Shown: piece after piece, positions 1 through 64,000 of the stretch
How positions within the stretch are numbered: the first letter of the stretch is position 1
How the letters are laid out: each line of letters begins with the position of its first letter
Notes under the pieces: generated by a model
What the model saw: the letters and a program-made list of their open reading frames with translations, nothing else
Databases searched by the model: none
Told to the model about the DNA's origin: nothing
Position numbers and translations under genes: made by a program
Source of the DNA: Escherichia phage AV125
Strand: one strand, 5' to 3'
DNA length: 64,000 nucleotides
Sequence record: OR352955.1

Positions 1-1
1 T

Positions 2-313
2 CATGAAGGTAATTTTATTGAAAACTTAGACGATTATGATTTTTCTCCTAGCGCGGACGAACGGATCGCCCAGGATGTAACAGCCTTTATTAATGCTAAT
101 CTTGCCGCTATCTCTGAGGCAATGAGCGACGGCGCAACAGCCAACCAGATCGGGAATGATTTACATTTTACCCGTAACGGTCACGGCGTAGGCTTTTGGG
201 ATCGCCCTGAAATATACACCACTAACACGGCGAACCGCCTAACCAATGCAGCTAAGTTTATGCCGAACGTGTCGGCTTACATTGGTGAAGATAATTTGAT
301 TTATATTGAATAA
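2..313 (+). CDS. hypothetical protein, 3' portion (gene begins upstream of window)
   Basis: Reading frame is open from position 2 with no stop until 313; track ORF 122..313 is the tail of it. Confidence 0.5.
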   Translation, partial: HEGNFIENLDDYDFSPSADERIAQDVTAFINANLAAISEAMSDGATANQIGNDLHFTRNGHGVGFWDRPEIYTTNTANRLTNAAKFMPNVSAYIGEDNLIYIE

Positions 314-319
314 AAAGTA

Positions 320-347
320 TTGACACAGATCGCCAGTGTGCTAATAT
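320..347 (+). promoter_or_regulatory. sigma70-like early promoter (TTGACA-N16-TAATAT)
   Basis: TTGACA at 320-325, TAATAT at 342-347; followed by CCACGTAGGGC element shared with promoter at 1629. Confidence 0.55.
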
Positions 348-394
348 TTACCACGTAGGGCGGCAATGGTGCCGCCGATAATGAGGAAAGTAAA

Positions 395-694
395 ATGGAA
401 ACTATCGCTATTGTTACCGTAGAAAAACTGGTTGTTGGTGATGTATTCGCGTTAATGGTGCCTAACAGCAGCAAGCTGGGCGCTTATGAAGTAATGGATC
501 ATAAAAATGAATCATTTGGCGACGGTTGCACAATGGCGGTAAAATCTTTAAAGGATGGAATCATCCGCCAGGCTAACTGGCACAAAGGGAATCAAGTCGG
601 TTTAATATCAGCTAATTTCTTGCCAGAAGAGCAAACGTTAGACCAACTATCAGGCGGTAAGACGTTAGCCGAACTACTGGAAACAGCGATCTAA
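395..694 (+). CDS. hypothetical protein
   Basis: 99-aa ORF with GAGGAAAG RBS upstream; no recognisable motif. Confidence 0.55.
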   Translation: METIAIVTVEKLVVGDVFALMVPNSSKLGAYEVMDHKNESFGDGCTMAVKSLKDGIIRQANWHKGNQVGLISANFLPEEQTLDQLSGGKTLAELLETAI

Positions 695-738
695 TCAACA
701 AAGGGGCGGCAACGCCCCACATCAGAAAGGAAAAGATT

Positions 739-975
739 ATGAGTATTGCAACAGTATTAAACGCCGTTAAAACCGCTGAATCATCCGGCTTGCATGTTGA
801 GCTTATAGATCAACCAGGTGGCGATCTCCTTGTCCAGGTTTACCCGCCGAAAGTAGGGGATGATTATTATTGGGCTTATTCTGATACGTTCGAACAAGTA
901 GACACGAAAGCGATCACGGCTTTTATTTTAAAAGCTATTGAAGAAAATAACTTTCATCATAACATCAATCAATAA
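739..975 (+). CDS. hypothetical protein
   Basis: 78-aa ORF, RBS AAGGAAAAG; preceded and followed by GC hairpins (GGGGCGGCAACGCCCC, GCGGGGCGGTAACGCCCC). Confidence 0.55.
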   Translation: MSIATVLNAVKTAESSGLHVELIDQPGGDLLVQVYPPKVGDDYYWAYSDTFEQVDTKAITAFILKAIEENNFHHNINQ

Positions 976-1029
976 ACCATAAGCGGGGCGGTAACGCCCC
1001 ATTAAACGCAATAGGAAGAGGATAGACGC

Positions 1030-1320
1030 ATGAAAAAGATGATCGCAGTAGTTGCCCTGGTTGTTGGTATTAACGCGCCTGTACTGGCTAATGAGTTGCC
1101 AGAATCCATCACGCTAACCGATATCAACGCAATAAACCGGATCGGCGTTAATTATCGCCTATGCCTTGCCGCTAAAACTTTCCAGGACGGCACGACAGAA
1201 TACCACGGATTCGAGGGTATCCGCTGCGGTGAGCTTGCACGCGACCTTAAGGAAGATCCAGACCTTGAGGCCATACCGATGACCGTAAACGGTAAAGCTT
1301 ACGTAAACCGCCAACAATGA
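1030..1320 (+). CDS. secreted or periplasmic protein (N-terminal signal peptide)
   Basis: 96 aa; N-terminus MKKMIAVVALVVGINAPVLA is signal-peptide-like; RBS GGAAGAGG. Confidence 0.55.
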   Translation: MKKMIAVVALVVGINAPVLANELPESITLTDINAINRIGVNYRLCLAAKTFQDGTTEYHGFEGIRCGELARDLKEDPDLEAIPMTVNGKAYVNRQQ

Positions 1321-1451
1321 GAAAGGTAATCATCACAATGGGGATCATAGTAGCGACACTGGCGCTTATCCCCTTCATGGTTGAATATGTGCTGATCAGT
1401 GTTGTCCTGGTAGTCAGTGACCTATTGGAAACGGTTGGCAACTGGTTTTAA
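1317..1451 (+). CDS. small hydrophobic membrane protein (44 aa)
   Basis: ATG overlaps upstream stop (ATGA); translation MRKVIITMGIIVATLALIPFMVEYVLISVVLVVSDLLETVGNWF is one predicted TM segment; below track size cut-off. Confidence 0.4.
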   Translation: MRKVIITMGIIVATLALIPFMVEYVLISVVLVVSDLLETVGNWF

Positions 1452-1628
1452 AAATAAGAAAAACAGGACTTGTTTTTGTTCTGTTTTTTGTTATACTTAT
1501 TGAACGGGCGGCACCTGGAAGCAGGGGAAGATAATCACCGGAAGACCCCGCTATATATTGATAACTAACGCCTATCAAACAACAAAACATCAAAGGAATA
1601 AACTATCAAATCTTTACAATTCTACCTA

Positions 1629-1657
1629 TTGACACCGGATCACGCTTACACTATTAT
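1629..1657 (+). promoter_or_regulatory. sigma70-like early promoter (TTGACA-N17-TATTAT)
   Basis: TTGACA 1629-1634, TATTAT 1652-1657, then ATCACGTAGGGC; near-identical to promoter at 320. Confidence 0.6.
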
Positions 1658-1703
1658 TTATCACGTAGGGCAAACAATTTTAAACGGTAAACGAGGAATC
1701 ACC

Positions 1704-2087
1704 ATGAGCAATATCATCAACCTGGCAGCGACTGTAAACGGTAAAGACTTTAACGGCGCTGTAGACCGTGATCCTATGTGGTGCTTGTCAGTGTTTAAAG
1801 GCGATCTGGTTGAAGTTAGAACAACCGAAGGTTATAGCGATGATTATAAATGCGAGATTCATTTACATAATTGGTACACGGGTAAAACTTATGCGCTGAA
1901 TCACGCGTTTATCGGGAAAATTGAATATCGCGAGATGATCGACGATGAAACGGGGCAAGATTTTAGCGAAAACGTTTATATTCGTTCCGAGACATTAGCC
2001 GAACGTTTGATCGAGAAAATGAAAGCAAAAAATAAAATTAATTTATCTCATTGGATTGATATAACAAATGATCCGGCTTATCAGTAA
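1704..2087 (+). CDS. hypothetical protein
   Basis: Track ORF 1629..2087 would overlap the promoter; internal ATG at 1704 has RBS GAGGAA (MSNIINLAATVNGK...), 127 aa. Confidence 0.55.
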   Translation: MSNIINLAATVNGKDFNGAVDRDPMWCLSVFKGDLVEVRTTEGYSDDYKCEIHLHNWYTGKTYALNHAFIGKIEYREMIDDETGQDFSENVYIRSETLAERLIEKMKAKNKINLSHWIDITNDPAYQ

Positions 2088-2103
2088 ATAACATTTCATA
2101 CCA

Positions 2104-2130
2104 GGGCGCATCAAGCGCCCTTTCTTTTTG
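2104..2130 (+). terminator. rho-independent terminator
   Basis: GGGCGC-atcaa-GCGCCC hairpin followed by TTTCTTTTT. Confidence 0.7.
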
Positions 2131-2134
2131 CCCG

Positions 2135-3648
2135 AATAATGTTGATAGCTTTCGCCTATGAAAAACCGACACAGAACAAAACTGAATAAATCACGGTATC
2201 GAGCTAATCGACCATTAAACGAATAACCATACATCCCAGGGCAACAGGCTGTTAGAGAGCTATTTAGAGCGGTTAAAATCGATCAACAACCAACAACAAA
2301 CCATCAAAAACACCCTTTTACCTCTTTTCTAGTGCAATGATAACCATTATCATCTATCATTGATTATCTATTCAATATAAGTGCATAACTATAATGTTGA
2401 TAATAGTTCGCAACAACTAACCAACAAACAACATAAAACAATAAGCAAACTAATCATAATCAAAGGAATAATAGCAAGATGACTGATAACGACAAACAAT
2501 CAAACCATGATGAATATTAAACAAGATAACGATAACACGACAAAACAACCAACTAACGAACAATAACAAACGAAACCATTAAAAGATCAACTATTAGCAA
2601 AATAGTGTATATTGCCATAATAGTGACTGAATGAAATCATTACAAAACGAATCATTCCAAGGATCATCATTAGCACGCTACGCCGGACACGTAGCGAGCT
2701 AATAATAAGCCAACTACACCCCAACAATCATAACCATCGGTGATGGTTATTTCTTGTTACTGCGTAGCTTGCAATAATTGCAAGCGTAATGACGCTTACA
2801 CTTATTGCGCTGGCTTATTATTAGCATTATATGTAATTACTAAGATCATAACATTAGCGCAATAACAATAATCATTGTAATAGTTACAAGATGAGATCAT
2901 TAGCAAGATGAATAATTGCACGTAGCAACATGAGCGAATAGCGACAGGTTGCATAGTGTGCACATAGTGTATAAACATACAAGAAAATAAAGGCTAATCT
3001 TTTGGGGGCGAATACTATCGCTACGCGATATGTTGAGCACCTTCTCTTAAACGTAAATAAAATCAGAATAATCTTGATTTATTTTAGTTTTTATGTTAAT
3101 AAACGTTTAAATAATAATCATTCTCATATAAATAATAGTCTGCTTGTCATGAGCGGGATCAGTTGACAATGTTCCGTCATATGATGAAGTTGCCAAACCA
3201 TTGATAAATAAGTGTTTGTGTGATTTATAATCAAGTGGCCCACCTTGTCGCTACGTTGGTATGAGCCTTGCATAAGTCATTGAATACGAATGATAATTAT
3301 TCTCATTCGTATGATATTTGGGAATTGTCGCTGCGTGGACCTGACGGCCCGAAAATTCGCGTTAAGCACTTCTTACGTATGCGCCATGATTTTTGCCATA
3401 TGATATTGATTCTATTAGATATTCTTGCCATGATTGCCATGAAACAGGGTGTCCCGAAATAATCTCTCCCCGTAGATATTTTGGGTTACTTTTTATACAA
3501 GAGTGGGGTGTCAAAAATAATCGGTATATATAGGATAATTGATAGGAATCCCCTATGATAATTCGATTGTAATTCCCTAAGATTGATCGTATGATGTTGG
3601 TGATTGATGATTGCCATGAAAGATGGCTAACGATGAGAGGAGATTGTC
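2135..3648. other. 1.5-kb ORF-free region with strand compositional skew and short direct and inverted repeats
   Basis: No plausible ORF; 2280-2620 is A/C-rich and G-poor on the plus strand; recurring ATTAGC, TATGAT(A/G)TTG, GATTGCCATGAAA and GGGTGTC-N3-AAATAATC motifs; palindromes at about 2675-2705 and 3285-3325. Confidence 0.6.
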
Positions 3649-3993
3649 ATGCAAGAGAGTAAAAATGTTCCGTTGAGTAGTTTACGTCTAATGAAGTTTT
3701 ACAAAGCTTGGCTTGCTGGTGAGGTAGAAGGTCACACAACGAGTGGTTTGTGCATATGTTTGATTAAGTATGTAGAGGGAACATACCCTGATGAACTGTT
3801 ACCTCGTCTACAACAAGAGATGAAATCACAGTTTATTGGTGCAGGATTGGATTACAATTTCCCGTTTAATGAAGGTGGTTATGAGGAATACACCTTTGAA
3901 CATAAAAAACATATTTGCCATAAAAACAAACATCGTATACAATGGGTGCTAGATAGAATTCAAGATTATGAAGGAGAGAAAGATGACAAATAG
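3649..3993 (+). CDS. family A small protein (paralog 1 of 7)
   Basis: 114 aa; motifs FYKAWLAG, TSGLCICL, DYNFPFN, RIQWVLDRI shared with six other ORFs. Confidence 0.7.
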   Translation: MQESKNVPLSSLRLMKFYKAWLAGEVEGHTTSGLCICLIKYVEGTYPDELLPRLQQEMKSQFIGAGLDYNFPFNEGGYEEYTFEHKKHICHKNKHRIQWVLDRIQDYEGEKDDK

Positions 3994-4351
3994 TATTCCG
4001 TTGAGCAGTGCAACATTGCTTCGCTTCTATAAAGCATGGATTGCCAACTATCCTGCAATGAATCGCACAACGAGTGGCTTATGTGGTTGTCTGGTAGACT
4101 ATGTAGATGATTTTGTTGGTGATACACCTAGAGAAGAAGATAGAAAATGGCGTGATCATTTGTTGGACCGTTTGAAATATGAAATGAGGAAACAATTTAC
4201 ATGTGCAGGACTGGACTACAATCTTCCGTTCAATGCAGATTGCATGGATTACCTTTCAGAGTGTATAAACTTGGCGTGTCATACCAACACGTTACGTCTT
4301 CAGTGGGTGAAAGATCGGATTGAAGATGCAAATAATGCTTGCATTGAATAA
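3983..4351 (+). CDS. family A small protein (paralog 2 of 7)
   Basis: Start moved to ATG 3983 (RBS GGAGAG); FYKAWIAN, TSGLCGCL, DYNLPFN, RLQWVKDRI. Confidence 0.7.
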   Translation: MTNSIPLSSATLLRFYKAWIANYPAMNRTTSGLCGCLVDYVDDFVGDTPREEDRKWRDHLLDRLKYEMRKQFTCAGLDYNLPFNADCMDYLSECINLACHTNTLRLQWVKDRIEDANNACIE

Positions 4352-4400
4352 AGATGTTTGTATAATGGATGACATAACAGATAGCCAATGAGGAGATGAA

Positions 4401-4610
4401 ATGAAGAATTTGAAAACTGTCACAATGTTCTTGACTGATCCTACACGTGTGCAAGCACTGGCTAAAGCCAGCCGTGTAGCTGTAGAATTCCAAAACTTTA
4501 AGCCGTCCGTTGTGACAGGCAGTGAAACGTGTGTTATCGATTTCATTAACGAATACTTCCGAGGGAATCCGGTTGGTCGTTACTTTATTAAGGGTCTGAA
4601 GGATGCATAA
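4401..4610 (+). CDS. hypothetical protein
   Basis: 69-aa ORF, RBS GAGGAG. Confidence 0.5.
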   Translation: MKNLKTVTMFLTDPTRVQALAKASRVAVEFQNFKPSVVTGSETCVIDFINEYFRGNPVGRYFIKGLKDA

Positions 4611-4833
4611 CATGAAACGCATGAAAATTCGTATTGAGAATGATGGTGGTTATAAAGGATTGGCACATGCAAAATTTCCACTTGTGTTGGAAGCTACTGT
4701 GGAATACAGTGGGCTTGCTCATGTGCGATTCTCGAAGATGATGGAAGTGCAGGAATGGTTTTGGGACGAGATAGATGCACGAGAAGGGGAAGATTATGTT
4801 TTCTTTCCTCACGAATATGAAATTGTCTATTAA
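4603..4833 (+). CDS. hypothetical protein (paralog of 8920..9141)
   Basis: 76 aa; C-terminal EWFWDE...EGEDYVFFPHE matches EWFEED...EGCDYVFFSDE in 8920..9141. Confidence 0.5.
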   Translation: MHNMKRMKIRIENDGGYKGLAHAKFPLVLEATVEYSGLAHVRFSKMMEVQEWFWDEIDAREGEDYVFFPHEYEIVY

Positions 4834-4836
4834 GGG

Positions 4837-5085
4837 TTGTGTGCAATGATCACACCACAACAGAATGAAGCAGCAATGGATCTTCTCGATAGTTTGTATT
4901 TCGATAACTGGTACTCTGAATGTGAATGGATGAATATGCAAACTCTGAAAGAGAAGACAGAAGCGTTGATTACAGTAGATCAATTTCTTGCAGAGACGGA
5001 AAGAATGAATTATGATATGGCATCTCGCGCACGACGCGTTTCCATTTTCAATAAAATGTTAGCATTATGGGGAGGTAGAAAATGA
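4837..5085 (+). CDS. hypothetical protein
   Basis: 82-aa ORF in compact array. Confidence 0.45.
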   Translation: MCAMITPQQNEAAMDLLDSLYFDNWYSECEWMNMQTLKEKTEALITVDQFLAETERMNYDMASRARRVSIFNKMLALWGGRK

Positions 5086-5543
5086 GACAACCATCTATAC
5101 TGGAAGCGCATGTGCAATGTGTTGTAGATTATGTCAAAGAACACTCAAGTTTATTAAATGTAACCTGTGCAGTGCAAAATGATGTAGGCATTGTCTGTGT
5201 GCAACATATCTTATCTGAAACTCGTTATGAAGTATTTCGTGCCACGTTGTTTGGATGTGATCGAGTGCATGTAAACTTCCTGGACTCCAATTATCGTTAT
5301 GCTTTAGAAAATATTGATGATTATCTTCCTTGCTCTCCGACAGGATATGTAATGGTAACAGCAAACGAAGTAACACCAAGCAACAGTGAACGGGAAGCTT
5401 TGTTACGGAAGAAAATACGCCAACTGAAAATGCTGATGGAAATGCAAGAAGAGATTGAAAAAGAACTGAAAGAAGATTTTGGTATGCTTCCAAAAGACGC
5501 TTTGAAATGGTATGATGAACTAGGAGGAGAGAGCAATGTTTAA
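5082..5543 (+). CDS. hypothetical protein
   Basis: 153-aa ORF, start overlaps upstream stop; C-terminal charged coiled-coil-like segment. Confidence 0.55.
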   Translation: MRQPSILEAHVQCVVDYVKEHSSLLNVTCAVQNDVGIVCVQHILSETRYEVFRATLFGCDRVHVNFLDSNYRYALENIDDYLPCSPTGYVMVTANEVTPSNSEREALLRKKIRQLKMLMEMQEEIEKELKEDFGMLPKDALKWYDELGGESNV

Positions 5544-5994
5544 AGAAGGTCATGTCTACCGTTTCCAGGATGAGGATTATATGCGACTATATTCTACCTT
5601 TGATAACAGTATTGCGGCTATCATTGGAGAGAATTTTTTCGAGGTGTTGAGCACTGATGCAAATGGTAATATCTTGTCAATGGTTGTAATAGGTATGAGA
5701 GATGGTATTATCACTGCTGGTGATGGGGATCGTTACATAATCAATTCTGCTCATATAGATTATTTTGTTGACGGTGGTGTTCGTGGTGGTCGTGGAAAAC
5801 CCCAAGAAGAACCTGTTGATACAACAAAAGAAGAGTGGTATGTTGTAATGACTGATGACACCTGTATTTCTGGATTTGAAAGTTATGAAGAAGCTTTGAA
5901 AGAAGCAGCAGAGCATAAAATGGCTAATCCTACAGAAGAGGTTGAAGTTTATAAACGTATGGTTGTTGCTACCATCGGTGTATCTTTTGTTTAA
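5536..5994 (+). CDS. family B protein (tandem paralog 1 of 3)
   Basis: N-terminus MFKEGHVYRFQDED shared with next two genes (MFKVGFVYNFKSED, MFKANAVYCFKSKA); internal I(I/T)(E/A)AG motif. Confidence 0.6.
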   Translation: MFKEGHVYRFQDEDYMRLYSTFDNSIAAIIGENFFEVLSTDANGNILSMVVIGMRDGIITAGDGDRYIINSAHIDYFVDGGVRGGRGKPQEEPVDTTKEEWYVVMTDDTCISGFESYEEALKEAAEHKMANPTEEVEVYKRMVVATIGVSFV

Positions 5995-6006
5995 AAGGGG
6001 AATGTT

Positions 6007-6792
6007 ATGTTTAAAGTAGGTTTTGTTTATAATTTCAAATCGGAAGATACCAAAAAGAATTTTGGTAAAGCTAGTATTGGTAACGCTTTCTTTGTAGGTT
6101 GCATTCAAGATAGCAAGTTTAAAGTTTTGGATGTTGATTTTCTTGGTTCTGTATCTAAGGTGAAGGTATTAGACACAAATAAAATCATCGAAGCTGGTTC
6201 TGGGCTTTTCCCTGAAGGTTATAAGCTTGTAAGTTGTATGGATTATACTCGTTTTGAAGAACATACTCCTGAAGATTATGAAGATTCTCCTACAGGAGGC
6301 TGTGTCTTTGTAGAAGGTGGTGTCTATAAGTTTGCAAGTGAACAAGATCGTAAGCTTTTCGCCAATTATATTGACGGCGGACAAACGACAAACAATGTAA
6401 ACCGAAAAATTTCCGATCTTATTGGCGATGATCCTTTCGTGATCACAAAGATGGTTGGACAAGATGTAACAGCAATCCGTAGGCTTGTATGTAATACAAA
6501 TCATGTAGCAGGTGAAGGCTGGTTCAAGGAAGCTTGTGCGCTGCTAATCAAAAGCGATAACCCTTATTTTAAAAATATTAAAGATGTTGTTGAGCCTAAA
6601 CAAGAGGAATCCGCAGCGAATTTTAAACACTATGCTATTGTTAAAGGTATGAATGTCCAACTGGTGTCACATTCTTACGAAGAGATCGCCACAGAAGCAA
6701 AAAAGATGAAAGAAGAATACCCAATTTCTACTGTTGAGATCTATGAGCGTATTGGTGTTGTTAGTATTGAGCCTACTGCGGTAATAAAATAA
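6007..6792 (+). CDS. family B protein (tandem paralog 2 of 3, longer)
   Basis: 261 aa; N-terminal domain paralogous to 5536 and 6802 genes. Confidence 0.6.
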   Translation: MFKVGFVYNFKSEDTKKNFGKASIGNAFFVGCIQDSKFKVLDVDFLGSVSKVKVLDTNKIIEAGSGLFPEGYKLVSCMDYTRFEEHTPEDYEDSPTGGCVFVEGGVYKFASEQDRKLFANYIDGGQTTNNVNRKISDLIGDDPFVITKMVGQDVTAIRRLVCNTNHVAGEGWFKEACALLIKSDNPYFKNIKDVVEPKQEESAANFKHYAIVKGMNVQLVSHSYEEIATEAKKMKEEYPISTVEIYERIGVVSIEPTAVIK

Positions 6793-6801
6793 GGAGCTAT
6801 T

Positions 6802-7239
6802 ATGTTCAAAGCTAATGCTGTTTACTGTTTCAAAAGCAAAGCTGCATGTGAAGCTTTCTCTACAATCTCTGATGAAAATTTCAAAATGGCAGCTTTGATT
6901 GAAGGGTCTTGTTTCCGCGTCGAAGATGTTAGTGAATCAGGATCTGTTTGCTCGTTGACTTTATTGGACAGCGGAGATATTATTGAAGCTGGACAGTATC
7001 CGTTCAGAAGTTGGGAGATATTGTTAGCTCGTGGAGAGCGTAACTTTTTTATGTGCGTGTCTGCGGGGGAAGTTGTGAAAGAAACTAAGGATGTTTCTGT
7101 TTACAATTCTGAATTTATAAGTTATAGTGAGTATCAACATCTGGAAGGCATTGTTGGTCACTTGTTATCTCTGATTGACATTGAATGTGACTTGCCTGAA
7201 TCATTGAAAGAAGAGTTGAAAGCATTAGATCTGCTGTAA
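6802..7239 (+). CDS. family B protein (tandem paralog 3 of 3)
   Basis: 145 aa; MFKANAVYCFKSKA...DIIEAG. Confidence 0.6.
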   Translation: MFKANAVYCFKSKAACEAFSTISDENFKMAALIEGSCFRVEDVSESGSVCSLTLLDSGDIIEAGQYPFRSWEILLARGERNFFMCVSAGEVVKETKDVSVYNSEFISYSEYQHLEGIVGHLLSLIDIECDLPESLKEELKALDLL

Positions 7240-7266
7240 TGTTCCGCACAACGAAAGGAGAATAAA

Positions 7267-7566
7267 ATGAATCTGACCGAACAGTTACGCCGTATTGCAA
7301 AAGAAGCTTCCTTCAACTTCCCTGTTGAAGAAGTGATCGAGACATGTTTTGCTGAAGCACGAGCGGGAAACTCTTCAAGAAATTTCACGCCATCTGATTT
7401 TGGTCTGGATAATTCCCCTACCCACCCAGGGGAGATCTACAATCAGGTGAAGTGGATGGATGAAGCAGTAGCAATTCTTCGTGAGCGTGGGCTTATTGTT
7501 TATAAAGAAATGGATCTGAACGGGGCATACGAGTGGATCACTATTGATTGGTCGGAGGTGAAATAA
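7267..7566 (+). CDS. hypothetical protein
   Basis: 99-aa ORF, RBS AAGGAG. Confidence 0.55.
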   Translation: MNLTEQLRRIAKEASFNFPVEEVIETCFAEARAGNSSRNFTPSDFGLDNSPTHPGEIYNQVKWMDEAVAILRERGLIVYKEMDLNGAYEWITIDWSEVK

Positions 7567-7775
7567 TGGTTACTATCACATTGACAGTTACACAAGAGCA
7601 AGCAGAAGAATTACGTGATGCAGTGGCATACATGGGACGCTCTTATTATATGCCTTATAAATCACAAGATGTTTTTGCTACAGCCATTGAGAAAGCTTTA
7701 AACAAATATCGAGAAACTCATGCCGTTCCTAAAGTATCGGCGGAAGAGTTTGGCACTTGGCACGAAGTTCACTGA
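7566..7775 (+). CDS. hypothetical protein
   Basis: Start taken at ATG 7566 (RBS GGAGGTG); 69 aa. Confidence 0.5.
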   Translation: MVTITLTVTQEQAEELRDAVAYMGRSYYMPYKSQDVFATAIEKALNKYRETHAVPKVSAEEFGTWHEVH

Positions 7776-7785
7776 GGAGGTTTCG

Positions 7786-8019
7786 ATGAAAGGTAACAAG
7801 ATGAAAGTTAATCAAGTGCCGAGCGCATACACTTTGTGGCTTGCGCGAGCGTTACACCAGACGATCAAAAACCCTAAGAAGCCAATGAAGAGCGGGAAGA
7901 AGTTTATGTCTAAGGGCAAAACAACCTTTGGCTTCACTCGTATGTCTGTTAAGATGAAAAGACTGGGGTACAAGCCAAACTACGCTCGTTACCCTTCTGA
8001 ATACAACTGGTTTGACTAA
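7786..8019 (+). CDS. basic small protein
   Basis: Start at ATG 7786 (RBS GGAGG); Lys/Arg-rich 77 aa. Confidence 0.5.
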   Translation: MKGNKMKVNQVPSAYTLWLARALHQTIKNPKKPMKSGKKFMSKGKTTFGFTRMSVKMKRLGYKPNYARYPSEYNWFD

Positions 8020-8032
8020 AAGGAGGAAGATT

Positions 8033-8209
8033 ATGGCTACTTTTCAACAATTGAAAGATGTTTCACGTTTAGTAAGAAAAATCCGAGAAGCAGACGCTGC
8101 TGTGCGGAATGCATTAACGCCAGCAGAGCGTGAAGATCTTGAAGAGGAGGTTAAAACAGCCGAGAATGCTTTTGCTGTGTATCTTTCAACACTGTACACA
8201 GGGGGTTAA
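8033..8209 (+). CDS. hypothetical protein
   Basis: Start at ATG 8033 (RBS AAGGAGGAAG); 58 aa. Confidence 0.5.
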   Translation: MATFQQLKDVSRLVRKIREADAAVRNALTPAEREDLEEEVKTAENAFAVYLSTLYTGG

Positions 8210-8524
8210 ATGTCAGAAGAACTTAAAGAATTTTATCAAGCCTATCATAATTGGCTGTTAGCTGGTGCTCCAGATAATAATCCTTTCTGGCACGATAAAG
8301 GTTTGTGCAGTTGCCTCTATCTTTGGTCTGGTGGTTATGATGACCTAAATTATGAAATGCAAATGCAATTTCGAGAAGCAGGATTGTCTGAAGAATACCC
8401 GTTTGATGACGGAGACTGGTTTAAATATGATTTTGCACAAAGAAACGGGCTATTGCATTTGAATGCTGCCCGTATAAGATGGGTAAAAGATCATGCTACA
8501 CAGGAGGATGTGCAATGCCAATAG
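8210..8524 (+). CDS. family A small protein (paralog 3 of 7)
   Basis: FYQAYHNWLLAGAP, KGLCSCL, EEYPFD, RIRWVKDH. Confidence 0.7.
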   Translation: MSEELKEFYQAYHNWLLAGAPDNNPFWHDKGLCSCLYLWSGGYDDLNYEMQMQFREAGLSEEYPFDDGDWFKYDFAQRNGLLHLNAARIRWVKDHATQEDVQCQ

Positions 8525-8715
8525 TGTTTAGTTTCTTGGTAATTGTTATGGTTGTTCTTTTCGCGGCATGGCTTTGGGATTTTGACCCAGGAGCAGCGCA
8601 GCAAAGAGCTACAGACTGGAAAGAACAATGTATTGTGCTCAAACATGAACGAAATGCAGAGAAATTTCTTGACCTGGAGTGTGATCGCCTTGTAAGATAC
8701 AAGCAAGACAAATAA
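8515..8715 (+). CDS. small membrane protein
   Basis: Start at ATG 8515; MPIVFSFLVIVMVVLFAAWLW is one predicted TM segment. Confidence 0.45.
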   Translation: MPIVFSFLVIVMVVLFAAWLWDFDPGAAQQRATDWKEQCIVLKHERNAEKFLDLECDRLVRYKQDK

Positions 8716-8729
8716 CCTTGAGGTGCAAA

Positions 8730-8918
8730 ATGGTAATTGAGATTAAACTTGAGTATGCTGGCGCTGTTGCTCTGATCGCACAAATGCTTGGAGCAAAGAT
8801 TGAAGAAGTGTATATCAACGCTTGGAGCGTAGAGATTGATGTTCCTATGGACAACATTGCTAATCGCTTGCTGGTGGCAGAGTGTGAACGCACCAACATA
8901 ATCTACAAAGGAGCATAA
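8730..8918 (+). CDS. hypothetical protein
   Basis: Start at ATG 8730 (RBS GAGGTG); 62 aa. Confidence 0.45.
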   Translation: MVIEIKLEYAGAVALIAQMLGAKIEEVYINAWSVEIDVPMDNIANRLLVAECERTNIIYKGA

Positions 8919-8919
8919 T

Positions 8920-9141
8920 ATGAAAATTAGAGTTTGTGATGTATTGGGTTATGTTGGTTTTGAGAATGTTCAGATTCCTTTTGTTGTTGAAGCACATCTT
9001 GTTAGTGAGGATATGACAACATTCTTTGTTACGATAGAAGAAATGTCCAAAGTTGAGGGATGGGAGTGGTTTGAAGAAGATGTTTGGGAAGGTTGTGATT
9101 ACGTATTCTTCTCTGATGAAGTGAATGTTCTTTCGGAGTAG
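8920..9141 (+). CDS. hypothetical protein (paralog of 4603..4833)
   Basis: Shares EWF...DYVFF C-terminal motif with 4603..4833. Confidence 0.5.
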   Translation: MKIRVCDVLGYVGFENVQIPFVVEAHLVSEDMTTFFVTIEEMSKVEGWEWFEEDVWEGCDYVFFSDEVNVLSE

Positions 9142-9143
9142 GT

Positions 9144-9350
9144 ATGTCTTGTTTTACAAAAGCAGTATCCATATGTAAGAAACAGTATGAAAGTGATTAC
9201 GGAATATTTAATATTCCAGCGGATCATACAGAGTATTGTTCATGTGGTGGCAGAATGAAGAAAACAGTGATTTATGCGGATAATGGAGATGAACTTGTTC
9301 CGGTTATTGTTTGCAAAGCTTGTCATTCTGTTAAAACATTAAAAGCGTAA
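9144..9350 (+). CDS. small Cys-rich protein
   Basis: 68 aa; CSCGG ... CKAC spaced cysteine pairs. Confidence 0.45.
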   Translation: MSCFTKAVSICKKQYESDYGIFNIPADHTEYCSCGGRMKKTVIYADNGDELVPVIVCKACHSVKTLKA

Positions 9351-9445
9351 GGAGTCGGGACACCCGACGATTGGAGCTAAAAATTTTGCGTACAACCCTT
9401 TTCGCCCAACAGGGGCGCGTCGGGTAAATAAAGAGGAGAGTTTAT

Positions 9446-9844
9446 ATGAAAAAGATCATCGTAGGTTTCTTGTTACTCATTGCATCACTTGGAACAGCAA
9501 ATGCGTCTCAAGTTTATGAGTGTGTGTCAGATGTGGTTGTTAAAAATCTGAAAGGTGAAGTGATTTCTGGTCCTAAGAAAATGGCTTCTGTTGTCATTAA
9601 TAAAGATAACTCCTTTATCCTTAAAAATTCAGGCGGTGCTTTGATGAGTGGCATTCTGCAATACACAGGAGAAAAAAGTAAAGATGGTAGTGCTATGTAC
9701 GGTTCACAACAATTTATTGGCACTACTGAAGTTGTGATGATGCGCACAGAGTATCGAGACACTTTGGCTTGGTTTGCATTTCTAAAAAATGATAAAACAA
9801 TAACGAATGTTCTTACTCTAGAAGCTGATTGTACGCAACGATAA
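9446..9844 (+). CDS. secreted protein (signal peptide)
   Basis: 132 aa; MKKIIVGFLLLIASLGTANAS signal-peptide-like; RBS AGAGGAGAG. Confidence 0.6.
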   Translation: MKKIIVGFLLLIASLGTANASQVYECVSDVVVKNLKGEVISGPKKMASVVINKDNSFILKNSGGALMSGILQYTGEKSKDGSAMYGSQQFIGTTEVVMMRTEYRDTLAWFAFLKNDKTITNVLTLEADCTQR

Positions 9845-9854
9845 GGGAGTATTT

Positions 9855-10301
9855 ATGACTAAAGTGCGACATTATGCTGTAAACTGCAATGATGTTTGGC
9901 GTTTGTGTCCTGATGATCCGACAGAAGGCACATTTGTAAGATATGAGGATTATAAAGAGTTATCGGATGCTGTGATCGCATTGTTAACTGATATCCGTTC
10001 ACGTTATCCAGGACAAGATTTCACTTGCCCTCACATCAAACTTCTTGCTTGTCTGGTAGAAGGTGAGAAAGAAGTGGAAGATGGCTTCAAGCGTGTAGAG
10101 TATCAAGGTGAAACTTTAGAGGTTCCTGAATTTGTTAATTATATTGCAACAGATTCGAGTGGCGAGCGTTATGGCTACAGCCATAAGCCAGAGATTCCTG
10201 ATTGGATTCCCGCTTGGAGATATTCCGTTAGTACCGGAGACTATATCTTCCTTGGTGTAGGTAGTAGTAAGGATTGGCGTTTCTCTTTGACAGAGGTTTA
10301 A
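9855..10301 (+). CDS. hypothetical protein
   Basis: 148-aa ORF. Confidence 0.55.
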   Translation: MTKVRHYAVNCNDVWRLCPDDPTEGTFVRYEDYKELSDAVIALLTDIRSRYPGQDFTCPHIKLLACLVEGEKEVEDGFKRVEYQGETLEVPEFVNYIATDSSGERYGYSHKPEIPDWIPAWRYSVSTGDYIFLGVGSSKDWRFSLTEV

Positions 10302-10305
10302 TAAT

Positions 10306-10569
10306 ATGGAAGAAACATTGCCAGCAGCATATCGTTTGAATGATGAGCGTATTTGGGAGTGGACCGACGTTTCTTGTTTTTACCCTGAAATAGTTCAATA
10401 TTGGCGAGCGAAAGGGTGTGTTGTAGTTATCAACCCTTGTGGACCAGTAGATGAAGATTGCTTGTATCTCGATGGGAAGTGGCACAGTTATTGTCGCTGG
10501 GCTTTTGAGTGGATGTGTAAAGAAGATCTCCCAGAGGGTTGGGAGTATCCAAAAGCAAATAGGAGATAA
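10306..10569 (+). CDS. hypothetical protein
   Basis: 87-aa ORF, Trp/Cys-rich. Confidence 0.5.
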   Translation: MEETLPAAYRLNDERIWEWTDVSCFYPEIVQYWRAKGCVVVINPCGPVDEDCLYLDGKWHSYCRWAFEWMCKEDLPEGWEYPKANRR

Positions 10570-10570
10570 T

Positions 10571-10933
10571 ATGTCTAAAGATTTTGTTGAAGTATTTGTC
10601 AAAGATGAAGAAACTGGTTTAGGCACGGGTTTCATTTGTGAAGAAACTTTTAAGCGTGAACAAGAAAAAGCTATTCTTATGCACCGCTATGATCATGCAT
10701 TAGAACAATGGAAAAATGCAGAACAAAAATGCAAAAACCTTTATGCAGAAAATAGAAAACTACAAGATCAAATGGAGTTGTTAGCTATCAGTTTACGATC
10801 TCTCATTTTGGCTGTAGAAGACGGTTTTAAAAATCCAGATGGTTTTCCTGTGAGCGATATTGAACATGATTTGTATCTTGCTCGTGGTGCTTACTTTTAT
10901 GTTAAACAGAAGTCTGTAGAAGGAGAGAAGTGA
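10571..10933 (+). CDS. hypothetical protein
   Basis: Start at ATG 10571 (RBS GGAG); the track ORF 10451..10933 would overlap the upstream gene in another frame. Confidence 0.5.
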   Translation: MSKDFVEVFVKDEETGLGTGFICEETFKREQEKAILMHRYDHALEQWKNAEQKCKNLYAENRKLQDQMELLAISLRSLILAVEDGFKNPDGFPVSDIEHDLYLARGAYFYVKQKSVEGEK

Positions 10934-11130
10934 TGGAAGAAAAACTGGAACGTATTATCGAGTTAGCCATGTCTATTGGCTACGACGATTGTTTTCTCCA
11001 AACTATTGGAGAAACACAGAACGATTACGACTCTTGGGTGAAAGAGTTGGAAGAACTCAAAACTTCCTTGATTGCTGACTTTGCTGAAGCAGAGGATAAA
11101 GCGGATCGTTACAACTATCTGTGTCGATAA
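10930..11130 (+). CDS. hypothetical protein
   Basis: 66-aa acidic ORF. Confidence 0.45.
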   Translation: MMEEKLERIIELAMSIGYDDCFLQTIGETQNDYDSWVKELEELKTSLIADFAEAEDKADRYNYLCR

Positions 11131-11134
11131 ACCT

Positions 11135-11163
11135 TGACATTTCTTTTATGTATGGTATACATA
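11135..11163 (+). promoter_or_regulatory. possible sigma70-like promoter
   Basis: TTGACA at 11135-11140 with TATACA-like -10 about 16-17 bp downstream. Confidence 0.35.
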
Positions 11164-11192
11164 CATTATCAACGTGAGCAAGGTGGTGTAAT

Positions 11193-11465
11193 ATGAATAA
11201 AGATCGGTTTCTTTCTTTAGTCGCGGAAGCGCCTTTTGATGTTCTTGGGGTGAGATTATGGAAAGACAGAAACTATGGGTTAGATGTTCAAACATATTCT
11301 CTTTGGTTGGTTGGGGAGCACAGCTTAGATGAAAGCTTGTGCATGGGTAGGGATTCTCGTTCCCTTTGTTTAAAGTTTAGAAGCTTAGAACGCGCAAACA
11401 AAGAGCAAGAAAAACTAACGAGGTGGCTAAATGAAAACAAGCGCAGGGTTGATGGAGTTTTATAA
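11193..11465 (+). CDS. hypothetical protein
   Basis: 90-aa ORF, RBS AAGGTGG. Confidence 0.5.
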   Translation: MNKDRFLSLVAEAPFDVLGVRLWKDRNYGLDVQTYSLWLVGEHSLDESLCMGRDSRSLCLKFRSLERANKEQEKLTRWLNENKRRVDGVL

Positions 11466-11757
11466 AATTTATCTAGCATGGATTGATGTTGGTGCTCCTG
11501 ATGGTAAACCTTTTCGGCGGGATTGTGGTTTGTGTGCCAACTTGTTCGATTATGTGCACAGAGGTAATTACAATCCCCTTATAACAACCTTGTCAGATGA
11601 AATGCACGCACAGTTTTACCACAAAGGGTTGAGTCAAGAATTACCCTTCAATGAGAACTACGATGCATATGTCTTAGAATCAGATGCAGGGGTATGTCAC
11701 CTGAACGTGGACAGGATTAATTGGGTAAGAGATCGTATTGCAGAGGAGGATGAATAA
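11431..11757 (+). CDS. family A small protein (paralog 4 of 7)
   Basis: FYKIYLAWIDVGAP, CGLCANL, ELPFN, RINWVRDRI. Confidence 0.7.
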   Translation: MKTSAGLMEFYKIYLAWIDVGAPDGKPFRRDCGLCANLFDYVHRGNYNPLITTLSDEMHAQFYHKGLSQELPFNENYDAYVLESDAGVCHLNVDRINWVRDRIAEEDE

Positions 11758-11984
11758 TGTCGGATTATAACTGGTATGAACTTGAAGCTGTTTGTCAGTT
11801 TTATGATTCAATAGTTCTGCGTGATCCAATCTGTCAAGAATTAAGTCGCCGTGCAAGTGCATTGGCAATCCGTGTTAAAATAAACGGTTGGAACGCAGAT
11901 TTGGAAAAAGAGTTGGCATTTCTCTTAGAAAACACGCGGGTCTTCCGCAAAGTGTTCCCTGAATGGTTTGAGATGGAGGAATAA
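11757..11984 (+). CDS. hypothetical protein
   Basis: 75-aa ORF, ATGA start-stop overlap. Confidence 0.5.
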   Translation: MSDYNWYELEAVCQFYDSIVLRDPICQELSRRASALAIRVKINGWNADLEKELAFLLENTRVFRKVFPEWFEMEE

Positions 11985-11986
11985 CC

Positions 11987-12202
11987 ATGTGGATTGTCCG
12001 TCTTAAATATGATGGTCCAGGTTCTTGGGTGCATAATGTTTGTGGTTGCGATTCCGAAGAAGCAGCACACAAAGCAGGAAGAGCAGTAAGTGCCTTCTAT
12101 AATGACAAACCTCTTTGTTTAGAGATGGCAGGTGTGGTGAGCATGAGTATGTTTGAATACTACTCCTATGATATTAAAAAACATGAAGGAGAGTGGAAAT
12201 GA
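11987..12202 (+). CDS. hypothetical protein
   Basis: 71-aa ORF. Confidence 0.5.
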   Translation: MWIVRLKYDGPGSWVHNVCGCDSEEAAHKAGRAVSAFYNDKPLCLEMAGVVSMSMFEYYSYDIKKHEGEWK

Positions 12203-12519
12203 GCGAAGAACTATTAACATTTTACCGCACGTATTTGGCATGGTTGGAAGCTGGTGCTCCTGAAGGTGAACCGTTCACCCGTTGCACAGGTTTGTGCTCT
12301 AACCTCTATGATTTTTACGATATGGGGGAAAGCGAACGATACGAACCTGTACTGGATGAAATGCATGAGCAGTTCTACCGCAAAGATTTGGTTATGGTAT
12401 TGCCTTTCAACAGTAATTTTGGAAAGTACACCTTAGAAGCGGAAAAAAGCCGCTGTCATTTGAATGTGGATCGTGTGAACTGGGTAAAAGAACGTGTAGC
12501 AGAAGAAATAATTGGTTGA
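12199..12519 (+). CDS. family A small protein (paralog 5 of 7)
   Basis: Start at ATG 12199; FYRTYLAWLEAGAP, TGLCSNL, VLPFN, RVNWVKERV. Confidence 0.7.
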   Translation: MSEELLTFYRTYLAWLEAGAPEGEPFTRCTGLCSNLYDFYDMGESERYEPVLDEMHEQFYRKDLVMVLPFNSNFGKYTLEAEKSRCHLNVDRVNWVKERVAEEIIG

Positions 12520-12573
12520 CAGAAGGATCTGTCTTTGTCATAATCATCTCATCGAAACAGAGAGGAGAAAATC

Positions 12574-12987
12574 ATGAAAAAATTTATTTGCACCCGTTCC
12601 ACTAACAGTGATATCCTTGTAGGTAAGGTTATCAAAGGAGAACTCTTCCATGCAAATGGTAAGAAATATATCCTGCTGAAAGATTCTTTCAACGGGGAAT
12701 ATCCGCGCTGCACTTTCTTTAATTACAACACTCCATTTGCTTTAGAAGGAGATGCTTGGGAATGGGCTGAACTCAATCCTTGTTGTGAAGAAGAAGAATC
12801 TATGTTCTTAGGTTTAAACGTTTACCGTGTAGATTACACCATGTGCGGAGCGGAACATTCTGTTCGCGTAGAAGCCGAATCCAAACTACAAGCACCTTTC
12901 AAGGCAGGATTGACTTTGGGTCATTGTTTGGCAAACATTGAAGATGTTGTGATCCAAAGAGTTGTTTTAGAGAAAGAGGCTATTTGA
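12574..12987 (+). CDS. hypothetical protein
   Basis: 137-aa ORF, RBS GAGAGGAGA. Confidence 0.55.
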   Translation: MKKFICTRSTNSDILVGKVIKGELFHANGKKYILLKDSFNGEYPRCTFFNYNTPFALEGDAWEWAELNPCCEEEESMFLGLNVYRVDYTMCGAEHSVRVEAESKLQAPFKAGLTLGHCLANIEDVVIQRVVLEKEAI

Positions 12988-13041
12988 CAGAAGACGGTAC
13001 AATATTTAAAATATAAAGATTAACCACAAAAGGAGAGAAAC

Positions 13042-13341
13042 ATGCAAGTTGAAGACCTGATCAAGATTCTGAATAAAGCCAAAGAGAAGGGTGCTATCAA
13101 AGACTGGAAACGTGAAACAAGTGAAGACCTATCTCACTGTTGCCGAGAATTTTACATCGAAGGTATTGCTGACGATCATTATATTATCGAATGGTATATC
13201 AACTTAATGACTCTTAAGCACGGTTCGTTTGAGGTTTGGTTTGATGATATTGATGTAAATGGTTTTCATCCTGGCTATAAAATCGCTATGCAGTTATCTT
13301 ATCGTAGAGAAGTTGTAGCACATTTGGGTTTACATAACTAA
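13042..13341 (+). CDS. hypothetical protein
   Basis: 99-aa ORF, RBS AAAGGAGAG. Confidence 0.55.
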   Translation: MQVEDLIKILNKAKEKGAIKDWKRETSEDLSHCCREFYIEGIADDHYIIEWYINLMTLKHGSFEVWFDDIDVNGFHPGYKIAMQLSYRREVVAHLGLHN

Positions 13342-13351
13342 GGAGAAAAGA

Positions 13352-13675
13352 ATGCAAGCAGTTGTTAACGAAGCTATTATGAACTTATCCTTTTTGTTAG
13401 CTGGTTTAGGAGGTGTTCTCATAGGTTTGGCTCTTATCTGGTGTATTCGTCGATTAATCGGGTACCGACAAAAAGGTGTTTCATGTTTTGTATCTTACAA
13501 TTTTACAACTGCTTACAGCAATGAGGTTGGATCTGGCAATGCTCAAGCATTTTTACCAACATATCCTCCTACGGTGGAAGATATTCGAAACTTGGAAGTA
13601 GAACTTATGGGACTAAGTGATAACTATACATCTCTAGTTATTCAAAATATTTTTCGACTAAAACAGGAGGCGTGA
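13352..13675 (+). CDS. membrane protein
   Basis: 107 aa; LSFLLAGLGGVLIGLALIWCI is one predicted TM segment. Confidence 0.5.
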   Translation: MQAVVNEAIMNLSFLLAGLGGVLIGLALIWCIRRLIGYRQKGVSCFVSYNFTTAYSNEVGSGNAQAFLPTYPPTVEDIRNLEVELMGLSDNYTSLVIQNIFRLKQEA

Positions 13676-13888
13676 ATGAAGGTACATTACCCTCATCCCT
13701 TTGATCCTAAAAACAAAGCCGTAATTCTTCGTCAGTGGCAACGGGTTTGTCGTACTAAATGTCCAATCAATAGCCCACACAATGTAGACAAGGACTATCT
13801 TGGGACATTTGTTGAATACACTTACATAGACAAAAACAAGCGTAAACAACATGTCGAGGAATACTGCTTAAGAGTAGAATGGCTGTAA
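13676..13888 (+). CDS. hypothetical protein
   Basis: 70-aa basic ORF. Confidence 0.45.
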   Translation: MKVHYPHPFDPKNKAVILRQWQRVCRTKCPINSPHNVDKDYLGTFVEYTYIDKNKRKQHVEEYCLRVEWL

Positions 13889-13890
13889 AT

Positions 13891-13919
13891 AATAAATACC
13901 TTGACAAGTGTTTATTCGT
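13891..13919 (+). promoter_or_regulatory. sigma70-like promoter upstream of recombinase gene
   Basis: TTGACA 13891-13896, 17-bp spacer, TAAAGT 13914-13919. Confidence 0.5.
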
Positions 13920-13958
13920 TTTGTAAAGTGAGGATACAGCAATGGTTTAGGAGTGGTT

Positions 13959-14630
13959 ATGAAAAAGTTTGTTGTTTACAGTCGTCTTTCTAAACAGAAA
14001 AAAGGTGAGGCACAATATGGTATGGAGAGCCAAGAGAACGATATCCGTTACTTCTTAGACTCTGTGCCTGATGCGGAAGTTATTGGTCAATTTTCTGAAT
14101 ACTATTCGGGTAAGGGCGATTGGAAGCAACGTAAGGAACTGGTTAAAGCGGTTGAAATGTGTAAAGCTACCGGAGCAACTTTATTGGTAGCTAAAGTTGA
14201 CCGCTTGGGTCGTAACAACGCCTCCGTAGCAACTCTTCTAGAAATGATCGATGTTAAGATAGCCATCATGCCAGACGCAGATAAAATGGTTATACAGCTT
14301 CTGTCTGTTCTGGCTGAACAAGAAGTTAGAGGTATTGCTGATCGTATTAAAAAGGGTCTTGCTGTAGCAAAAAGCAAAGGTGTTTTATTAGGCAGTGCTA
14401 ATCCTAAAACTGCCGCTGCACGTAGAAAAGGAAAAATGGAATACAACTCTGTTAAAGCAGACGCTTTTGCAGAGACATTCCGTGAACGTTTGGAGATCCT
14501 TAGAGATTTAAATACACCTTACAAAACTATTGCTGAAAAATTCAATAGTAAGAAAATAGCAACAGCACGTGGTGGTAAATGGGATGCTAAAACTGTTTCT
14601 CGTTTGTGTGCCAGACTGAACATTAAATAG
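13959..14630 (+). CDS. serine recombinase (resolvase/invertase family)
   Basis: YSRLSKQ near N-terminus (catalytic Ser region), VAKVDRLGRN (DRLxR motif), C-terminal HTH-like TIAEKFN...TVSRL; 223 aa. Confidence 0.6.
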   Translation: MKKFVVYSRLSKQKKGEAQYGMESQENDIRYFLDSVPDAEVIGQFSEYYSGKGDWKQRKELVKAVEMCKATGATLLVAKVDRLGRNNASVATLLEMIDVKIAIMPDADKMVIQLLSVLAEQEVRGIADRIKKGLAVAKSKGVLLGSANPKTAAARRKGKMEYNSVKADAFAETFRERLEILRDLNTPYKTIAEKFNSKKIATARGGKWDAKTVSRLCARLNIK

Positions 14631-14638
14631 GAGAGGAT

Positions 14639-15061
14639 ATGAAACAAGAAAATGAATCTGTAGATCACTTAATCATGCTGTCAGCCCTTTTTGCCGGATG
14701 GGACGTATTTTTTGAAAATTTGTTCAATTCTGCTACAGATGGTTCCGATTTTATGCGCCAGTTTAAACGACGAACTGTTGAGGACTATGCTTTCTATTCA
14801 GGTCGGATTGAAAAAGGTTACGAAGATACAAATACAACACTCACCATTAAAGTTTTAGATGTGATGTTTAGTGTTATAGATGCTATCGACGAAAGTCTTC
14901 CGATCCTAGACAATTGTAATACGAAAGCCTATGTTTACAAAATAGCTCGTGCTTATGTGTCTGCAAACAGTTGTCTTCTTTCCACCCAGATTGCCGTGAA
15001 CAATCTTGCCAACTTGTTTGACGAAGGAGAAACTTTTTATGACAATCGATTTGAAGTGTAA
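14639..15061 (+). CDS. hypothetical protein
   Basis: 140-aa ORF. Confidence 0.5.
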   Translation: MKQENESVDHLIMLSALFAGWDVFFENLFNSATDGSDFMRQFKRRTVEDYAFYSGRIEKGYEDTNTTLTIKVLDVMFSVIDAIDESLPILDNCNTKAYVYKIARAYVSANSCLLSTQIAVNNLANLFDEGETFYDNRFEV

Positions 15062-15404
15062 GAGGATTCTTTTAGATTTCTATAATAATTGGTTAGAACA
15101 CCTCCGTCTCTTTCCAAGAGAAAGTGGTTACGCTGATGTTGGCTTATGCCGAGGTCTGCGTATGTATATAAGTGATGAATTTCGGTCCGAGCATTCTTTA
15201 GCATATTCTGTTTATGGTATGCAATTAGCCAGTTTTGAAAACGCTGGCTTAGATACAACTTTCCCATTTAACACAGCAAAATCTTTTGAGCAAGAGTGTA
15301 AGGAAAAACGTTGCATGTTTAATGAAAAACGTGTACAGTGGGTTAAGGATCGAGTTAAACAATTGGAACAAGAGTTGGATTTCTTTTATGACGAGGCAGA
15401 ATAA
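15039..15404 (+). CDS. family A small protein (paralog 6 of 7)
   Basis: Start at ATG 15039 (RBS GAAGGAGA); FYNNWLEHL, VGLCRGL, TFPFN, RVQWVKDRV. Confidence 0.65.
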   Translation: MTIDLKCKRILLDFYNNWLEHLRLFPRESGYADVGLCRGLRMYISDEFRSEHSLAYSVYGMQLASFENAGLDTTFPFNTAKSFEQECKEKRCMFNEKRVQWVKDRVKQLEQELDFFYDEAE

Positions 15405-15676
15405 TGGATAGACAAACCTTAAAAACAATGGCAGATGCTACTAATTCCCCGTACTTTGAAAAAGTAAGTAAATTGGTAGTTCAAGCCGCAGAGGAAGGAT
15501 ATTATAACATAAACATCCACAACCCAAATCTTATACTAGAAATGCCAAGCGATAAGAAGATACAAGAGAGTATCTGTGAAGGTATTGTTAGTTACTGGCG
15601 CGAGCGTGGGTGTGGTGCAAACATGGCTTTAGACAGTGCAAACATTGTAAGATATATAAATATTTCTTGGGGGTGA
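15404..15676 (+). CDS. hypothetical protein
   Basis: 90-aa ORF. Confidence 0.5.
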   Translation: MDRQTLKTMADATNSPYFEKVSKLVVQAAEEGYYNINIHNPNLILEMPSDKKIQESICEGIVSYWRERGCGANMALDSANIVRYINISWG

Positions 15677-15680
15677 TTTT

Positions 15681-16292
15681 ATGATTCAATGCACTCATAT
15701 CCAAATTACTTGGAGAGATGAACTTTACCATTTGGGACAATTTACTGTAGGGGAAACATACCCTGTCATTAAACATAATCCTAACATCGCAAACTTTGAC
15801 AGGATGGTTCTTGTTGAGGACGATCTAGGTCAAACTTATTCTTTAGATCTAAAATATCCGTTTTCTTACGGCTACGATTGGATCGTTACTTTTGAAGACG
15901 TGGAGGAAAATAAAGCAATGAACGAAAAAAATTCTTGGTATTATCGTTGTGAACTGCCGCCAGTAGGTGAAAAGGTTATCTTTGTTCCTGATTTGGAAAG
16001 ATATTCTTGGGACAGTTCTTATTCTGTTCCTAAAGAAGGCACCGAAGTTGAAGTTATTGCACATCGCACAACTTCACATGGTAACGATGTAGCAGTTGTT
16101 TTCTGGGATGATGAAGGCGCTGCTTGTGCAGGTGGCTTTGTTGCAGGTAATTTTGAACCCCTGCCAGATCCTTTGAAGGAGGCAATTTTAGGCGTAGCTT
16201 CTTTTGGACTCTCTTACACATCTGCACAAGAGATCGTAGAAGGTATTTTAAACGGTACCGTTCCAAACGAAATTTTTAAACAGATTAAATAG
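15681..16292 (+). CDS. hypothetical protein
   Basis: 203-aa ORF; followed by hairpin at 16299. Confidence 0.55.
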   Translation: MIQCTHIQITWRDELYHLGQFTVGETYPVIKHNPNIANFDRMVLVEDDLGQTYSLDLKYPFSYGYDWIVTFEDVEENKAMNEKNSWYYRCELPPVGEKVIFVPDLERYSWDSSYSVPKEGTEVEVIAHRTTSHGNDVAVVFWDDEGAACAGGFVAGNFEPLPDPLKEAILGVASFGLSYTSAQEIVEGILNGTVPNEIFKQIK

Positions 16293-16298
16293 TAGTTG

Positions 16299-16322
16299 CA
16301 CCCCGTTCTGCGGGGTGTTATT
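16299..16322 (+). terminator. stem-loop, possible terminator
   Basis: CACCCCG-ttctg-CGGGGTG hairpin then T-rich run. Confidence 0.5.
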
Positions 16323-16343
16323 GTATACGTAAAGGAGGCGCTA

Positions 16344-16703
16344 ATGTATTACACTGAAGACTACATATTGTATAACTTTTTTAAAGGCTGGTTGGAATGG
16401 GCGGAAAAAGCTCCTGTTGGAGATTGTGTTTTTCCTTGGGACTCTCGTCAAGGTTTGTGTCGTTGTTTGGAAGACTGGCTTATAACCACAAGCTACAATT
16501 CAGAGACTAAGAAATCTACATCAAAGAGACTAAAAATGTTATTTGAAGAAGATGGTTTAGATCCGATTTATCCTTTCGGTGCTGAAAGCTTCCACAATGG
16601 TCTTTTTCTTGGCACTCAACATTATGACAAAGATCGCGTAGATTGGGTAAAAGAAAAGGTAGCACAGTATGAATGGGGGCTAAGACTTATCATCGTTGGT
16701 TAG
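16344..16703 (+). CDS. family A small protein (paralog 7 of 7, most divergent)
   Basis: Start at ATG 16344 (RBS AAAGGAGG); FFKGWLEWAEKAP, QGLCRCL, IYPFG, RVDWVKEKV. Confidence 0.65.
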   Translation: MYYTEDYILYNFFKGWLEWAEKAPVGDCVFPWDSRQGLCRCLEDWLITTSYNSETKKSTSKRLKMLFEEDGLDPIYPFGAESFHNGLFLGTQHYDKDRVDWVKEKVAQYEWGLRLIIVG

Positions 16704-16873
16704 AAAGTTATATTAAGAAATGTGAACTTGGTGTTCCAGGCTATACTTACGACACGGACGAGATCCTTGATGAAATGGAAGTTTGGTTTAAAGATCCTCG
16801 TGAACTATTGGAAAACATTCTAATGGCTTGGGATGGTACGGCACAAAGCATTGAAGGAGGTAGAAATGAGTAA
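16673..16873 (+). CDS. hypothetical protein
   Basis: 66-aa ORF overlapping 3' end of upstream gene by 31 nt. Confidence 0.35.
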   Translation: MGAKTYHRWLESYIKKCELGVPGYTYDTDEILDEMEVWFKDPRELLENILMAWDGTAQSIEGGRNE

Positions 16874-17000
16874 GAAATTGTTTAATATTCGTGAGAACCG
16901 TGATGGATCGTTCTCTGTAGTCAATGAGTTTAACGTTTCGGTTGGGACTTTTATTACTAAACGTCAAGCAGAACAAGTAAGAGATACTTTAAACAAGTAA
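16866..17000 (+). CDS. small hypothetical protein (44 aa)
   Basis: ATG 16866 with RBS GGAGGTAGAA; MSKKLFNIRENRDG...; below track cut-off. Confidence 0.35.
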   Translation: MSKKLFNIRENRDGSFSVVNEFNVSVGTFITKRQAEQVRDTLNK

Positions 17001-17017
17001 ATTTTTAAGGGGGACTT

Positions 17018-17437
17018 ATGTTAGGTAAGATCAAAGCCTTTTTCAAACGTATTATCGAAGGAAGTCCAACAGAAGGTGCATTAGGAAGATCTCTAACAGG
17101 AGAACCGCTTGCCATAATTTCTATCAGTCGGTATGGTGGATATTCAATTAAACAAACACCTTTAGGTATAGAAGGTAGTATGCTTTCTTGGACAATATCT
17201 CAAGTTGGTGATAATAGGCTTGCAGCTATAGCATTGCTTCGTGGGGAGTATGACTATTGTTTATCAGCACCTTGTAAAAAGCACCTCATAGAGCACATTA
17301 GAGACAGAGTAGAAAGAGAAGGCGGATACTTCTTCGAAACTAAGAGAAACAAACAAGGAACTCTTGACTTCACTAAGGTTTACTGGGACAATCATACTCG
17401 TCAAACTGTTGAACAACTTCTGGAGGAAAGATGTTAA
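17018..17437 (+). CDS. hypothetical protein
   Basis: 139-aa ORF, RBS AAGGGGGA. Confidence 0.55.
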   Translation: MLGKIKAFFKRIIEGSPTEGALGRSLTGEPLAIISISRYGGYSIKQTPLGIEGSMLSWTISQVGDNRLAAIALLRGEYDYCLSAPCKKHLIEHIRDRVEREGGYFFETKRNKQGTLDFTKVYWDNHTRQTVEQLLEERC

Positions 17438-17640
17438 AAGCTTTTGCTATATACTCTACTGTAGGATTCTTTTATTGGATTATAGTTATTGTTGGATGTT
17501 GGTTAGGTTCTTGTGTTGTGATGGGAGAATGGTTAACATACAATGTATTTGAATGGGATGTAGTTTGTAGATCATTACTTGTTATATGGACTGTTATTGT
17601 TTGTTGGATAACTGTTAGTCTAACATTGGATCTATACTGA
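17431..17640 (+). CDS. small membrane protein (two predicted TM helices)
   Basis: 69 aa, strongly hydrophobic (FFYWIIVIVGCWLGSCVV ... VIWTVIVCWITVSL). Confidence 0.5.
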   Translation: MLKAFAIYSTVGFFYWIIVIVGCWLGSCVVMGEWLTYNVFEWDVVCRSLLVIWTVIVCWITVSLTLDLY

Positions 17641-17933
17641 TTAATAGATGGTAGATAGATGATCATAGTTTATCTACCTTCACTTACGTTTCATACCTCA
17701 CTATCGTGAGTAACATGAAACATTATTATATAGAAATCTACTACTCGCTATCGCTCGTAAACATATGTTTAGGGTACCATATTTTTTTGAAAAAGTCAAT
17801 GCTGATTCACCTATCAATTATCTGTTTAAGATAAGTCTTACCTATCAATCTAACTCTTAACTAGTATTGCACCTATAGTAAGACTATTCCTATAGTTATT
17901 AACCCTCTTCTTCTGTAGAATGTAATTAGATCC

Positions 17934-17962
17934 TTGACAAACTCACAAAGCTTATGTTACAT
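17934..17962 (+). promoter_or_regulatory. possible sigma70-like promoter
   Basis: TTGACA 17934-17939, weak -10 TTACAT 17 bp downstream, upstream of 18001 gene. Confidence 0.35.
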
Positions 17963-18000
17963 TGTGTCTCACAAGTGAATAATACCAAACAGGAGGAAGA

Positions 18001-18216
18001 ATGAGTTCCAATTTTCTATACAAAGCAAAAGATTCACGAGATGGAGAGAACCATTGGTGGTTGATCACAGCAGATGGTGTTATCATCCTACCGTGGGACG
18101 GAGAGACGAAAGTTCAAATACTAGAGAAAGTAAAAGGTGTTAGTTTTAATGTTAGTCATGATATAACAACTTTCAAAGCTTTTGCTATGAATCCTAGTCT
18201 TGTTGCTGAATGGTAA
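18001..18216 (+). CDS. hypothetical protein
   Basis: 71 aa, RBS CAGGAGGAAG; ends ...VAEW. Confidence 0.55.
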   Translation: MSSNFLYKAKDSRDGENHWWLITADGVIILPWDGETKVQILEKVKGVSFNVSHDITTFKAFAMNPSLVAEW

Positions 18217-18229
18217 TCCAGGAGAAGAT

Positions 18230-18448
18230 ATGACTAAAATGTATGCAGCCGTTGATAAGCTGGATGGGTCTGATTCTGTTTTTATTTTGAATAAAATGGG
18301 TGTCTTAGTTTATGCCCGAACTTCTCAAAACATAGAGCACCAAGTGGAAGCAGCACAAATTTTAGAGCAAATAACCCCTCCATACCTATACTCAAATGTT
18401 GAGCGTTTTAACGATGCACTTGGTTTGACGTTAATAGCGGAATGGTAA
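18230..18448 (+). CDS. hypothetical protein
   Basis: Start at ATG 18230 (RBS AGGAGAAG); ends ...IAEW like upstream gene. Confidence 0.5.
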   Translation: MTKMYAAVDKLDGSDSVFILNKMGVLVYARTSQNIEHQVEAAQILEQITPPYLYSNVERFNDALGLTLIAEW

Positions 18449-18648
18449 TAATGGCGAAAATGTTGAAAATTGATAATGTCGTAACAATCACTACGTCCAT
18501 ACCTTGTCCTCCTATGCCTTGCCCCTATTGTGGTGGTGCAGGATATGTTATGGCGGATGTAGGTCAAATTTACGAGTGTAACCCGTGCAAAACCACAGGT
18601 TATATCCAAATAGAATCAGAGGAGAAACACTATGAGCCAAAACGCTAA
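18442..18648 (+). CDS. small zinc-ribbon-like protein
   Basis: CPPMPCPYCGG ... CNPCKTTG, four Cys in two pairs. Confidence 0.5.
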   Translation: MVIMAKMLKIDNVVTITTSIPCPPMPCPYCGGAGYVMADVGQIYECNPCKTTGYIQIESEEKHYEPKR

Positions 18649-19081
18649 AGAAAAAGAAGTAATCACAGTAATCCGTCAGATGGAAGGTGCCGAAAACAAT
18701 GCTTTTGTTACTAAGATTCTTCTTAATATCTTTGAAGATGTTATTTTAAACAATCCTGGTCATAAAGATTATCAGTATGATGTTATGATGGGTGCTTTGC
18801 TTGAGATTAACAAAAACACTTTTGCTGAATATGAGCAACACATGCTTTTACCAGAGGAAGATCAGGATTATTTGTTATCTGGTGCTTTAAGTGCACAAGA
18901 AAATTTCTACCACGTTCTTAATATGGCTTATGCAGATGAACTTGCTGTTTCCCTTGAAGAGCGTATTCAAATGGTTCGTGATGTGATGAATGAACAAATC
19001 CAAGAAGTTGAAGACTTGGTAGCAGAACCTTTAGCAGAAATTCGTGCAGCTATTGAAAAACAAAAAGGAACTCAATCATGA
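18632..19081 (+). CDS. hypothetical protein
   Basis: 149-aa ORF. Confidence 0.55.
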   Translation: MSQNAKEKEVITVIRQMEGAENNAFVTKILLNIFEDVILNNPGHKDYQYDVMMGALLEINKNTFAEYEQHMLLPEEDQDYLLSGALSAQENFYHVLNMAYADELAVSLEERIQMVRDVMNEQIQEVEDLVAEPLAEIRAAIEKQKGTQS

Positions 19082-19245
19082 TGCAAGTAGGTGATGTGGT
19101 TTGCCTTAAAGGTGCAAACAAACAAATGACAGTAATAGAAAGTTATGGTGAATCTTGTAAAGTAACTTGGTTCGATGAAAACGGGGAATTGCAACACGCC
19201 ATATTCGATCAAAAAGCTTTGAGGAAGGTTGAAGAAAAAGAATGA
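19078..19245 (+). CDS. small hypothetical protein (55 aa)
   Basis: ATG overlaps upstream stop; ATGA overlap with next gene; below track cut-off. Confidence 0.35.
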   Translation: MMQVGDVVCLKGANKQMTVIESYGESCKVTWFDENGELQHAIFDQKALRKVEEKE

Positions 19246-19505
19246 GCCATCCGTCAATATTTTTCTGTTTTGTAGATCTTGAAAACGAGTCTTTAATCGT
19301 TGATAGTGAGGGTTACTTCACTTATTGGGAATCCGAGCACGAAACTATAAGTGTAGTGAAAGAAATTATGCAAACCAATCCAAGCCTACCAGCGCATAAG
19401 TACGGTATTGCAAAAGTGTTTGTTACTAAAACAGAGTACACAAAAGAGCGAAGCACTTTGTACCATAATATTGAAGTGATTCACTATTTCAAAGATGTTA
19501 TTTAG
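19242..19505 (+). CDS. hypothetical protein
   Basis: 87-aa ORF. Confidence 0.5.
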   Translation: MSHPSIFFCFVDLENESLIVDSEGYFTYWESEHETISVVKEIMQTNPSLPAHKYGIAKVFVTKTEYTKERSTLYHNIEVIHYFKDVI

Positions 19506-19513
19506 GAGGTTAT

Positions 19514-20122
19514 ATGGAAGAGAAGATTTGGGATGGTAAAGATCCTTTAGAAGTTGGACACGTAGCGCGTGTCAAAAAATCTACTACAGGTCCTGGTTTT
19601 TCTGGTTTGTATCATATACCAGAAGAAGGTCAGCACGTTACAATTTTGGCTCGTGACAAACAAAACGGAGCAACGCCTGTGTGGATTGTTCGTTGGTATG
19701 ACAAAGATCTTAACATTTGCTTGTCACCTATTATGGCTCATTTGCTGGAAGCCCCTTGCTCTGAAGAAGCTCTAATTTTTGTTTCGGCTTTTCAGAAAGC
19801 CACAGGTTTAACATTAGATGCAAAAGATGTGCAAAAAGCATTTGACATTATTCAGGAAGACAACGATACTACATCTAACGACGAACTGGTTGAAGTTACA
19901 ATCTTATCTTCAGCAGATATCCGAGAGATTGATAATTGTGATTTTCCAATCACATTTAAAATGTCGCAGAAAGACATGCAGTCATCTGGAAGTTGTTTTG
20001 GTATACCTCGTTGGTTTTTTGATTCTATCAAAAATTCTACTACAGAGGGATCAGACTATGATCAAGATGACGTGCTTTGGTTCTTAAAAAACCGAGAGAT
20101 TGTTCTCTCACCACTTAAATAA
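19514..20122 (+). CDS. hypothetical protein
   Basis: 202-aa ORF, RBS TAGGAGG. Confidence 0.55.
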   Translation: MEEKIWDGKDPLEVGHVARVKKSTTGPGFSGLYHIPEEGQHVTILARDKQNGATPVWIVRWYDKDLNICLSPIMAHLLEAPCSEEALIFVSAFQKATGLTLDAKDVQKAFDIIQEDNDTTSNDELVEVTILSSADIREIDNCDFPITFKMSQKDMQSSGSCFGIPRWFFDSIKNSTTEGSDYDQDDVLWFLKNREIVLSPLK

Positions 20123-20131
20123 GGAGAAATA

Positions 20132-20233
20132 ATGGTTTCATTTATCGTAGGTGTAGTTGTAGGCTATCTTATTAACAAATATCAAGACGTTATCACGGCA
20201 AAAGTAAAAGACATTTTAGACTCATCTAAATAA
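20132..20233 (+). CDS. small hydrophobic protein (33 aa)
   Basis: RBS AAGGAGAAAT, MVSFIVGVVVGYLINKYQ...; followed by terminator. Confidence 0.35.
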   Translation: MVSFIVGVVVGYLINKYQDVITAKVKDILDSSK

Positions 20234-20242
20234 TCTATCAAA

Positions 20243-20270
20243 GCTGCATCTTCAATAGGTGCAGCCTTTT
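20243..20270 (+). terminator. rho-independent terminator
   Basis: GCTGCA-loop-TGCAGC hairpin then CTTTT. Confidence 0.55.
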
Positions 20271-20285
20271 AAAAGGAGATATGGC

Positions 20286-20459
20286 ATGACTAAACGCACT
20301 GATTTTAAATGTATGCATTGTGGGAAATCTTTTGGGGATCATCAAGCTCGCACATTCAACTGTCCACGTAAAGGTCGCGGAAATTTTAAAGGTTTTAATC
20401 CCGCACATGTTTATTCTCCAGATTACGATAAGCCAGAAGAAGAAAAATTTGTTATTTAA
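20286..20459 (+). CDS. small Cys/His-containing protein
   Basis: Start at ATG 20286 (RBS AAGGAG); CMHCGK...H...CPRKG. Confidence 0.5.
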   Translation: MTKRTDFKCMHCGKSFGDHQARTFNCPRKGRGNFKGFNPAHVYSPDYDKPEEEKFVI

Positions 20460-20471
20460 TAAGGAGGTCAT

Positions 20472-20753
20472 ATGGAACTCGTTCAAGAATTGTATAATGC
20501 TTTAGGAGCAAAAGGAAAAGATTGGCCCGAACATGCGCTTATTGCTATAAGAGACTCCGATGGTGAGATTAAGTTTTCAAGCGTAAGTAAAGAGCACATC
20601 GTAGAAACAAAACTGGGTATTTACATGCGTGGAACTTATTGCTTATTCAACACCAGAATGGTAGAAGCCCCTGTTATCGAGGATGGAACAAAAGATTGCC
20701 CCACAATCGTAACAAAATCTGAATATGAGAAGTTTTTCTACGCTAAGGCTTGA
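20472..20753 (+). CDS. hypothetical protein
   Basis: 93-aa ORF, RBS AAGGAGG. Confidence 0.55.
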   Translation: MELVQELYNALGAKGKDWPEHALIAIRDSDGEIKFSSVSKEHIVETKLGIYMRGTYCLFNTRMVEAPVIEDGTKDCPTIVTKSEYEKFFYAKA

Positions 20754-20797
20754 CACAGAAACAATACTATAGGATAGTGATCCTATCGTAGCAATAG

Positions 20798-20820
20798 AAC
20801 CCGCTTCGGCGGGTTTTTTC
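20798..20820 (+). terminator. rho-independent terminator
   Basis: AACCCGC-ttcg-GCGGGTT followed by TTTTT. Confidence 0.75.
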
Positions 20821-20844
20821 ATATCTGTAGCAATAGGAGGTCGT

Positions 20845-21075
20845 GTGTTAAATAAAATCGAAGAAGGTTGTATGGCATTTTTGGTAGATAACCCGTTTCC
20901 CTTTATGGTTAAGGTCCATGTAGGAGAGTATTTAGGTTATGACGAATGGGATTGTAGTATCAATAGTGAAATGCACCACTACCAACCAACAATACTTAAG
21001 ACGGATCAAATGGCGCGTATTACAGTAGAGGATGAATTGATCATTGAGTTATACGAGAGAGCACTACCCAAGTAA
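20845..21075 (+). CDS. hypothetical protein
   Basis: 76 aa, GTG start after RBS AGGAGG. Confidence 0.5.
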   Translation: MLNKIEEGCMAFLVDNPFPFMVKVHVGEYLGYDEWDCSINSEMHHYQPTILKTDQMARITVEDELIIELYERALPK

Positions 21076-21120
21076 GCTAGAACCCACCTAAATCGAACAG
21101 AGACGCTCTAAAATAGAAAA

Positions 21121-21149
21121 GGCACCCACTTGGGTGCCTTTGTTTTATT
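21121..21149. terminator. bidirectional terminator between convergent gene blocks
   Basis: GGCACCC-actt-GGGTGCC hairpin flanked by A-run upstream and T-run downstream; sits where the plus-strand block meets the minus-strand block. Confidence 0.7.
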
Positions 21150-21417
21150 CTTCGTTAGATTGCGTCTCAGACGCGTTAAATTCGGTTTCAGTACAACTTG
21201 CTAGGTAACTTATATTTTGCATCACTACAACTACAGGTGTTTGAAGTTTATCTTCTAGCCCCGCAGCCACTTGAGCCAAGGCATTATCAATATTTGATTT
21301 CCTAACGCCTGTTCCATGTCCTGTTGCCAAGTAAAGATTACCTTCCCCTTTTTGTGTAGCATTGGCAAAGTAGTAAACGTAATGTGCAAGGTAGTAATCA
21401 CGGATTTCTTCAGTCAT
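21145..21417 (-). CDS. hypothetical protein
   Basis: 90-aa ORF, last gene of minus-strand block. Confidence 0.5.
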   Translation of the reverse strand: MTEEIRDYYLAHYVYYFANATQKGEGNLYLATGHGTGVRKSNIDNALAQVAAGLEDKLQTPVVVVMQNISYLASCTETEFNASETQSNEE

Positions 21418-21437
21418 TTTATTCTCCTAATAAGAAA

Positions 21438-21451
21438 GGGGCCGAAGCCCC
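21438..21451 (-). repeat. intergenic UUCG-tetraloop hairpin (GGGGC-UUCG-GCCCC on transcript)
   Basis: GGGGCCGAAGCCCC; same element recurs at 33531 and 39698. Confidence 0.6.
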
Positions 21452-21460
21452 TTGAGTGGT

Positions 21461-22276
21461 TTATTTGTTTAAGTGGTCTTCGACCATTTTAATGAAACCT
21501 TCATTGCTGAAGGCTGTTGCAGCTTTTTCTCGGTAAACAAAAACTCCACGATCTTCATAGAGAAGTGTTTCTTCGTAATTAACTCCAGGGTTAACTACAA
21601 CCATTTTTGTACCCATACTAAGTGCAGGAAATAATTCCCAATTAAAATTGATAACTTGGTTTGAACATCCTACTACTACAACCAAATCTTGCATGGTCAA
21701 AGTATCGAACAAGTGAGCCATATCTGCATACAAAGGTGCAGCCTCACCAAAAAATACAACATTAGGCTTCACCCAGTTATAATCATCTATGTTTATACTA
21801 TTGTAACCAATATCTACCAGTGTTTTGTAATCTCCAGGATGCATACGGTAAACTACTTCAGGAAGATATCCGTGTACGTGAATAACAGAATCTCTGTCTA
21901 CACCTGCTCGCTCTAGCAGATCATCAACGTTTGTTGTCAAGTTTACTATTTGGTTAGGATATTCCTTAAACCACTTTGCTATTTGAATATGTGCAGCATT
22001 AGGTTGTACATCTTTAAGCTCAACACGTCTTTTGTTATAAAATTCGTGTGTTTTGGCATACAAATCCATACCGTTCTCGTCTACACCACCGACCACTGGA
22101 AGATCTGGAGATGTTCTAACACGATAACCTGCTTGGAAAGCTCCAATATCGCAGACCTCTTCTAAATCATATTCTTCCCATAAAGCACGACCACTATCTG
22201 TGTCTGTTCTAAATGTTCGAATCCCACTGTCTGCACTTAAACCTGCACCGCTTACAAAAATCACTCGTCTTGGCAT
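21461..22276 (-). CDS. Sir2-family (sirtuin-like) protein
   Basis: VIFVSGAGLSADSGIRTFR (sirtuin GAGIS-x-GIP-x-FR motif), HVHGYL, VVFFGE, VVVGCSNQV; lacks the Cys4 zinc module. Confidence 0.65.
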   Translation of the reverse strand: MPRRVIFVSGAGLSADSGIRTFRTDTDSGRALWEEYDLEEVCDIGAFQAGYRVRTSPDLPVVGGVDENGMDLYAKTHEFYNKRRVELKDVQPNAAHIQIAKWFKEYPNQIVNLTTNVDDLLERAGVDRDSVIHVHGYLPEVVYRMHPGDYKTLVDIGYNSINIDDYNWVKPNVVFFGEAAPLYADMAHLFDTLTMQDLVVVVGCSNQVINFNWELFPALSMGTKMVVVNPGVNYEETLLYEDRGVFVYREKAATAFSNEGFIKMVEDHLNK

Positions 22277-22746
22277 TCTTCCTCCTCAAATGGATCATAA
22301 GAATTGTACTCGTAAGTATCATCTTCTGAAAATTCTACTTCGAAATAAATATCAAACTCTGCAAACAGACGTAGGATGTTAGACATGCTGTAATAATTAT
22401 CGTAGGCAGATTCAGCTTCATAGTAAACATAAAGCCAATGGTTAGCCTTATCATCTTCCAAATATTTCCCGTCTGCATACGCATAGTCTGCATATGCTTT
22501 ACCTGCATCTTCCACAAGAGAACGATCAAGCAGAGTAGGAAATGGTTTCTCTTTTTCTTTTAGTTTGCTCACTAACCAATGTGCAATATCATTCCATTCT
22601 GCATCCATACCACTAAAGCAACTTGCTTCTTCTCCAAAAGAAGCTTCTCCTAAATCGCCACTAATACGAATAACATTAGATGAATTATAGCCACACGTTT
22701 CACAATCAGAGTAACTATTATGCACATTGACATTTACTTGAAACAT
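22261..22746 (-). CDS. acidic hypothetical protein
   Basis: 161-aa ORF, Asp/Glu/Tyr-rich. Confidence 0.5.
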   Translation of the reverse strand: MFQVNVNVHNSYSDCETCGYNSSNVIRISGDLGEASFGEEASCFSGMDAEWNDIAHWLVSKLKEKEKPFPTLLDRSLVEDAGKAYADYAYADGKYLEDDKANHWLYVYYEAESAYDNYYSMSNILRLFAEFDIYFEVEFSEDDTYEYNSYDPFEEEECQDE

Positions 22747-22766
22747 ATTCCCTCCTATAAAAGAAA

Positions 22767-22787
22767 AGCCCCCTGAAACAGGAGGCT
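22767..22787 (-). repeat. intergenic stem-loop
   Basis: AGCCCCCTG-aaa-CAGGAGGCT, one mismatch. Confidence 0.4.
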
Positions 22788-22804
22788 TTGTTCAGATGTT
22801 GGCA

Positions 22805-23458
22805 CTATACCAGACTTTGTAGGTATTTGTCAAGGGCTTCTTGATCGCCTTGACAAACATAGCAACGGAAGTCTTGAGCCGAAGGTTGTTTATTTTCATC
22901 CCAGTCCCAATAAACATTACCCTTATAACGTGAACCAGGAAACTCAAAAGAGGCTGTATGTGTAATGTATCCTGGGCCACCAGTGAAATCACAGAATGAG
23001 AATTGGGGGTATGCCGCCTTTACTGCCTCAATAAACCAAGCTTTACGATCTAAAGCTTCATTGATGCTATACGCATGTCTCTCCATTTCTTCCCACGTTT
23101 TCCAGACACTTCTCTCATCAGGAGAAAAGACAAGCCATTCTGGAAGGTATAGAGTGTCATAGTAATCATCATATTCGATCTCGGAGGCGCACGAAGCTGA
23201 CTCCTCCAGTTTTGAGTAATCAAAAGCAGAATATACCCACCAACCATCTTCCAGTAACGCTTTGATAGGGACGAAGCCTTTATCAGCATATTGATCGAAT
23301 TGTTTGACACGGTGGCTTGTGCAGTCTTCAAACTCACATTCTAAACGATATGCACCTTTTCGACGAGCCTCAAGACCGTGTGTACTGAAAATAACAACAC
23401 TTCCTTCACCATCATTACGATCTACTTGATAAGCAACCACTGGTTTTGAATTTGACAT
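22805..23458 (-). CDS. hypothetical protein
   Basis: 217-aa ORF. Confidence 0.55.
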   Translation of the reverse strand: MSNSKPVVAYQVDRNDGEGSVVIFSTHGLEARRKGAYRLECEFEDCTSHRVKQFDQYADKGFVPIKALLEDGWWVYSAFDYSKLEESASCASEIEYDDYYDTLYLPEWLVFSPDERSVWKTWEEMERHAYSINEALDRKAWFIEAVKAAYPQFSFCDFTGGPGYITHTASFEFPGSRYKGNVYWDWDENKQPSAQDFRCYVCQGDQEALDKYLQSLV

Positions 23459-24141
23459 TATTTCTCCTTATCTAGAAGATTGTTAGACAAAAACACTGCA
23501 CGAGCAAAACCACGTGCGGTTAGTGATCTAAGTTGTTTTGTTTTTGCACTAGCTCCACCTAAGCTTTTCCAACCCCAGAAGCAGCCTATATGATCTACTG
23601 GTTTCTTCACTGGTTGAACAAAACCATTGCCGTGCCAAATACAAGTTTTCTTTGTATACCCATCACGGGTAGGCATTTTAGGATGAAAGCTTCCTTCCTC
23701 TTCAAACAAATACCCACCATACTCATAAGGATCAAAGTAAAAATCGGGTTTACGCCATAAGGTTGAAAGTTTACCTACTGGGTTCTCAATCATCCAAGGA
23801 ACATTATATTTGTTACCCAAAGCTTCCACTACACGAATATTAGCTAAAGCTTCATCCAATTCCTCTGTGCTGCGTTCGTGTTTGCTACCACTACCTGCTA
23901 ACATAGTGCAAGGTGGAAATCCAAAAATAATATCGGGTTTAGGTATCCCATGATCTTCAGGGTTGAATGTAGAATCTATCCAGGTATTCACATAGGTTAT
24001 GTTTGGGTGCTCCATCCTAACCTCGTATTTACCGTGATCCCCTTCATCAGCGTTTACACAAAAACACTTGTGACCTGCTTCGGCATAACGTAACACCATG
24101 ATCCCAGATCCGTCAAACATAGACAAAACTGTTTTACTCAT
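23458..24141 (-). CDS. compact cytosine-C5 methyltransferase-like protein
   Basis: Start at ATG 24141 (RBS GGAGGGG); LSMFDGSGIM (motif I FxGxG), GFPPCTMLAGSG (motif IV Pro-Cys), MIENPVG (motif VI ENV-like); only about 227 aa so little room for a target-recognition domain. Confidence 0.5.
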   Translation of the reverse strand: MSKTVLSMFDGSGIMVLRYAEAGHKCFCVNADEGDHGKYEVRMEHPNITYVNTWIDSTFNPEDHGIPKPDIIFGFPPCTMLAGSGSKHERSTEELDEALANIRVVEALGNKYNVPWMIENPVGKLSTLWRKPDFYFDPYEYGGYLFEEEGSFHPKMPTRDGYTKKTCIWHGNGFVQPVKKPVDHIGCFWGWKSLGGASAKTKQLRSLTARGFARAVFLSNNLLDKEK

Positions 24142-24547
24142 TACCCCTCCATTCAAGACAAGCCATAACTTTACGCCAATCACTTTCTGTAAGAAAAATC
24201 TCGTTTGCTTTCTTCCACAAATCTAAATCGTGAAGGGTTGGAATACGATATGTTAGTTCACAGAATCTATGCTCTTCTTCTGTAATATAACCAAAATGCA
24301 GAGCCACATCGTGAAACCAACACCAACCATGCATCTCTCGAACAACATGGTCATGCTGAGACATTGTTTTATGCCGTAAACCTAACCAACAAGGAACAGA
24401 TATTTTAGTAGTCTTTAATCTGTGATCAACAGTATTAGAGTATTCAATAATAGCTGTCAGTTTCAATCGTGCTTTTTCTAAATCCTCATGGGTCACTTTG
24501 AAATAACTTTCTGAAAGATATCCACACATATTAATAACCTCCTTCAA
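24134..24547 (-). CDS. hypothetical protein
   Basis: 137-aa ORF, Cys/His/Trp-rich. Confidence 0.5.
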   Translation of the reverse strand: MKEVINMCGYLSESYFKVTHEDLEKARLKLTAIIEYSNTVDHRLKTTKISVPCWLGLRHKTMSQHDHVVREMHGWCWFHDVALHFGYITEEEHRFCELTYRIPTLHDLDLWKKANEIFLTESDWRKVMACLEWRGNE

Positions 24548-25472
24548 AAGGCTTAACTACATGTTGATTAGCTTTAAAACGTTCAACATAGTCATTTTCG
24601 CCCATGTTTTCATATAGCTTAGTAACAACATAAAAGTTTTCCCAAGCATATTCCCTAAACCAACCACTAGTGATGGATGTGCAGACTTTAGATAAAGCCA
24701 TTATAAAACTTTGCTTAGGGGTTGGACCTCCAATCTCTTCACCGAAAGGAATTTGTGAACGTTCCAAAGCCAAAACACACGCTTCTTCATAAACACCTAA
24801 CAGGCGCACATGTTTTGGTTGAGCAAAAAACTTTTCTTTGCTGGTCATAACTTCACTTCCATCTTTCATATAAGATTTATATGCTGGAGCATCCATTAAC
24901 GCGATTGCTTCATGGATAGAATCATGATCATAAACATACGGAACCTCGTCACCTTTAAAGAAGTCTTTACTTTTTACGTTTAAGTTCGGATGAGAGTAAG
25001 TGTATGTTTCTTTCTCACGCAACTCATAAATACTCTTAAGATTTTCTGGGATCTTTGCGCCCAGTGACCGCATGAAATGAATATCTTTCATAGTTTTAAA
25101 GAAATGAGGACTATCCTTTTTAAAACGATGACTCATTTTAAGAAGGTAGAGCACATCTAAAGGAGCAACAACATGTCCAGCGTAAGTTCGACGAACATCA
25201 TCAGAATCTTCACAATAACTAATCAAAGCTTCTGTGCTATCTCCTTGAGAAGCAATATCGTATTCCAAATGTGCACCAGTTATCATTTTGACATGGCCTT
25301 TGTTTCCTTTACGTTCTACAAGTTCAACAAACTCCTCTTGAGAGAACATTTTTGATAATTCTTCCCACTCTTGTTCTGTACACAGGTAATCTAAATCTAC
25401 ACAAGGGCGATACAAGTCTTTTCCCATGTCCATAGCATGAATTTGCAATGCACGGCTACCAATTAACACCAT
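24531..25472 (-). CDS. hypothetical protein, possible Pol-beta-superfamily nucleotidyltransferase
   Basis: 313 aa; N-terminal LIGSRALQIH...CVDLDYL resembles the GS...DxD nucleotidyltransferase signature but spacing is atypical. Confidence 0.5.
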   Translation of the reverse strand: MVLIGSRALQIHAMDMGKDLYRPCVDLDYLCTEQEWEELSKMFSQEEFVELVERKGNKGHVKMITGAHLEYDIASQGDSTEALISYCEDSDDVRRTYAGHVVAPLDVLYLLKMSHRFKKDSPHFFKTMKDIHFMRSLGAKIPENLKSIYELREKETYTYSHPNLNVKSKDFFKGDEVPYVYDHDSIHEAIALMDAPAYKSYMKDGSEVMTSKEKFFAQPKHVRLLGVYEEACVLALERSQIPFGEEIGGPTPKQSFIMALSKVCTSITSGWFREYAWENFYVVTKLYENMGENDYVERFKANQHVVKPFEGGY

Positions 25473-25537
25473 AATATTTCTCCTCTATTGGTTGATAGGT
25501 TAAGTTTATCAAGCTTCCAGATTCCTGTCAATAAAAA

Positions 25538-25553
25538 ACCCGCCGAAGCGGGT
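25538..25553 (-). repeat. intergenic UUCG-tetraloop hairpin
   Basis: ACCCGC-CGAA-GCGGGT. Confidence 0.55.
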
Positions 25554-25562
25554 TATTATTTA

Positions 25563-25835
25563 CTAACACATTGAGGAAGAAGAGATCCAAACACCTCTTG
25601 TGGTTAAACCATTTTCATCCAACTCTACACCATAATCTTCACAAATGAAATCAATATAGTGATCTGCGGCTGGCGTTCCTGTAGGGTAATAAGTTTCTCC
25701 GTTACCGTAGTCACCTATCCAAGCTTGTTCCTGAAACTGTTCACAAAGTTCTTCAATTTCCTTACGAAACTTTCTTTGTGCTTGTTCCATCTCTTTAACT
25801 TTCTTTTTTATCAGCAGTTCGCCTTCAGACTCCAC
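25563..25835 (-). CDS. family C small acidic protein (paralog 1 of 3)
   Basis: 90 aa ending ...RGVWISSSSMC. Confidence 0.55.
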   Translation of the reverse strand: MESEGELLIKKKVKEMEQAQRKFRKEIEELCEQFQEQAWIGDYGNGETYYPTGTPAADHYIDFICEDYGVELDENGLTTRGVWISSSSMC

Positions 25836-25844
25836 AATCTCTCC

Positions 25845-26063
25845 TTAACAGCTACTACTGTGCCAAACGCCTTGAGAATTAACGACGAAACCATCATCAC
25901 CTTCACCATAACAAGAAGAGGATTGCCAATCTTCAAAACAGATTGCGTCATCTTCTAAACTAAGACCAAAACCAGCATCTTCAGCTTCTTTTGTAAGTTC
26001 GTCCACTAAAGCCATAATAGCTTGGGCTTTTTCAGTTAATTCTTCAACATTACGATAACTCAT
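25845..26063 (-). CDS. family C small acidic protein (paralog 2 of 3)
   Basis: Start at ATG 26063 (TAATG overlap with upstream stop); ends ...QGVWHSSSC. Confidence 0.55.
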   Translation of the reverse strand: MSYRNVEELTEKAQAIMALVDELTKEAEDAGFGLSLEDDAICFEDWQSSSCYGEGDDGFVVNSQGVWHSSSC

Positions 26064-26371
26064 TAGTATTTCTCCTCTGGTTGGAAAACGGAACGACAGG
26101 CCCACATAGAAGCTTCTTTCAACTTAGTCTTTGCTATTGAAATTTGGTCAAGGCGGGTGGATATATTGGTAGACTCTTCCAAATCTTCACAATCGTCCAG
26201 TTCAGCCCACAATTCAGACATTAGAGCATCAAAGATTAATCCTAATCGAACTTCAGCATCTTTAATAGCATTCACTTTACCAATTTTGTCATCGGTATGC
26301 GGTTTATAACCTTTGATATCTTCGATTCCCACTTTACCTCCTATTAACAACTTAAAGAAGATGGATGCCAA
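26063..26371 (-). CDS. hypothetical protein
   Basis: 102-aa ORF. Confidence 0.5.
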   Translation of the reverse strand: MASIFFKLLIGGKVGIEDIKGYKPHTDDKIGKVNAIKDAEVRLGLIFDALMSELWAELDDCEDLEESTNISTRLDQISIAKTKLKEASMWACRSVFQPEEKY

Positions 26372-26541
26372 TTTGTTCCAGTGTTCTCATTTTCGTCTTC
26401 TGGATCATAATAACCACCCATCCCATATTCAGGGGAGAAACGGAAACCTTTACCAGTCTCATCTGCTAACTGCTCTGCTTCCGCTAAAGCCTCATAAGCT
26501 GCTTTTACGGCTTCTTCTACTGTTTTAAACTTGGTCGTCAT
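26344..26541 (-). CDS. family C small acidic protein (paralog 3 of 3)
   Basis: 65 aa ending ...TNWHPSSLSC. Confidence 0.5.
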   Translation of the reverse strand: MTTKFKTVEEAVKAAYEALAEAEQLADETGKGFRFSPEYGMGGYYDPEDENENTGTNWHPSSLSC

Positions 26542-26815
26542 AAAATTTCTCCTCTCCTAAAGACATGTTGACATGAAATGCGCGGTATGTAAATTCGTTG
26601 TCCGTTGTGTTAGAATAAAACTCAAATTGAACAACACCGTCTTGAGAAGACAAATACATGCCAATTTGAACTGTTCCTTCTGGTACCAGGTAAGCATACT
26701 CTGGACGTAGTGTTACATTGTAAAAATAAAGTTCCCCAACACCCATTTCATCCCAAGCTTCCCAAGCGGTAACGAAGTTACTTTCAAAACTTGTTACTGA
26801 TCCGAACTCTGCCAT
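26525..26815 (-). CDS. hypothetical protein
   Basis: 96-aa ORF. Confidence 0.5.
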   Translation of the reverse strand: MAEFGSVTSFESNFVTAWEAWDEMGVGELYFYNVTLRPEYAYLVPEGTVQIGMYLSSQDGVVQFEFYSNTTDNEFTYRAFHVNMSLGEEKFYDDQV

Positions 26816-27306
26816 AAAACCTCCTCAATCTTGTAGTTTGACTCCATCTCCAACACATTTCCACGAACGTCTCTCCGAAGAAAGGCATAAGCTTTATTAG
26901 GTATTGTAGACTCATATTTAACCATATCTGGCACAGCAAAAGATACTACTACTCCTGCTGGGCTTCTGTCAAGAGCCTTATTAATATTTCTAAGGATATC
27001 GTTAGCCAAGATTTCTGCCAATTCTCCAAGAACAGTTTCTGTTATATCTTTATATCCCATTAAGTATTTGTTGATATCTTTCATCTCCGTATTGTTCAGA
27101 GTATAGTCCAAAGGATAGAAATTCAAAGCGGAGTCACTTTTATGTGTCCACATGAAATGCACCCGATCCGAGCAGAATCGTAACCCTCTTTGAAGAATAT
27201 CTTCTACAACAGGCAGAATTTCTTTTGTCACATCATTAACCATGTTGTAATCTAAGATTTCTGCCAAGTTTGTTCTTTGTTCACCACGTTTACGTTTAGG
27301 AATCAC
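26794..27306 (-). CDS. hypothetical protein
   Basis: 170-aa ORF. Confidence 0.55.
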   Translation of the reverse strand: MIPKRKRGEQRTNLAEILDYNMVNDVTKEILPVVEDILQRGLRFCSDRVHFMWTHKSDSALNFYPLDYTLNNTEMKDINKYLMGYKDITETVLGELAEILANDILRNINKALDRSPAGVVVSFAVPDMVKYESTIPNKAYAFLRRDVRGNVLEMESNYKIEEVLWQSSDQ

Positions 27307-27901
27307 TTGTTATTGCCCTCATTACCAAAGGTCGTAGAAAATCGTAAATCTCTTGTTTTGTTTTCCCACGAATGTTTAAACAAGGAACATTATTGGCTTT
27401 AGCTATCTTCCAAGCCGTAGCTGTTCCACCTTTTGCATCTCCATGTTTATCAGTATTAGCACAAGCCAACAAGAAACATGATGGAGCAGGATTCTCCAAA
27501 TCTCTACCTAACACTTGATGCACATTACGTTGGTGCAATTTTCTAGCACCCTGCTTAAGCTTTTCATAGGCTGGGTGAACATCTTTGATCCATTGCACAG
27601 AGATAGCATAGTTCATTGTATCTGGTTTTGCAAGAACAATAACATCCCCTGGAATCTGATTACCTTTGAAATTTTCCCAAGGAACATAAATCTCCTTGTT
27701 AGTAGGATTTTCAGACTCTTGGACACCTGTTTCAAAAGCAGAATCACTACCCTCTGCCTTCCCAGACCTTAATTTAAACCCAAGGTTTGAAAGCCATTTC
27801 CCTATGCCTACCATCAAAGCCCACTCTTCTTCGGATATGTCTCTACTTCCAACTCCCGTATAGAACAGTTCTGCCATAATCACCTCAACAAGTAATTTCA
27901 A
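27296..27901 (-). CDS. hypothetical protein, possible Rossmann-like (SLOG/DprA-like) fold
   Basis: 201 aa; YTGVGSR...SGKAEGSDSA pattern is only weakly diagnostic. Confidence 0.5.
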   Translation of the reverse strand: MKLLVEVIMAELFYTGVGSRDISEEEWALMVGIGKWLSNLGFKLRSGKAEGSDSAFETGVQESENPTNKEIYVPWENFKGNQIPGDVIVLAKPDTMNYAISVQWIKDVHPAYEKLKQGARKLHQRNVHQVLGRDLENPAPSCFLLACANTDKHGDAKGGTATAWKIAKANNVPCLNIRGKTKQEIYDFLRPLVMRAITSDS

Positions 27902-28193
27902 AAGGTGTATAGGGTTCCGTATTTCTCATGATCCAAGGACTGCTAGGATTGCTCGGATCATAAGGGCCAAAAGGTTTTATGGTAGGTTGTGTTTCTTTCT
28001 TCTGAATCTCTTCAAAAATACGACGAAGTTCAGAATATTCTTGATCCACCATAAGATTCGGTGCATCTGATTCTACAGCTTGCAGGTTATCTTCCTTAAG
28101 AACAATCTCACGAACAAGATTAACATCTTCTGTTTCTAAGATAACTTCTTTACGGATATTACCTACACTTTGAATAATTGTAATCTTATACAT
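27885..28193 (-). CDS. hypothetical protein
   Basis: 102-aa ORF. Confidence 0.5.
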   Translation of the reverse strand: MYKITIIQSVGNIRKEVILETEDVNLVREIVLKEDNLQAVESDAPNLMVDQEYSELRRIFEEIQKKETQPTIKPFGPYDPSNPSSPWIMRNTEPYTPFEITC

Positions 28194-28936
28194 TAATCCT
28201 CCTCAAGAGTTGAATAAAATTGAAGACCACCGTCCATATCGAAATAAGCAAATGTTAAGTTATTATTGAACACAGATCCAGTATCCATATAAACACGATT
28301 CGCATTGATAATAGGTGTTTTTACATAAGAGTGTCCATGAAACACATAATCCACACCCATCACAACAGGAAGTTTCATTCCCTCTTTAGCACAGTCTACC
28401 ATATCTCTGTCCCACATAAGTGCTTCAGCAAAACGGTTTTCCTGTGTTTTTGTCATCTTCGAAATGTATTCTGGAATATCTGTTACAGGGAGATATTCCA
28501 AAGAAGATGGATACCCACCATGAATAAACGCAAGTTTCATGCCTCTGTAGTTAACAATGAGAACAACAGGTAAATCTTCTGTCATCATTGCTAAGGCTGT
28601 AGCTCCTTCTTCACCACATTCTTCAAAGACCGTATATCCTCCATTTTGATACCAACACTCATAGTAGCTACGATCTCCTTCCAGCATACCTTTAATCATC
28701 ATGTCTTCATGATTGCCACGAATAGCGTAGCGATTGTGTTTACGAGTAAATTCTAAAACACAACGAAAGTTTTGCTTTCCACGGTCAGTAAGATCTCCTA
28801 GAGATACAACCACATCTGTATCTCGGATACCTAACTTTGCCTTTCCTTTTTCATACAAATTATAACAACCGTGTAGATCTCCAATTATAAAAAGATCTTG
28901 ATCGCTTTTAACAGTAATTTCTCTGTGTATGATCAC
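28193..28936 (-). CDS. Ser/Thr protein phosphatase-like metallophosphatase (PPP family)
   Basis: GDLHGC, GDLTDRG, RGNHED motifs in canonical order. Confidence 0.75.
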   Translation of the reverse strand: MIIHREITVKSDQDLFIIGDLHGCYNLYEKGKAKLGIRDTDVVVSLGDLTDRGKQNFRCVLEFTRKHNRYAIRGNHEDMMIKGMLEGDRSYYECWYQNGGYTVFEECGEEGATALAMMTEDLPVVLIVNYRGMKLAFIHGGYPSSLEYLPVTDIPEYISKMTKTQENRFAEALMWDRDMVDCAKEGMKLPVVMGVDYVFHGHSYVKTPIINANRVYMDTGSVFNNNLTFAYFDMDGGLQFYSTLEED

Positions 28937-29262
28937 TTATCCTCCTCAAAATCTAAGAAAATAAAAATATTCACCTTTCCTTCAATCTCTTGTTCTAAAA
29001 CAAGATCGGCAAATTCTGCATAAGCTTTCTCTTCAACTTTTTCAATATGTTCTGCGGCATCTTTAAAAGGCGTATCCCCATCCACCTTTACTAATAAGAA
29101 AAGAGATCGCATTTCGACGTTTTTACTGTTACGAGGAAGGAAATCTACAGCTTCAACAATTCTCCAACCCAAATAGCCAGGGGTTTTATGAATCTCCCCT
29201 AAATACTTTTCTAAGATTTTACGACCCTCGTCGATAAGGGCTTGTTCTGTAGTAATTTCCAT
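28933..29262 (-). CDS. hypothetical protein
   Basis: 109-aa ORF. Confidence 0.5.
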   Translation of the reverse strand: MEITTEQALIDEGRKILEKYLGEIHKTPGYLGWRIVEAVDFLPRNSKNVEMRSLFLLVKVDGDTPFKDAAEHIEKVEEKAYAEFADLVLEQEIEGKVNIFIFLDFEEDK

Positions 29263-29272
29263 TCCTTCCTCC

Positions 29273-29863
29273 TCAAATTATTAACGAAACCGCATGACTA
29301 AATCTTGGTTCAGATATAACCTCTGCTACAGTCACATATGTATCGTGCAGCCAAAAAGATTCTACTCTACAAACACAAATACCGTTGATAATGAAATCTA
29401 CACAGGCTTTATTATTTTCGCACACTTGTTGACTATAAACAACCCCTAAAGAGTCATAAAGTGATCTCACTGTTGCTACCATTTCATCTGTTTCGTCTTC
29501 CTGTGAAACAAAGAAAACGAATACAGACAAGTTATTAGCGAAAGTATTGCTATTCTCTACTTCAACCGACTTACAAGGTAAAAAGGAGTAATATTTACCG
29601 TTAGGTATCAATTTCGCCTCAACCTGGTTAAGTATGCTTTGAGATGGTTTTGTTACATAAAAAAGATTTTCTGTTGGGTTTTCAACATTACTCCTTACTA
29701 TGCAACGAGTGGGGTTCGAAGGATCAAAAACATGATCGAAATCGACACACACAGGTAAGTTAACAACTTTAAACTTTTTGCTAAGAATGCTTACTGCTGT
29801 AAAAATCAAACCAGCATTTATTTTGCCAGTGAAAGTTGAACGCATAACTACTCCTCGGATCAT
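29273..29863 (-). CDS. hypothetical protein
   Basis: 196-aa ORF. Confidence 0.55.
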   Translation of the reverse strand: MIRGVVMRSTFTGKINAGLIFTAVSILSKKFKVVNLPVCVDFDHVFDPSNPTRCIVRSNVENPTENLFYVTKPSQSILNQVEAKLIPNGKYYSFLPCKSVEVENSNTFANNLSVFVFFVSQEDETDEMVATVRSLYDSLGVVYSQQVCENNKACVDFIINGICVCRVESFWLHDTYVTVAEVISEPRFSHAVSLII

Positions 29864-30054
29864 TCTACCAAAGAGAATTCCGCCTCTTCCAGGTAGATTA
29901 CAGACCTTGTTGCATGATATTTAACGCTCCAGAAATTACCTTCGCGCCGTAAAAGTATCTCATTCACATCAAGATTGCTTAGAAAAACCATATAACTTAA
30001 AGCTTGTTGACGCGTTGAGAATTGTTTCTCTAAAAGTTCTTCTCCGCTCTGCAT
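29860..30054 (-). CDS. hypothetical protein
   Basis: 64-aa ORF. Confidence 0.45.
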   Translation of the reverse strand: MQSGEELLEKQFSTRQQALSYMVFLSNLDVNEILLRREGNFWSVKYHATRSVIYLEEAEFSLVE

Positions 30055-30070
30055 AATCCCTCCTTAAAAT

Positions 30071-30090
30071 ACTCCCTCCGAAAAGGGAGT
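30071..30090 (-). repeat. intergenic stem-loop
   Basis: ACTCCCT-ccgaaa-AGGGAGT. Confidence 0.5.
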
Positions 30091-30099
30091 ATAAGTATA

Positions 30100-30303
30100 T
30101 CACGTAGTTGTTATGTTGTCTTCTTGGATACTAGAATCCACTTCTGCAAACATATCTTCTGCACTGTAATTATTTCCAGTCCAGCGTGATAAAAGGATAG
30201 CACCAATCTCTTTTGCATGAGATTCGGACTCCGCATAAACGTTAGTCCCAGTGTCACCTTTTTTCTTTTCATGTGCATAAATGCAGTAATAATTGTAAGC
30301 CAT
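30100..30303 (-). CDS. hypothetical protein
   Basis: 67-aa ORF. Confidence 0.45.
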   Translation of the reverse strand: MAYNYYCIYAHEKKKGDTGTNVYAESESHAKEIGAILLSRWTGNNYSAEDMFAEVDSSIQEDNITTT

Positions 30304-30539
30304 TAATCTTCCCAGTCATTGCCCTCGGTAGAGTGAACTAAAGCTCGCACGATACCACCGTAATCTACTGCCTGATTTGCAGCATGTTCGGCATAAACTT
30401 CAATGGCTTTTTTGAAGAAAAGAGCAGTAGCTGCTTCAATATTATCCATTTCGCCATCTACGTCAGTAGAAAGTGAAAGGTTGAGGCTTTCATCTACTTC
30501 ATCAAAATCAATAGCCACTGTCATAATTAGTTTACCCAT
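30303..30539 (-). CDS. hypothetical protein
   Basis: 78-aa acidic ORF. Confidence 0.5.
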   Translation of the reverse strand: MGKLIMTVAIDFDEVDESLNLSLSTDVDGEMDNIEAATALFFKKAIEVYAEHAANQAVDYGGIVRALVHSTEGNDWED

Positions 30540-30551
30540 AGTTCACACTCC

Positions 30552-31061
30552 TTAAACAAAATAAAATGGTTGAGAGAGGCCCAAACGATTCTTTGGGTCG
30601 TATACATACCAAGCGTATGCTGTCTTATCTGTTCCACCTGCAACAAACGAAGGCCGTTCTGAAAGGACTATAAGGTTTGTTGGTGGATTCTTTTGATGGA
30701 ACTCTCGTCGTTTCTTTGACTCCAAGAAGCCCAACCGAAGAAGATAAATACAAACATCTGCCTCTTTTAAGCTCTTTTCCAAGAACTCCATTGCTAACTT
30801 AAATGGAGGATTTGTGATTATAATGTCGGGACGATTTTCCCATTCATGACTAAAATAATCTTTACCTTCTTCAAGTTCGCAATATTCTGAACCTTCAGGA
30901 AAATGGCGATAAATCGCTTCAGCTTCACCTCTGCAAGGTTCTGCAAAAACCCAACCTTCTTCCTTTAGATTTTTGAAATCTATAACACTAAACAAACTAT
31001 TGATTGCTTTTTGCGGTGTCGGATAATAATCGCTCGTTGGGCGATCATAATCTAATGCCAT
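30552..31061 (-). CDS. small DNA N6-adenine methyltransferase-like protein (phage Dam-like)
   Basis: DYYPTP near N-terminus, IIITNPPF (NPPF catalytic motif), 169 aa. Confidence 0.55.
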   Translation of the reverse strand: MALDYDRPTSDYYPTPQKAINSLFSVIDFKNLKEEGWVFAEPCRGEAEAIYRHFPEGSEYCELEEGKDYFSHEWENRPDIIITNPPFKLAMEFLEKSLKEADVCIYLLRLGFLESKKRREFHQKNPPTNLIVLSERPSFVAGGTDKTAYAWYVYDPKNRLGLSQPFYFV

Positions 31062-31479
31062 CTAAAATCTCCTCTTTTGTAATATTATCCAACTCTTTAA
31101 AGGATGAAATCTCGTTTAATAATCCTATTTGATCAGCTTCTAGCGGATAAGTGTTTTTATCTGTTTTTCTAGACAGAATATCTTCAACAAACTTATCAAT
31201 AGCCAAAGAAGAATCATAAAATTTTAAAAGTTGGTAATCCATAGGAGATATTTTGTCATCTCTTAGAAATATTTCTAACATGTTTTCAGGAGTATCGTGG
31301 TTTAGTTTATGTTCACCAAAAATATTAACTTCGTAAACATCTTTGCCAAACCAACGTTTCTTCTTTTCAACAGTATAGGTTTTTGCCACCAGACCATCTA
31401 AACAGTTTCTTGCCCTCTTACATGTTTGACGGTAAGAGTGGATAGCGCCTTCAACAAACTTAGCAGGAACTTGTAACAT
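31045..31479 (-). CDS. hypothetical protein
   Basis: 144-aa ORF. Confidence 0.5.
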   Translation of the reverse strand: MLQVPAKFVEGAIHSYRQTCKRARNCLDGLVAKTYTVEKKKRWFGKDVYEVNIFGEHKLNHDTPENMLEIFLRDDKISPMDYQLLKFYDSSLAIDKFVEDILSRKTDKNTYPLEADQIGLLNEISSFKELDNITKEEILDGIRL

Positions 31480-31503
31480 TATTAATCTCCTATGTTTAAG
31501 AAA

Positions 31504-31519
31504 TGCCCCCGAAGGGGCA
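31504..31519 (-). repeat. intergenic UUCG-tetraloop hairpin
   Basis: GCCCC-CGAA-GGGGC. Confidence 0.5.
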
Positions 31520-31524
31520 GTTTG

Positions 31525-32217
31525 TTAAATAGCGGTTCCTTCGAAATCCGCCACATTTACGAGATTAATATTTTCAGATTTAGAAGTCAAGTTGTTTTCT
31601 GCAACAGATTTTTCTTCAGTATCCGCCTCGTTACCTGCCACGTTACGAGGTTCTTCTTCACCGTAGGGATTACCGAATTTCAAAAGATTGATCAATTCTT
31701 CTTTGGAGAAGTTTTCTAAATCATCGTCTGTTAATTCAATAATCTCGTCTTGTTCTTCAATAAATGTTTCACCACCAGAAAAAGCATCTCGCTTTTTAGC
31801 TACTTCCATAGCTTGTTCTGGTGTTGCCCCTGCGTCAAGAGCAGCTAAAGCAAAGTCTGACCCACTTCCTACTGCATAATATTCTTCATCAATCGGATAT
31901 GCACGTGTTGGGTTGTTACCTTCGTGCAAGAAAATACGTCCGTCTGGATGAACAACAAGTGCAATAAACTCTTCATCTTCTTTATCTGGATCAGAGTGAA
32001 TCATCAAACCAGGGACAGCATCACGTGCTGCTTCGCACTGTAGATTTTGTTCAAACCATTGAAAGAAAGAAAGCACGGAGGTCAGACGACCAGCACCACC
32101 TACAAGGTAATCTCCAATTTTTCGGACCTTTTTGAAATTAATAGAATCTACACGTCCACCAAAAGTTACCTTACCATCACTCAAAATCTTATTTTTGGTT
32201 GCAATAATTGTCGTCAC
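31525..32217 (-). CDS. HslV-like (ClpQ) N-terminal-Thr peptidase with acidic C-terminal extension
   Basis: MTTII... start (Thr2 nucleophile position), NFKKVRKI and [21 protein letters not shown] align with E. coli HslV NVKKVRRL and [33 protein letters not shown] matches the HslV GSGG segment. Confidence 0.7.
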   Translation of the reverse strand: [230 protein letters not shown]

Positions 32218-32720
32218 TATTCTTCCTCCTCTGTTAATGTTTTAAGAACCGCTTTCCCGCCATTCACATATTTGCAGATGTATTCTATCGCACGTAGTGT
32301 CTCTTTGTCAACAAAAATTTGATCAGACGTTGCGAGCGGGTTATTAAGAAGATCACTACAATCACGAACAAGCAGTGCTTTCTTATTAAACAAATTACTT
32401 AAGAACAGTAACTTCGCCTCTTCTTCTGTTATGTGCAGAAGACTGGGATCGGAGCCAGCTATTCCTATTATACAATCAAACAAGCTTTCTTTACTATCAG
32501 AAAGTTCTTGAAAATGGTTTAAAAGCCAATCTTCTCCTAGACACCAACATTTAAACATTTCCAGTTTATCTCGGAGGGTCATATTCTCTAAAGTAAGAGC
32601 AATCTCTTTTTCAATATGGTTTACACAAATTTGACGAAATTCGTTAGGTTTTACGAGTCCCGTTTGATAGCACTCATCTATACCGCTTCTTCCGATAGCT
32701 ATTGTTGCTACACCCATCAA
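32217..32720 (-). CDS. hypothetical protein
   Basis: 167-aa ORF. Confidence 0.5.
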   Translation of the reverse strand: MMGVATIAIGRSGIDECYQTGLVKPNEFRQICVNHIEKEIALTLENMTLRDKLEMFKCWCLGEDWLLNHFQELSDSKESLFDCIIGIAGSDPSLLHITEEEAKLLFLSNLFNKKALLVRDCSDLLNNPLATSDQIFVDKETLRAIEYICKYVNGGKAVLKTLTEEEE

Positions 32721-32752
32721 TCCTCCTTATAAATGGCTTCCCTGCCACATTA

Positions 32753-33511
32753 TTAAATAAACACTTCAGTAATCAGTTTAGACAAACGTCCACGTTTATT
32801 ATCGTCCGTTGTCAGTTCAACGTATCCAATAAAATCTACAATTGGTTCACGAACACCTTCTTCATTTTCTGGATATAAAAGTTCCAAAATTTGATGCAGA
32901 CCATTGCTACGTTTTTTAATTGCATATGTCTGGCGAACATCGCCTAATACAATAACATGCGTATTAATACCTGCACGTTCAATAAGAAGTTTAAGTGTTT
33001 CTGTTGACATAAGTTGTGCTTCGTCAATAATGACGATTGTATTATCCAGGGTAGCCCCCAACAAATAGTTAGGAATATTCAATTCGATCTTACCTGATCC
33101 AATATCGTTTTCCAATTTGTTGGCTGTCATGAATTGCTGGAAAATACGTTTTGTAGATTCATAGTGTGCTGCTAGTTTATCTGTTTTATCCCCAGACAAG
33201 AAACCAATCTGGTCATCTCCGACTTCAGTAGGGTTCTTGATAAAAAGTAGTTTACGGAAGTCTCCTGAACGAAGCATCTGCAAAGCTTTCCATAAAGCAA
33301 CAGAGGTTTTACCAGTCCCTGCCGGAGCATTTACAACAGTCAGATCATTCCAGATCATGCTTTGAACAATCTTATTTTGGTCCCCTTCAGGCATAAATTC
33401 ATCTAAACGGTAATCGTCATTACCTACCGCTTTTGCTGCATAACGGCTTTCAATCTTTGCTGAATTAGCCAGTTTCTGCCGTTGTGTTTTAGCTGCGGTT
33501 TTATTTCCCAT
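32753..33511 (-). CDS. phoH: PhoH-like ATPase
   Basis: Walker A NAPAGTGKTSVAL; start moved to second ATG (33511) preceded by RBS AAAGGAG and an intergenic hairpin. Confidence 0.8.
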   Translation of the reverse strand: MGNKTAAKTQRQKLANSAKIESRYAAKAVGNDDYRLDEFMPEGDQNKIVQSMIWNDLTVVNAPAGTGKTSVALWKALQMLRSGDFRKLLFIKNPTEVGDDQIGFLSGDKTDKLAAHYESTKRIFQQFMTANKLENDIGSGKIELNIPNYLLGATLDNTIVIIDEAQLMSTETLKLLIERAGINTHVIVLGDVRQTYAIKKRSNGLHQILELLYPENEEGVREPIVDFIGYVELTTDDNKRGRLSKLITEVFI

Positions 33512-33530
33512 AGTAGCACTCCTTTTAGAA

Positions 33531-33544
33531 GGGGCCGAAGCCCC
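33531..33544 (-). repeat. intergenic UUCG-tetraloop hairpin
   Basis: GGGGCCGAAGCCCC between lysozyme stop and PhoH start. Confidence 0.6.
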
Positions 33545-33548
33545 TTTA

Positions 33549-34049
33549 TTAGTTGTAAGCATCTAAAGTTCCAGAAGTCAGAACTTTAATTACTCGTTCA
33601 GCACGGTTTGGCGTCTGGCTATACCATCGGCTTTTACGCATGTTTTTACCTGCTTGAGTATAATATGCATTGCTGATTAAAGTCAAGCTATTTTGAAACC
33701 CTTCAGCACCTTTTAACCCCAACTGGAAAACCATGTTGATTATTCCCAATTTACGAGTATCACTCACCTTATCATAGATTGGTGATAAGATAGCACTGTT
33801 TTTTATGTCTCTCTTCACTTTTGCAACATCGTCAGCAAAGATTTGACGGGCTTCTTTTTCTGTGATAACTCCATTAGTCTTACGACCAAGAAGATTATCT
33901 AAGATTTGAATAGCCTTTGCTTTATCTTTTATTTTAGTCAGAAGGTGTCCTATGCCGACTGTCCAATAACCAAGATGGTCTTGATAAACAGTAAGCTTCA
34001 GTCCTTCATCGACTCGTAGCATATCAAACTCATCTACTACTTTAGCCAT
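33549..34049 (-). CDS. e: T4-type lysozyme (endolysin, gene e family)
   Basis: FDMLRVDEGLKLTVYQDHLGYWTVGIGHLL and KSRWYSQTPNRAERVI align closely with T4 lysozyme (catalytic Glu/Asp/Thr positions present). Confidence 0.9.
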   Translation of the reverse strand: MAKVVDEFDMLRVDEGLKLTVYQDHLGYWTVGIGHLLTKIKDKAKAIQILDNLLGRKTNGVITEKEARQIFADDVAKVKRDIKNSAILSPIYDKVSDTRKLGIINMVFQLGLKGAEGFQNSLTLISNAYYTQAGKNMRKSRWYSQTPNRAERVIKVLTSGTLDAYN

Positions 34050-34057
34050 TTACTTCC

Positions 34058-34207
34058 TATTCGTCGTCTCCTACTCCGTGATCCAACTCGTTAAACAACA
34101 GATGTTCTGGAGAAGTTTCACGTTTTGGTTTCGTTTTCTTTATGTTGGACTTCAGCTCATTTGCCAAAGCACGAGAAAAGATCTTACGTTTCTGTTTACT
34201 TTTCATA
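34058..34207 (-). CDS. small basic protein (49 aa)
   Basis: RBS GGAG; MKSKQKRKIFSRALANELK...; below track cut-off. Confidence 0.35.
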
Positions 34208-34211
34208 ATTG

Positions 34212-34472
34212 TTACTCCGCAATTTGAGCCATGAGATCACGCAGTTCGGTAAAACCGCCTACGTATGTTACCTCCCCGTTCACTTCAGACAAAATTTGTG
34301 GAAATGTGCGTGGAGGAACTCCGGTAAGATCAACAACTGTTTTAGTCATTGATTCTAAATCGTAGTCTTGGTCAAGACTTAAATATTCAAACTGTTTATT
34401 GCGCATGGTTAATAGTTGTTTTGACATTTCGCAAAATTGACAGTTAGGTTTACCAAAAATTACAAATTCCAT
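34212..34472 (-). CDS. glutaredoxin-like protein (NrdC/NrdH-like)
   Basis: 86 aa, CQFC redox motif near N-terminus, TFPQI...GG fold signature. Confidence 0.75.
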   Translation of the reverse strand: MEFVIFGKPNCQFCEMSKQLLTMRNKQFEYLSLDQDYDLESMTKTVVDLTGVPPRTFPQILSEVNGEVTYVGGFTELRDLMAQIAE

Positions 34473-35314
34473 TACCTCTCCTTATTAAGTAATACTGCTA
34501 AAGACCGTTCAATACCTTTATTTAAATCTGATTTTGTAAGATAGTGACTGGTTACTAGTTGTGACTTCACCGGACGTGCTGCTGGAGCATTATAGGTTGA
34601 AGCTGATACCGCCGATATCTTAACAGGTTCTGGCATCTGTGTCAAGATCTTTTCCGCAAACTCCGCCCAAGAAATAAGATGGCTTCCTGCAAAATGGTAA
34701 GTCTTTACAGATCTTGACCAACCTGTTTTTAATACTTCAAAAATAGCTTCTGCTAAATCTGGGGCATATGTTGGACAAGAGAACTGATCTGCAACGATAG
34801 TAAAATCACGTTGTCCATCATTATAGCGAGACAACATAGTTTTTAGAAAGTTATTTCCAAATTCACTATATACAGACGCTGTTCGAATAATATATGCGTT
34901 CGGGTTAACTCCTCGCACCATTTTTTCACCGAGTTCTTTCGTATACCCATAATTGTTTATCGGGTTAGGTGTAGTATCTTCAAAAATAGGATGAGAATAA
35001 TTAAAAATATAGTCTGTAGAAATATGCACAAAATCAATTTTAAGTTTGCTGCACACTGCCGCAATATTTGCAGGGCCATAGGCATTAACAGCCAAAGCAG
35101 TAGCAAAATCATGTTCTGCTTTATCTACAGCCGTATAAGCAGCGCAATTAATAACACCATCTACATAATCTTCAATAATAGCGTTTCGCACAGCTTCAAA
35201 ATTTGTAATATCTACACGTTCTTTAGGATAAATTAAAGACACATTTGAAGGAGCCACTTTACGTAAAGCTTGTCCCAGTTGTCCATTACCACCCAATACC
35301 AGATATGTTAGCAT
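34472..35314 (-). CDS. rmlD: dTDP-4-dehydrorhamnose reductase
   Basis: MLTYLVLGGNGQLGQAL Rossmann start, length 280 aa, position after rmlC. Confidence 0.8.
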   Translation of the reverse strand: MLTYLVLGGNGQLGQALRKVAPSNVSLIYPKERVDITNFEAVRNAIIEDYVDGVINCAAYTAVDKAEHDFATALAVNAYGPANIAAVCSKLKIDFVHISTDYIFNYSHPIFEDTTPNPINNYGYTKELGEKMVRGVNPNAYIIRTASVYSEFGNNFLKTMLSRYNDGQRDFTIVADQFSCPTYAPDLAEAIFEVLKTGWSRSVKTYHFAGSHLISWAEFAEKILTQMPEPVKISAVSASTYNAPAARPVKSQLVTSHYLTKSDLNKGIERSLAVLLNKER

Positions 35315-35874
35315 ACACCCTCGCTACGTAACTGTTGAAAAGACTTAGCCATTGCATCTTTTGTTGATAAGATAGGTTTAAAATCTTCGTCAAAAATCAT
35401 ATCGAAGCCCCAATCAATCCCTATATCAGGATCATCCCAACGTAAACTTTGTTCGCTGGAAGGGTCGTATGGAGTTGTGCATTTGTATTCGAAGATAGCA
35501 TCCATACTCAACACTATAAAACCATGTGCCAAACCAGGTGGAAGCCAGAACTGTGTATGGTGTCGTGCACGAAGAACAACACCGTCCCAAGCACCGTAAG
35601 TAGGACTATCTTTACGTAGGTCTACAGCGAAATCCAATACTTCCCCACTTACACAACGAACAAGCTTACCTTGCGGATTATTTGTTTGAAAGTGCATTCC
35701 TCGCAAAACACCGAAGTTTGATTTAGACATGTTATCTTGAACGAAAGTTTGTCTACCAATGATATCTTCATATTTTTGTTCATTATATGTTTCTAAAAAG
35801 AAACCACGGTCATCTTTATAAACGTCTGGTTTGATAATTACCGCACCTTCAATTTTTGTTTTTTCTACTTTCAT
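35308..35874 (-). CDS. rmlC: dTDP-4-dehydrorhamnose 3,5-epimerase
   Basis: Start at ATG 35874 (RBS GGAGGG); RGFFLETY, RGMHFQ cupin motifs; about 188 aa. Confidence 0.8.
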   Translation of the reverse strand: MKVEKTKIEGAVIIKPDVYKDDRGFFLETYNEQKYEDIIGRQTFVQDNMSKSNFGVLRGMHFQTNNPQGKLVRCVSGEVLDFAVDLRKDSPTYGAWDGVVLRARHHTQFWLPPGLAHGFIVLSMDAIFEYKCTTPYDPSSEQSLRWDDPDIGIDWGFDMIFDEDFKPILSTKDAMAKSFQQLRSEGVC

Positions 35875-35950
35875 TTTCCCTCCGCTAATTTGAGTAGGTA
35901 TTGCCCGTACTCTGTTTTCTTCAGTGAGTTTCCATGGTAGACCAAAGTCT

Positions 35951-36748
35951 CTAAAGAAATCCACCCTTTTTGAAAGCAATTTCTTCCAGGCACGCAATCT
36001 TCAATCCTTGACAGTTCTCAATAGTCTGCACGAATTGACCAGCTTCCATCAGACTGGCGTGTGTTCCTGTGTCAAGCCAAGTAAATCCTCGTCCGAGAAC
36101 TTCTACTTGTAACTTCCTGTCTTCGAGGTAGCTGCGATTGATATCGGTGATCTCCAGTTCTCCACGCGCGGAAGGGGTTACTTCTAATGCACGTTGAATA
36201 ACAGAGTTATCATAGAAATATAAACCTGTGACAGCATAATCTGATTTAGGATTTTCAGGTTTCTCTTCAATAGAAATAACTTGACGATTACTCCCAAATT
36301 CAACCACACCGAATCGTTCAGGATCTTTCACCAAACACCCGAAGATACAAGCTCCGCCCCAAACATCTACCATCTCACTAGCGTTAATCAGTAGTTTACC
36401 AAAGCTTTGTCCGAAGAATAGGTTGTCACCTAAAATAAGAGCAACAGAGTCTTCTCCGATAAAATCTTTACCGATGATGAAAGCGTCCGCAAGACCTCGT
36501 GGCTCGGATTGGATTGCGTAAGTGAGTTTTATCCCAAACATAGACCCATCTCCAAGAAGATGCTCAAAGTCTTCCTGATCGCCTGGTGTGGTGATGATTA
36601 AGATATCCTTAATGTCAGCCAACATCAATACCGATAAGGGGTAGTAGATCATGGGTTTGTCATACACAGGGAGCAATTGCTTGCTCACACTGCGTGTTAC
36701 CGGATGAAGGCGGGTTCCACTTCCTCCCGCCAAAATAATACCTTTCAT
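35951..36748 (-). CDS. rmlA: glucose-1-phosphate thymidylyltransferase
   Basis: [18 protein letters not shown]...[18 protein letters not shown] signature. Confidence 0.9.
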
Positions 36749-36756
36749 AACCCTCC

Positions 36757-37749
36757 TTAAATCTTCTTACTCCACCATTGAGGGTTGTTTAAGTACCATT
36801 CAATCGTTGAGTAGAGATCTTGTTCAAATGTAGAGTTTGCACTCCAACCCAGTTCAGACTCTATTTTAGAAGGATTGATTTCATAACGCAAGTCATGTCC
36901 TTTACGATCTTCAACAAAAGTTATCAAGTTGGAAGAAGGGTAGGTTCCTGCTTCTGGATGTACAGCATCCATGTAGTCACAAACCATATAGATGATCTCC
37001 ATATTGGTTTTGGGATTACGTGTTCCAACATTATACGTTTGACCTGGTTCTCCACCTGTTGCCACTTGAAGAATAGCTCGCGCATGATCCTCAACAAAAA
37101 GCCAGTCTCGCACCTGATCGCCTTTACCATACACCGGAATCTCTTTATTCGTCAAGATACTTGTGATGATTTTTGGGATCAGCTTTTCTGGATGTTGATA
37201 AGGTCCAAAGTTATTGGAGCAGTTGGTTATCACAACAGGTAAACCGTAGGTACGGTACCAAGCTTTCACAAGATGGTCAGATGCTGCCTTAGACGCACTG
37301 TACGGGCTTGAAGGGGCATAAGCTGTCTCTTCGGTAAAGGGAACGCCAGAGTCTGCCATATCGCCGTACACTTCGTCTGTGGAGACATGTACGAACATCT
37401 TAAGTTTATTTTTTGGGAGGAGCCTTGCAGCTTCCAATAAATTGTATGTACCAATAATATTGGAGTCGATGAAAACTCGTGGATTCTTGATAGAATTATC
37501 CACATGACTCTCTGCCGCTAAGTGAATGATGAAATCGGGATTGCACTCTACTACTAAACTTTTGACCTGGGTTTCGTTTGCCAAATCTGTTATGCTTAGT
37601 TTAACGTGAGTGATATCGCCTACATTCTCAATATCTGCTGCATAGCCCATCTTATCAACGACAAAAACTTCGTTATTGGGATCTTGACAAAGAGAGCGCA
37701 CCACGGCACTCCCAATAAAACCAAGACCACCTGTTACCAGATAGCGCAT
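36757..37749 (-). CDS. rmlB: dTDP-glucose 4,6-dehydratase
   Basis: [17 protein letters not shown] Rossmann, SDR catalytic YxxxK region, 330 aa. Confidence 0.9.
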
Positions 37750-37758
37750 CAGTTCTCC

Positions 37759-38085
37759 TTACCAGACATGTTGAGAAATAATAGTTTCCGTTTTAATGTT
37801 ATATTTTTCAAGTAGCTTTGCATAGGCTTCTTTTGCATTCTCATTCAATTGCTCAAGATCTACAGCTATGCTTCCTTCTCCGCCTTCTAAATCAAGGCCA
37901 TATATGCAATAAGACTCATCCGCATCGTAGAAAGGAGAGATGCGGCTTAAGTCAAGACCTTCTTGTAAGAACCAGTTAAAATCTCCGTCAAATTCTTCTT
38001 CAATTCTAGGATCTTCTCCTACAGCCTCTTCCCACTTATTTAAAGGTGCACCCTGTAACATACGCCATTCGATATCAATACCCAT
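37759..38085 (-). CDS. hypothetical protein
   Basis: 108-aa acidic ORF. Confidence 0.5.
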   Translation of the reverse strand: MGIDIEWRMLQGAPLNKWEEAVGEDPRIEEEFDGDFNWFLQEGLDLSRISPFYDADESYCIYGLDLEGGEGSIAVDLEQLNENAKEAYAKLLEKYNIKTETIISQHVW

Positions 38086-38239
38086 TTTTCATCTCCTCCT
38101 CTTCTTGAGCAGCTTTAATAATTGCTTCATAAATATCGTAAGCAATGCCTCCACAACATCTAGCTTCGAAAGCTATTGCTTCTGCAATGTGATCTGTTAA
38201 TTCTCGTGGAATGCGAACATACTCTTTTTCACTCTCCAT
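38081..38239 (-). CDS. small hypothetical protein (52 aa)
   Basis: MESEKEYVRIPRE...; overlaps neighbours by a few nt; below track cut-off. Confidence 0.3.
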
Positions 38240-38381
38240 CTTCTACCTCCAACCCTTCTTTTTCAAAGACTACTACTCGTCCCTCACCATGACAATTCAG
38301 GCAAGGAAATGTTACCATAATTTCCACTTCCATCTGTCCCGTCCCACCGCACACAGGACAAAAAATAAGTTTTTCAGCCAC
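38229..38381 (-). CDS. small zinc-ribbon protein (50 aa, GTG start)
   Basis: RBS AGGAGGAATA then GTG; CPVCGG ... CLNCHG. Confidence 0.35.
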   Translation of the reverse strand: MAEKLIFCPVCGGTGQMEVEIMVTFPCLNCHGEGRVVVFEKEGLEVEDGE

Positions 38382-38590
38382 TATTCCTCCTTAATTATTT
38401 CAAATTTGGCAACACCATTTACAATAATATGACCACAAGACATAACTCCTAGCCAAGGATCGCCGTTTTTCTTCAGGCGTTTACCGAATACATCACAAAA
38501 ACCATTCTTCATTTCAGAGGCTTCATAAGAAACCCCTTTATCAAAAACGTCTTTGAATGTGTCGATTATACCAACACATTTCAAAATCAT
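38381..38590 (-). CDS. hypothetical protein
   Basis: 69-aa ORF. Confidence 0.45.
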   Translation of the reverse strand: MILKCVGIIDTFKDVFDKGVSYEASEMKNGFCDVFGKRLKKNGDPWLGVMSCGHIIVNGVAKFEIIKEE

Positions 38591-39675
38591 TCGAAGTCAA
38601 GCTCCTCATCATCAGAGAGATCTTTGTTAGCTGAATTCAATTTGTAGTTAGTTAACTGAATCTCTTGGGCTGCTGACTGAATCAAATCAGGATTCAACCA
38701 TTTTTCCATCCAAGCTAAAGGGCTATGTTTAGGTGCTTTAAACTTGGCTTTCATTTTCAATCGACGATAAATAGGAGCAGCATTGAAATAAACCCACTGT
38801 TTAGACAATTCGGCGTTAAGACCTACAATAAAACGACCTTCACTAAACAGGTAGTCACACCACTGTTCCTCTTGTTCAACAACAGTGTCAAGAATCAAAG
38901 TCAACTCTTCAATGTTGTCTTCGTAAATTTTACGCCAAATTGGGTCATGCATCAATGCATCAATTACAGCATAATCCATCTTAACATGCAAGATTTCATC
39001 TAGCATAATTTTCTGGATCAGTTTACAAGCTCCAACAAACAGTTGTTGTTCTGCCATAGCAAAAGTAGCAGAGAAGGAGGATATAAACTGAATACCTTCT
39101 AACCCAATCAGGGCTACCATCCCTTTAAGAATCAGCAGTCGAAGTTCATCGTTAGCTTCAATCAATCCTAGAGCATACTTATGACCAGCTTCTTCCAACT
39201 GACCCATGATATCAGCAATGATACCCATACGATTGAAAATTTTATCATTAATCATAATCTGATTGATGACTTCGATGGGATCTGGAGTACATTGACGGAT
39301 TATTTCAGAATACGTTAACGCATGGAGAACTTCCATTTCACTCTGCTTCATCATCATAGCACAGGCTTCATTGTTACTCAAGAATGGAGAGAACAAAGTG
39401 ATGATTGATTTTGCAAGAGAATCATTTTCCCATTGGAACGATAAGTTTTTAATCATAACATCATAGTTGTTTTTAGAACAAGCTACGAAATCTTTACGTG
39501 TCTGATCCAAGTTAACTTCGTTTTCATCCCAATCTTGTGCTTTTTGAAGTTTGTAGAGTTTGTGCATTTCTGGATAAGTCACGTTAACAGAATCAAAGAT
39601 CCCTAATTGCTCCCCCAAAAATACTGGATATTTCCCTGTCTTGTAAACTTCGTTGTGTAAATTAATTGCTGCCAT
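38587..39675 (-). CDS. nrdB: ribonucleotide reductase class Ia small subunit
   Basis: 362 aa, ferritin-like helices with conserved Glu/His iron ligands, adjacent to nrdA. Confidence 0.85.
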   Translation of the reverse strand: MAAINLHNEVYKTGKYPVFLGEQLGIFDSVNVTYPEMHKLYKLQKAQDWDENEVNLDQTRKDFVACSKNNYDVMIKNLSFQWENDSLAKSIITLFSPFLSNNEACAMMMKQSEMEVLHALTYSEIIRQCTPDPIEVINQIMINDKIFNRMGIIADIMGQLEEAGHKYALGLIEANDELRLLILKGMVALIGLEGIQFISSFSATFAMAEQQLFVGACKLIQKIMLDEILHVKMDYAVIDALMHDPIWRKIYEDNIEELTLILDTVVEQEEQWCDYLFSEGRFIVGLNAELSKQWVYFNAAPIYRRLKMKAKFKAPKHSPLAWMEKWLNPDLIQSAAQEIQLTNYKLNSANKDLSDDEELDFE

Positions 39676-39697
39676 TTAAAATTCTCCTCAATAAAAG

Positions 39698-39711
39698 GGG
39701 GCCGAAGCCCC
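39698..39711 (-). repeat. intergenic UUCG-tetraloop hairpin
   Basis: GGGGCCGAAGCCCC upstream of nrdB start. Confidence 0.6.
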
Positions 39712-39718
39712 TTTATAT

Positions 39719-40375
39719 TTAGCCTCGAAATACTGTTTTTGTTTCCGCCAGGTGCCAATAGAAATCCGCCTTGTTTACAAGAGTGTTGTACACCTCTGGA
39801 TAAAAATGTTCTTCCTCTTTGTAACGATCCGCTGTTTCCCTGATTGACTTAGCTTTATCCTTTAGCCAAGCGAAGTGTGCCTCTTCCTCTGTAGCGAAGT
39901 AGCCTAAATGTTTACCTTTACTCCCAGAAGCTTTGGCATAAATCTTACCATCTTTCCTAACATGTGCTCCTAGTAAGTATTTTCTTTCATACCTCTTAGC
40001 ATAACTTAAGAGTGTATTTATGTAAGGAGGAACAAACCTACAATATTCAGGACAATAAACAGTATTTCCTTCAAGAACAAGATCTTTATCTAAAACAAAG
40101 CCTTCAACATTGTGTTCTTGATACCAGTTATCAAAGTTTGAAAAGGTGAACCAAGCATCACACACAGTAACATCTTTATAACCTGGTCTAATGTTTTCCA
40201 TACGATATGCACGATTAAACATGCCTTTCCAAGCTGCATAGGAAGGGTCTATGAATGTATTAACCCTTTTCCCATTGATAACACCACCTTCCCACAATCT
40301 ACGTTCAACATCCACAATCAAGGGGATTTCTCCCCTCTCTGTGAGAACGGTAACTTTACGTTTACCCTTCTTCAT
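39719..40375 (-). CDS. free-standing homing endonuclease-like protein with AP2 domain, inserted between nrdA and nrdB
   Basis: KGKHLGYFATEEEAHFAWL is an AP2-type DNA-binding signature typical of phage homing endonucleases; placement mirrors T4 mobE. Confidence 0.6.
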   Translation of the reverse strand: MKKGKRKVTVLTERGEIPLIVDVERRLWEGGVINGKRVNTFIDPSYAAWKGMFNRAYRMENIRPGYKDVTVCDAWFTFSNFDNWYQEHNVEGFVLDKDLVLEGNTVYCPEYCRFVPPYINTLLSYAKRYERKYLLGAHVRKDGKIYAKASGSKGKHLGYFATEEEAHFAWLKDKAKSIRETADRYKEEEHFYPEVYNTLVNKADFYWHLAETKTVFRG

Positions 40376-40386
40376 CTGTTCTCCTA

Positions 40387-42630
40387 CTACATTTTACAGG
40401 CACTACACCCTTCGTCTTCAGAATCTTCTTGTGCTAAAGAATCTGCTGATTTTGTTCTACTATTAAGGTAATACAATGATTTGCCACCCAGTCTAGCAAA
40501 ATTCAGAATAAACTGCATCTCAGCTTTCACGGATAAACGTCCACCTACCAATTTAGAATAATCTAGCCAAGAATCACAAGAAATTCCTTGGTCAGTAAAC
40601 TTGGTAAAGATACCATACATTTCTGCAAGGTCTTTAGCCGGAGTATCCCAGGCAGATTGGTAGAACATTTTCAGTTTTTCGTAGTCTGGAACAATAAATA
40701 ATACACTACCTTTCTGACTTTGTTTATACATAATGGTATCACGAACAGGATACAGAGAGTTAGTAGTATTGCTTACCAAACTGCTGGACTCATTAGGTGC
40801 AATAGCAGCCAATACACTGTTACGGATACCACCTTGTTCAATGATTTCAGCACGTAAGCCTTCCCAGTCCATTTTAAGATCAAAATTACCGATACTATCT
40901 ACTGTTTTAGCATAGGTGTCAATTGGTAGCCAACCTTGAGGCCATTTGGTCTTATCGATCCATTCTGCATTACCTTTTTCCTTAGCCAGACGCAGAGAGG
41001 CTTTTGCCAACCAAAAGTAATGACGTTCTGCAAGTTCATGCATTAATTTTTTAGCATAAGCATCTGAATAATTTACAAAATTACTTGCCAAATAATGCGC
41101 TAAGTTTGTAATACCTACACCAATAGATCTACGTGCTTTAGCAGTTATTTCGTTATGTTTAAATGGATAATCCATTGTTTCAATAACGTTGTCAATTGTC
41201 AATACAGTGTAGTATGCAACATCCTCATATTCTTCAGGTAAGACACGACCAGCGACAATAGAAGATAAGAAGCATAAAGCCAATTCTTGATCTTCTGTAT
41301 TCTCACCAGTAAAGAGATCCGGCATATTGTGGAAAGCTTTAGTTGGTAAGAAGATCTCTTGACACAGGTTTGATTGATACACCGTATCCAGGAAAGGTGT
41401 ATGGTTGTTAACGTTGTCAGCAAAGAACATGTAAATACGTCCTGTTTCTGCACGTTGAACAATAATCTCTGTCAGAAGATCACGAGCCTTAACAAATTTT
41501 TTCTTAATGCGACGACGACTTACTTTGTCATAAACTGCATCAAACTCTTCTTCACTTTTATATAAAGCTTCATAAAGTTCAGGAGCATCATCACAACTAA
41601 CTAACATCCAGTCTTCGTTTTTTGCTGCTCGACGCAAGAACGAACGGTTAACAACAATAGAATAATCTAGTTTATCCACTCGTTTATCTATAGGTGTTGT
41701 TGGATTCTTCAGTCGAATCAGATCGTCGAAGTCTGGTTCAAGTATGGTAAAGGTAACTGTAGCACTACCTCCACGGCTTGCTTGCTTTGAAGCTCCAACA
41801 CTATCTTCCATCCATTTCAGATACGGAAGAAGACCACCGTGAATAATACGATTATTCTTAACACCTTGACCTGTGGCACGAGTTTGAAGATTAACACCAA
41901 TACCTGCGTTATTCAACGTATACTCATGAGCTAAGTAATTAGCAATGGCTAAAGACTCTGCCGTATCGTCTGCACGGAATAAACAACAAGACGCACTTCC
42001 TTTGATTGGAGTTCGTAGAGTTGTCAGATACGGCGATGGCAGATTAATCTTAAGATCGCTAACATAAGTATAAAGTTTTTTAATATCTTCTATACGGCGT
42101 TCTTTTGGTTGGATCTCCATAACCTTCATTGCGATACCAATGAAAAGAAACTGTGGAGACTCATGCACCACATCGTTTACTGCATCTCGAATAAGATATT
42201 TATCTACCATCTGACGTAAAACAGAATAACCATAAGTTAGATTTTTATTATGCTTTACAATCTTACCGATTTCTTTGATCTCTTCATCGGTATAATCCAT
42301 TTTAGCCCAATGTCCACGTTCTACCATATCATGATAAAAGGTATTCAGTGAAGGGATACTGTGGTATCCCCCATGAGCCTGTTTGTAAATCATACCCAGA
42401 AGAAGTCTTCCTGCCATATCACTGTAAGCTTGTGTTTTCTTGTCAATACACGCTGCAATCATTGCTTTATGCAGATCACGTGTAGACACACCGTCATAAC
42501 ACCGCTTCACAGCTTCTAATTCAATTTCAGACCAGTTTAGTTTACCTGCTGCAAATTCAGACCACTTACGAAGTTTTTCTGGATTAAACTCCTCTGTCTT
42601 ACCATTAGATTTAGTTACAAAACGAATCAA
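40387..42630 (-). CDS. nrdA: ribonucleotide reductase class Ia large subunit
   Basis: 747 aa, N-terminal ATP-cone (VTKSNGKTEEFNPEKL), conserved catalytic Cys-containing core. Confidence 0.9.
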   Translation of the reverse strand: MIRFVTKSNGKTEEFNPEKLRKWSEFAAGKLNWSEIELEAVKRCYDGVSTRDLHKAMIAACIDKKTQAYSDMAGRLLLGMIYKQAHGGYHSIPSLNTFYHDMVERGHWAKMDYTDEEIKEIGKIVKHNKNLTYGYSVLRQMVDKYLIRDAVNDVVHESPQFLFIGIAMKVMEIQPKERRIEDIKKLYTYVSDLKINLPSPYLTTLRTPIKGSASCCLFRADDTAESLAIANYLAHEYTLNNAGIGVNLQTRATGQGVKNNRIIHGGLLPYLKWMEDSVGASKQASRGGSATVTFTILEPDFDDLIRLKNPTTPIDKRVDKLDYSIVVNRSFLRRAAKNEDWMLVSCDDAPELYEALYKSEEEFDAVYDKVSRRRIKKKFVKARDLLTEIIVQRAETGRIYMFFADNVNNHTPFLDTVYQSNLCQEIFLPTKAFHNMPDLFTGENTEDQELALCFLSSIVAGRVLPEEYEDVAYYTVLTIDNVIETMDYPFKHNEITAKARRSIGVGITNLAHYLASNFVNYSDAYAKKLMHELAERHYFWLAKASLRLAKEKGNAEWIDKTKWPQGWLPIDTYAKTVDSIGNFDLKMDWEGLRAEIIEQGGIRNSVLAAIAPNESSSLVSNTTNSLYPVRDTIMYKQSQKGSVLFIVPDYEKLKMFYQSAWDTPAKDLAEMYGIFTKFTDQGISCDSWLDYSKLVGGRLSVKAEMQFILNFARLGGKSLYYLNSRTKSADSLAQEDSEDEGCSACKM

Positions 42631-42646
42631 CTTCTCCTCCCTATTA

Positions 42647-42901
42647 TTAATGCATATTCAAAACATCTACATCATAACCGAACTTCATTTCATTAAAAAG
42701 TCCATTAGCATATAGAAAACCTTCAAAATGAGTTATGTCATCAAACCCTTTTGCTTTTGCTCGACGGTCTGCTTCTTGTCTTTTAGGAGATAAACGTTTT
42801 GAAGTGTCTAGAATTACAGTTACATTACAACCAACAGTTTCATCAAAATAGACTTCGATTTCACAGCCTTCATATTTATTATCAGTCATTGTCCCTCTCA
42901 T
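42647..42901 (-). CDS. hypothetical protein
   Basis: 84-aa ORF. Confidence 0.45.
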   Translation of the reverse strand: MRGTMTDNKYEGCEIEVYFDETVGCNVTVILDTSKRLSPKRQEADRRAKAKGFDDITHFEGFLYANGLFNEMKFGYDVDVLNMH

Positions 42902-43341
42902 TGATTAGTATCATCTGCTTTCGCAGGATCATAAGAGTTACCGAAATCATCCATCTTAATATGTGACGCACCCCAACCTGTAAATTCTTCATCACCAAAA
43001 TGAAAAATATCATTTTCTTGATAGATTCGTTTAAAACCACAATTAGGTGAAACAGGGAAAGTGAAAAGCGTTGTATTTGCAAACACTACTCGCTTATCGT
43101 TATTGCTTCGGATATTCACATTACGCTCAACAGAATAGTGTGAATCTTCAGCCATACCCAGCATTACAAGCGACGCTCTAATAACAGCATTTTGTTTCTC
43201 GTGTGGGATATTGCCATTGTGTTTATTTGATTCTAGTTTCCAGATAGGGGTAGACATTACAGTAGACATGCTTACGGTAGCCCAAGTTGTAGTATTTACT
43301 AATGACATATTTTCTCCTTCATTTTGAATGGGAGGACTCAC
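42898..43341 (-). CDS. hypothetical protein
   Basis: 147-aa ORF. Confidence 0.5.
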   Translation of the reverse strand: MSPPIQNEGENMSLVNTTTWATVSMSTVMSTPIWKLESNKHNGNIPHEKQNAVIRASLVMLGMAEDSHYSVERNVNIRSNNDKRVVFANTTLFTFPVSPNCGFKRIYQENDIFHFGDEEFTGWGASHIKMDDFGNSYDPAKADDTNQ

Positions 43342-43406
43342 CTCCTCCCAGTATTGTGCTATATTATACTAAAACTAATACTAAAGTCAATAACTATTTA
43401 AACAGA

Positions 43407-44405
43407 TCACCATTTAGTATGATTTGTTAAAAGTTGACGATGTTGAATCCAGCCTTTGAAATTGCCAGACCAAAACTTACCATTACGATCTACATGGGTA
43501 ATACCTGGTTCCCAAGAGTTAAAATCCCAAGGAGCATTGATAAACAAATCTTCAAAACAGTTCTCTCCATATTGTTCGCATGTTTCTTGCATTGGAGTGG
43601 CTTGATGTTCAAACGGAGAAGCATGAACCTTGCGCCCAGTCAGCAAACGACCATAGATATCTAAAGCTTTATCTTTAGTTGCATTCAAACGACGATAGCT
43701 AACCTGTGCACAACACGAAGCTGAAATAGCTTTGGCTTCTTCCAAAGTAAGCACAACAACTTCTCCAGATTCATCTTGAACATAGTATCCACCAAAAACA
43801 AAATGATCGTCACCTTCTGTGCCAATATTATCATAGAAATGGTCTACATAAGGTGTGTGCCATTGCCCTGATTTCAGCACTTCTGGTGTAGATTCTTCAT
43901 ACTCTTTGTGCATCTCTTTAGCCAAAGCTTCGATAGTAGGATCGGCTTCTTTGTCATCACGTAGCCACCAGAAATTTTCATATTCTGTTGCTGTCAGAAC
44001 TGTTTTAATTCGTTGGAAAGGTTCCAGAAGACGGTTTGCAACTTGTTTGTGGTACCCTGCCAAAGAGAATTCTTCTGCAAAACGTGCTGCACTAAGCGCG
44101 GCAAGATCCCACCACTCTTGAGCAGTATAACCTGCATCAATAAGAGCGTCATGATCAACACCTTTATCCTGCATACCAGGTTGGTTAGCCCCAAAACGAT
44201 AAGGACGAGCAGGTTGATTTCGCACCATTTCAATCAGTGTTTTAACAGGTATAGCACGGCTAGAAGCAGCATTACGACTGAACAGGCGGTGAGTCATCAA
44301 TTCTGAATGAATAATACGTGGATATTCTAGTTCAAAAGTTACAATCTCTTTTCCGTCTTCAGTGATGGAATGCGCAATAATACTAGCCGAAATCTGTTTT
44401 GTCAT
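43407..44405 (-). CDS. ThyX-like flavin-dependent thymidylate synthase
   Basis: ELMTHRLFSRNAASSRA resembles ThyX RHR-x7-S signature (first Arg replaced by Thr); 332 aa. Confidence 0.55.
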   Translation of the reverse strand: MTKQISASIIAHSITEDGKEIVTFELEYPRIIHSELMTHRLFSRNAASSRAIPVKTLIEMVRNQPARPYRFGANQPGMQDKGVDHDALIDAGYTAQEWWDLAALSAARFAEEFSLAGYHKQVANRLLEPFQRIKTVLTATEYENFWWLRDDKEADPTIEALAKEMHKEYEESTPEVLKSGQWHTPYVDHFYDNIGTEGDDHFVFGGYYVQDESGEVVVLTLEEAKAISASCCAQVSYRRLNATKDKALDIYGRLLTGRKVHASPFEHQATPMQETCEQYGENCFEDLFINAPWDFNSWEPGITHVDRNGKFWSGNFKGWIQHRQLLTNHTKW

Positions 44406-44414
44406 TTTTTCTCC

Positions 44415-45023
44415 TTAGTTTTTAAAATTGTTCAAAGTGTTAAAAACATCCAAACATGTTAGCCACTGATCTTCTAAACCTGTGATCACAACATTTGGTT
44501 TTTTCTTTAGTTCTTCTAGATGGTTATCTTTATAAGGCGTATTAAAATATATTTTAACCACTTCATCTGGAAAATATAGTAGGTTATCAGCCCTGTCATC
44601 TATTGCTATATCACAAGGCAATAAGTATTTTTCTTTCGTAGCAAAAAAGCCGTTACCAGATCCTTTGCTAAAATCAATCGTATCTAACGTTCTTAAAACA
44701 TGCTTATGTTTAGAACTTAAGTGACCACCTTTTGTCACACTTGCGATCAAAAGATTGCTACCTTTCCTTGAAACATACTTTAAGAAATCTGGCATACCTG
44801 GAACAAAACCCATTGTATCATAGAGATGAGGATTATCCAGAAATCCGTAAGGATCTATATTGAACTCCTCCCTGAAACCAGGAAAGTAGTTGGTAAGATC
44901 ATAGTCTGCATTTTTTGTGAATGTGTCTATCTTAACACCAAGTCCACTAATCTTATTCAACCATTCTAACCAAGCAACATCTAATGGAGCCACAACTAAA
45001 TCCCAATCACATACTATCTGCAT
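44415..45023 (-). CDS. HAD-superfamily 5'(3')-deoxyribonucleotidase-like phosphatase
   Basis: IVCDWDLVV (DxDxV motif I), SKHK, IAIDDRADN (DD motif IV). Confidence 0.55.
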   Translation of the reverse strand: MQIVCDWDLVVAPLDVAWLEWLNKISGLGVKIDTFTKNADYDLTNYFPGFREEFNIDPYGFLDNPHLYDTMGFVPGMPDFLKYVSRKGSNLLIASVTKGGHLSSKHKHVLRTLDTIDFSKGSGNGFFATKEKYLLPCDIAIDDRADNLLYFPDEVVKIYFNTPYKDNHLEELKKKPNVVITGLEDQWLTCLDVFNTLNNFKN

Positions 45024-45059
45024 AAAACCTCCTCTCTCTTTTAGTATAGTTATCTTATA

Positions 45060-45635
45060 CTAACTTTCAATTTCCTGCAATAGGATTTTGACTATTTGTT
45101 TGCGGCGTTTCGCTACTGTGCTTTCAGGTTCTATTTTACGCTTCTTCAACCAAGCTTTATCTTTCTTAGCTCTACACAAAGCTATTGCTTCTTTTTCAGC
45201 TTTCGCTTCTTCAAAAGATATGCCTTGCTTGTCTGCATAAGCAAGAATAGAGTTGCACAATTTACAAACCATTCGCAAATCTTCTTCTTTCACATAGATT
45301 AAACGGAAAACAAAAAGAGGAATATCATCAAAACATTGAAGTTGTTTTGCTGCGTGAATATGATCCACTTGGAAGTCTTTCATTCCTCCTCTATGTCCAC
45401 ATATTTCGCACTCACAATTCCAAACTTGTTTTGGTTTTCCAGTTTTCTTGTCTATCATCACATTGCCGTCTTTATCTACGCGATCAACTTTAAAACGCCT
45501 TGCATTGATAACCTTAATTTTATTAGGGTGTCTCATCCATGCTTTTCTAAAACATCCTCTAAGATAAGTATAAAATTCCGCTTGTGTTTTCCAGGGTGTT
45601 CCTTCACCCCACATTATTTTTGGTTCACCTGCCAA
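45060..45635 (-). CDS. HNH endonuclease
   Basis: CECEICGH...DHIHAAK...CKLCN, HNH with zinc-binding Cys pairs. Confidence 0.65.
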   Translation of the reverse strand: MAGEPKIMWGEGTPWKTQAEFYTYLRGCFRKAWMRHPNKIKVINARRFKVDRVDKDGNVMIDKKTGKPKQVWNCECEICGHRGGMKDFQVDHIHAAKQLQCFDDIPLFVFRLIYVKEEDLRMVCKLCNSILAYADKQGISFEEAKAEKEAIALCRAKKDKAWLKKRKIEPESTVAKRRKQIVKILLQEIES

Positions 45636-45802
45636 TATTGCTCACCTTTTTAGCTGTATATTCCCCTGGTGGGATATTGTGTTTAAAAAACAAAAGGCGG
45701 TCTAACCCCGCCTTGCACATTGTTTCTGGAATAGTCAAAGTTAGTAAAAGTTTATCACCTTTTCGGTTGAATATTTTATAAACTTCTCCTGCTCCATATT
45801 GT

Positions 45803-46204
45803 TTAGTATTGCTCGCCACTAATACGTTCCTTAAGTTGTTTAATAGCTTCAACTGCATCTACATAAGAAGAGTTATACATGTGTTTCAGTGCCACTCGGA
45901 TTAAAGGATCTTTTGTGAAGAAATCAATAAGAAGCATAGCTTGATCATGTTTAGCTGCATTTGTCATAGATGGATAATTTTCACGAACCATATACGTGTT
46001 ATTTTGCATAAGGGTTCTTTCTAGTTCGATACAATGAATAGCTTTATCTAGGTTAATCTGACGTTCACCTTTAATACGTGTTGCGTATTTTGCCAATTTG
46101 CAAAAACAAGGTGTGCCACCAACCAAATAAGTTAGTTCGATAGGTTGCATTGCCATTTTTGTGTAGTGATCACCGTCAACCTGATTATCAAAAGCATTAG
46201 ACAT
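45803..46204 (-). CDS. conserved phage protein, DUF3310-like
   Basis: VDGDHYTKMAMQPIELTY resembles the HY...QPIE hallmark I recall for that family. Confidence 0.5.
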   Translation of the reverse strand: MSNAFDNQVDGDHYTKMAMQPIELTYLVGGTPCFCKLAKYATRIKGERQINLDKAIHCIELERTLMQNNTYMVRENYPSMTNAAKHDQAMLLIDFFTKDPLIRVALKHMYNSSYVDAVEAIKQLKERISGEQY

Positions 46205-46466
46205 AATTTTCCTCCTGAATTCCTACTGCGCCTTCTTCTGGGTAATCTGTATAATAAGCTACCCTACCTTGATAGATAACATCACCATCATTGTAGATTG
46301 CTGTATCTTCTTGAATTGTTATTTTAACGTCAAGTAAATCTGGGTCTTTCTCGATGGTGTAGTTTAAACCTAACATTTCAAACAGTTCGAAAATTTCATT
46401 ACCTGTTAATGTAATGCTCATATTTCCTCCTTTTATTGTGGTTAGCAGAGTATACACTAATATCAA
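46197..46466 (-). CDS. hypothetical protein
   Basis: 89-aa ORF. Confidence 0.5.
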   Translation of the reverse strand: MILVYTLLTTIKGGNMSITLTGNEIFELFEMLGLNYTIEKDPDLLDVKITIQEDTAIYNDGDVIYQGRVAYYTDYPEEGAVGIQEENYV

Positions 46467-46507
46467 ATTTTTGTCAATAAAAAAGGGAGCAATAAGCTCC
46501 CTGATTA

Positions 46508-47467
46508 TTAGATTCCAATAATAGTTGCTGCTCGTTTATCTTTGGATCTGGTGTTTGCTCTACTACGTGACAAACCTCCACAAGATTCACAACGAATGAT
46601 ATCGAAAGAACTTACCGCAGTGTGGTATTGTTTACCAGTAACAACGTGAACGTGATCACTGCCACAACGAGAACAACGGACCTTCTCATCTGGGTAATAA
46701 GCGGATAAGTTAGGATGCTGTGGAATCCACGGAAGGATTTTCATATACAAATCACGGAGCGAAACAACATCACCATCATTGTAAATCTGCATACGTTCAA
46801 AAGCATCACGATCACCTTCACAACATGCTTTCCATAAAGGGAACCCCTCGTTATCCAGTTTTTCACTTTCTGTTTCGAAATATGCTCCCATTTCTTTAAG
46901 GGAGTTGGAAGGAAGTGCAAATTGTTTCTTAGCTGCCTTCAATGTATCAACAACTACATAATTAGAAGGAGGAGCCATATCGTGATATGCAAATCGTTGG
47001 TTAATGTATGCACGGTCAAACTTATATCCGTTGTGTGCCACAACTACATCTGCCTCATTCAGAAGGTTCCAAAGATCTTGGCAAAGCTCCCAATCATCTG
47101 TATGATCAATATCAAAAAGAGGATAAGAAGACAAGTTCTTACCTTCCACTTCACCAGTATACAGGTCGGCAGAAGAGTAAGATAACAAATAACCCCTACG
47201 AATTACTTGATCTGGAGAAATGAAGGCTTTGAATCGACGGAAAGTATATGCAATCTCTGGTGCAGTTTCAACATCAATAATTTTAATAACTGGTTGTTTC
47301 TTTTTAACGGGTTCTTGTTTACTTCCACTGAAACGTGCAAGGAAATCATTTACTGTGCTTTTTCTTGTTGGGCTACCTAAAACAATTGCTGCAATATTTC
47401 GAGAAGACATACCCTCTGCACTCATACTAAGGATATCTGCTTTCTGCTCTTCTGTTAATCTGCTCAC
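46508..47467 (-). CDS. DnaQ-like 3'-5' exonuclease (DexA-like) with N-terminal HTH and C-terminal zinc ribbon
   Basis: Exo I IIDVETAPE, Exo II VVVAHNGYKFDRAYI, Exo III YNDGDV; CSRCGS...CESCGG. Confidence 0.7.
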   Translation of the reverse strand: MSRLTEEQKADILSMSAEGMSSRNIAAIVLGSPTRKSTVNDFLARFSGSKQEPVKKKQPVIKIIDVETAPEIAYTFRRFKAFISPDQVIRRGYLLSYSSADLYTGEVEGKNLSSYPLFDIDHTDDWELCQDLWNLLNEADVVVAHNGYKFDRAYINQRFAYHDMAPPSNYVVVDTLKAAKKQFALPSNSLKEMGAYFETESEKLDNEGFPLWKACCEGDRDAFERMQIYNDGDVVSLRDLYMKILPWIPQHPNLSAYYPDEKVRCSRCGSDHVHVVTGKQYHTAVSSFDIIRCESCGGLSRSRANTRSKDKRAATIIGI

Positions 47468-48153
47468 TCTGCCTCCTGTTGCGAGATGTATGACTGAAGC
47501 ATACTCTCAAATGTTGTATCGTCATTATCCCAGCGTTTCATGTATACCAACTGGAAAATTGTTTCTATCCATTCATCTGTTGTCATATGGACTTCTTCTC
47601 CATCCCAAGAAGTAAAATTAACACCATCTGGGAACCATGAGTAGTAAGTATCTTTAACTGTTTGGAAAAGTTCTGCTTGAGTTTTACAAGCTGAAAGAAG
47701 ATTAAAACAAGTAATATCTCCGAACTTAATATCAAAATCTTGATAAGGTCGGATACTATCTGTTTTATCTCCCATTAGCATCTGATATGCTAACCAGTAA
47801 CTGCCCCAACCTTTAACTTCTTTCTTTTTACCTTTATCTACGATCCATATATCGCCAATAGACTCGTCAATAAGAATTATATCTGGATTTTTAAATACTC
47901 CATCCTCTTTGTAGAAATTAAAAAGGATACTAGGAGTATGTAAACTATCTTTATCTATAGACACTACGATATAAGAAAATTTACCCGTCCTTTTATAATC
48001 TTTATAACCTTGGAAACCATACTTCTCTAACTCATCATCAGCCTCTATTACAGTAACAACATCACCATTGTGGAACTCCACAAGATAATCTTTGGTTTCT
48101 GAAAGCTGAAGTGGTTTGATATCTAATCGTTCAGACTTATATTCTACAGGCAT
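47464..48153 (-). CDS. FEN/RNase H-like 5'-3' exonuclease (ATG-initiated portion; frame is open a further 441 nt upstream)
   Basis: WLAYQMLMGDKTDSIRP resembles the FEN/T4 RNase H helix-3-turn-helix GDKxDN motif; acidic clusters ILIDESIGDIWIVD. Confidence 0.6.
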   Translation of the reverse strand: MPVEYKSERLDIKPLQLSETKDYLVEFHNGDVVTVIEADDELEKYGFQGYKDYKRTGKFSYIVVSIDKDSLHTPSILFNFYKEDGVFKNPDIILIDESIGDIWIVDKGKKKEVKGWGSYWLAYQMLMGDKTDSIRPYQDFDIKFGDITCFNLLSACKTQAELFQTVKDTYYSWFPDGVNFTSWDGEEVHMTTDEWIETIFQLVYMKRWDNDDTTFESMLQSYISQQEAE

Positions 48154-48594
48154 TTTGAAGGCGTGTCTGAAAGTTTTTCCTACGCCAATAACTCCGCAAT
48201 ATTTTTCTAAACGTAGATGTTTTAGAATACCTAAGACTTTTGTTTTAGCTGCTTGGAAGGTGTGTCCGATATCTTCTGGCGGGTATTGCTTATCAATGAT
48301 TTCGAACTCTTCCTTTGTGAAGGGACGTTTGTTTTTGGAGGCTCTTTCTGCATTTGTATCTCCTAGCCAACCTCCAATTTTAGTCTTGCTTTTACCCCAA
48401 AACTCTGTCTTATTTTTAAATTCCTTTTGAGCACCTGAAGGGATGTGCTTCGCAATGATTGTTCTTTTCTCTAATGCAGACGCTGCTTGGAAAGCGATCT
48501 GATCATAATCAATTGCAGCTATTGTTTCTTCGTTGACATATAAATGAAGATCTTCAGGTTTAATTAAAATATAACCGCTAATATTTCCCCCTAA

Positions 48595-48804
48595 TTATTC
48601 ATCGTCATCCTCTGTTGAGAATGTTTTAGTATACGGACATTGACGACTTTTCGGGATTGCTATAACTTCATCTTGGTTAGCGTTAGAATAGTAGCAATAT
48701 TTTGTATTGCCATTAACTTCAGAATCAGACAAGATTAAAGTAATTTGACCTGCTGCTACTGTGAAACTAAAAGCTAAAAGAACGACTGTCAGAATCTTTT
48801 TCAT
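48595..48804 (-). CDS. small secreted protein
   Basis: MKKILTVVLLAFSFTVAAGQ signal-like N-terminus, acidic C-terminus; RBS AGGAGG. Confidence 0.55.
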   Translation of the reverse strand: MKKILTVVLLAFSFTVAAGQITLILSDSEVNGNTKYCYYSNANQDEVIAIPKSRQCPYTKTFSTEDDDE

Positions 48805-48813
48805 AACGCCTCC

Positions 48814-48843
48814 TAAAAAGCCTACCTCATTAAGTAGGTAGGC
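48814..48843 (-). terminator. rho-independent terminator (minus strand)
   Basis: GCCTACCT-loop-AGGTAGGC then U-run on the minus-strand transcript, immediately before RBS of 48804 gene. Confidence 0.55.
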
Positions 48844-48876
48844 ATAATATCATAACTAATCCCGCAAGTCAAGAAC

Positions 48877-49755
48877 TTATTTAAGGATTGTTGCTTTGGT
48901 TAAATCTTCCATCAGACCTCGAATCTCATTGAAGCACAGAAGGACTGAAGCTTCAATACTGCCTTCTTCGTCTGCAAAATATTTCGGAAAACGTAGTTTA
49001 GAAAGTTTAAACTCTTTATCCACTACAAAATCTACAACACCATCATATTCAAGACCGATTGCAACCACATCTTTACCATCTTCTTTTAGTTCGACAGCTT
49101 TAGACTCGTATAGAGATTCTTTACTCCAAACAACAACACCCTCGCTATCCTCCATTTTGATATAATTTCCGAGAGTAATACGATCTGCTTCGTGATTCTC
49201 CAGCAATTCACCAAAACCTTTTACAATAGCTTCTTCGTGCACACTAAAACCTACCGAAGGGAAAGTCCCCAGAACGGAACGGAGGAAAGAAGTAATCTCT
49301 TCTGCAACCTTTTTACTTCCATTAAGAACATAAAGAAGATTCGTAGTTTTATCCAAGACAACATAATTAAAGAAATCTTCAGGTTCTGTTTCAGGCAATA
49401 GTGCAAATTCAATATCTTCCTTCATTGCTTTGACTACTTCTTTATCGACATAAAACTCTTTACCTTCGCTCTCCATGTCCTGACGCATTTCTTCTAGACG
49501 TTCATTCAAAATACGTTTAACTTTCTTTTTATCTACCTTTTTCACAGATTGACCTACATTAAGCAGTTCAAGATCTGAAAACTCTTTTACAAATTTAGAG
49601 TCATCTTCGAAACGAACAAGACCGATAGTGTGTGACTGGGAGCCTTCTGCTGTTACAAATTCCAGAGGAATATCTGTAATGCTGTTAATGGATGCTACAG
49701 AAGCATTGTCACCAACAACCATAGGCAGAGCGGATTTAAAAGATTTTACAAACAT
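48877..49755 (-). CDS. hypothetical protein
   Basis: 292-aa acidic ORF. Confidence 0.55.
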   Translation of the reverse strand: MFVKSFKSALPMVVGDNASVASINSITDIPLEFVTAEGSQSHTIGLVRFEDDSKFVKEFSDLELLNVGQSVKKVDKKKVKRILNERLEEMRQDMESEGKEFYVDKEVVKAMKEDIEFALLPETEPEDFFNYVVLDKTTNLLYVLNGSKKVAEEITSFLRSVLGTFPSVGFSVHEEAIVKGFGELLENHEADRITLGNYIKMEDSEGVVVWSKESLYESKAVELKEDGKDVVAIGLEYDGVVDFVVDKEFKLSKLRFPKYFADEEGSIEASVLLCFNEIRGLMEDLTKATILK

Positions 49756-49767
49756 GTTTCCTCCTAT

Positions 49768-50406
49768 TTAAAAACGGGTATTTAAAAAATAGTTAGACAT
49801 ACCTAACTCTAATGCTTCGAGATTGTAAGCTTCAGCCGCTTCCAACTCTGTAGTATATCTTCCTAAATATTTTGTTTTCTTATCGAAACAAATAAAAGCC
49901 AGCCATTTATTTTTAGCTTTGTCATAGGAGACTCCCCTAAAATTTGAATACTTGCTTTTTGTTTTACCTCTGTTTCGAATCTGTTCACTTTGTGTTGTCC
50001 ATCTGCAATTCTCTTTACTGTAACCAAGATCAACATTTACACGATCTAAACTATGGTTTTTAGGTCGCTTACCCATGTCTTTCAAGAAAGTGTTAAATGA
50101 TTTCTTCCAATCATCACAAACAGTAATTCCTCGTCCACCGTATCTATCATAGTGCTCACAATTTTCATTATAACACCTTTGTAGCATATTACGATAACTT
50201 TCGTAAGTATATCGTTCCTTATTAGATAGGCCATCGCCCTTACTACAATACATGCATTTCGGACTCTTTGATCTTTTCAGACTGGACAATGTTCTTAAAC
50301 TTTCTTTTTGGCATACCAAGCATAAACATACAAAAGTAGTTTGATTGTCAATCTTGGTTTCAGAAAGACGGGAGATTCTAAAATCTCCCTTTGTTGAACC
50401 TATCAT
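49768..50406 (-). CDS. HNH homing endonuclease with AP2 domain
   Basis: SLDRVNVDLGYSKENCRWTTQSEQIRNR (HNH), FRGVSYDKAKNKWLAFI...KYLGRYTTELEAAEAYN (AP2). Confidence 0.75.
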   Translation of the reverse strand: MIGSTKGDFRISRLSETKIDNQTTFVCLCLVCQKESLRTLSSLKRSKSPKCMYCSKGDGLSNKERYTYESYRNMLQRCYNENCEHYDRYGGRGITVCDDWKKSFNTFLKDMGKRPKNHSLDRVNVDLGYSKENCRWTTQSEQIRNRGKTKSKYSNFRGVSYDKAKNKWLAFICFDKKTKYLGRYTTELEAAEAYNLEALELGMSNYFLNTRF

Positions 50407-51128
50407 TTTTTGATAATAGCTGCAATGTTGGGTTTAATGAAACCTGACCACTTCATGATCTTGCCTTTATCATCAAAGAACACATACACTTTCTGTTTTT
50501 CATTATAAACAGCATGAACACCAGTGTATGCTCCTTCTGGACGATTGGCATTTCGTTCTTCAATTGCAGTGCATTCTTGTGCAATGGCTGAATCGATATC
50601 TGAAGTTTTCCAAGTTTTCAGCAACTGTTGTTTAGTTGGATACTTGGAATCATTACTTTTCAATACCTCTTTAATAACTTTCTTTTCTGGATATTTTGAA
50701 CGGATTAGAGTGTCACGAGACATACGCATAATACCAGCAGCCATTAGTGCCATTTGAACTGGCTCTGTAAATGTTTGTTCCAAAGCATCAAAATCAGTAT
50801 ACACAGTTGGAGTAAAAACATCGCCTACAGCATAGTCCAAGAAATTCATCGTATGTTCTTCACCAAAGAACATGTAGGTCAGATAACTGGATACTACAAA
50901 AATATCCGCTGCTGCATCCAAGAGTTCTACATGATCGTTTACTTTCGCGGCTGTTTCATACTCTTTAAGCTCTTCACGAACGAATCCGATTTGGGACATA
51001 AATAGCTCTTGAGTGAATTCAGGTTGTTCACCACCTCGTGCTTTAGCATTCCAATCAATCACGTGCTTCGCTGCATTTTTGAAAAATTCAGTATCGAACT
51101 TAATATCTTTAAAAAAATTCTCGATCAT
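50403..51128 (-). CDS. MazG-like all-alpha nucleoside triphosphate pyrophosphohydrolase (dCTPase/dUTPase-like)
   Basis: REELKEYETAAKVNDHVELLDAAADIFVV acidic EExxE...D helix pair. Confidence 0.5.
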   Translation of the reverse strand: MIENFFKDIKFDTEFFKNAAKHVIDWNAKARGGEQPEFTQELFMSQIGFVREELKEYETAAKVNDHVELLDAAADIFVVSSYLTYMFFGEEHTMNFLDYAVGDVFTPTVYTDFDALEQTFTEPVQMALMAAGIMRMSRDTLIRSKYPEKKVIKEVLKSNDSKYPTKQQLLKTWKTSDIDSAIAQECTAIEERNANRPEGAYTGVHAVYNEKQKVYVFFDDKGKIMKWSGFIKPNIAAIIKK

Positions 51129-51137
51129 TATAACTCC

Positions 51138-51320
51138 TTATTTAAAATAGCTTTCTAGAAAGTTGCTAATATTTACTACAGTCTCACCCATGTAAATTCC
51201 TGCGAAACCGAAAACAAGCATACGTGGAATATTGAAATACCATTTATCCGCTGGAAAAGATGCCAGAATTACAATAGCAATTGCTATCAGCATCATAAGA
51301 ATTGTTGCTAAAATTATCAT
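51138..51320 (-). CDS. small membrane protein
   Basis: Start at ATG 51320; MIILATILMMLIAIAIVILASF is one predicted TM segment. Confidence 0.4.
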   Translation of the reverse strand: MIILATILMMLIAIAIVILASFPADKWYFNIPRMLVFGFAGIYMGETVVNISNFLESYFK

Positions 51321-51511
51321 AAAAATGCCTCCAGGTATTTTGAACAATGATAAGCTAAGAAACAAGAAACTACCGCATACCCAACTCCAGACATACATGA
51401 ATCAATCACAACACATACGGTTCTTTTCTTTGAATTCTTAGGAAAGTTTTCCGAAGCAGTCATACAATAAAAAGAAAGCACACTGAAAACGATTAAAATG
51501 GCTAAGAACAT
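51317..51511 (-). CDS. small membrane protein
   Basis: MFLAILIVFSVLSFYCM hydrophobic N-terminus; 64 aa. Confidence 0.4.
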   Translation of the reverse strand: MFLAILIVFSVLSFYCMTASENFPKNSKKRTVCVVIDSCMSGVGYAVVSCFLAYHCSKYLEAFL

Positions 51512-51520
51512 TTTTCCTCC

Positions 51521-52648
51521 TTACTCTGCTGGTTCCCAAGTGCCTGGGATCATTTCTCGAATACGAACACCAACAGGTTTTGTTGGAATACCTTCATCTG
51601 AAAATTCTTCATACTCTATTTCAACGAACTGATTAATCAAGGTAGAAGCATTCTCTGCTTTACGATAATTGATAGTCTCATGAGCATCTTTACGCATTAA
51701 GAATTCGACTACTTTACCATTTTCCATCTCACCTGTCAACACTCCATCGCCATTTTTATCGCTTTTTGAATTTGTTACTTTAACTTCAAGGGTATGGCGA
51801 GGCTTACGTTTAATAACATCGTAAGAACGTTTATCAAATTCGTAAACTCCGTGAGCATTACGATATACTACACCTTCAGCTTTCTCAAGTAAAGCTTTTT
51901 CATAGAAAGCATCAAACTGTTCTTGGTTTTCAATATACTCTGTATGAACTACACAAATAAGCTCGTCAAGACCATAATCTTCAACTACTGCCTTAAGAGC
52001 AGCAAGAGCATCAACACGTTTTTCAAACGGTAGACCTGGAACTGGAATATCGTATACGTAATAATTCAGCAAAGGTGTATTTGCATTATGCTTCTTCCAG
52101 GCACTGTTAATTTGTTGCAGACTAAGGACACCTAACCCAGCAAACACTTCACCATCAAGAGGATGACCAACAACTTCACTAATAAAGTTTGGAATACCTT
52201 TCCAATGAGGTGGCAGGTTATACACTTCCCCAGCTTTTGATAAACACTCCCCTTTCATGTTAATCATAGAACGTAACCCGTTCAGTTTGTATTGTGCATA
52301 ACCAGGGAACACAACCCTTTCAGGATAATCTTTATAATCCTGGCATTTCATTGGTGTGGAAGGAACATGGTTTTCAGCTTCTTCTTTTGTTTTATAATAG
52401 CCATTCTTTAACTGTTTTGTCCATTTGGCAAAAGCTTCAAGTTCAGCTTGTTCTTCCGGTGTTGTTTCATTGGAACGACCAATGTTTTTTGCTTCTGCTG
52501 TATAAGATTTTTCTGTGATCTTTCCACCTACTCTTCCATGAGCTACAGTAACAACTGCACCATCTGTATACACTGTCCACTGTTTAAGTTTTCCTTTTGA
52601 ATCTTTACCATACAGCGTTTGATTTGTTTGTTGCATTAGTCCTCCCAT
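51521..52648 (-). CDS. ATP-dependent DNA ligase-like nucleotidyltransferase
   Basis: Motif I YKLNGLR (KxDGxR with Asn for Asp), motif III LDGEVF, motif IV EGVVYR, motif V VIKRKP. Confidence 0.65.
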   Translation of the reverse strand: MGGLMQQTNQTLYGKDSKGKLKQWTVYTDGAVVTVAHGRVGGKITEKSYTAEAKNIGRSNETTPEEQAELEAFAKWTKQLKNGYYKTKEEAENHVPSTPMKCQDYKDYPERVVFPGYAQYKLNGLRSMINMKGECLSKAGEVYNLPPHWKGIPNFISEVVGHPLDGEVFAGLGVLSLQQINSAWKKHNANTPLLNYYVYDIPVPGLPFEKRVDALAALKAVVEDYGLDELICVVHTEYIENQEQFDAFYEKALLEKAEGVVYRNAHGVYEFDKRSYDVIKRKPRHTLEVKVTNSKSDKNGDGVLTGEMENGKVVEFLMRKDAHETINYRKAENASTLINQFVEIEYEEFSDEGIPTKPVGVRIREMIPGTWEPAE

Positions 52649-52857
52649 TTAAAAACTGAAATTTTCAATCTGTTACACACTTCATCCAAATCTGCGTCGA
52701 GTAACGTTGTAGATGTTGCCAACATGTAATCAATGCTTGTGAAACCTTGCCCTTTGGCATAGTCAAGCATATCTTCATACATATCTTCAAGATCACCGTC
52801 ATCAAAAGTAGCTAGAAAATCCTCGTCTCCGCTACGAACATAAAATGCAGTACTCAT
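52636..52857 (-). CDS. hypothetical protein
   Basis: 73-aa acidic ORF. Confidence 0.45.
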   Translation of the reverse strand: MSTAFYVRSGDEDFLATFDDGDLEDMYEDMLDYAKGQGFTSIDYMLATSTTLLDADLDEVCNRLKISVFKWED

Positions 52858-53045
52858 TCTTCTTCATCCCAAGATTCAAAAGCACAACAATCATCGGTTT
52901 CTATAATACCGACACGTCCGCAGGTATTGCAAGTGATTTTATCCCCGTAGAATAAATAATTTTTATCACCCTCTGTGTTTACAGTTATGTCATTACTACC
53001 ACAAGGGCAAGTCAGCCAACCAACAACAACGATATCTTTTTTCAT
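52854..53045 (-). CDS. small zinc-ribbon protein
   Basis: CPCG ... CNTCG. Confidence 0.45.
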   Translation of the reverse strand: MKKDIVVVGWLTCPCGSNDITVNTEGDKNYLFYGDKITCNTCGRVGIIETDDCCAFESWDEEE

Positions 53046-53054
53046 AATCCCTCC

Positions 53055-53381
53055 TTAAGCGTTAAGTTCGTTGTTGAGTTCGTAAATCTCTTCTTGAAGA
53101 GCATCAATCTCTTCCTCCAAACGGGAGATCTCTTCTTTTAGATATACCATTTCAGATTCTTTCTCTTCTAATTCATTTTCAAATTTTACTTTATTTGCCT
53201 CATTTTCATAATGCAGTTCAGCGTAATCATCACGCATTTGTTCAATAAGATGAATCAGAGACAAGATATAATTGTCTCCCGTTTCATCACGCCACTCTTC
53301 ACCGTGACGGAGAACGGTAATTCGTCCAGTATCTTCATCTAAAATTGTCTCATATTTACGATCATCTGTATAAATCTGCAT
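53055..53381 (-). CDS. coiled-coil protein
   Basis: C-terminal heptad-rich EEISRLEEEIDALQEEIYEL. Confidence 0.5.
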   Translation of the reverse strand: MQIYTDDRKYETILDEDTGRITVLRHGEEWRDETGDNYILSLIHLIEQMRDDYAELHYENEANKVKFENELEEKESEMVYLKEEISRLEEEIDALQEEIYELNNELNA

Positions 53382-53390
53382 TATTTCTCC

Positions 53391-53795
53391 TTATTGAAGT
53401 TTAAGTGAACCACGAAGACGTTTCTCTTGCTGATCACGGATATATTGTGGAACCTCGTGAATTGAATCATTACCGTGCCTATTTTCAACAATTAAAGAGA
53501 TAACTTGATAACCAAACTCTTCAGCAAGAGCTAGATAAGGTTTAAGTTCTTTCTCTGTGGTTGAAGTATTAGAAACAATAATCTTGTTAAGATTAGATGC
53601 CATAGCATCACGAACAATATCCTGACACCATGCGTGTGCTTTACCTACATTTTCTGGCTTCCAATCGTAAACACCACTCTCTGTGTAATGATATTGATCT
53701 GCCTCACAGATAGGCCAATAACCTTCAGAAATAATTTCTGCTACTGTAGATTTACCAGCACCTGAAACGCCACGTAAAATGATAAGTTGTTTCAT
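53391..53795 (-). CDS. polynucleotide kinase-like P-loop kinase (kinase domain only)
   Basis: MKQLIILRGVSGAGKSTVAEII and IIVSNTSTTEKELKPYLALAEEFGY parallel T4 Pnk [22 protein letters not shown] and VIISDTNLNPERR. Confidence 0.65.
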   Translation of the reverse strand: MKQLIILRGVSGAGKSTVAEIISEGYWPICEADQYHYTESGVYDWKPENVGKAHAWCQDIVRDAMASNLNKIIVSNTSTTEKELKPYLALAEEFGYQVISLIVENRHGNDSIHEVPQYIRDQQEKRLRGSLKLQ

Positions 53796-54728
53796 TTATC
53801 CTCCAAAAAAGTTTTCGATTTTTTCACGTCGCTCTTGCTGATTTAAAGCAGCCCATTGAGTCTTCGTAAAATTATTTCGAATCCATTCTAACAAAGCGTA
53901 ATATTCTTCGTCAACCATTTGTTTGGCATTTTTTGGATTATCCCAAATCAGATCCCACTTTTTATCTCCACCGCGCATAAGAAACTTCTTAGTAAGGTAG
54001 TGTGGTGATTTAATTTTTAAAAGTAAGTTGAACGGATAGTTTGTTTCACGAACTACAAACCCTTCGTGTTTACAATGTTTAGACATTTCAACAACATCTG
54101 AAAACTTAACCATTGGATGAACTTCAGGACGCTTAAATTTGGTGACAGAAGCAATTCCATCAAGAGCACCTTCAGGTAACATAAAACTTGTCCCATCAGG
54201 ATTTTGAATTCTGGCACCAATTAAGTATGCACCTGGTTCTTCTTCGACAATATGCGGATCAGAAGGATCACAGATTTCAAAAAGGAAAGTTGCTTTTGCA
54301 CTCTCTGTCCATTTGATGAAATGTTCTATGTCATCACACTCTGAAACAATATGATTCTTTGCAATACTTGCAAAATCTGATTCAAGGCTTCCTGTTGTCG
54401 ATACAATAAGTTGACCTTTATATACACCTACAGAGGCCATAAAACCATTTACTTTACGAACCACATCTACAAGTTCATCCAATGGTAGATCTGTGCCATT
54501 CTCAAAACGATTAAAAATCTTAGTGAAAGGCCAAATAACAACATTGTCATCAGCATCAACAACGATTCCGCGACATTCTAGAAGACGAGAATCAATGCTC
54601 CATAAGTTATCCCAGAAAACTTTGTTCTTATACTTAAGAACAGATAGACCAGAATACTCTCCTTCTTTATATGTTTTCTTATGAACTAAACCTTTTTCAA
54701 CCAAATCGTCGCAATTAAATTTAGTCAC
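53796..54728 (-). CDS. RNA ligase-like nucleotidyltransferase
   Basis: VRKVNGFMASV (KxNG motif I as in tRNA-ligase type adenylyltransferases), HEGFVVRE (motif IV), LLLKIKSP (motif V). Confidence 0.5.
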   Translation of the reverse strand: MTKFNCDDLVEKGLVHKKTYKEGEYSGLSVLKYKNKVFWDNLWSIDSRLLECRGIVVDADDNVVIWPFTKIFNRFENGTDLPLDELVDVVRKVNGFMASVGVYKGQLIVSTTGSLESDFASIAKNHIVSECDDIEHFIKWTESAKATFLFEICDPSDPHIVEEEPGAYLIGARIQNPDGTSFMLPEGALDGIASVTKFKRPEVHPMVKFSDVVEMSKHCKHEGFVVRETNYPFNLLLKIKSPHYLTKKFLMRGGDKKWDLIWDNPKNAKQMVDEEYYALLEWIRNNFTKTQWAALNQQERREKIENFFGG

Positions 54729-54729
54729 A

Positions 54730-55281
54730 TTACTCTCCTTTGATTATTTTGTGATGGTCTACAGTCACGATATCTCGTTTACTCATCATAGAAATTATCT
54801 CATCAAAATGCAAGATTTTTCCGTGTGCATCCCAACCCACATCTAACATTTTACCATAAGCTTCATCAGGGAAAGATCCGTGGGAATGCCCGTGTAGCAT
54901 GATTGATCCACGACCTTGTTTATTCCAGGAGGCCATAGGGTAATGACTTAAGACGAAGAACAGCTTCTGATATTTCACTTCGTCATAATACACCACTTCA
55001 CCATACTCTGCAAGCACTTCTCGGTGTTTGCTGTAGTCATGGTTCCCAACACAGTAGGTGATATCTCCTTGGAGACGAGAAGCAATTTTACGGGTATCTT
55101 CTTCAGTTCCGAAACAGAAGTCGCCCAAATGCCACATCTTAACACCAGGAGTAGTAGCACATTTGTTCCATGCTTCGATCAAGGCTTCTGTCATGTGGTC
55201 CATATCTTCCCACGGACGATATTCAGGAGCAAACTCTCGAATACGTTTATGCATAAAATGCAAATCGCTTGTAATAAACAT
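54730..55281 (-). CDS. calcineurin-like metallophosphoesterase
   Basis: SDLHF, GDFCFG, GNHD, HGHSH metal-binding motifs. Confidence 0.75.
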   Translation of the reverse strand: MFITSDLHFMHKRIREFAPEYRPWEDMDHMTEALIEAWNKCATTPGVKMWHLGDFCFGTEEDTRKIASRLQGDITYCVGNHDYSKHREVLAEYGEVVYYDEVKYQKLFFVLSHYPMASWNKQGRGSIMLHGHSHGSFPDEAYGKMLDVGWDAHGKILHFDEIISMMSKRDIVTVDHHKIIKGE

Positions 55282-55637
55282 TAGTATAATCCCTCGCTAA
55301 ATAATTCATGGTCGTGACCATTACGCTCATGGTCGATCTGGTCAGCATTTTCCGCGATGATGTAAGCATCCGCACGACTCCACCAATTGTAATACTGATC
55401 GATAAAGCCTTGATTATCTGGTGTGCACAAAGTTTTGTTGATTACACCTGCTTCTTTCAACACGTTTAACTGTGCATATAGTACGGGATTTGCATGTCGA
55501 ACACAAGGAATAATTAACTCTTCACCATTATTCAAAATATACTTATTTGCAGCACAGACGATAACACGTTGCGCATAATGACCCTCACCCATCCAGGTAA
55601 GAGGTTGGTAACAAATATTGTTTTCAATACCACTCAT
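55281..55637 (-). CDS. hypothetical protein
   Basis: 118-aa ORF, ATGA overlap. Confidence 0.5.
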   Translation of the reverse strand: MSGIENNICYQPLTWMGEGHYAQRVIVCAANKYILNNGEELIIPCVRHANPVLYAQLNVLKEAGVINKTLCTPDNQGFIDQYYNWWSRADAYIIAENADQIDHERNGHDHELFSEGLY

Positions 55638-55796
55638 TGTTTCCTAATCCTCCTCTCTTAAGTTATCCTCGAAAAAACTAGTGTCTGGAAGTAAAAGATC
55701 ATTACTTGTGTCGGGCCAATCCTCTTCTTCTCGGTAGATAAAGTAACCTTCGTCCTCTTCTTGTTCCGACCAAACCGAATGATGCATGTTCTCTCC

Positions 55797-56141
55797 TTAG
55801 TAGTGCACACGAATCATTTTAATACCATAACGCAGCATAGATTCTTTTGCAAGCATGAATTTATCCCCAGCGGCGGGATTAGAAGTATGCACGAAAATGG
55901 TGGGTGAACCAAAGCAAGGTTTACCAAACGCCAGAAGTTCTTCCAGGTACAGGAAAACATCATACCCATCTTGGTCTGACTCCATACCTAAATCATTGTC
56001 AAAAGACCACTCGGTTACTCTTCGATACAGTTTAGCAGGATCGTTGAGAAAGGCCATAGCTTCTTGTGACGTTTTAAACCAAATTGCATCCTCCTGTCCA
56101 TAGTCGGCTGGGTTCCGCATATCATCTATCCAAACTTTCAT
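55797..56141 (-). CDS. hypothetical protein
   Basis: 114-aa ORF. Confidence 0.5.
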   Translation of the reverse strand: MKVWIDDMRNPADYGQEDAIWFKTSQEAMAFLNDPAKLYRRVTEWSFDNDLGMESDQDGYDVFLYLEELLAFGKPCFGSPTIFVHTSNPAAGDKFMLAKESMLRYGIKMIRVHY

Positions 56142-56151
56142 ATAACCTCCT

Positions 56152-56622
56152 TTAAGCTGGCATGATTAAAAAAGAACTTTCCACTTCAAAATGCCAATCA
56201 TCAACAAGCCCTGATTCCCAATCCTTCTCTTCATGGAAAGAGCAAATCCAACGGTACATACCTGGCGGTGTATTCTCAACATCTTCTGGCAACCCATAAT
56301 CCAAAGCTGTCTTACCGTTCTCTGTAAAACTAGGATGGAGATTAGGAGCCTTCAGTACAGAAACCATACCTCCAACATCCACAGCTACGATCCACTCTGT
56401 CATGTATGGGCTGTCATATTGAGGCTCATCAGAACCTACCTCAACAGCCTCTGTGCGTAAGATGATAATAGCCTGCTCTGTGATTGGGGCTTTGACAATA
56501 TAACCGTGGTCCTCAAAAAGATCGATAACCTCGAACTCATCGCCGTTTTCGACACCATAACTCTTATTCAAAGAGATAAACTTCGGGTTATCATCGTAAG
56601 CTTTAGTTACTTTAATTCTCAT
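56152..56622 (-). CDS. hypothetical protein
   Basis: 156-aa ORF. Confidence 0.5.
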   Translation of the reverse strand: MRIKVTKAYDDNPKFISLNKSYGVENGDEFEVIDLFEDHGYIVKAPITEQAIIILRTEAVEVGSDEPQYDSPYMTEWIVAVDVGGMVSVLKAPNLHPSFTENGKTALDYGLPEDVENTPPGMYRWICSFHEEKDWESGLVDDWHFEVESSFLIMPA

Positions 56623-56843
56623 TTTTCCTCCTTCACTTTAACCTCAAATTCTACAGGATTACCCTCAATGTAAAAACACTGATACTCTGTCTTATCATCA
56701 TCATCACGAGGCCAAGTTACCAAGGAGTTATAGCAATCTTCTGGTGCTTTGAAGATGGTTTTAGTCTCCACAGTAACATTCCCATTAAGTGTTGCCAATA
56801 CCACCCACCCAGCTACAGGGATCATAGTGCCTCCACTTTCCAC
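56619..56843 (-). CDS. hypothetical protein
   Basis: 74-aa ORF. Confidence 0.45.
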   Translation of the reverse strand: MESGGTMIPVAGWVVLATLNGNVTVETKTIFKAPEDCYNSLVTWPRDDDDKTEYQCFYIEGNPVEFEVKVKEEK

Positions 56844-57004
56844 GTTTTACCATTATCAACCAAGGTTTTTGCTACAGCATACTCCTTCCCATTAATAATG
56901 AAATAATAAACTATAAAAGATTTTCCGATTGTTACTGTCTTAGTAACCTCTACACGTTTAACACCTTGCATGTATTTCGCCTTACCGGAATAAAGTAAAA
57001 TCAT
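56822..57004 (-). CDS. hypothetical protein
   Basis: 60-aa ORF. Confidence 0.4.
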   Translation of the reverse strand: MILLYSGKAKYMQGVKRVEVTKTVTIGKSFIVYYFIINGKEYAVAKTLVDNGKTWKVEAL

Positions 57005-57282
57005 TTTGCATTCCTCTTATTGTTGATAACATCCATAGTAGTATATGGTTTATTAGTGCCATGATATTCCAGAATCATTGGAGAGCCTTCTTGCACTACT
57101 TCAAAAATACCATAAACAGAACTTTCAGCAAATACCATTTGCTTCGTGCCTTCATCGTTTACAACGAGAGAAAACTTCTTGCCTGTCCCGTTGAGGATCT
57201 CGTATTTCTTGCCAGCAGTGAATAATCCAGAGTACCACTCGTTATCTGTTGCTTTTACACACTTCAGGAAAGTCTTGATCAT
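57001..57282 (-). CDS. hypothetical protein
   Basis: 93-aa ORF. Confidence 0.5.
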   Translation of the reverse strand: MIKTFLKCVKATDNEWYSGLFTAGKKYEILNGTGKKFSLVVNDEGTKQMVFAESSVYGIFEVVQEGSPMILEYHGTNKPYTTMDVINNKRNAK

Positions 57283-57632
57283 TTCTTTTTGCTCCTCTTT
57301 TTAGATTTCTCATACAAACCTAACACAGCCGCTTCTTTTGCACAAGTAGGAACCGAAGTCATTCCCCTTCTTTTTGCTTCTGGTAGTTGCAAAGTCCATA
57401 TTCCCCACCAATAAATTTGGTCTGCCGTGAGTGGTTCAGCCATTGGATCTGCCTCCTGCTCCTCAAGACGTTGCAACGCTTCTTCAATCTTCTCGATTGG
57501 TGTGTCAAAGACGAATGCCTCCGTATCAAATTTATCTTTCTTAGGAACTGATTTGGCTACTTTGAGAACCTCGTTTTTCGGTTTCTTAGTAACGTTCTTT
57601 GGCTTTGATAACTTCTTCGGTGTTTTCGCCAC
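57279..57632 (-). CDS. Lys-rich basic protein (possible nucleic-acid binding)
   Basis: N-terminal MAKTPKKLSKPKNVTKKPK and C-terminal KSKKRSKKK basic tails. Confidence 0.5.
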   Translation of the reverse strand: MAKTPKKLSKPKNVTKKPKNEVLKVAKSVPKKDKFDTEAFVFDTPIEKIEEALQRLEEQEADPMAEPLTADQIYWWGIWTLQLPEAKRRGMTSVPTCAKEAAVLGLYEKSKKRSKKK

Positions 57633-57825
57633 TTACTACCTCCATACGATCTAAAAAGTCATTCACAAATCTCCAGTAACGTTGACCTGTTCTAAGATCT
57701 TCATAGATAACCACAGGATCAAACACTTTAGATATTCCGGCAGGTTTTGGAAATTCCACTACCGTATATAAACCACCTTTTGCTACACAAGAATAGGTTA
57801 CGCCTGTAATTGGATAGTTGCTCAT
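57586..57825 (-). CDS. hypothetical protein
   Basis: 79-aa ORF. Confidence 0.45.
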   Translation of the reverse strand: MSNYPITGVTYSCVAKGGLYTVVEFPKPAGISKVFDPVVIYEDLRTGQRYWRFVNDFLDRMEVVSGENTEEVIKAKERY

Positions 57826-58016
57826 TTCTTTACGTACTCCATGATTGGGGTATGGTCGCCAGTAAGCGTAACACGGCTGTAGGACACATCTTGTGTCTTC
57901 AGTGTATCAATCCACGCTAAGAAGTGTTCTTTCGCTTCTGTGTAGTTCTGTGTGCCTTTAACAACGTGTATACCATCTAGAGTTACACGGAATACCATTT
58001 GAATAACGTCTTTCAT
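57822..58016 (-). CDS. hypothetical protein
   Basis: 64-aa ORF. Confidence 0.45.
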   Translation of the reverse strand: MKDVIQMVFRVTLDGIHVVKGTQNYTEAKEHFLAWIDTLKTQDVSYSRVTLTGDHTPIMEYVKK

Positions 58017-58112
58017 TTCTTACCTCCTTTGTTGTCAAAATAACTTACCAGAACATCGTGAACCACACACATGGCAAAAATCAGAACAATTGTTGTCAGG
58101 ACTGGATTCTCA

Positions 58113-58436
58113 CTAATTAGTGCTATCATCTTTAACCACCTCCAATTGCCTTTCGAGTTTGACTTTGTTTGAGAACTGATAATGACACAACTTACATTGC
58201 ATGTCAACAATCTGATCGTGATTTAACCCTACAATTTTAACTTCCTTTGCACCATCCCACTCCAAATACTCAAAGCCATCCAAATGATTACTCTTGTCCA
58301 ACAGGAATGCTATCTGCTGCCATTCAATCTGAATGTCATTTAAATGATATGCTGCACAGAAGATATCCTCATAGTAAAAGACGATCATTGTCATTGCTTC
58401 GTCCAGCACAACTACCTCTTGTCTTGTAAATCTCAT
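58113..58436 (-). CDS. hypothetical protein
   Basis: 107-aa ORF, first gene of minus-strand block. Confidence 0.5.
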   Translation of the reverse strand: MRFTRQEVVVLDEAMTMIVFYYEDIFCAAYHLNDIQIEWQQIAFLLDKSNHLDGFEYLEWDGAKEVKIVGLNHDQIVDMQCKLCHYQFSNKVKLERQLEVVKDDSTN

Positions 58437-58479
58437 TCTAGCCTCCTAAACGCGTCTCTGACGCACTTTTATATATAAG

Positions 58480-58910
58480 ATGATAAATCACCTTACCTAG
58501 TAAGTGAACTTGCTCTACGAGCCTCTTATGAAGCTTATGTTATAGGCTATACTATTGCTACCTGTTTAAGCAAGGTTTTTGCACACAGAAAATAATTTTT
58601 AATAAAACTCTTGACTTTTCTGTTCGAAGTATGCTACCCTAGAAATCTATTAACGAGCGCAGCGAGTTAAGGTTTTAGGTTGTTGATGTAGTACTCTGTA
58701 CTCAAGTACTGTACTCCGTACTAGATTAATAATTATTAAATATTAATAATAAATAATTATTAGATCTAACAAACAGGTACAGTGTATCAGAACTGGTACG
58801 TACAGATCAACTTCTATCAATTAAAAATAAAATAATAAATTATTATAAATAATACTTGATCTATAGATCAGTATGAAGTACAGTACGGAACATCTTAACA
58901 AGAATGGAGG
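58480..58910. other. AT-rich intergenic control region with GTACT repeats and palindromes
   Basis: Five GTACT copies in about 40 bp near 58690-58730, AT-only palindromic tract, perfect palindrome TGATCTATAGATCA near 58858-58871, TATAAATA (T4 late-promoter-like) near 58843. Confidence 0.5.
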
Positions 58911-58916
58911 TGTGCA

Positions 58917-59102
58917 ATGATTAGCGAGAATCCGTGCAAATGGCATCATGTACCTATTAAAGATTGTATGTCTTGTAATCCACGTTCTATTTATAACATT
59001 GCATCTTATGACGATGACAATGTGTTAGACGATGATGAAGGCTGGGAGGATTTAGATTGGACTGGTTATGAAACCAAAAAGGATAAAATTATTCCTAGTT
59101 GA
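58917..59102 (+). CDS. hypothetical protein
   Basis: 61 aa, RBS GGAGGTG. Confidence 0.5.
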   Translation: MISENPCKWHHVPIKDCMSCNPRSIYNIASYDDDNVLDDDEGWEDLDWTGYETKKDKIIPS

Positions 59103-59139
59103 CTTAAGATATCCTTCGTGCTAAACTAGAAGTGAGGAG

Positions 59140-59391
59140 ATGCCGATCACTCCCCATTTGGGGTTCGAAGGATATATGCAAAATAGTTTTTATTTTAGGT
59201 GCCGTGCTTGTAATAGGCATTTGACAAACCACTCCAGACGTGATAAAAATGGAGTCATCAAGGAATCAGACCTCTGTTCTATTTGCACAGGTTTGGCTTT
59301 TGATGATAGTCCCGAAAGGGTTTATCAGCATCAATGTATAACAGACGTTCTCGTGTCAAACTTGGTAGAGGACGAACAACTAACAGATTAG
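59140..59391 (+). CDS. Cys-rich hypothetical protein
   Basis: 83 aa, RBS GAGGAG; CRACNRH ... CSICTG. Confidence 0.45.
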   Translation: MPITPHLGFEGYMQNSFYFRCRACNRHLTNHSRRDKNGVIKESDLCSICTGLAFDDSPERVYQHQCITDVLVSNLVEDEQLTD

Positions 59392-59399
59392 GAGGAACA

Positions 59400-59648
59400 A
59401 TGTCTCTATTAGAAAAACACGTGTTTGAAGATGGTAACGGCAATGCAGTTTTTCTTTTCCATCCAGAAAAATACACATCTGAAAACAATGGTACAACTTC
59501 TATTGTAATCACTAAAGATGTTAAAGTTATTGATTTCTTGGCTCTGATGCGAGAGATGGATCTTGAAATTAACACTTTTAACGCAGAAGCTTTGGTTGTT
59601 GCTCTTCTGGAAAAGAAAGATAGTGAAGAAGTAGCAGAATATGCTTAA
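59400..59648 (+). CDS. hypothetical protein
   Basis: Start at ATG 59400 (RBS TAGGAGGAA); 82 aa. Confidence 0.5.
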   Translation: MSLLEKHVFEDGNGNAVFLFHPEKYTSENNGTTSIVITKDVKVIDFLALMREMDLEINTFNAEALVVALLEKKDSEEVAEYA

Positions 59649-59655
59649 ATAACTA

Positions 59656-59684
59656 TTGACAAACGTATCCTTCATATGTTAGGA
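59656..59684 (+). promoter_or_regulatory. sigma70-like promoter overlapping a 9-bp inverted repeat
   Basis: TTGACA 59656-59661; AACGTATCC ... GGATACGTT inverted repeat; TAGGAT -10-like. Confidence 0.45.
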
Positions 59685-59689
59685 TACGT

Positions 59690-59890
59690 TCATCAAGTGT
59701 GGTAACAGGGTCGTTGACTTTTGTTAAGAGGGGCTTGCACTGCGGTAGTGTTAGAGACTACTTCTTCAGAGGTTAGCTACCAAAGAGGAAAAGGAATAGT
59801 CTCGGCTCAAGAACTTTTACGCTGAAAGTTGGGCTTGGTCTTAGAGAATGTAGCGGTTCTCTACAATCGTCAGCGTCTCTGTTACCACAT
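59690..59890 (+). ncRNA. candidate structured small RNA at head of tRNA cluster
   Basis: GTGGTAACAG near 5' end pairs with CTGTTACCAC near 59881-59890, enclosing about 180 nt with internal helices; no ORF. Confidence 0.35.
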
Positions 59891-59894
59891 TTAT

Positions 59895-59966
59895 GGCCCT
59901 GTAGCTCAATGGGAGAGCTGTCGGCTCATAACCGATAGGTAGCTGGATCGAAACCAGCCAGGGCCA
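59895..59966 (+). tRNA. tRNA-Met (anticodon CAT; could also be Ile2 or initiator)
   Basis: Cloverleaf folded by hand: acceptor GGCCCTG/CAGGGCC, anticodon loop CTCATAA, T-loop ATCGAAA; CCA encoded. Confidence 0.8.
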
Positions 59967-59971
59967 CCAAA

Positions 59972-60043
59972 GTCTTTATGGTGTAATGGATAGCACAGGA
60001 GTCTTCTAAACTCTTAGTCAAGGTTCGATTCCTTGTAAAGACA
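59972..60043 (+). tRNA. tRNA-Arg (anticodon TCT)
   Basis: Acceptor GTCTTTA/TAAAGAC, anticodon loop CTTCTAA, T-arm CAAGG-TTCGATT-CCTTG; CCA encoded. Confidence 0.8.
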
Positions 60044-60242
60044 CCAGAACATTTTAACATGAATTAGCTCAAGTGATTTGAACCCACTACTGATCATGGT
60101 GGCAGAGAATGAGGCAAGTATGTCAGACATTATAAACAAAGGCCACGGTTATATTAGAAGACATAAATGCTCGAAGAGCACCGTTCGTGGAGAACGGGGG
60201 TTGGTGGAGTCACCATTCATGGTAAAATGTTTTAAAAAACTA

Positions 60243-60271
60243 TTGACAACAAACATTATTTTATGTTAGAT
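60243..60271 (+). promoter_or_regulatory. sigma70-like promoter within tRNA cluster
   Basis: TTGACA 60243-60248, 17-bp spacer, TTAGAT; 10 nt before tRNA-Ser. Confidence 0.55.
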
Positions 60272-60280
60272 TATAAGTAT

Positions 60281-60368
60281 GGAAGGGCAAATCGATGTGG
60301 CGACGAAAACGGTCTTGAAAACCGCCGAGCTTGAAAGAGCCTTGGGAGTTCGACTCTCCCTCCTTCCG
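60281..60368 (+). tRNA. tRNA-Ser (anticodon TGA), class II
   Basis: Acceptor GGAAGGG/TCCTTCC, anticodon loop CTTGAAA, long variable arm, T-arm GGGAG-TTCGACT-CTCCC; CCA encoded. Confidence 0.8.
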
Positions 60369-60376
60369 CCAGATTA

Positions 60377-60459
60377 GGTAGATTGGTGAAATGGTAGCCA
60401 CGACAGTTTGCTAAACTGTAGTCGGAAACGGCGTGTAGGTTCGAGTCCTACATCTACCG
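60377..60459 (+). tRNA. tRNA-Ser (anticodon GCT), class II
   Basis: Acceptor GGTAGAT/ATCTACC, anticodon stem ACAGT/ACTGT, loop TTGCTAA, variable arm with GAAA loop; CCA encoded. Confidence 0.8.
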
Positions 60460-60461
60460 CC

Positions 60462-60592
60462 AAGTTCTTTTTAATGTAGCTTACTTTAGCAGAGTAAATC
60501 TTCGGCAAGTGGCGGTAACCACTTTACCGATACCTCATAGTTAGTGGTGTGAACACTGGCTATTTTAAAAAGAATTTAAATATTAGTATTTA
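60462..60592 (+). ncRNA. candidate small RNA between tRNAs
   Basis: 131-nt spacer with no tRNA fold and no ORF; internal GTGG...CCAC complementarity; T4 carries small stable RNAs at the equivalent place. Confidence 0.3.
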
Positions 60593-60677
60593 GGTGAGTT
60601 AATTCCGTAGGGGTAGCGGGGCAGACTGTAAATCTGTTATCATTGCGATTCGGGTGGTTCGACTCCATCACTCACCA
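60593..60677 (+). tRNA. tRNA-Tyr (anticodon GTA), class II
   Basis: Closely parallels E. coli tRNA-Tyr: GCAGACTGTAAATCTG anticodon arm, long variable arm, acceptor GGTGAGT/ACTCACC; CCA encoded. Confidence 0.8.
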
Positions 60678-60686
60678 CCAAATTAA

Positions 60687-60769
60687 GATGAGTTGGCTGA
60701 ATGGTTTAAGCGGCGGACTGTTAATCCGTGTTCGAAAGAACAATATAGGTTCGAATCCTATACTCATCG
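60687..60769 (+). tRNA. class II-type tRNA with GTT (Asn) anticodon by loop geometry
   Basis: Perfect 7-bp acceptor GATGAGT/ACTCATC, T-arm ATAGG-TTCGAAT-CCTAT, 3-bp D-stem, 15-nt variable arm (GTTC-GAAA-GAAC), anticodon loop CTGTTAA closed by GCGGA/TCCGT. Confidence 0.5.
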
Positions 60770-60779
60770 CCAGAATTAT

Positions 60780-60856
60780 GGACTTGTAGAGTTAAGGTAA
60801 ACCCCCAGTCGCCAATAGGCTTCTGGAATTGCAGGTATCGAATCCTGCCGAGTCCC
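60780..60856 (+). pseudogene. tRNA-like element with aberrant anticodon arm
   Basis: 7-bp acceptor GGACTTG/CGAGTCC and T-arm GCAGG...TCGAAT...CCTGC present, but no canonical 5-bp/7-nt anticodon stem-loop and no CCA. Confidence 0.3.
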
Positions 60857-60862
60857 AGCATT

Positions 60863-60934
60863 GCTCCTATAGTATAATGGCTATTACAACGGTTTTGTAA
60901 TCCGTGGATCTCTGTTCGATTCAGTGTGGGAGCA
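60863..60934 (+). tRNA. tRNA-Thr (anticodon TGT)
   Basis: Acceptor GCTCCTA/TGGGAGC, anticodon loop TTTGTAA with a 4-bp stem, T-loop TTCGATT; CCA encoded. Confidence 0.65.
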
Positions 60935-60937
60935 CCA

Positions 60938-61200
60938 ACACAACATTAAGAGCACTGTGATTGATCGTCGTATCCTGTGCACAAGGTCTGCTCGAAAGAC
61001 AGTGTTCTTAGTATTGTGTTGATCACAAAAAGAGTCACCCGAAACTTGACCGGAGTAGGGTTGGATGGGGCAAAATGAGAAGCGGCTCTCCCATCGACAG
61101 CAACGAAGAATAATATTTGACTTTGGTTTTGTATTATTTTAAGTTAGCTTACCGAACGTAGGGCTAGTCACCCAACGGGATACTCGTCACTGTCCCAATC
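60938..61200 (+). ncRNA. candidate structured RNA or spacer within tRNA cluster
   Basis: About 260 nt without ORF or tRNA fold; CACTGTG ... ACAGTG and other inverted repeats. Confidence 0.25.
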
Positions 61201-61210
61201 AATAAAAGTC

Positions 61211-61240
61211 TTGACAACAAATAGTAAAATGTAGTATAGT
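61211..61240 (+). promoter_or_regulatory. sigma70-like promoter within tRNA cluster
   Basis: TTGACA 61211-61216, 18-bp spacer, TATAGT; 11 nt before tRNA-Gly. Confidence 0.55.
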
Positions 61241-61251
61241 AAATATATATG

Positions 61252-61322
61252 GCGTTCTTGGTGTAGCGGTAGCATTCCGTCCTTCCAAGTCGGCGGCACG
61301 AGTTCGATCCTCGTAGAACGCT
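61252..61322 (+). tRNA. tRNA-Gly (anticodon TCC)
   Basis: Acceptor GCGTTCT/AGAACGC, anticodon loop CTTCCAA, T-arm ACGAG-TTCGATC-CTCGT; CCA encoded; D-arm not cleanly resolved by hand. Confidence 0.65.
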
Positions 61323-61423
61323 CCAAATTATTTAATAAAGGGTTGCCAGAAAACTTTCTCTTTTACTCATGGTTTTCTCCTTCTCTCACACTTCTTCTGG
61401 TTGCCCTTCATTAAATGATTTAT

Positions 61424-61496
61424 TGGTTTGTAGTGTAGTCCGGTAGCACACGACACTTTGACTGTCGTAGGTTTGGTTCAAATCCAGACAGACCAG
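61424..61496 (+). tRNA. tRNA-Gln (anticodon TTG)
   Basis: U1-A72 acceptor TGGTTTG/CAGACCA, anticodon stem CGACA/TGTCG, loop CTTTGAC, T-loop TTCAAAT; CCA encoded. Confidence 0.8.
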
Positions 61497-61592
61497 CCAT
61501 ATAACAAAGGTGAGTCACTACCTTAAGTGTGAAGTTAAAAACGAGGAGCCGCCGAACACTTTCTTTTGCGGTGTACCTTTAGAATGTTATCA

Positions 61593-61666
61593 CGGGACGT
61601 AGCACAGCTTGGTAGTGCGCTCGCTTTGGGAGCGAGAGGTCGAGTGTTCGAATCACTCCGTCCCGA
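61593..61666 (+). tRNA. tRNA-Pro (anticodon TGG)
   Basis: C1-G72 acceptor CGGGACG/CGTCCCG as in E. coli tRNA-Pro, D-stem GCAC/GTGC, anticodon stem CTCGC/GCGAG, loop TTTGGGA; CCA encoded. Confidence 0.85.
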
Positions 61667-61675
61667 CCAATTAAA

Positions 61676-61746
61676 TGTTTCGTAGTTCAATGGTAGAACC
61701 CACGACTGATAATCGTGAGACACAAGTTCGATTCTTGTCGAAACAA
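61676..61746 (+). tRNA. tRNA-Ile (anticodon GAT)
   Basis: Acceptor TGTTTCG/CGAAACA, D-stem GTTC/GAAC, anticodon stem CACGA/TCGTG, loop CTGATAA; CCA encoded. Confidence 0.8.
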
Positions 61747-61751
61747 CCAGT

Positions 61752-61821
61752 TTCCCGTTAGACTTACAGGATAAGAGTTCCACAGCTTATTGTGATGCTG
61801 GTTCGAATCCAGCACGGGATA
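61752..61821 (+). pseudogene. tRNA-like element with non-canonical anticodon region
   Basis: Acceptor TTCCCGT/ACGGGAT (6 of 7 pairs) and perfect T-arm GCTGG-TTCGAAT-CCAGC, but the central region only forms ATAAG/CTTAT with a 10-nt loop; no CCA. Confidence 0.3.
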
Positions 61822-61827
61822 CATAAT

Positions 61828-61903
61828 AGCGGGATAGAGGAGTCTGGTCGTCCTCGCCAGTTTCATATGCTGGAGATCATCGGTTCAAATCCGATTCCCG
61901 CCT
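61828..61903 (+). tRNA. tRNA with CAT anticodon (Met or Ile2), A1-C72 acceptor mismatch
   Basis: Anticodon stem CCAGT/GCTGG, loop TTCATAT, T-arm ATCGG-TTCAAAT-CCGAT, acceptor AGCGGGA/TCCCGCC; CCA encoded. Confidence 0.65.
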
Positions 61904-62021
61904 CCAAATATCGCTTGCCAGCGGTATCTTTGAAGACCTTGCCTGGTTCCTTCTAAGATGGAGGGGTGCGACTCCTTAACGCACAATTATAATAAAGCAT
62001 TTCAACTTAACAGTATTTACT

Positions 62022-62044
62022 AGCCTCCTTATTGGAGGCTTTTT
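62022..62044 (+). terminator. rho-independent terminator ending tRNA cluster
   Basis: AGCCTCC-ttatt-GGAGGCT followed by TTTT. Confidence 0.75.
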
Positions 62045-62063
62045 GCTATCTATTGAATAAAAC

Positions 62064-62092
62064 TTGACTTATTATTTTTTATATGTTAAGAT
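62064..62092 (+). promoter_or_regulatory. sigma70-like promoter
   Basis: TTGACT 62064-62069, about 17-bp spacer, TAAGAT; upstream of 62114 gene. Confidence 0.5.
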
Positions 62093-62113
62093 AAAGTTTA
62101 GGAGGATTTTATT

Positions 62114-62410
62114 ATGCCTAAACTAAAACGTGGTCGTGGAAGACCAACAGCCGAAATGCAACAGATCTACGCAATGGATGCGGCGCAAGCAAGTGTAAAA
62201 GAATTATTTGCAGAGCATTATTTAGAAGCTATGCGATATATTGTTGAACTTGTTAATGATAAGGATGCAGCAAAACCTCTCCGCTTCCAAGCAGCTAAAG
62301 CTATTAAAGAGCAAGTAGAAGAATGGTTAGAAGAACATTATGAAGCTATGGAAGAAGAAACTCCTGCCGTGCAGAATACAGATGACGTTCCTAAAAAGAT
62401 CGTAATCTAA
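62114..62410 (+). CDS. small DNA-binding-like protein with AT-hook-like N-terminus
   Basis: MPKLKRGRGRPT (RGRP AT-hook-like), acidic helical remainder; RBS TAGGAGG. Confidence 0.55.
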   Translation: MPKLKRGRGRPTAEMQQIYAMDAAQASVKELFAEHYLEAMRYIVELVNDKDAAKPLRFQAAKAIKEQVEEWLEEHYEAMEEETPAVQNTDDVPKKIVI

Positions 62411-62460
62411 TCCCTCTCCTCTCTTGGGGCTTTGCCCCCTCCTCCTTGTTATTTTTAACA

Positions 62461-62492
62461 CCCCTCTCCGAAAGGTTAGGGGCTTTTTTATT
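62461..62492 (+). terminator. rho-independent terminator
   Basis: CCCCT...AGGGG stem followed by CTTTTTTATTTTT. Confidence 0.6.
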
Positions 62493-62500
62493 TTTAATGC

Positions 62501-62530
62501 TTGCAATTGTATATACTTTTGTGATAAGAT
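62501..62530 (+). promoter_or_regulatory. sigma70-like promoter
   Basis: TTGCAA 62501-62506, 18-bp spacer, TAAGAT 62525-62530. Confidence 0.5.
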
Positions 62531-62551
62531 CAGATATGAGGAGGATAAAAT

Positions 62552-62728
62552 ATGCGCAATTTTGTAGTTAAAAATGATTTTAACCGTTCTTCTTATCATA
62601 AAGATAAAAAGAATGATTACACACGGGCTTGGAACTTGGAGGAAGAACTTTATGATGACAGAGAAGACGTGGGAAGAGATCCTAGCGGAGGCTCAACCGA
62701 TGGAAGTGAAGAAGATAGTTAACAACGC
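62552..62728 (+). CDS. small hypothetical protein (58 aa)
   Basis: Strong RBS GAGGAGG 7 nt before ATG 62552; alternative overlapping ORF 62652..62789 considered less likely. Confidence 0.4.
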
Positions 62729-62772
62729 CCCTTCTCTTCCTAAAATAAAATTTTATGAGGAAGTAGAAGATA

Positions 62773-63165
62773 ATGAATCTAAAGACTAAAACTGTATTAG
62801 GTTTTGTTTTAATTGTTGTTCTTATTCTTGCCGGAATGTTTGCTTATAACAAGATACATGAGTCTGGCTACAAAGATGGTGTTGCCTATCAAGCGCAATT
62901 ATATCAAGCAGCCCAAGCAAAAGCAAAACAGGATTTTGATGTTCTTCAAAAAAGAGCAGATGAAGAAAGAGCATTATTAAATACCCAAATAAACAACTTG
63001 TCTAAAAACAATGCACAATTAAAAGCAGATTTAGAGAAGAAGAAACAAACGATCAATGAGGATACAACGAATTATGCAAAAACTAATTCTGGCAGTATGT
63101 CTTGCTTTGCCCCTAATGATGACGGGTTGTTCATCATCAACAAAAGTTTCCCCAGTTCTTATTGA
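62773..63165 (+). CDS. i-spanin (Rz-like inner-membrane spanin)
   Basis: N-terminal TM helix VLGFVLIVVLILAGMFAY then coiled-coil periplasmic domain; contains embedded o-spanin gene in another frame. Confidence 0.65.
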   Translation: MNLKTKTVLGFVLIVVLILAGMFAYNKIHESGYKDGVAYQAQLYQAAQAKAKQDFDVLQKRADEERALLNTQINNLSKNNAQLKADLEKKKQTINEDTTNYAKTNSGSMSCFAPNDDGLFIINKSFPSSY

Positions 63166-63400
63166 TGAGTGTAAGGCTGTAGCCATAGAAAAGGTTAAAG
63201 GTCCAGATTCGGATTTGATGGATAAAGTATCGACACCTGTGCCATACACTAAAAATCAAATTGCAAAAGGGGTTAGTAGATCTGAAGTTGTTAACAACCA
63301 AACTCAAAACAACGCTCTTTGGGAGCAAGATAGACGAAAGGTTTTAGGTTTACAAACATATATTAAAACACTGCAAGAAAAAGGTATTATTGCTGAATAA
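63074..63400 (+). CDS. o-spanin (Rz1-like outer-membrane lipoprotein)
   Basis: MQKLILAVCLALPLMMTGCSSS lipoprotein signal with lipobox Cys; starts inside i-spanin gene in a different frame. Confidence 0.6.
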   Translation: MQKLILAVCLALPLMMTGCSSSTKVSPVLIDECKAVAIEKVKGPDSDLMDKVSTPVPYTKNQIAKGVSRSEVVNNQTQNNALWEQDRRKVLGLQTYIKTLQEKGIIAE

Positions 63401-63409
63401 GGAGGGAAT

Positions 63410-64000
63410 GTGGCAAAGAAAAAGGCAGCAGGTAGTTTAGCTGGAGTAGATATTGAAGTAAAGGCTCAACCAGGTAAACAGACTCTTGCAATGGATTTAA
63501 TGCCAGAAGTTATGATTTATGGTGGTGCCGCTGGATGTGTTTCTGCTGAAACGGAATATCTTACAAAAGATGGTTGGAAACAGATTAGTGAATATTCGGG
63601 AGAGGATATTTACCAATACAACCCTAAGAATAAGCGTTTAGAATTGGTAACACCTTACTTTGTAGAATACGATTTAAATGGAGATAATCTATACAGAATA
63701 ACAAATGGTGTAGGATTGTTCCAAGAACTTAGTATGGAACACCGTTTTGTATTCTATAAGAAAAAGAAATCAAAGAAACATTTCGAGATTCTTGTAGGAG
63801 ATCTTATTGCATTACAGCAAATAGGAAAACCCCTGCAAGGTTATGTAGAAAATCCATTCGGTAAACGTGTTCCTTTTAACATACCTGGTAAAAAGAGCAC
63901 TTACTTAAAAATACACGAGGTTATTTCAACAGATGATAAGAAATATTGTTTTGAGACTCCAAGCAGCTATATTGTCTTTAGACGTGGCGATCACTGCTTC
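63410..64000 (+). CDS. P-loop NTPase (possibly terminase large subunit) interrupted by an intein; 5' portion, continues past window
   Basis: N-extein ...EVMIYGGAAG then CVSAETEYLTKDGWKQI (compare intein block A of DnaE intein CLSYETEILT) and EHRFVF (block B-like TxxH); GTG start after RBS AAGGAGGG; no stop before window end. Confidence 0.55.
   Translation, partial: MAKKKAAGSLAGVDIEVKAQPGKQTLAMDLMPEVMIYGGAAGCVSAETEYLTKDGWKQISEYSGEDIYQYNPKNKRLELVTPYFVEYDLNGDNLYRITNGVGLFQELSMEHRFVFYKKKKSKKHFEILVGDLIALQQIGKPLQGYVENPFGKRVPFNIPGKKSTYLKIHEVISTDDKKYCFETPSSYIVFRRGDHCF

Follow-up and report, generated by a model that had tools for sequence, protein, structure and literature searches.

The window analysed here, 64,000 nt of Escherichia phage AV125 (OR352955.1), belongs to Phapecoctavirus and is 98.6% identical to phage KKP 3954 over positions 1–2400. 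AV125 is a phAPEC8-like coliphage of the Stephanstirmvirinae lineage, unlike the T4-like phages, and genome comparison showed its small-gene region to be mosaic among relatives. Two look-alike promoters, P320 and P1629, lie in this region together with the following features:

310–319, + strand: A-rich, UP-element-like tract just 5' of the P320 −35, recognised by cassette-wide conservation of the A-tract
311–313, + strand: TAA stop codon of the preceding gene, inside the A-rich tract
320–347, + strand: P320 core promoter, read from the sequence (spacer 0–0.5 bit against 2 bits at the hexamer anchors)
320–325, + strand: P320 −35, TTGACA, followed by an unconserved 16-nt spacer
342–347, + strand: P320 −10, TAATAT, with TG directly before it
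348–361, + strand: P320 start box, TTACCACGTAGGGC (family consensus nTAYCACRTAGGGCGG)
359–376, + strand: P320 leader hairpin, GGCGGCA-AUGG-UGCCGCC, 7 bp with a 4-nt loop
383–387, + strand: Shine-Dalgarno GAGGA preceding the first gene in the P320 unit
395–397, + strand: ATG of that gene
395–694, 739–975, 1030–1320 and 1317–1451, + strand: four small orphan genes of the P320 unit, from the list of open reading frames
703–718, + strand: promoter-less intergenic hairpin GGGGCGGCAACGCCCC, left direct-repeat copy flanking gene 739–975
985–1000, + strand: promoter-less intergenic hairpin GGGGCGGTAACGCCCC, right direct-repeat copy flanking the same gene
1458–1489, + strand: terminator-like hairpin with a T-run at the end of the P320 unit, from the terminator scan
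1629–1657, + strand: P1629 core promoter, read from the sequence
1629–1634, + strand: P1629 −35, TTGACA, followed by a 17-nt spacer
1652–1657, + strand: P1629 −10, TATTAT
1658–1671, + strand: P1629 start box, TTATCACGTAGGGC
1704–2087, + strand: Gp30.8-like gene (Pfam PF06019, Phage_30_8, E 1.8e-28)
2103–2121, + strand: intrinsic-terminator-like hairpin AGGGCGCATCAAGCGCCCT, then TTTCTTTTT, at the end of the early array

P320 is a complete cassette and drives the four small genes that follow it, whose PHROG matches are solely to families of unknown function and for which a Pfam search returned no match. Its transcript is predicted to start at G355, the R of CAC-R-TAG and the eighth nucleotide after the −10, an assignment made because of the spacing and the preference for a pyrimidine at −1 and a purine at +1. 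The leader hairpin begins 4 nt past this position, folds at −14.2 kcal/mol (z −3.61; none of 200 shuffles was equally stable) and is followed by no U-tract. From P1629, with a transcript start predicted at G1665, the Gp30.8-like gene is expressed; the corresponding gp248 of phi92 is annotated as 'Gp30.8-like protein'. The P1629 leader folds at only −0.9 kcal/mol (z +1.4) and has no hairpin. A literature search found no start-site mapping for Phapecoctavirus, phi92 or rV5. On the + strand of the early region, the terminator scan flagged solely 1458–1489 and 2103–2121; the terminator sequence of the latter recurs within the KKP 3954 array, at 6154–6174.

The sequence-only reading had described a near-identical block in the two promoters that extends past the −10, and this block indeed reads as described and is real and non-random. 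The 20-mer TAWTATTTAYCACGTAGGGC matches at 342–361 and 1652–1671 and at no third site in the window, even with three mismatches allowed. With 0.02 matches expected by chance and none of 100 shuffles reaching two, chance similarity was ruled out. Exact copies of CACGTAGGGC number two, at P320 and P1629; single-mismatch matches at 19559 and 61155 do not lie at the correct distance behind a promoter, and the one at 61155, situated between tRNA genes with a spacing other than that of the cassette, was rejected as a cassette. In a pairwise alignment the two spacers are dissimilar, and the likeness stops at GGGC in P1629, where P320 runs on into its hairpin. Furthermore, when all strong −35/−10 matches on both strands were listed, no other box was found in the window, in agreement with the earlier observation that its other promoters lack the element, and a covariance model covering the box and the hairpin gave 348–379 as its sole match in the window. 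Of the proposed shared leader structure, the shared leader element stands and the structure does not: the leader is folded at P320 only, P1629 being unstructured, and what the two promoters have in common is a promoter-proximal start box.

The condition under which the sequence-only reading would have been refuted, a lack of further copies, did not hold: about 16–20 more were found in close relatives, immediately upstream of the sequence covered by the window, and the two promoters do not stand alone. P320 and P1629 are the last two members of a family of about 20 promoter/start/hairpin cassettes, putatively early. In KKP 3954, nhmmer recovered 15 strong and about six weak copies and the covariance model 16, the latter all on one strand at 2976–10942 of that record, just upstream of the place corresponding to window position 1. 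Weak hairpin-only relatives aside, neither method found a cassette in the remaining ~139 kb. The array thus packs 16–21 copies into 8 kb, each preceding a gene of 96–387 nt annotated as hypothetical, and most of its genes have no terminators between them. In another genus, Justusliebigvirus, phi92 and EmilieFrey have about 17 copies apiece. The order of parts is an A-tract; TTGACA, 16–17 nt and TAnnnT; the start box nTAYCACRTAGGGCGG; a GC hairpin; and an unstructured linker rich in A and C, after which come the Shine-Dalgarno sequence and ATG of a small orphan gene. A Vequintavirus and a jumbo Asteriusvirus have cassettes of this architecture too, with unrelated stem sequences. When 5,426 complete E. 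coli genomes were searched by blastn with the 49-nt element, nothing matched, by which a host origin was ruled out, and Rfam, searched over the 13-kb array at permissive thresholds, returned no family.

The pattern of conservation is established by 73 unique cassettes, in which the spacer carries 0–0.5 bit per column against 0.7–1.5 bits in the box, and the A-tract at −45 to −40 reaches 0.9–1.3 bits. The hairpin is conserved as well: those of the GGGCGG...CCGCYC form typically fold at −14 to −16 kcal/mol (median z −4.1), and the hairpin of a complete cassette has 8–10 bp. Of 59 cassettes, 42 have their first paired base 11–12 nt past the −10, which leaves 3–4 unpaired 5' nucleotides if transcription starts at the seventh or eighth nucleotide after the −10. 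Because aligning all hairpin classes with MAFFT gave a structurally inconsistent result, the covariance model was built from one length class and the rest were aligned with Infernal; with pair counts consequently biased towards the model, pairing was kept in 95.3% of cells against 89.6% in shuffles (0/500 reached 95.3%) and in 31–72% of cells when slid. One stem pair swaps between CG (20) and GC (13) with no unpaired cell, and another, the second pair of the stem, varies among GU (19), GC (15) and AU (3), being GU in 19 of 40, although formal covariation was found in only two of the eight modelled pairs, in an alignment itself fitted to the model. In addition, G(5')·U(3') pairs outnumber U·G pairs by 28 to 5, a bias that fits sense-strand RNA, and the stem arms differ by matched insertions (GGCA/TGCC, GGGAA/TTCCC, GGGAAA/TTTCCC, GGTGG/CCACC). 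A palindrome that varies in sequence and length, keeps its pairing and has its G·U pairs on the sense strand only argues for RNA rather than a DNA operator. The eight nucleotides after the stem contain a mean of 1.4 T, typically reading CACAACAG, and the post-hairpin sequence is variable (ACAACAGA, ACTGAAAA, AAATCAAA and others). Several identities were rejected for the element: an intrinsic terminator, as the GC hairpin has no T-run on either strand; a sigma-70-dependent pause element, as the box contains no −10-like hexamer of the initial transcript with A in second and T in sixth place; and an RNase III site, for which stems of 8–10 bp are too short.

Beyond transcription, the box and hairpins are places where relatives part. 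The orthologue of P1629 in phi92, PD06 and ESCO5 is the gp247-like gene's promoter. In alignment, the window follows the PD06 gp247 promoter as far as ...CACGTAGG and, from GTAGGGCAAACAATTTT on, the leader that precedes gp248 in PD06 and phi92. P1629 is a chimera in which the promoter of a gp247-like gene, absent here, is fused to the Gp30.8-like gene's hairpin-less leader, with a crossover interval placed at GTAGG (1665–1669), inside the box. The box is itself a recombination joint, which was not visible to the sequence-only reading. The match to ESCO5 stops at 1671, past which ESCO5 has a hairpin and other genes, and homology to it picks up again at ~2100, at the terminator 2103–2121; P320 is present in ESCO5 as a 55-bp tandem duplication of the cassette. 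Around gene 739–975, the flanking hairpin repeats are identical at 15 of 16 positions, the left copy folding at −14.1 kcal/mol (z −4.4). Phage ukendt is without window 719–984, with only one hairpin at the joint, and in phi92 the gene has a complete promoter cassette, the 3' half of which matches the hairpin at 703–718. The gp247 indel has the box on either side, and the similarity to phi92 stops at 370, within the P320 hairpin. Four independent joints in a box or hairpin were counted within window 1–2400, and across phages one promoter is found paired with different hairpins and genes, that is, with modules exchanged. The density of BLAST HSP ends is ~3–4 per nt at −6 to +36 of cassettes against 0.03–0.3 in gene bodies; such ends are non-independent events and are pulled into the conserved cassettes by extension. 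Recombination joints in the block are established, and breakpoints of small-gene gain and loss fall at it.

These observations make it probable, in our judgement, that the cassettes are early promoters for the host RNA polymerase with a fixed start and an mRNA-stabilising 5' hairpin, whose shared block doubles as a recombination substrate. Host sigma-70 RNA polymerase would read TTGACA, 16–17 nt and TAnnnT, downstream of the UP-like A-tract, and the start box would fix transcription at the R of CAC-R-UAG. Each small early gene would have its own strong host-type promoter. The start site, the stabilisation of the mRNA and the early timing are what we infer here from the sequence. In E. coli, mRNA is stabilised by 5' secondary structure, since RppH and RNase E need single-stranded 5' ends (PMC3997798). 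The 5'-terminal stem-loop may accordingly hinder 5'-end-dependent decay by RppH and then RNase E, raise early expression and insulate the ribosome site from upstream sequence, although the RppH step may be incompletely blocked, given the 3–4 unpaired nucleotides. The hairpin is not obligatory, because P1629 and the native gp248 leader work without one. The ~35-bp block of box and hairpin, being directly repeated before nearly every gene, would act as a substrate for homologous recombination by which gene modules are inserted, deleted and swapped, P1629 being the product of one such event, a crossover in the box. The sequence conservation of box and loop (AAUGG/AAUAG) exceeds the needs of a generic stabiliser, which leaves room for a specific binding factor or short-patch gene conversion, and a role of the box in its own right is suggested by the copy in T5-like phages, which keeps the box and the 5' arm only. 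A more far-reaching version is unlikely, namely that box and hairpin (UAG, the GGCGG stem and the AAUGG/AAUAG loop) are a specific recognition module for a hypothetical factor acting on the whole early class and have spread horizontally among unrelated coliphage families, from Stephanstirmvirinae to Vequintavirinae and the pre-early region of T5-like phages. Such a factor might be an RNA-binding protein that couples protection of the 5' end, translation or anti-termination; it might also be a helper of recombination by which the gene cassettes are mobilised.

Other readings of the block place its function in the DNA, in a dedicated RNA signal or nowhere. If the box were a DNA operator, a phage or host protein bound at −6 to +12 would silence or co-activate the early class; ~15 bp over the start conserved across ~20 promoters while the spacers drift is the footprint expected of a class-specific regulator, and the box is kept in P1629 and the T5-like copy, neither of which has the complete hairpin. 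However, the box has no dyad or direct-repeat symmetry. Palindromic sequence is confined to the hairpin, and its half-sites differ in both length and sequence and contain G·T, which is incompatible with a fixed DNA half-site. The presence of the box in T5-like phages, another family, argues against a lineage-specific repressor, its position at a pre-early promoter-like site suggests a function of the host machinery rather than a phage-specific regulator, and a copied host operator is opposed by the lack of a match in the E. coli genomes. We regard an operator as unlikely, and the common regulator site put forward by the earlier reading is not favoured, since the palindromic part varies and yet stays paired. 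Unlikely to the same degree is a recognition element in the RNA, in which a dedicated protein would bind the 5' end and hairpin of all early transcripts, for example to regulate their translation, to process them or to act as a nut-like antiterminator. It would account for the partial sequence conservation of the loop and closing pairs (AAUGG/AAUAG) and of the UAG before the stem; read-through control could matter in an array mostly without terminators between genes, and in T5-like phages a boxB-like hairpin comes after the box, together with TGCTCTTTAAAAA, which agrees with the rrn boxA sequence at 11 of 13 positions. Against this, the sequence after the phAPEC8-like hairpins is variable, A/C-rich and not boxA-like, CGCUC belongs to the stem, very different stems occupy the same position (e.g. 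GGGAGGA/UCCUCCC, window 43337–43358, minus strand), the stems are too short for RNase III and no Rfam family matched.

Two further readings are very improbable. The hairpin could be a terminator or attenuator of transcription from the upstream gene, with the box as part of the composite, as in the promoter-early stem-loop (PeSL) cassettes, whose stem-loops cut lacZ expression about as much as rrnB T1 (PMC2839356), and the array is almost devoid of separate terminators. Nevertheless, neither strand has a U-tract after the stem, true T-run terminators stand separately at 1458–1489 and 2103–2121, and a strong terminator downstream of its own promoter would also kill the transcript of its own gene. 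Alternatively, nothing past the promoter might be under selection, the block reflecting recent duplication and short-patch gene conversion and the P1629 box being a scar. The exchange of hairpins between otherwise orthologous cassettes, the tandem duplication in ESCO5 and the crossover within the P1629 box point this way, but compensatory and matched-indel stem variants together with a fixed distance from stem to −10 do not arise from conversion alone, the architecture recurs with unrelated stems in Vequintavirus and Asteriusvirus, and the box is retained in T5-like phages. The host-read promoter with a protective 5' hairpin and a recombining block is the favoured reading.

If it is true, these 150-kb coliphages express dozens of tiny orphan early genes by giving each a standard plug-in unit that supplies the promoter, a defined 5' end, a protective hairpin and the ribosome site, and this unit would allow genes to be shuffled between phages with regulation intact. 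The 'PHIRE promoter' labels in GenBank records would be corrected, and the cassettes could provide compact natural promoter and 5'-UTR parts for E. coli and mark safe insertion points for the engineering of therapeutic phages of the phAPEC8-like group.

The principle is not new: this kind of element is already known, and the repeat had already been flagged by annotators. In the phAPEC8 record JX561091, the same element is marked 'putative promoter determined with PHIRE'. Ten of its PHIRE 20-mers were read out; they include GTAGGGCGGCAATGGTGCCG, equal to window 355–374, and most lie directly after sigma-70-type promoters, four of these promoters being annotated 'host dependent promoter' (MEME) in the record. 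The record thus labels as promoter a 20-mer (GTAGGGCGG...) that runs from the start site to the hairpin 3' arm, past a full −35/−10, a position that fits a transcribed leader rather than a promoter. With lambda nut and the rrn boxB-boxA elements the cassette shares a promoter-proximal RNA hairpin and a short linear motif starting CGCUC; here, however, CGCUC is the stem 3' arm, and an N-like or boxA consensus is not kept. A lambda/rrn boxA, raised as many copies read CGCTCACAACAG, was rejected on the grounds that CGCTC belongs to the arm of the stem and what follows it varies, and no conserved boxA (CGCUCUUUA / UGCUCUUUAACAA) was found beside the hairpin in the post-hairpin sequences of the cassettes.

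Also similar in sequence is the promoter-like site in the terminal repeat of T5-like phages (Epseptimavirus / Tequintavirus), which shares CTAATATTTATCACGTAGGGCGGCAATG at 26–27 of 28 nt, covering the −10, the box and the hairpin 5' arm, and likewise precedes genes on the DNA that enters the cell first (pre-early). It differs in occurring at one or two places per record (two if both terminal repeats are recorded) without forming an array, in its weaker −35, TTGCGC, in lacking the hairpin 3' arm, and in having a different hairpin and the boxA-like TGCTCTTTAAAAA next. The proposed function of the hairpin has its counterpart in the ompA and papA leaders, which are described as carrying 5'-terminal stabiliser stem-loops (Emory, Bouvet and Belasco 1992, as cited in PMC3997798). 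Common to both are a stable hairpin a few nucleotides from the 5' end (here predicted), an unstructured leader and a ribosome site, and by analogy the same protection from RppH/RNase E 5'-end-dependent decay may be proposed; they are unlike in that the hairpin here is repeated ~20 times and coupled to a start box, and the sequences are unrelated.

Among the closest known systems is the PeSL cassette of the T4-type phages RB49, phi1, PST and nt-1 (Arbiol et al. 2010, PMC2839356; Comeau et al. 2014, PMC4122927). In RB49 and phi1, stem-loops of a G-tract and a C-tract lie by early promoters and have been shown to act as terminators or attenuators (PMC2839356). Mini-circles arising in infected cells when adjacent cassettes recombine are a further PeSL trait. 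Both systems consist of an intergenic cassette of ~100 bp that is repeated and combines an AT-rich tract and a consensus sigma-70 early promoter with a stem-loop, a Shine-Dalgarno sequence and an ATG; in both, a stable G-tract/C-tract stem-loop (here −14 to −16 kcal/mol) stands beside the promoter, many copies precede small orphan genes in a variable genome region, and indel or replacement joints of close relatives fall inside the cassettes, stem-loop included. In PeSL cassettes the stem-loop is found at any of five positions, most of them inside the promoter or upstream of it, whereas the stem-loop here sits at one fixed place in the transcribed leader, ~4 nt past the predicted start, and is by its sequence unlikely to terminate, having no U-tract and lying downstream of its own promoter. 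The cassettes described here add a sequence-conserved start box and belong to a different phage lineage, Stephanstirmvirinae; if our reading is true, the PeSL idea is no longer limited to T4-type phages and extends to two more phage groups at the least, possibly to four.

The promoters with -35 hexamers at 320 (P320) and 1629 (P1629) share a block that runs from the -10 hexamer into a conserved start box directly behind it. From sequence reading, they are laid out as follows:

P320, plus strand: TTGACA 320-325, 16-nt spacer, TAATAT 342-347, TTACCACGTAGGGC 348-361
P1629, plus strand: TTGACA 1629-1634, 17-nt spacer, TATTAT 1652-1657, TTATCACGTAGGGC 1658-1671

Pairwise alignment showed that the spacers are unrelated, that identity starts at the -10, and that it ends in P1629 at ...GGGC, where P320 continues into GGCAATGGTGCCGCC. 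The near-identity past the -10 that the sequence-only reading had described was borne out: the degenerate 20-mer TAWTATTTAYCACGTAGGGC, with up to three mismatches permitted, matches twice in 64 kb against an expectation of 0.02, and no shuffle gave two matches. The other promoters of the window were likewise found to lack the element, the box being absent behind every further strong -35/-10 site and a covariance model of box plus hairpin matching only at 348-379.

Relatives of the phage place these two sites in a wider family. Window 1-2400 matches about 200 related records. It shares 98.6% identity with Escherichia phage KKP 3954, whose genome of about 150 kb is that of a phAPEC8-like Phapecoctavirus (Stephanstirmvirinae). 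The first base of the window aligns with KKP 3354 on the minus strand, with the window's "upstream" lying at KKP 3354 and beyond. When the whole KKP 3954 genome was searched, the motif YCACRTAGGGC recurred beyond the two promoters; nhmmer returned 15 strong copies (E <1e-14) and about six weaker ones, and the covariance model 16. The copies all lie on one strand at KKP 2976-10942, directly upstream of the window, each in a gap of about 90 bp ahead of a small hypothetical gene. The covariance model found no copy in the other 139 kb or so, where nhmmer added just a single copy, at 32496, and a marginal match around 110.9 kb. In the genus Justusliebigvirus, phi92 and EmilieFrey carry about 17 copies each; no Rfam family matches the element, and complete E. 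coli genomes hold no copy. The element therefore goes beyond chance resemblance and is not confined to the two sites. Given the copies upstream in KKP 3954, and a window that begins after most of the array, the refutation proposed in the sequence-only reading by a lack of further copies fails. Its identity as a repeated cassette family is well supported.

Cassette layout derived from 73 unique copies in six phages
A-tract, about -45 to -40: 0.9-1.3 bits
-35 TTGACA: 2 bits
Spacer, 16-17 nt: 0-0.5 bit, essentially unconserved
-10 TAnnnT: between spacer and box
Box nTAYCACRTAGGGCGG: 0.7-1.5 bits per column, peak at TAG
GC hairpin: after the box
A/C-rich tail, e.g. CACAACAGAAGAGAGA: after the hairpin
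GAG/GGA-type Shine-Dalgarno and ATG: cassette end

The drift of the spacer against the conservation of a box six bases away argues for selection on the box or very short-patch conversion, rather than mere recency of the copies.

Cassette leaders fold at -14 to -16 kcal/mol (median z -4.1 against shuffles), with the first paired base 11 or 12 nt past the -10 in 42 of 59 copies. The arms vary while pairing is kept (GGCA/TGCC, GGGAA/TTCCC, GGGAAA/TTTCCC, GGGGAAA/TTTCCCC, GGTGG/CCACC). In an alignment that was itself fitted to the model and shows two-sided variation in only two of eight modelled pairs, standard pairs fill 95.3% of pair cells, compared with 89.6 ± 1.1% in shuffles (0 of 500 as high); pairing in slid registers is 31-72%. 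Among distinct sequences, one stem pair reads CG 20 times and GC 13 times and is never unpaired; another is GU in 19, GC in 15 and AU in 3. Furthermore, G·U pairs are one-sided (28 versus 5), an asymmetry predicted for a sense-strand RNA structure but for neither a palindromic DNA site nor an antisense transcript. At P320 the cassette is complete, and GAGGA and an ATG at 395 follow its hairpin (359-376; -14.2 kcal/mol, z -3.6). The P1629 leader is unstructured (-0.9 kcal/mol, z +1.4), so that the proposed shared leader structure holds at P320 and fails at P1629. Two other roles were considered for the hairpin. A terminator was rejected on its position downstream of its own promoter and on the lack of a T-run on either strand; true T-run terminators stand separately at 1458-1489 and 2103-2121. 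An RNase III site was set aside because the stems are too short.

The unstructured leader of P1629 has a history of its own. In phages PD06, ESCO5 and phi92, the orthologous promoter, with the same flank and spacer, is followed by box, hairpin and a gp247-like gene. The next gene, the Gp30.8-like gp248 (Pfam PF06019), has in relatives its own weak promoter-like stretch ending TTATCGTGTAGGGC, then AAACAATTTTAAACGG, without a hairpin. When aligned with PD06 and phi92, the window agrees base for base with the PD06 gp247 promoter as far as ...CACGTAGG; starting at GTAGGGCAAACAATT, it shows the same full agreement with the pre-gp248 leader. Because the identities switch there, P1629 is a chimera with its crossover in GTAGG, a well-supported origin; hairpin and gp247-like gene were lost in this event, or gained in one running the other way. 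What had been read as a 19-nt shared element is, at P1629, the recombination joint of two box copies.

This is one of four independent joints located at box, hairpins or terminator within window 1-2400:

Joint a: gp247 indel, crossover GTAGG 1665-1669
Joint b: gene 739-975, between 15/16-identical hairpins 703-718 and 985-1000
Joint c: ESCO5 match up to 1671 (last base of the box), then other genes, resuming at about 2100 at terminator hairpin 2103-2121
Joint d: phi92 similarity to the P320 region, stopping at 370 inside the hairpin, with a different gene next

Phage ukendt lacks gene 739-975 and keeps one hairpin with the outer flanks, while in phi92 the ortholog has another location and is preceded by a complete promoter cassette, the 3' half of which matches 703-718. 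Orthologous promoters are paired with different hairpins among phages, and in ESCO5 (9320-9434) the P320 cassette is duplicated in tandem over 55 bp, with TGACACAGATCGCCAGTGTGCTAATATTTACCACGTAGGGCGGCAATGGTGCCGC twice, so that the ortholog of gene 395-694 is preceded by two successive promoters, each with its hairpin. Across six arrays, BLAST HSP ends reach 3-4 per nt at -6 to +36 of cassettes versus 0.03-0.3 in genes, a purely descriptive density given that ends are not independent. In addition, the early array of KKP 3954 contains a near-identical copy (6154-6174) of AGGGCGCATCAAGCGCCCTTTCTTTTT, the terminator that follows the Gp30.8-like gene; reuse as modules would seem to extend from promoters to terminators.

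RNA polymerase favours initiation at a purine that follows a pyrimidine, 7-8 nt past the -10. The seventh and eighth bases past the -10 (ending at 347 or 1657) are C and G, and from this spacing and preference we infer +1 at the R of CAC-R-TAG (G355, G1665). The prediction is supported by a variant cassette, TATAAT-ACTTAT-ATCGAGAG, whose A aligns with that R. The transcript would open with R-U-A-(G) and enter the hairpin at once, leaving 3-4 unpaired nt. Single-stranded 5' ends are required by RppH as well as by RNase E through its 5' sensor, which is the accepted explanation of why 5' stem-loops, for example in ompA and papA, are stabilising (PMC3997798). Each cassette may accordingly be pictured as a strong early promoter of host type, as judged from its consensus, with a box that would set the transcript start and a 5'-terminal hairpin, established as a structure, that would protect and insulate the message. 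Early timing and mRNA stabilisation are, like the start site, predicted properties. The 35-bp direct repeat would drive the gene shuffling recorded in the joints, as a by-product or a co-selected property.

Similar architectures occur in other phages. The Vequintavirus magaca has cassettes of this layout with a looser box; in the 358-kb Asteriusvirus UE-S1, unrelated GC hairpins lie at equal distance behind TATAAT-nTTTACAT. In many early-type promoters of UE-S1 (1148-13240), the spacer also contains the conserved palindrome (CA)GTACTG, directly before TATAAT, and the TTTACAT start and 5' hairpin are present too; the palindrome may be a class-specific element of jumbo coliphages. In T5-like phages, CTAATATTTATCACGTAGGGCGGCAATG (26-27/28 nt) follows a promoter-like site of the terminal repeat, once or twice per record, with a small ORF and the genes A2 and A1 downstream. 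This copy shows that the box can stand without the full hairpin. Its retention by a different phage family, in DNA that is expressed as soon as it enters the cell, favours a role tied to host machinery over a lineage-specific regulator. That box and hairpin form a specific recognition module common to several coliphage families is improbable. In the left terminal repeat of T5-like phage chee130_1 (2490-2580), the -10 and box TAATAT TTATCACGTAGGGCGGCAATG are followed by the hairpin GGCGGGGAAGTTTACCGCC and then TGCTCTTTAAAAA, an 11/13 match to E. coli rrn boxA, TGCTCTTTAACAA. The order is boxB then boxA, as in rrn, upstream of the small ORF and pre-early genes A2 and A1; top-ranked literature on the T5 pre-early region and boxA does not mention "boxA".

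Several other sites in the window were recorded. About 1.5 kb without credible ORFs (2090-3640), with A/C repeats (caacaa, aacaaac) and short AT-rich motifs, separates the last early gene from the next gene block (3649 onward). In phi92, the homologous sequence leads into the right direct terminal repeat (annotated, 343 bp), which makes this stretch probably the physical end of the genome or a packaging region; a similar "non-coding" box exists in rV5. On the minus strand, 43304-43400 has the cassette architecture without the box: a strong promoter-like TTGACT, 16 nt and TATAAT, then a 5'-proximal hairpin (GGGAGGA-GGUGAG-UCCUCCC, -14.9 kcal/mol) unrelated in sequence to the cassettes, AAGGAG and ATG. 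Also on the minus strand, from 22833 down to about 22740, promoter-like TTGACA, 18 nt and TATAGT precede a terminator-like T-run hairpin, AAAGCCTCCTGTTTCAGGGGGCTTTTCTTTT, ahead of the gene's Shine-Dalgarno; it may be a leader attenuator, or the upstream gene's terminator nested behind the next promoter. Ten tRNA genes occupy 59895-61906, with strong promoter-like sites between them (e.g. 60243, 61211). A one-mismatch match to CACGTAGGGC at 61155 sits between two of these tRNA genes, away from cassette spacing, and was rejected as a cassette.

The cassette element has been annotated before in phAPEC8-like phages, but not understood. The phAPEC8 GenBank record labels 20-mers as "putative promoter determined with PHIRE"; the ten examined include GTAGGGCGGCAATGGTGCCG, identical to window 355-374. 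Most of them directly follow sigma-70-type -35/-10 promoters, four of which are annotated "host dependent promoter determined with MEME". This position argues that the promoter label is wrong and that the 20-mer is transcribed leader. The closest described system is that of the promoter-early stem-loop (PeSL) cassettes of T4-type phages, which combine an AT-rich tract, a sigma-70 promoter, a G/C stem-loop, a Shine-Dalgarno and an ATG, are repeated in hyperplastic regions, mediate indels and form mini-circles; their stem-loop varies among five positions, and its activity as a terminator has been measured (PMC2839356, PMC4122927). The present cassettes belong to another lineage, with a hairpin fixed downstream of the start, an extra conserved start box and no terminator signature, whereas their composition, genomic setting and recombination joints resemble those of PeSL. 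Since their sequence lacks the terminator feature, they would be regarded not as strict PeSL members but as PeSL-like with respect to gene shuffling.

Follow-up and report, generated by a model that had tools for sequence, protein, structure and literature searches.

The gene-free stretch of the Escherichia phage AV125 genome: a probable concatemer junction with a direct terminal repeat and a covarying folded element

Introduction

Why does a phage genome keep a stretch of 1.5 kb in which no gene can be found? The question is raised by Escherichia phage AV125 (sequence record OR352955.1), of which 64,000 nucleotides, called the window throughout this paper, were analysed. A first-pass annotation of the window had described positions 2135-3648 as free of credible open reading frames (ORFs), skewed in composition between the strands, and rich in several families of short repeats. 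Three readings had been offered: a replication origin with iterons, a set of regulator binding sites, or a long non-coding or leader RNA. These options left out what now appears to be the main identity of the locus, a physical genome end with a direct terminal repeat (DTR). Comparison with related phages suggests that 2135-3648 is very probably a concatemer junction, in which the two ends of the linear DNA of the virion are joined head to tail. It would consist of a right subterminal segment, the DTR, and a left-end leader (Table 1).

Genome ends with a terminal repeat have been described before in the subfamily Stephanstirmvirinae. The literature that was searched contained no description of the cut motif, of the palindrome and IHF layout, or of the covarying element reported below. 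To our knowledge, the recognition, cutting, and duplication of short terminal repeats are understood mechanistically only for T7-like podoviruses.

Table 1. Predicted features of the junction and its flanks (window positions)
Feature	Position	Strand	Remarks
Intrinsic terminator	2103-2130	+	GC-rich 7-bp stem and T-run; closes the right-most gene block
Right subterminal segment	2135-3035		Non-coding, 900 bp
Conserved right-end block	2135-2335	.	Contains the inverted repeat TGATAG-N7-CTATGA (2143-2161) and GGTATCGAGCTAATC
G-depleted tract	2280-2620	+	CAA-rich, unstructured
Palindrome 1, TGATAACCATTATCA	2338-2352	.	Fur 7-1-7-like, 1 mismatch; syntenic in all lineages including Av-05
Five ATTAGC units	2593, 2669, 2820, 2853, 2899 (span 2593-2904)	+	Two are arms of the folded element
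Folded multi-helix element	2662-2833	.	About 170 nt; RNAalifold, both strands
H1	2676-2682/2690-2696		Helix of the folded element
Closing stem	2698-2712/2811-2825		15 bp; encloses P2, H2, H3, and H5
P2	2714-2717/2764-2767		Helix of the folded element
H2	2731-2738/2742-2749		Helix of the folded element
H3	2768-2774/2778-2784		Helix of the folded element
H5	2785-2791/2803-2809		Helix of the folded element
Left cut-site module	3000-3035	+	G-run TTTTGGGGGCG (3000-3010), hairpin TATCGC-TAC-GCGATA (3016-3030), TGTTG (3031-3035)
Direct terminal repeat	3036-3364	.	329 bp; homology to the repeats of relatives; one collapsed copy
Palindrome 2, TAATAATCATTCTCA	3112-3126	.	Perfect TGATAATCATTATCA in phi92-like phages
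IHF-consensus site TATCAATGGTTTG	3194-3206	-	Repeat centre; 19 of 20 lineages
Palindrome 3, TGATAATTATTCTCA	3291-3305	.	Same 15-bp type
Right cut-site motif GAAAATTCGCGTTA↓AGCAC	3351-3369	+	Kept in all lineages
Left-end leader	3365-3648	+	284 bp
Candidate sigma-70-type promoters	3434-3463, 3494-3521, 3567-3595	+	Consensus match only
Ribosome-binding site GAGAGGAGA	3635-3643	+	

Results and Discussion

Identity and conservation of the region

Positions 1600-4400 of the window share 95-97% identity with phAPEC8-like coliphages. By its sequence, the source phage is a Phapecoctavirus, a phAPEC8-like myovirus of the subfamily Stephanstirmvirinae with a genome of about 150 kb. When the 1.5-kb gap was used as the query, 134 phage records were retrieved, and 55 of them had at least 80% coverage. 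Identity over the region is 90-99% within the genus; conserved islands extend to other genera and to a second subfamily.

The reported absence of ORFs was borne out. The longest ORF at 2135-3648 has 64 aa and a TTG start, and the records of phAPEC8, ASO2A, and ESCO13 have no annotation at all over the corresponding stretch. Coding potential was dismissed on two grounds: a PHROG search of the eight small ORFs in the region gave no match, and the indels among eight relatives showed no triplet bias (34% were multiples of 3). The region is regarded as real, conserved, functional non-coding DNA. It is bounded by the last gene of the right end and the first gene of the left end.

The direct terminal repeat and its boundaries

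The segment 3036-3364 occurs in a single copy within the window. In close relatives, the same sequence is seen at both genome ends. The records of Schickermooser and Mt1B1_P17 carry exact repeats of 329 bp and 328 bp at both ends, which stop at window positions 3364 and 3363, respectively; the record of phi92 (FR775895.2) has annotated left and right repeats of 343 bp. When the junction of phi92 was rebuilt, its boundaries coincided to the base with 3035/3036 and 3364/3365. The first base of the Schickermooser, Mt1B1_P17, and 3A1 records aligns with 3036; the start of the 3A1 record may have been copied from a reference. Record starts and ends of many relatives fall in the region, repeatedly at bases aligned to 3036 or 3363/3364. 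The records that end at the right cut are those of Schickermooser, Mt1B1_P17, BI-EHEC, WPEC1/6, and phi1_175008. Since the repeats and boundaries of the relatives align base-exactly, 3036-3364 is assigned by homology as a DTR of the Stephanstirmvirinae type, collapsed in assembly. The record of FKP3 contains an internal 317-bp duplication, which is likely an assembly artefact, and was left out.

Repeats of this size have been published for the group. The terminal repeat of Schickermooser was reported as 328 bp (Korf et al. 2019, PMC6563267), that of the phi92-like phage BME3 as 342 bp by PhageTerm, and a 2025 paper states that the genomes of subfamily members end in direct terminal repeats; the papers on 3A1 and Sichuanvirus contain nothing on termini. 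The DTRs of phi92 and Schickermooser are homologous to the repeat described here, have the same genomic place, base-aligned boundaries, and the same GTT(G/A)↓AGC motif (the arrow marks the boundary). There is no difference in kind from them, the ends in the present phage being predicted from homology. The sources for these two phages give the repeat length only, without internal sites, cut motif, or neighbouring folded element.

Both DTR boundaries have the sequence GTT(G/A)↓AGCAC. The motif GTTRAGCAC occurs three times in the 64 kb (0.8 expected), and two of the three copies are the DTR boundaries. At all loci, the spacing of the motif pair (329, 330-331, or 342-343 nt) equals the DTR length reported for the lineage. 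An independent linear record, that of the Klebsiella phage phi1_175008, terminates with ...GAAAATCGCGTT, which is the predicted right cut, and this right end lies 343 nt past the phage's own TGTTG↓AGC. The right cut has a longer conserved context, GAAAATYCGCGTTA↓AGCAC. In the left cut-site module, the hairpin sequence varies by lineage, with self-complementarity kept (CCGCC/GGCGG, AACCCT/AGGGTT, CACGC/GCGTG). Some lineages have this module in tandem, in two or three copies; in the Klebsiella phages, for which a DTR of about 344 bp is predicted, the IHF-type site described below is central only if cutting takes place at the innermost of these tandem modules.

Palindromes and the IHF-type site within the repeat

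The repeat has a conserved internal layout, which consists of a palindrome, a central IHF-type site, and a second palindrome. These two palindromes and a third one to the left of the repeat are 15-bp sequences of the form TGAnAATnATTnTCA. Five matches with at most two mismatches were found in the 64 kb, three of them in this region, where 0.85 would be expected. The palindromes are syntenic in every lineage, and the leftmost is also present in Av-05, a member of another subfamily. In the IHF-type site, WATCAA and TTR are invariant and the N4 spacer is variable (consensus WATCAANNNNTTR). Its offset within the repeat is 165/329, 176/343, or 176/344 across the lineages. The IHF pattern by itself occurs at chance frequency (9 in the window, 7.4 expected), so the evidence for this site is its position together with its conservation pattern. 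Regulator binding sites, as proposed at first, may thus be accepted as components of the region, in the form of the conserved palindromes, the IHF-type site, and the ATTAGC units; they do not appear to be its main identity.

In phage lambda, the terminase-binding R sites of cosB are arranged around the IHF site I1 and adjoin the cosN cut site. A likeness may be seen here, with a predicted bending-protein site amid putative protein-binding repeats beside cut sites. The spacings in the phage repeat are about 80-100 bp, however. Lambda lacks a terminal repeat and has 12-nt cohesive ends, and none of its R sites is a Fur-like palindrome.

The resemblance of the palindromes to Fur sites raises a further possibility. 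The Fur box of E. coli is the 19-bp GATAATGATAATCATTATC, with the 7-1-7 unit TGATAATnATTATCA. The three palindromes might be true sites of host Fur, in which case iron would affect early transcription or the processing of the ends, or the sites would titrate Fur as copies of the genome accumulate. Compared with the 7-1-7 unit, they have 0-2 mismatches (1-2 in this phage, none in phi92-like phages), and several of the matches overlap -10-like hexamers. The 19-bp consensus is matched at 17 of 19 positions in the DTRs of phi92-like phages and phiWec188, and one relative, the IMG/VR locus L027, has a 16/19 match; elsewhere in the 64-kb window, and in four unrelated background loci, no match reached 16/19. 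Six matches of at least 14/19 lie in the region, compared with 0.24 in shuffles. On the other hand, the best match in the window is 15/19. A search with the full 19-bp consensus at no more than three mismatches found none in the window, and the lead rests on the 7-1-7 unit and the relatives. AT-rich palindromes could equally suit a dimeric DNA-binding protein of the phage; their position, around the IHF site and with a cut site on either side, points to a role in packaging; and a literature search found no paper on Fur boxes in the termini of lytic phages. Known Fur boxes overlap promoters that serve iron-regulated genes of the host or of prophages (sitABCD is one example), whereas the palindromes considered here lie, as putative Fur-binding sites, in a lytic phage's terminal repeat. 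True Fur sites are thus a tentative proposal, more probably wrong than right.

A folded element beside the repeat

The first-pass annotation had named two palindromes in the centre of the region. Both exist; they are the H1 and H3 stems of a structure with covarying pairs (Table 1), which lies about 200-370 bp to the left of the repeat. It was analysed in an alignment of 20-22 distinct copies, taken from four phage lineages and from metagenomic variants that were retrieved with an invariant core pattern. The architecture is that of a hairpin, H1, with a three-arm junction after it, which the 15-bp stem closes. In the alignment, 98% of the cells are paired, and 15 pairs in four helices have changed on both sides; pairing has been kept through two-sided changes in several helices, as in a structured element. 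None of 500 shuffles reached the observed level of covariation, and slid registers gave at most five pairs. The closing stem occurs in five versions, each perfectly complementary, and two lineages have unrelated hairpins inserted at one site of the element. The z-score of the fold against shuffles is -7.2 on the plus strand and -8.7 on the minus strand.

A covariance model identified one copy in the window (196 bits); no copy was found in Av-05 or in L027. At the gathering threshold, Rfam identified only tRNAs in the window, and under permissive settings the best hit in the region scored 20.9 bits against a threshold of 100. Exact-pattern scans identified four viral loci, seven genuine metagenomic loci, and no genuine genome match; L029, L032, L038, and L039 were dropped as chance pattern matches in coding DNA. 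A protein-anchored search of IMG/VR returned two loci only. In the scans made, the folded element was detected only in this phage group.

Is this element an RNA? It might be a structured non-coding RNA gene of about 170 nt, transcribed on its own or within a longer right-end transcript, with a role in packaging, anti-defence, or regulation. The multi-helix fold with its three-arm junction, the covarying pairs, and the hairpins inserted in particular lineages are features typical of structured RNAs, and in three lineages a -10-like box (AATCAT, TATAAT, or AATAAT) stands about 10 nt upstream of H1. Such an RNA would form a new family, given that Rfam has no match. However, the divergent lineages have no promoter or terminator at a fixed distance, and a stand-alone sRNA gene was dropped for lack of such conservation. 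The wobble cells (6 on the plus strand, 13 on the minus strand) stem from very few events and favour neither strand. Most loops have 3 nt and sit on perfect palindromes, a style commoner in DNA inverted repeats; moreover, recurrent template switching at quasi-palindromes could also maintain the complementarity of the arms. An RNA gene is accordingly considered possible, with the odds against it. Because no promoter or terminator is conserved, neither strand is preferred, and the loops are 3-nt loops on palindromes, a DNA-level structure, either single-stranded or cruciform, is slightly favoured. The earlier idea of a non-coding or leader RNA therefore stands in part: a leader is retained as a component of the region, and an RNA from the folded element is possible, although with neither a conserved promoter or terminator nor a favoured strand.

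The right subterminal segment and the leader

The intrinsic terminator has its hairpin stem and T-run kept in all genera, with a variable loop. The non-coding block at 2135-2335 has about 75% identity with Justusliebigvirus and 68% with Av-05 (Vequintavirinae). The A/C-rich, G-poor strand skew described earlier at 2280-2620 was confirmed, with 48% A, 20.5% C, and 9% G; the latter is the lowest G content of any 300-nt interval in the 64 kb (mean 18.7%). G-poverty (3-10%) is kept in all lineages, whereas the sequence itself, and its richness in A/C or A/T, varies. The RNA fold z-score of the tract is -0.34, and C exceeds G by 20 per 78 nt, which is within the top 3% of the window. This composition (C above G, poor in G, unstructured, and at least 80 nt long) is rut-like, and an action of Rho is putative. 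Two other ideas were rejected. For an Hfq/(ARN)n or CrcZ-like sponge, the longest A-R-N run is 5, which equals the 95th percentile of shuffles, and the A/C-rich sequence is not kept in Justusliebigvirus. In a degenerate 128-nt tandem repeat, derived from repeat family D2, only the CAA-rich heads align.

The short repeats fared unevenly. CAACAA is present in five copies, compared with 1.0 in local dinucleotide shuffles (P=0.002), and AACAA in 12 compared with 4.0; ATCATT is also above such shuffles. The cluster of YATTAGCR units was reproduced, with five same-strand copies at 2592-2905 (314 nt; 0.11 expected in local shuffles) and eight on both strands of the remaining 62 kb. In the comparison with relatives, ATTAGCA(AGC) units flank the folded element in every lineage; the second of the two exact copies of GATTGCCATGAAA, both of which were found here, is missing in phiWec188 and ZCKP1. 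The unit TATGAT(A/G)TTG, counted four times before, has just two exact copies (3399 and 3590), the sequences at 3180 (TATGATGAAG) and 3310 (TATGATATTT) being partial. One of the two copies of GGGTGTC-N3-AAATAATC is as described; the other has a 2-nt spacer. Most of these repeat families are signals of the junction, namely cut sites, palindromes, leader, and folded element.

The weak or lineage-specific units among them, such as those of GATTGCCATGAAA and TATGATRTTG, would also fit a functionless spacer that is merely tolerated, with repeats as a by-product of low-complexity composition. Against this stand the identity within the genus and the islands kept beyond it, the covariation in the folded element, and the enrichment of motifs above local shuffles. 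The conservation and covariation data already contradict such a spacer, which is extremely improbable.

The leader precedes the first gene, whose ATG is at 3649. Its candidate promoters include the TTGCCA, AATAAT, and TATGAT units noticed earlier; promoter-like matches occur at chance frequency (16, compared with 14.3). Within the leader, a block at 3473-3551 is conserved across genera.

Replication origin as an alternative

The proposal of a replication origin with iterons gained no support. In its most complete form, an origin would lie at 2135-3035, where the AT-rich asymmetric tract would unwind, the ATTAGC units would serve as iterons, and synthesis would be primed, through an R-loop, either by the folded element or by a G-rich transcript that runs leftward; such an origin could coexist with the DTR. 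The 2 kb at 2001-4000 are the most AT-rich of the window (GC 0.354, its minimum), and GC falls to 0.29 at 2301-2600, where the fold is unstructured, as in an AT-rich unwinding element. The ATTAGC units occur in a cluster and are conserved, an IHF-type site and a strongly folded element are close by, and a leftward RNA over the tract would have more G than C, which may favour R-loops. However, DnaA boxes were not found in the region, and neither tandem arrays nor regular direct repeats of the iteron type were identified there. The ATTAGC units are short and irregular, with 6-10 nt and spacings of 76, 151, 33, and 46 nt, compared with 17-22 bp for iterons. There is no evident initiator gene adjoining the region, the neighbours being small hypotheticals in the annotation of phAPEC8, ASO2A, and ESCO13, and the sequence of the tract is not kept between genera. 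The suggested check of cumulative GC skew also went against an origin: the large-scale switch is at about 21 kb, following gene orientation, and not at 2135-3648. A local dip in GC skew was discarded as an origin signal, since it is just the G-poor tract. An origin in this segment is accordingly rather unlikely, and the concatemer junction is the preferred reading.

Proposed processing of the junction

If 2135-3648 is a concatemer junction, its features may be ordered into a processing scheme. Within replicative concatemers, IHF would bend the repeat at its centre, and dimeric proteins, either a small-terminase-like protein of the phage or host Fur, would bind the two DTR palindromes. The two cut sites, each about 164 bp from the bend, would be drawn together and nicked on opposite strands. 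The repeat would then be duplicated by strand-displacement synthesis of the T7 type. Through nicking and repeat duplication, the packaged genome would begin with AGCAC... and finish with ...CGCGTTA. The G-run and hairpin of the left cut, together with the large folded element, may act as DNA-level signals, single-stranded or cruciform, in processing or priming. The terminator and the G-poor, rut-like tract would keep transcripts of the right-end genes from reading across the junction. Host RNA polymerase would initiate at the leader promoters once the DNA has been injected. We infer the roles of the palindromes, the folded element, and the G-poor tract by analogy.

In phage T7, families of short repeats surround the terminal repeat, and promoters for the host polymerase lie just inside the left end. 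The signals of the T7 junction depend on T7 RNA polymerase; we know of no such polymerase encoded in the present phage group. The two junctions are alike in having a short terminal repeat that would need duplication, and a hairpin that may serve in processing. In T7-type processing, the repeat must be duplicated and a DNA hairpin intermediate is involved (PMC4281155), which makes a role plausible for the folded element, about 210 bp from the repeat. The sequence shows no similarity to T7, however, and the phage studied here, a myovirus with a 150-kb genome, has palindromes and an IHF-type site within its repeat. Phage T5 may offer another parallel. Next to the long terminal repeat of T5 lies a region without ORFs and rich in repeats, which has been proposed as an injection stop signal. 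A gene-free stretch with repeats and palindromes that adjoins a terminal repeat is common to both, without sequence relation; the T5 repeat is about 10 kb, and T5 DNA is transferred in two steps.

Implications

The genome ends are placed at 3036 and 3364, which matters for annotation, because the records of many relatives begin at arbitrary positions or contain spurious calls of small ORFs across the region. A pair of GTTR↓AGC(A/C) motifs about 330-345 bp apart provides a rule for predicting DTR boundaries across the Stephanstirmvirinae. It is conceivable, although doubtful at present, that the folded element and the layout of the repeat (cut, palindrome, central IHF site, palindrome, cut) form an undescribed cis-acting machine that makes short terminal repeats in large myoviruses. 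Such a machine would use a folded nucleic acid next to the repeat, either single-stranded DNA or RNA, as the primer or guide for duplicating the repeat, and IHF, perhaps also Fur, would have been co-opted so that one terminase assembly cuts both sites. The cut motif, the left-cut hairpin, the central IHF-type site, the Fur-like palindromes, and the covarying element are mutable targets for the study of short-repeat formation in a group of coliphages that is used therapeutically.

Conservation and annotation of the region in relatives

Directly to the left of the region (positions 1-2087 of the window), the relatives differ in the genes they carry, and this stretch was matched in two to four pieces of unequal length. 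The synteny of the non-coding region is better kept than that of this neighbouring stretch. In the records of ETEC-TG, WPEC1/6, EP57, PaulScherrer, FKP3, and phi1_175008, two to nine small "hypothetical proteins" were automatically annotated over the non-coding region, including the folded element; these are probably false gene calls. Several database matches (H10, H37, H59, H75, and H76) are labelled as Campylobacter, Acinetobacter, Pseudomonas, or Serratia phages. Their identity to this region of the E. coli phage is about 89-96%, or about 72% in the case of the phi92-like records. These host names may be incorrect, or the samples may have been mixed.

The phage Av-05 (Vequintavirinae) also has an unannotated gap, of 1.9 kb. 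This gap has in common with the window only the left block and a Fur-like palindrome; neither the folded element nor a GTTRAGC motif was found in it.

Coordinates of the features in the window and in the comparison records
Feature	Record	Position
Left block shared with Av-05	Window	2104-2426
Unannotated gap	Av-05 (L040)	2927-4845
CAA-rich heads	Window	2284-2312; 2410-2440; 2538-2575
Segment of 18-25 nt	Window	2604-2628
TATAAATA	Window	3127-3134
Third exact copy of cut-site 9-mer GTTGAGCAC	Window	5646-5654
ORF containing the third copy	Window	5536-5994
Tandem left cut-site modules	FKP3 (L018)	1913; 1980; 2049
Tandem left cut-site modules	Locus L020	1845; 1912
Tandem left cut-site modules	Locus L004	3556; 3580
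317-bp duplication	FKP3 (PP895363.1)	2062-2378; 2562-2878
tRNA gene cluster (+ strand)	Window	59895-61906
tRNA without ARAGORN call	Window	60593-60677
GC skew sign changes	Window	~21000-22000; ~58000

CAA-rich heads and promoter-like sequences

The three CAA-rich heads are spaced by about 128 nt, and the sequences between them (window 2284-2575) were unrelated when compared. Direct repeats of AATAGTG lie on either side of the 18-25-nt segment, which a few relatives share and which phAPEC8, ZCKP1, and others lack. Of the sigma-70-like matches in the region, the one that scores highest, TTGCCA-17-AATCAT with TG, is created by this segment. The octamer TATAAATA, which is the same sequence as the T4 late-promoter consensus, is located inside the terminal repeat, in a segment that is deleted in Justusliebigvirus.

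Features elsewhere in the window

The tRNA gene cluster comprises 10-11 genes; the tRNA listed separately was identified by an Rfam match of 39 bits. The sign changes of the GC skew presumably reflect the switching of gene orientation between large blocks.

Copies of the predicted cut-site motif

The left cut-site module, a short hairpin followed by TGTTG|AGC, occurs in tandem in several relatives. The Klebsiella phages carry two to three modules with a period of 67-69 nt, and muut carries two, offset by 24 nt. The duplication at the start of the FKP3 record is exact; the terminal repeat probably gave rise to it as an error of assembly.

Follow-up and report, generated by a model that had tools for sequence, protein, structure and literature searches.

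Seven Paralogous Genes in Phage AV125

Escherichia phage AV125 (OR352955.1) is a phAPEC8-like Phapecoctavirus, and the window analyzed here, a 64-kb stretch of its genome, contains exactly seven plus-strand genes of one family that encode proteins of 104–122 aa. A family HMM searched against all six-frame ORFs of the window returned exactly seven matches with E values of 1e-31 to 1e-37, and the next best match had E > 1. In all-vs-all BLASTP, no other paralog cluster in the window is as large as that of the seven genes, in agreement with the seven paralogous ORFs reported by the initial annotation. The genes and one neighboring feature are as follows.

3649..3993, plus strand: copy 1, first gene of the tandem pair; 114 aa, pI 5.9; HMM E 7.7e-33; phrog_2510 E 6e-26; dN/dS 0.10; Shine-Dalgarno gagaggag; counterpart phAPEC8_0018
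3983..4351, plus strand: copy 2; 122 aa, pI 5.1; HMM E 2.1e-36; dN/dS 0.18; Shine-Dalgarno aaggag 5' of ATG 3983; counterpart phAPEC8_0019
8210..8524, plus strand: copy 3; 104 aa, pI 4.5; HMM E 1.9e-33; dN/dS 0.04
11431..11757, plus strand: copy 4; 108 aa, pI 4.8; HMM E 6.5e-37; phrog_2510 E 4e-32; dN/dS 0.30
12199..12519, plus strand: copy 5; 106 aa, pI 4.6; HMM E 2.6e-37; dN/dS 0.14; counterpart phAPEC8_0044
15039..15404, plus strand: copy 6; 121 aa, pI 5.3; HMM E 1.4e-31; dN/dS 0.06; Shine-Dalgarno gaaggag
16298..16318, plus strand: terminator-like hairpin just upstream of copy 7; the best-scoring such site of the block, 9 pairs, 6 of them G-C
16344..16703, plus strand: copy 7; 119 aa, pI 5.0; HMM E 3.8e-31; Shine-Dalgarno aaaggagg before ATG 16344

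The best-supported starts of all seven genes are the ATGs chosen initially, each preceded by a strong Shine-Dalgarno sequence 5–10 nt upstream. The size range first proposed, 104–135 aa, holds at its lower end only, as 135 aa is the length of the last ORF when extended to TTG 16296, a start that is disfavored because the extension overlaps the hairpin. The described arrangement of two tandem genes with the others interspersed was borne out: the first 11 nt of copy 2 are shared with the end of copy 1, and copies 3–7 are separated from one another by unrelated small genes.

The four ordered motifs on which the family had been defined align in register in all seven translations, with invariant L14, F17, G33, L34, C35, L38, F62, L67, P72, F73, R96, W99, and V100 (copy-1 numbering). 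GLCxxL and (L/F/Y)PF(N/D/G) are literal in all seven copies, whereas the wording of the terminal motifs needed correction. The N-terminal motif reads FYxxW(L/I) in copies 1, 2, 6, and 7 and the longer FYxxYxxW(L/I) in copies 3–5, a shift by one helical turn, and the C-terminal motif shows three single-residue deviations (RIQWVLDR, RLQWVKDR, and RIRWVKDH). Copy 2 carries a 12-aa insertion within a variable loop, copy 6 is divergent with Met where His90 (copy-4 numbering) is usual, and copy 7 is the most divergent copy. Alignment of copy 7 to phAPEC8_0054 showed that a G-run near its 3' end has one G more than in all relatives examined, which adds 7 aa to the tail without disrupting the domain.

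Family Identity and Distribution

The family had been considered unrecognized, which proved incorrect: all seven copies match phrog_2510 (E 1e-25 to 4e-32), members in the related phage ukendt are tagged pVOG VOG7392 in its record, and N4 gp3, the third early gene of coliphage N4, belongs to the same family. The family is thus already catalogued with its function unassigned, since the entries phrog_2510 and VOG7392 describe neither a fold nor a function nor a paralog expansion. The phrog_2510 profile has 219 positions and the AV125 proteins match its first half, consistent with two-domain members in that group; weaker matches were to phrog_6418, phrog_27059, and phrog_2176. The same HMM matched the third gene of an N4-species isolate (E 2.6e-21), and N4 gp3 resembles the AV125 copies in its length of 104 aa and in all four motifs (GLC, PFN, CHLN, and RINWIK). 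In addition, the JWAlpha record cites phAPEC8_0044, the counterpart of copy 5, as similar to N4 gp3, which is the sole model-phage member of this phage-restricted family.

At a threshold of E ≤ 1e-3, the family comprises at least 2,111 clusters at 50% identity, and a single query found 666 matching places in 259 phage records. Word-indexed protein searches gave 31–36 matches, none of them named, and a viral-contig pattern scan gave two loci. The carriers include phAPEC8-like, rV5-like, N4-like, T1-like, and lambdoid phages, Rhizobium, Achromobacter, Delftia, and Burkholderia phages, and Pseudomonas PAK_P1-like phages. Both lytic phages and prophages carry the family, always among early accessory genes, and the ordered motifs FY..W, GLC, PF(N/D/G), and R..WV recur in the seven copies and in 116 diverse members. 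In contrast to the seven copies of AV125, the N4-like phages (Schitoviridae) mostly have one copy and sometimes two in tandem.

No profile placed the family in a characterized domain. Pfam, NCBIfam, and PADLOC gave no match near threshold for the seven copies, Pfam gave no consistent match over the 116 members and none for ten homologs of greater length or with several domains; a sequence profile search of the PDB was likewise without a match, as was Rfam in the block. Literature searches on N4 gp3, phrog_2510, VOG7392, and toxicity or essentiality screens yielded no functional statement, the phage Tn-seq preprints concerning other phages.

Three labels or fusions met in related records were rejected. 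The "goF mRNA metabolism modulator" labels belong to a neighboring T4 goF-like trio at 5536–7239 (phrog_3710), which lies in the same putatively early block and occurs in the same phages as the seven copies but is unrelated to them in sequence. One homolog is overlain by an "endolysin" label that was placed on the wrong strand and flagged as a pseudogene, the plus strand there carrying two true tandem members. A possible DUF551 fusion in a prophage or phage-plasmid member was not confirmed by Pfam.

Copy-Number Variation, Origin, and Selection

As anticipated, related phages differ in copy number, from 5 to 10 among relatives at approximately 96–98% nucleotide identity. The slots at 8210, 11431, 15039, and 16344 are occupied in all relatives examined, and copy 5 is the most dispensable slot, missing in four of seven close relatives (vB_Ec-G1, phAPEC8_ev052, ukendt, and Ro121c4YLVW). 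In vB_Ec-G1, ukendt, and ECML-183-2, one chimeric gene stands in place of copies 1 and 2, and two different unequal-crossover chimeras of this pair were found. The copy number changes through unequal crossover and gene loss.

The proposal of repeated duplication and divergence stands for part of the set. Copies 1 and 2, as well as copy 4 and its sister copy 5, look like local duplicates, and copies 6 and 7 possibly do. Otherwise, the seven cover almost all of the family's diversity, and copy 3 has 48% identity to foreign homologs but only 41% to its paralogs in AV125. Considering these two observations, the deep splits represent ancient duplications or separate acquisitions.

The dN/dS values of 0.04–0.30 per copy fall in a range shared with neighboring genes, indicating that each retained copy is under purifying selection, and no diversifying or arms-race signal was detected by dN/dS among orthologs. 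These data bear on the suggestion of a selfish or decaying origin, in which the copies would be, for example, mobile mini-cassettes without benefit to the phage. Such an origin would account for the varying presence and absence, the recombination chimeras, and the dispensability of single copies described below. Against this suggestion stand the low dN/dS of each copy, the intact ORFs and strong ribosome-binding sites, and the four slots kept in all relatives examined. Moreover, the copies share no flanking DNA or cassette repeats, their DNA similarity is limited to motif codons, and the neighboring genes are neither paralogous nor co-duplicated, which also led to the rejection of a multi-gene cassette or mobile-unit duplication. 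The selection and repeat analyses largely refute the selfish or decaying origin, which is very improbable.

Predicted Structure and the Conserved Site

Structure prediction, proposed as a check at the outset, gave a confident AlphaFold model of copy 4 with five helices (pLDDT 94.3, pTM 0.86), which independent BFVD models of homologs match with TM of 0.8–0.85 in Foldseek; among solved structures, no relative of the predicted domain was found. The domain has about 100 residues, is acidic (pI 4.5–5.9), and contains 11–18% aromatic residues, and each gene is predicted to encode a soluble, five-helix, acidic, aromatic-rich domain.

Conservation was computed on the 116 members, which share only 25% mean column identity. 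C35, P72, F73, R95, and W98 (copy-4 numbering, as hereafter) are 100% conserved, confirming the expected invariant Cys and Trp, and Q61 and N92 (93% each), E57 (87%), and H90 (84%) follow. The core of the domain is invariant and hydrophobic or aromatic, the outer helix faces are hypervariable (entropy of 2.8–3.8 bits at exposed faces), and loop residues 43–53 vary in length. At the edge of the core, the model places a semi-exposed polar and aromatic set composed of C35, E57, Q61, H90, N92, R95, and W98, with C35 at the N-terminus of helix 2. Owing to this conserved semi-exposed site, a conserved scaffold with variable surfaces is too simple a picture of the domain.

The only fusions seen are self-fusions of 2–3 domains. 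A 199-aa self-fusion with a linker of about 4 residues is predicted to fold with a pLDDT of 95.1 and a pTM of 0.81, and since natural self-fusions are predicted to fold as a single rigid unit, this one predicted structure suggests that family members may dimerize.

In a domain that served purely as a binding scaffold, an invariant Cys and Arg together with conserved polar residues would be unusual; these residues may instead point to catalysis or to a bound ligand or metal. A small enzyme would use Cys35 as a nucleophile or redox center with R95, E57, Q61, H90, and N92 to modify a protein, nucleic acid, or metabolite of the host, the substrate differing per paralog. The full conservation of C35 and R95 at such low overall identity, the conservation of the four further polar residues, their location at the core edge instead of inside it, and the Cys kept in both domains of the fusions (1 exception in 36 domains) agree with catalysis. 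However, no known all-helical thiol enzyme fold was matched, and some genuine members, copy 6 among them, have Met or Tyr in place of H90. Moreover, the presence of as many as ten copies in a genome and the occurrence of tandem self-fusions are more typical of binding modules than of enzymes. Among specific sites, the Cys-x5-Arg site of phosphatases and arsenate reductases was rejected, as the string from C89 to R95 is not conserved (only 37% of members have C89, and copies 3 and 7 lack it) and the fold is all-helical. A HEPN nuclease was rejected because the R-x4-6-H motif is lacking and the order here is H...R, a papain-like Cys-His(-Asn) hydrolase because the model has no beta strands and H90 is not universal, and a P450-like Cys loop, considered by eye, on conservation or fold. 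An enzymatic function is considered unlikely.

A small-molecule binder, either a sponge for a nucleotide immune signal or a metal or heme holder, would place an aromatic/Arg/His/Asn/Gln/Cys pocket possibly at the dimer interface. In composition, the many invariant aromatics together with R, H, N, Q, E, and C resemble a nucleotide- or cofactor-binding pocket, the predicted arrangement is dimer-like, and small size, early timing, and dispensability on laboratory hosts are also features of known phage sponges. Acb2, Tad1, and Tad2, which are small, oligomeric, early accessory proteins with aromatic and basic pockets, nevertheless provide a functional analogy only: phage sponges, Acb2 and Tad1/Tad2 among them, have solved structures in the PDB, and the AV125 domain has no fold similarity to solved structures. 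Known sponges are also, as far as is known, usually single-copy. The candidate pocket residues are identical in all AV125 paralogs, so that seven copies would bind one ligand, giving no reason for their divergence. Nor is there the further set of conserved Cys or His residues that a metal site typically has. This role is even harder to credit than catalysis and is given only a slim chance.

Genomic Context and Possible Function

The family genes sit in tightly packed arrays of small genes; in all cases with known timing, these arrays are expressed early or delayed-early. In N4, the gp3 gene lies directly after those of gp1 and gp2 at the left end, where transcription is carried out by the injected virion RNA polymerase (PMC4496689). 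The N4 review gives roles only to gp1, gp2, gp15, and gp16 and none to gp3, gp1 and gp2 being cofactors of the phage RNA polymerase II. A prophage copy is located in the lambdoid delayed-early nin-like region, after the replication genes. The position and orientation of the AV125 genes, together with N4 gp3 and the lambdoid location, point to early expression in AV125 and in Phapecoctavirus. Promoter-like sites in the block were not significantly enriched (70 versus 57 ± 8 in shuffles), and no association with known anti-defense genes was found, PADLOC giving no matches.

In phage PTXU04, the three tandem members PTXU04_00085, 86, and 87 were all scored "Not Fit" in a CRISPRi-ART screen (PMC11879866, supplementary file 16). 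Single members are thus dispensable on the laboratory host in this one knockdown screen, a result that could reflect the redundancy of tandem copies or incomplete knockdown instead of an accessory role.

The position of N4 gp3 beside two polymerase cofactors and of the lambdoid member after replication genes raises the question of whether the proteins serve the phage's own program, as adaptors or cofactors for its transcription, replication, or early-to-middle switch, with no host target. Purifying selection as strong as that on neighboring genes is compatible with such a service. Contrarily, the N4-like, rV5-like, T1-like, and lambdoid carriers differ greatly in transcription and replication strategy and therefore offer no common phage partner, the copy number changes between near-identical genomes, and the three PTXU04 members are dispensable. 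In addition, the acidic character of the proteins speaks against their binding to nucleic acids. A role confined to the phage program is therefore of low probability.

The interpretation we favor, tentatively and with a confidence that stops somewhat short of probable, is that the paralogs are stoichiometric binders of host factors with a specificity for each copy, functioning as conditional accessories for host modulation or counter-defense. Early in infection, the paralogs would bind host, or possibly phage, macromolecules, acting stoichiometrically and probably as homo- or heterodimers. In this scheme, the conserved site would serve all copies for dimerization or docking, and each paralog would owe its own specificity to the variable surfaces. 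The role would be conditionally useful host modulation or counter-defense rather than a core replication or virion function. The early position, accessory behavior, phage restriction, and dispensability on the laboratory host are consistent with host takeover or counter-defense, and a counter-defense role is plausible.

T4 AsiA, T7 Ocr and Gp2, anti-CRISPRs, and other anti-defense proteins, which bind and inhibit host proteins, provide a functional analogy only. They resemble the AV125 copies in being small, acidic, cytoplasmic, early accessory, dispensable on laboratory hosts, variable between relatives, and phage-restricted, yet show no sequence or structural similarity to them. To our knowledge, no protein of this type forms a family of 5–10 copies with an invariant Cys/Arg site.

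A bolder proposal, regarded as speculative and rather unlikely, is that the domain is a new fold in which the invariant Cys/Arg/Glu/Gln/His/Asn/Trp cluster forms an active or ligand site at the dimer interface, and that combinatorial homo- and heterodimers neutralize varied host defense or stress pathways.

Significance

A very large family, of at least 2,111 clusters at 50% identity, has neither a Pfam entry nor a solved structure nor an assigned function, and its carriers comprise the model phage N4, phAPEC8-like and rV5-like coliphages, and E. coli prophages. The phAPEC8-like and rV5-like coliphages are often considered for phage therapy. The confident model without a solved relative, the invariant Cys/Arg site, the self-fusions, and the presence of up to ten copies per genome make the family a well-defined and tractable target. 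N4 gp3 is the natural first candidate; solving a single member would provide an annotation for thousands of phage genes and could reveal a new mode of early host handling by phages. If true, the combinatorial-dimer proposal would establish a previously unknown and widespread class of multi-target phage counter-defense modules.

The seven genes

The initial annotation had reported seven related open reading frames (ORFs) in the putatively early small-gene array at the left of the window (hereafter the block), and all of them are present. When the family HMM was run against all ORFs in the six frames of the 64-kb window, exactly seven matched (E 1e-31 to 1e-37), with no eighth match below E = 1. 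The genes are as follows:

3649-3993, + strand, copy 1
3983-4351, + strand, copy 2
8210-8524, + strand, copy 3
11431-11757, + strand, copy 4
12199-12519, + strand, copy 5
15039-15404, + strand, copy 6
16344-16703, + strand, copy 7

The seven translations align in register over the four ordered motifs, whose descriptions were right apart from small details, and a strong Shine-Dalgarno sequence lies upstream of each proposed ATG start. The upper size of 135 aa needs correction: the true sizes are 104–122 aa, because the TTG-extended version of copy 7 overlaps the terminator-like hairpin at 16298-16318, the best in the block. Copies 1 and 2 are adjacent with an 11-nt overlap, agreeing with the tandem pair described, and the remaining copies are dispersed, each amid unrelated genes. 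Compared with all six relatives aligned, copy 7 carries one extra G in the G-run at 16670-16680, which changes its C-terminal end from YEWG to YEWGLRLIIVG and also alters the start of the downstream gene; this is genuine variation or else a sequencing error in the homopolymer.

Genomic setting of the block

DNA comparison showed that bases 3000-17000 of the window share 96–98% identity with phAPEC8-like E. coli myoviruses of the genus Phapecoctavirus (subfamily Stephanstirmvirinae), whose genomes are ~150 kb. The first 20 kb form a + strand array of closely spaced small genes, and the genes of the block are labelled 'hypothetical protein' nearly throughout in every related record. Those between the dispersed copies are unrelated to the family and themselves form narrow families without known function. 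The other features are as follows:

1030-1320, + strand, small protein gene with a signal-peptide-like N-terminus (MKKMIAVVALVVGINAPVLA, by eye)
2103-2121, strong terminator-like hairpin preceding the AT-rich stretch
2122-3648, AT-rich stretch (1.5 kb, GC 0.35) without a convincing ORF, directly 5' of copy 1
4603-4833, + strand, first gene (76 aa) of a third paralog pair sharing a C-terminal EG.DYVFF
5536-5994, + strand, first of three adjacent genes of a second paralog set, all beginning MFKxGxVYxF
6007-6792, + strand, middle gene of that trio
6802-7239, + strand, last gene of that trio
8920-9141, + strand, second gene (73 aa) of the third paralog pair
9446-9844, + strand, small protein gene with a signal-peptide-like N-terminus (MKKIIVGFLLLIASLGTANA, by eye)
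12516-12544, + strand, near-consensus sigma-70-type promoter (TTGACA, 17 nt, CATAAT, upstream TG), right after the copy 5 stop
12518-12533, + strand, small terminator-like hairpin overlapped by that promoter
13953-14630, + strand, serine recombinase / DNA invertase gene inside the small early gene block of a lytic myovirus
59895-61906, + strand, 10 tRNA genes (Met, Arg, Ser, Asn, Thr, Gly, Gln, Pro, Ile, Met)

The AT-rich stretch, unannotated also in phAPEC8 and its relatives, contains short weak repeats only and had no match in an Rfam search; it may serve as a promoter or regulatory region or as a replication origin. One transcription unit may end and another begin at the promoter and hairpin after copy 5, the slot that varies most. 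Judged by their N-termini, the products of 1030-1320 and 9446-9844 may be exported or lipoproteins, e.g. for superinfection exclusion. The invertase gene is extremely conserved, with 55 synonymous versus 0 non-synonymous differences in a pooled comparison with six relatives. The MFKxGxVYxF trio, whose middle gene has two modules, matches phrog_3710 and, weakly, goF-type PHROGs, and is the origin of the label 'goF mRNA metabolism modulator' that related records use. In phage ukendt, the counterparts of both genes of the third pair are tagged pVOG VOG6032.

Catalogue entries and distribution

Described initially as unrecognised, the family is already in catalogues: all seven copies match phrog_2510 (E down to 4e-32), for which no function is listed, members in the phage ukendt record are tagged pVOG VOG7392, and N4 gp3 is included (hereafter the N4 gp3-like family). 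The record of Achromobacter phage JWAlpha notes its member as similar to phAPEC8_0044 (copy 5) and N4 gp3, and in vB_EcoP_3HA13 (species Enquatrovirus N4) the third gene, counted from the left end, is a clear member with every motif present. In N4, which has one copy only, the injected virion RNA polymerase transcribes the left-end genes, which are the early ones, and a review of this phage gives functions for gp1, gp2, gp15 and gp16 without mention of gp3 (PMC4496689). Our literature search found no function for the family.

Profile searching, run exhaustively over 1.84 billion representative proteins, yielded 2,111 clusters at E <= 1e-3, of which 1,263 also passed E <= 1e-10; most are of 95–130 aa, and some have two or three tandem domains. 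With a single copy as query, tblastn located members at 666 places in 259 phage records, including phAPEC8-like, rV5-like, N4-like, T1-like, Rhizobium, Achromobacter, Erwinia, Delftia and Ralstonia phages, and structure search added Burkholderia phages and Pseudomonas PAK_P1/KPP10-like phages. A metagenomic member belongs to an N4-like early block and has a T7-type RNA polymerase gene downstream of it. The only plasmid carrier looks like a phage-plasmid; its gene is also present at full length in ~20 of 5,426 E. coli genomes, and in a Rac-like prophage it follows the replication genes, in the nin-like delayed-early region. This survey therefore assigns the family to phages and prophages of Proteobacteria, with its members always among early accessory genes.

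In Klebsiella phage vB_Kpn_K60PH164C1 (OY978778.1), two clear tandem members at 2130-2821 lie opposite the annotated strand, where endolysin, spanin, holin and portal are annotated, all flagged as pseudogenes; the deposited annotation is apparently on the wrong strand or unreliable for some other reason. Among the close relatives of E. coli Phapecoctavirus genomes are Pseudomonas phage PsgM04F (OR584014.1) and Acinetobacter phage vB_AbaM_ABPW7, with copy 4 orthologs of 81% and 93% protein identity, as well as several Campylobacter-named records that match the window DNA directly, and the stated hosts of all these may be doubtful.

Predicted fold and conserved site

The AlphaFold2 model of copy 4 (pLDDT 94.3, pTM 0.86; 31-sequence alignment) comprises five helices at residues 5-19, 34-43, 50-64, 77-85 and 93-107 (copy 4 numbering throughout), and independent BFVD models of homologs superpose on it at TM 0.8–0.85. 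Pfam, NCBIfam and PADLOC searches of the seven copies gave no match near threshold, and a Pfam search of 116 members gave no consistent hit. The authors of the CRISPRi-ART study likewise annotated three members in phage PTXU04 as 'unknown' by HHpred-based manual annotation, and they report that structural alignment based on AlphaFold had limited success for the other hypothetical genes of this phage (PMC11879866).

Across 116 members with a mean column identity of 25%, C35, P72, F73, R95 and W98 are invariant; conservation is 93% or higher at G33, L34, L7, F10, V99, Y11, W17, Q61, F62, L67 and N92, and reaches 87% at E57 and 84% at H90. Helical wheels placed conserved hydrophobic residues on the buried faces and the conserved polar residues C35, N37, E57, Q61, E83, R95 and H102 at their edges, while the exposed helix faces are near maximal entropy (2.8–3.8 bits). 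Because of these edge residues, a second conserved stripe on helix 5 (R95/W98/H102, next to the core stripe I96/V99/A103) and the conserved loops GAPxxxPFxRxxGLC, YPFN and CHLNP, sequence periodicity, rather than coordinates, suggests a conserved semi-exposed site besides the core. Loop 43-53 varies in length and sequence, with a 12-residue insertion in copy 2. The invariant Cys/Arg site would be in keeping with an enzyme, which we consider unlikely, and also with a ligand-, metal- or sponge-type binder, which appears less probable still. The seven copies have pI values of 4.5–5.9 (family median 5.45) and 11–18% aromatic residues, and the acidity of the proteins argues against direct nucleic-acid binding.

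Among the domain fusions seen, the family is fused only to itself. The model of a 199-aa two-domain member (pLDDT 95.1, pTM 0.81; alignment of 18 such fusions) contains two five-helix units with ~4 linker residues between them, and so high a whole-chain pTM implies that the two domains pack in a fixed way. Dimers are therefore probable for the single-domain members, by Rosetta-stone reasoning, and the overlapping genes of copies 1 and 2 could be translated in a coupled fashion to give a heterodimer pair.

Copy-number change and selection

Copy number varies among related phages, the homologous block holding 5 copies in vB_Ec-G1 and ukendt, 6 in phAPEC8_ev052, Ro121c4YLVW and ECML-183-2, 7 in phAPEC8 and the window, and 10 in PsgM04F. 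The pair of copies 1 and 2 has collapsed to a single gene at least twice with differing crossover points: in one chimera the sequence passes to copy 2 after the first ~11 codons of copy 1, and in another the junction between the two lies at the AGLDYN-PFN motif. Copy 5 is absent from 4 of 7 close relatives. Tandem arrays arose independently elsewhere: PTXU04 has one of three copies, and a Klebsiella N4-like phage one of two.

In a neighbour-joining tree, copies 1 and 2 form one sister pair and copies 4 and 5 another, copies 6 and 7 cluster on long branches, and no other two copies meet before the root of almost the entire family. Copy 3 shares more identity with foreign sequences (48%) than with its paralogs in the window (41%), and DNA similarity among the copies is limited to motif codons. 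The repeated duplication first envisaged is accordingly retained only in part, since these patterns point to a few old local duplications atop much older divergence or separate acquisitions. DNA comparison of the copies found no shared flanks.

Pooled Nei-Gojobori dN/dS was 0.04–0.30 per copy in shallow, non-independent comparisons with six or seven relatives, and 0.00–0.34 for 14 neighbouring genes. The copies thus appear to be kept by purifying selection, which makes it very improbable that they are selfish or decaying duplicates. The same shallow, non-independent comparisons gave no gene-wide arms-race signal in the seven copies.

Proposed role

In the transcriptome-wide dCas13d knockdown (CRISPRi-ART) screen, each of the three tandem members PTXU04_00085, 86 and 87 was 'Not Fit' (Fit threshold > -1.1), with fitness values of -1.99, -1.51 and -2.32 and P values of 0.63, 0.54 and 0.81, respectively (PMC11879866, supplementary file 16). 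Single knockdown of any of them leaves infection of the laboratory host unimpaired, and redundancy among the three is possible. A role in the phage's own programme is improbable, given that members are dispensable and the family is spread over unrelated phage lifestyles.

It is well supported that the seven genes belong to a very large, phage-restricted family without structural assignment, and that it consists of accessory, probably early proteins, each dispensable by itself and rapidly gained and lost, yet under selection. As to mode of action, we tentatively favour, at somewhat under an even chance, a model in which the proteins, probably dimeric, bind stoichiometrically to macromolecules of the host or possibly of the phage. 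The conserved site would then be an interface or docking surface shared by paralogs, and the variable surfaces would direct each paralog to its specific targets. A possible counter-defence role, as suggested in the initial annotation, would fit such stoichiometric binding.

The finding is real and well-delimited, concerning a family that is in catalogues yet lacks functional or structural characterisation. Phage early regions are full of paralog families without known function, and the N4 gp3-like family stands above the average ORFan family in its size, its N4 member, its confident fold without relative, its invariant Cys/Arg site, its self-fusions and its 5–10-copy expansions.
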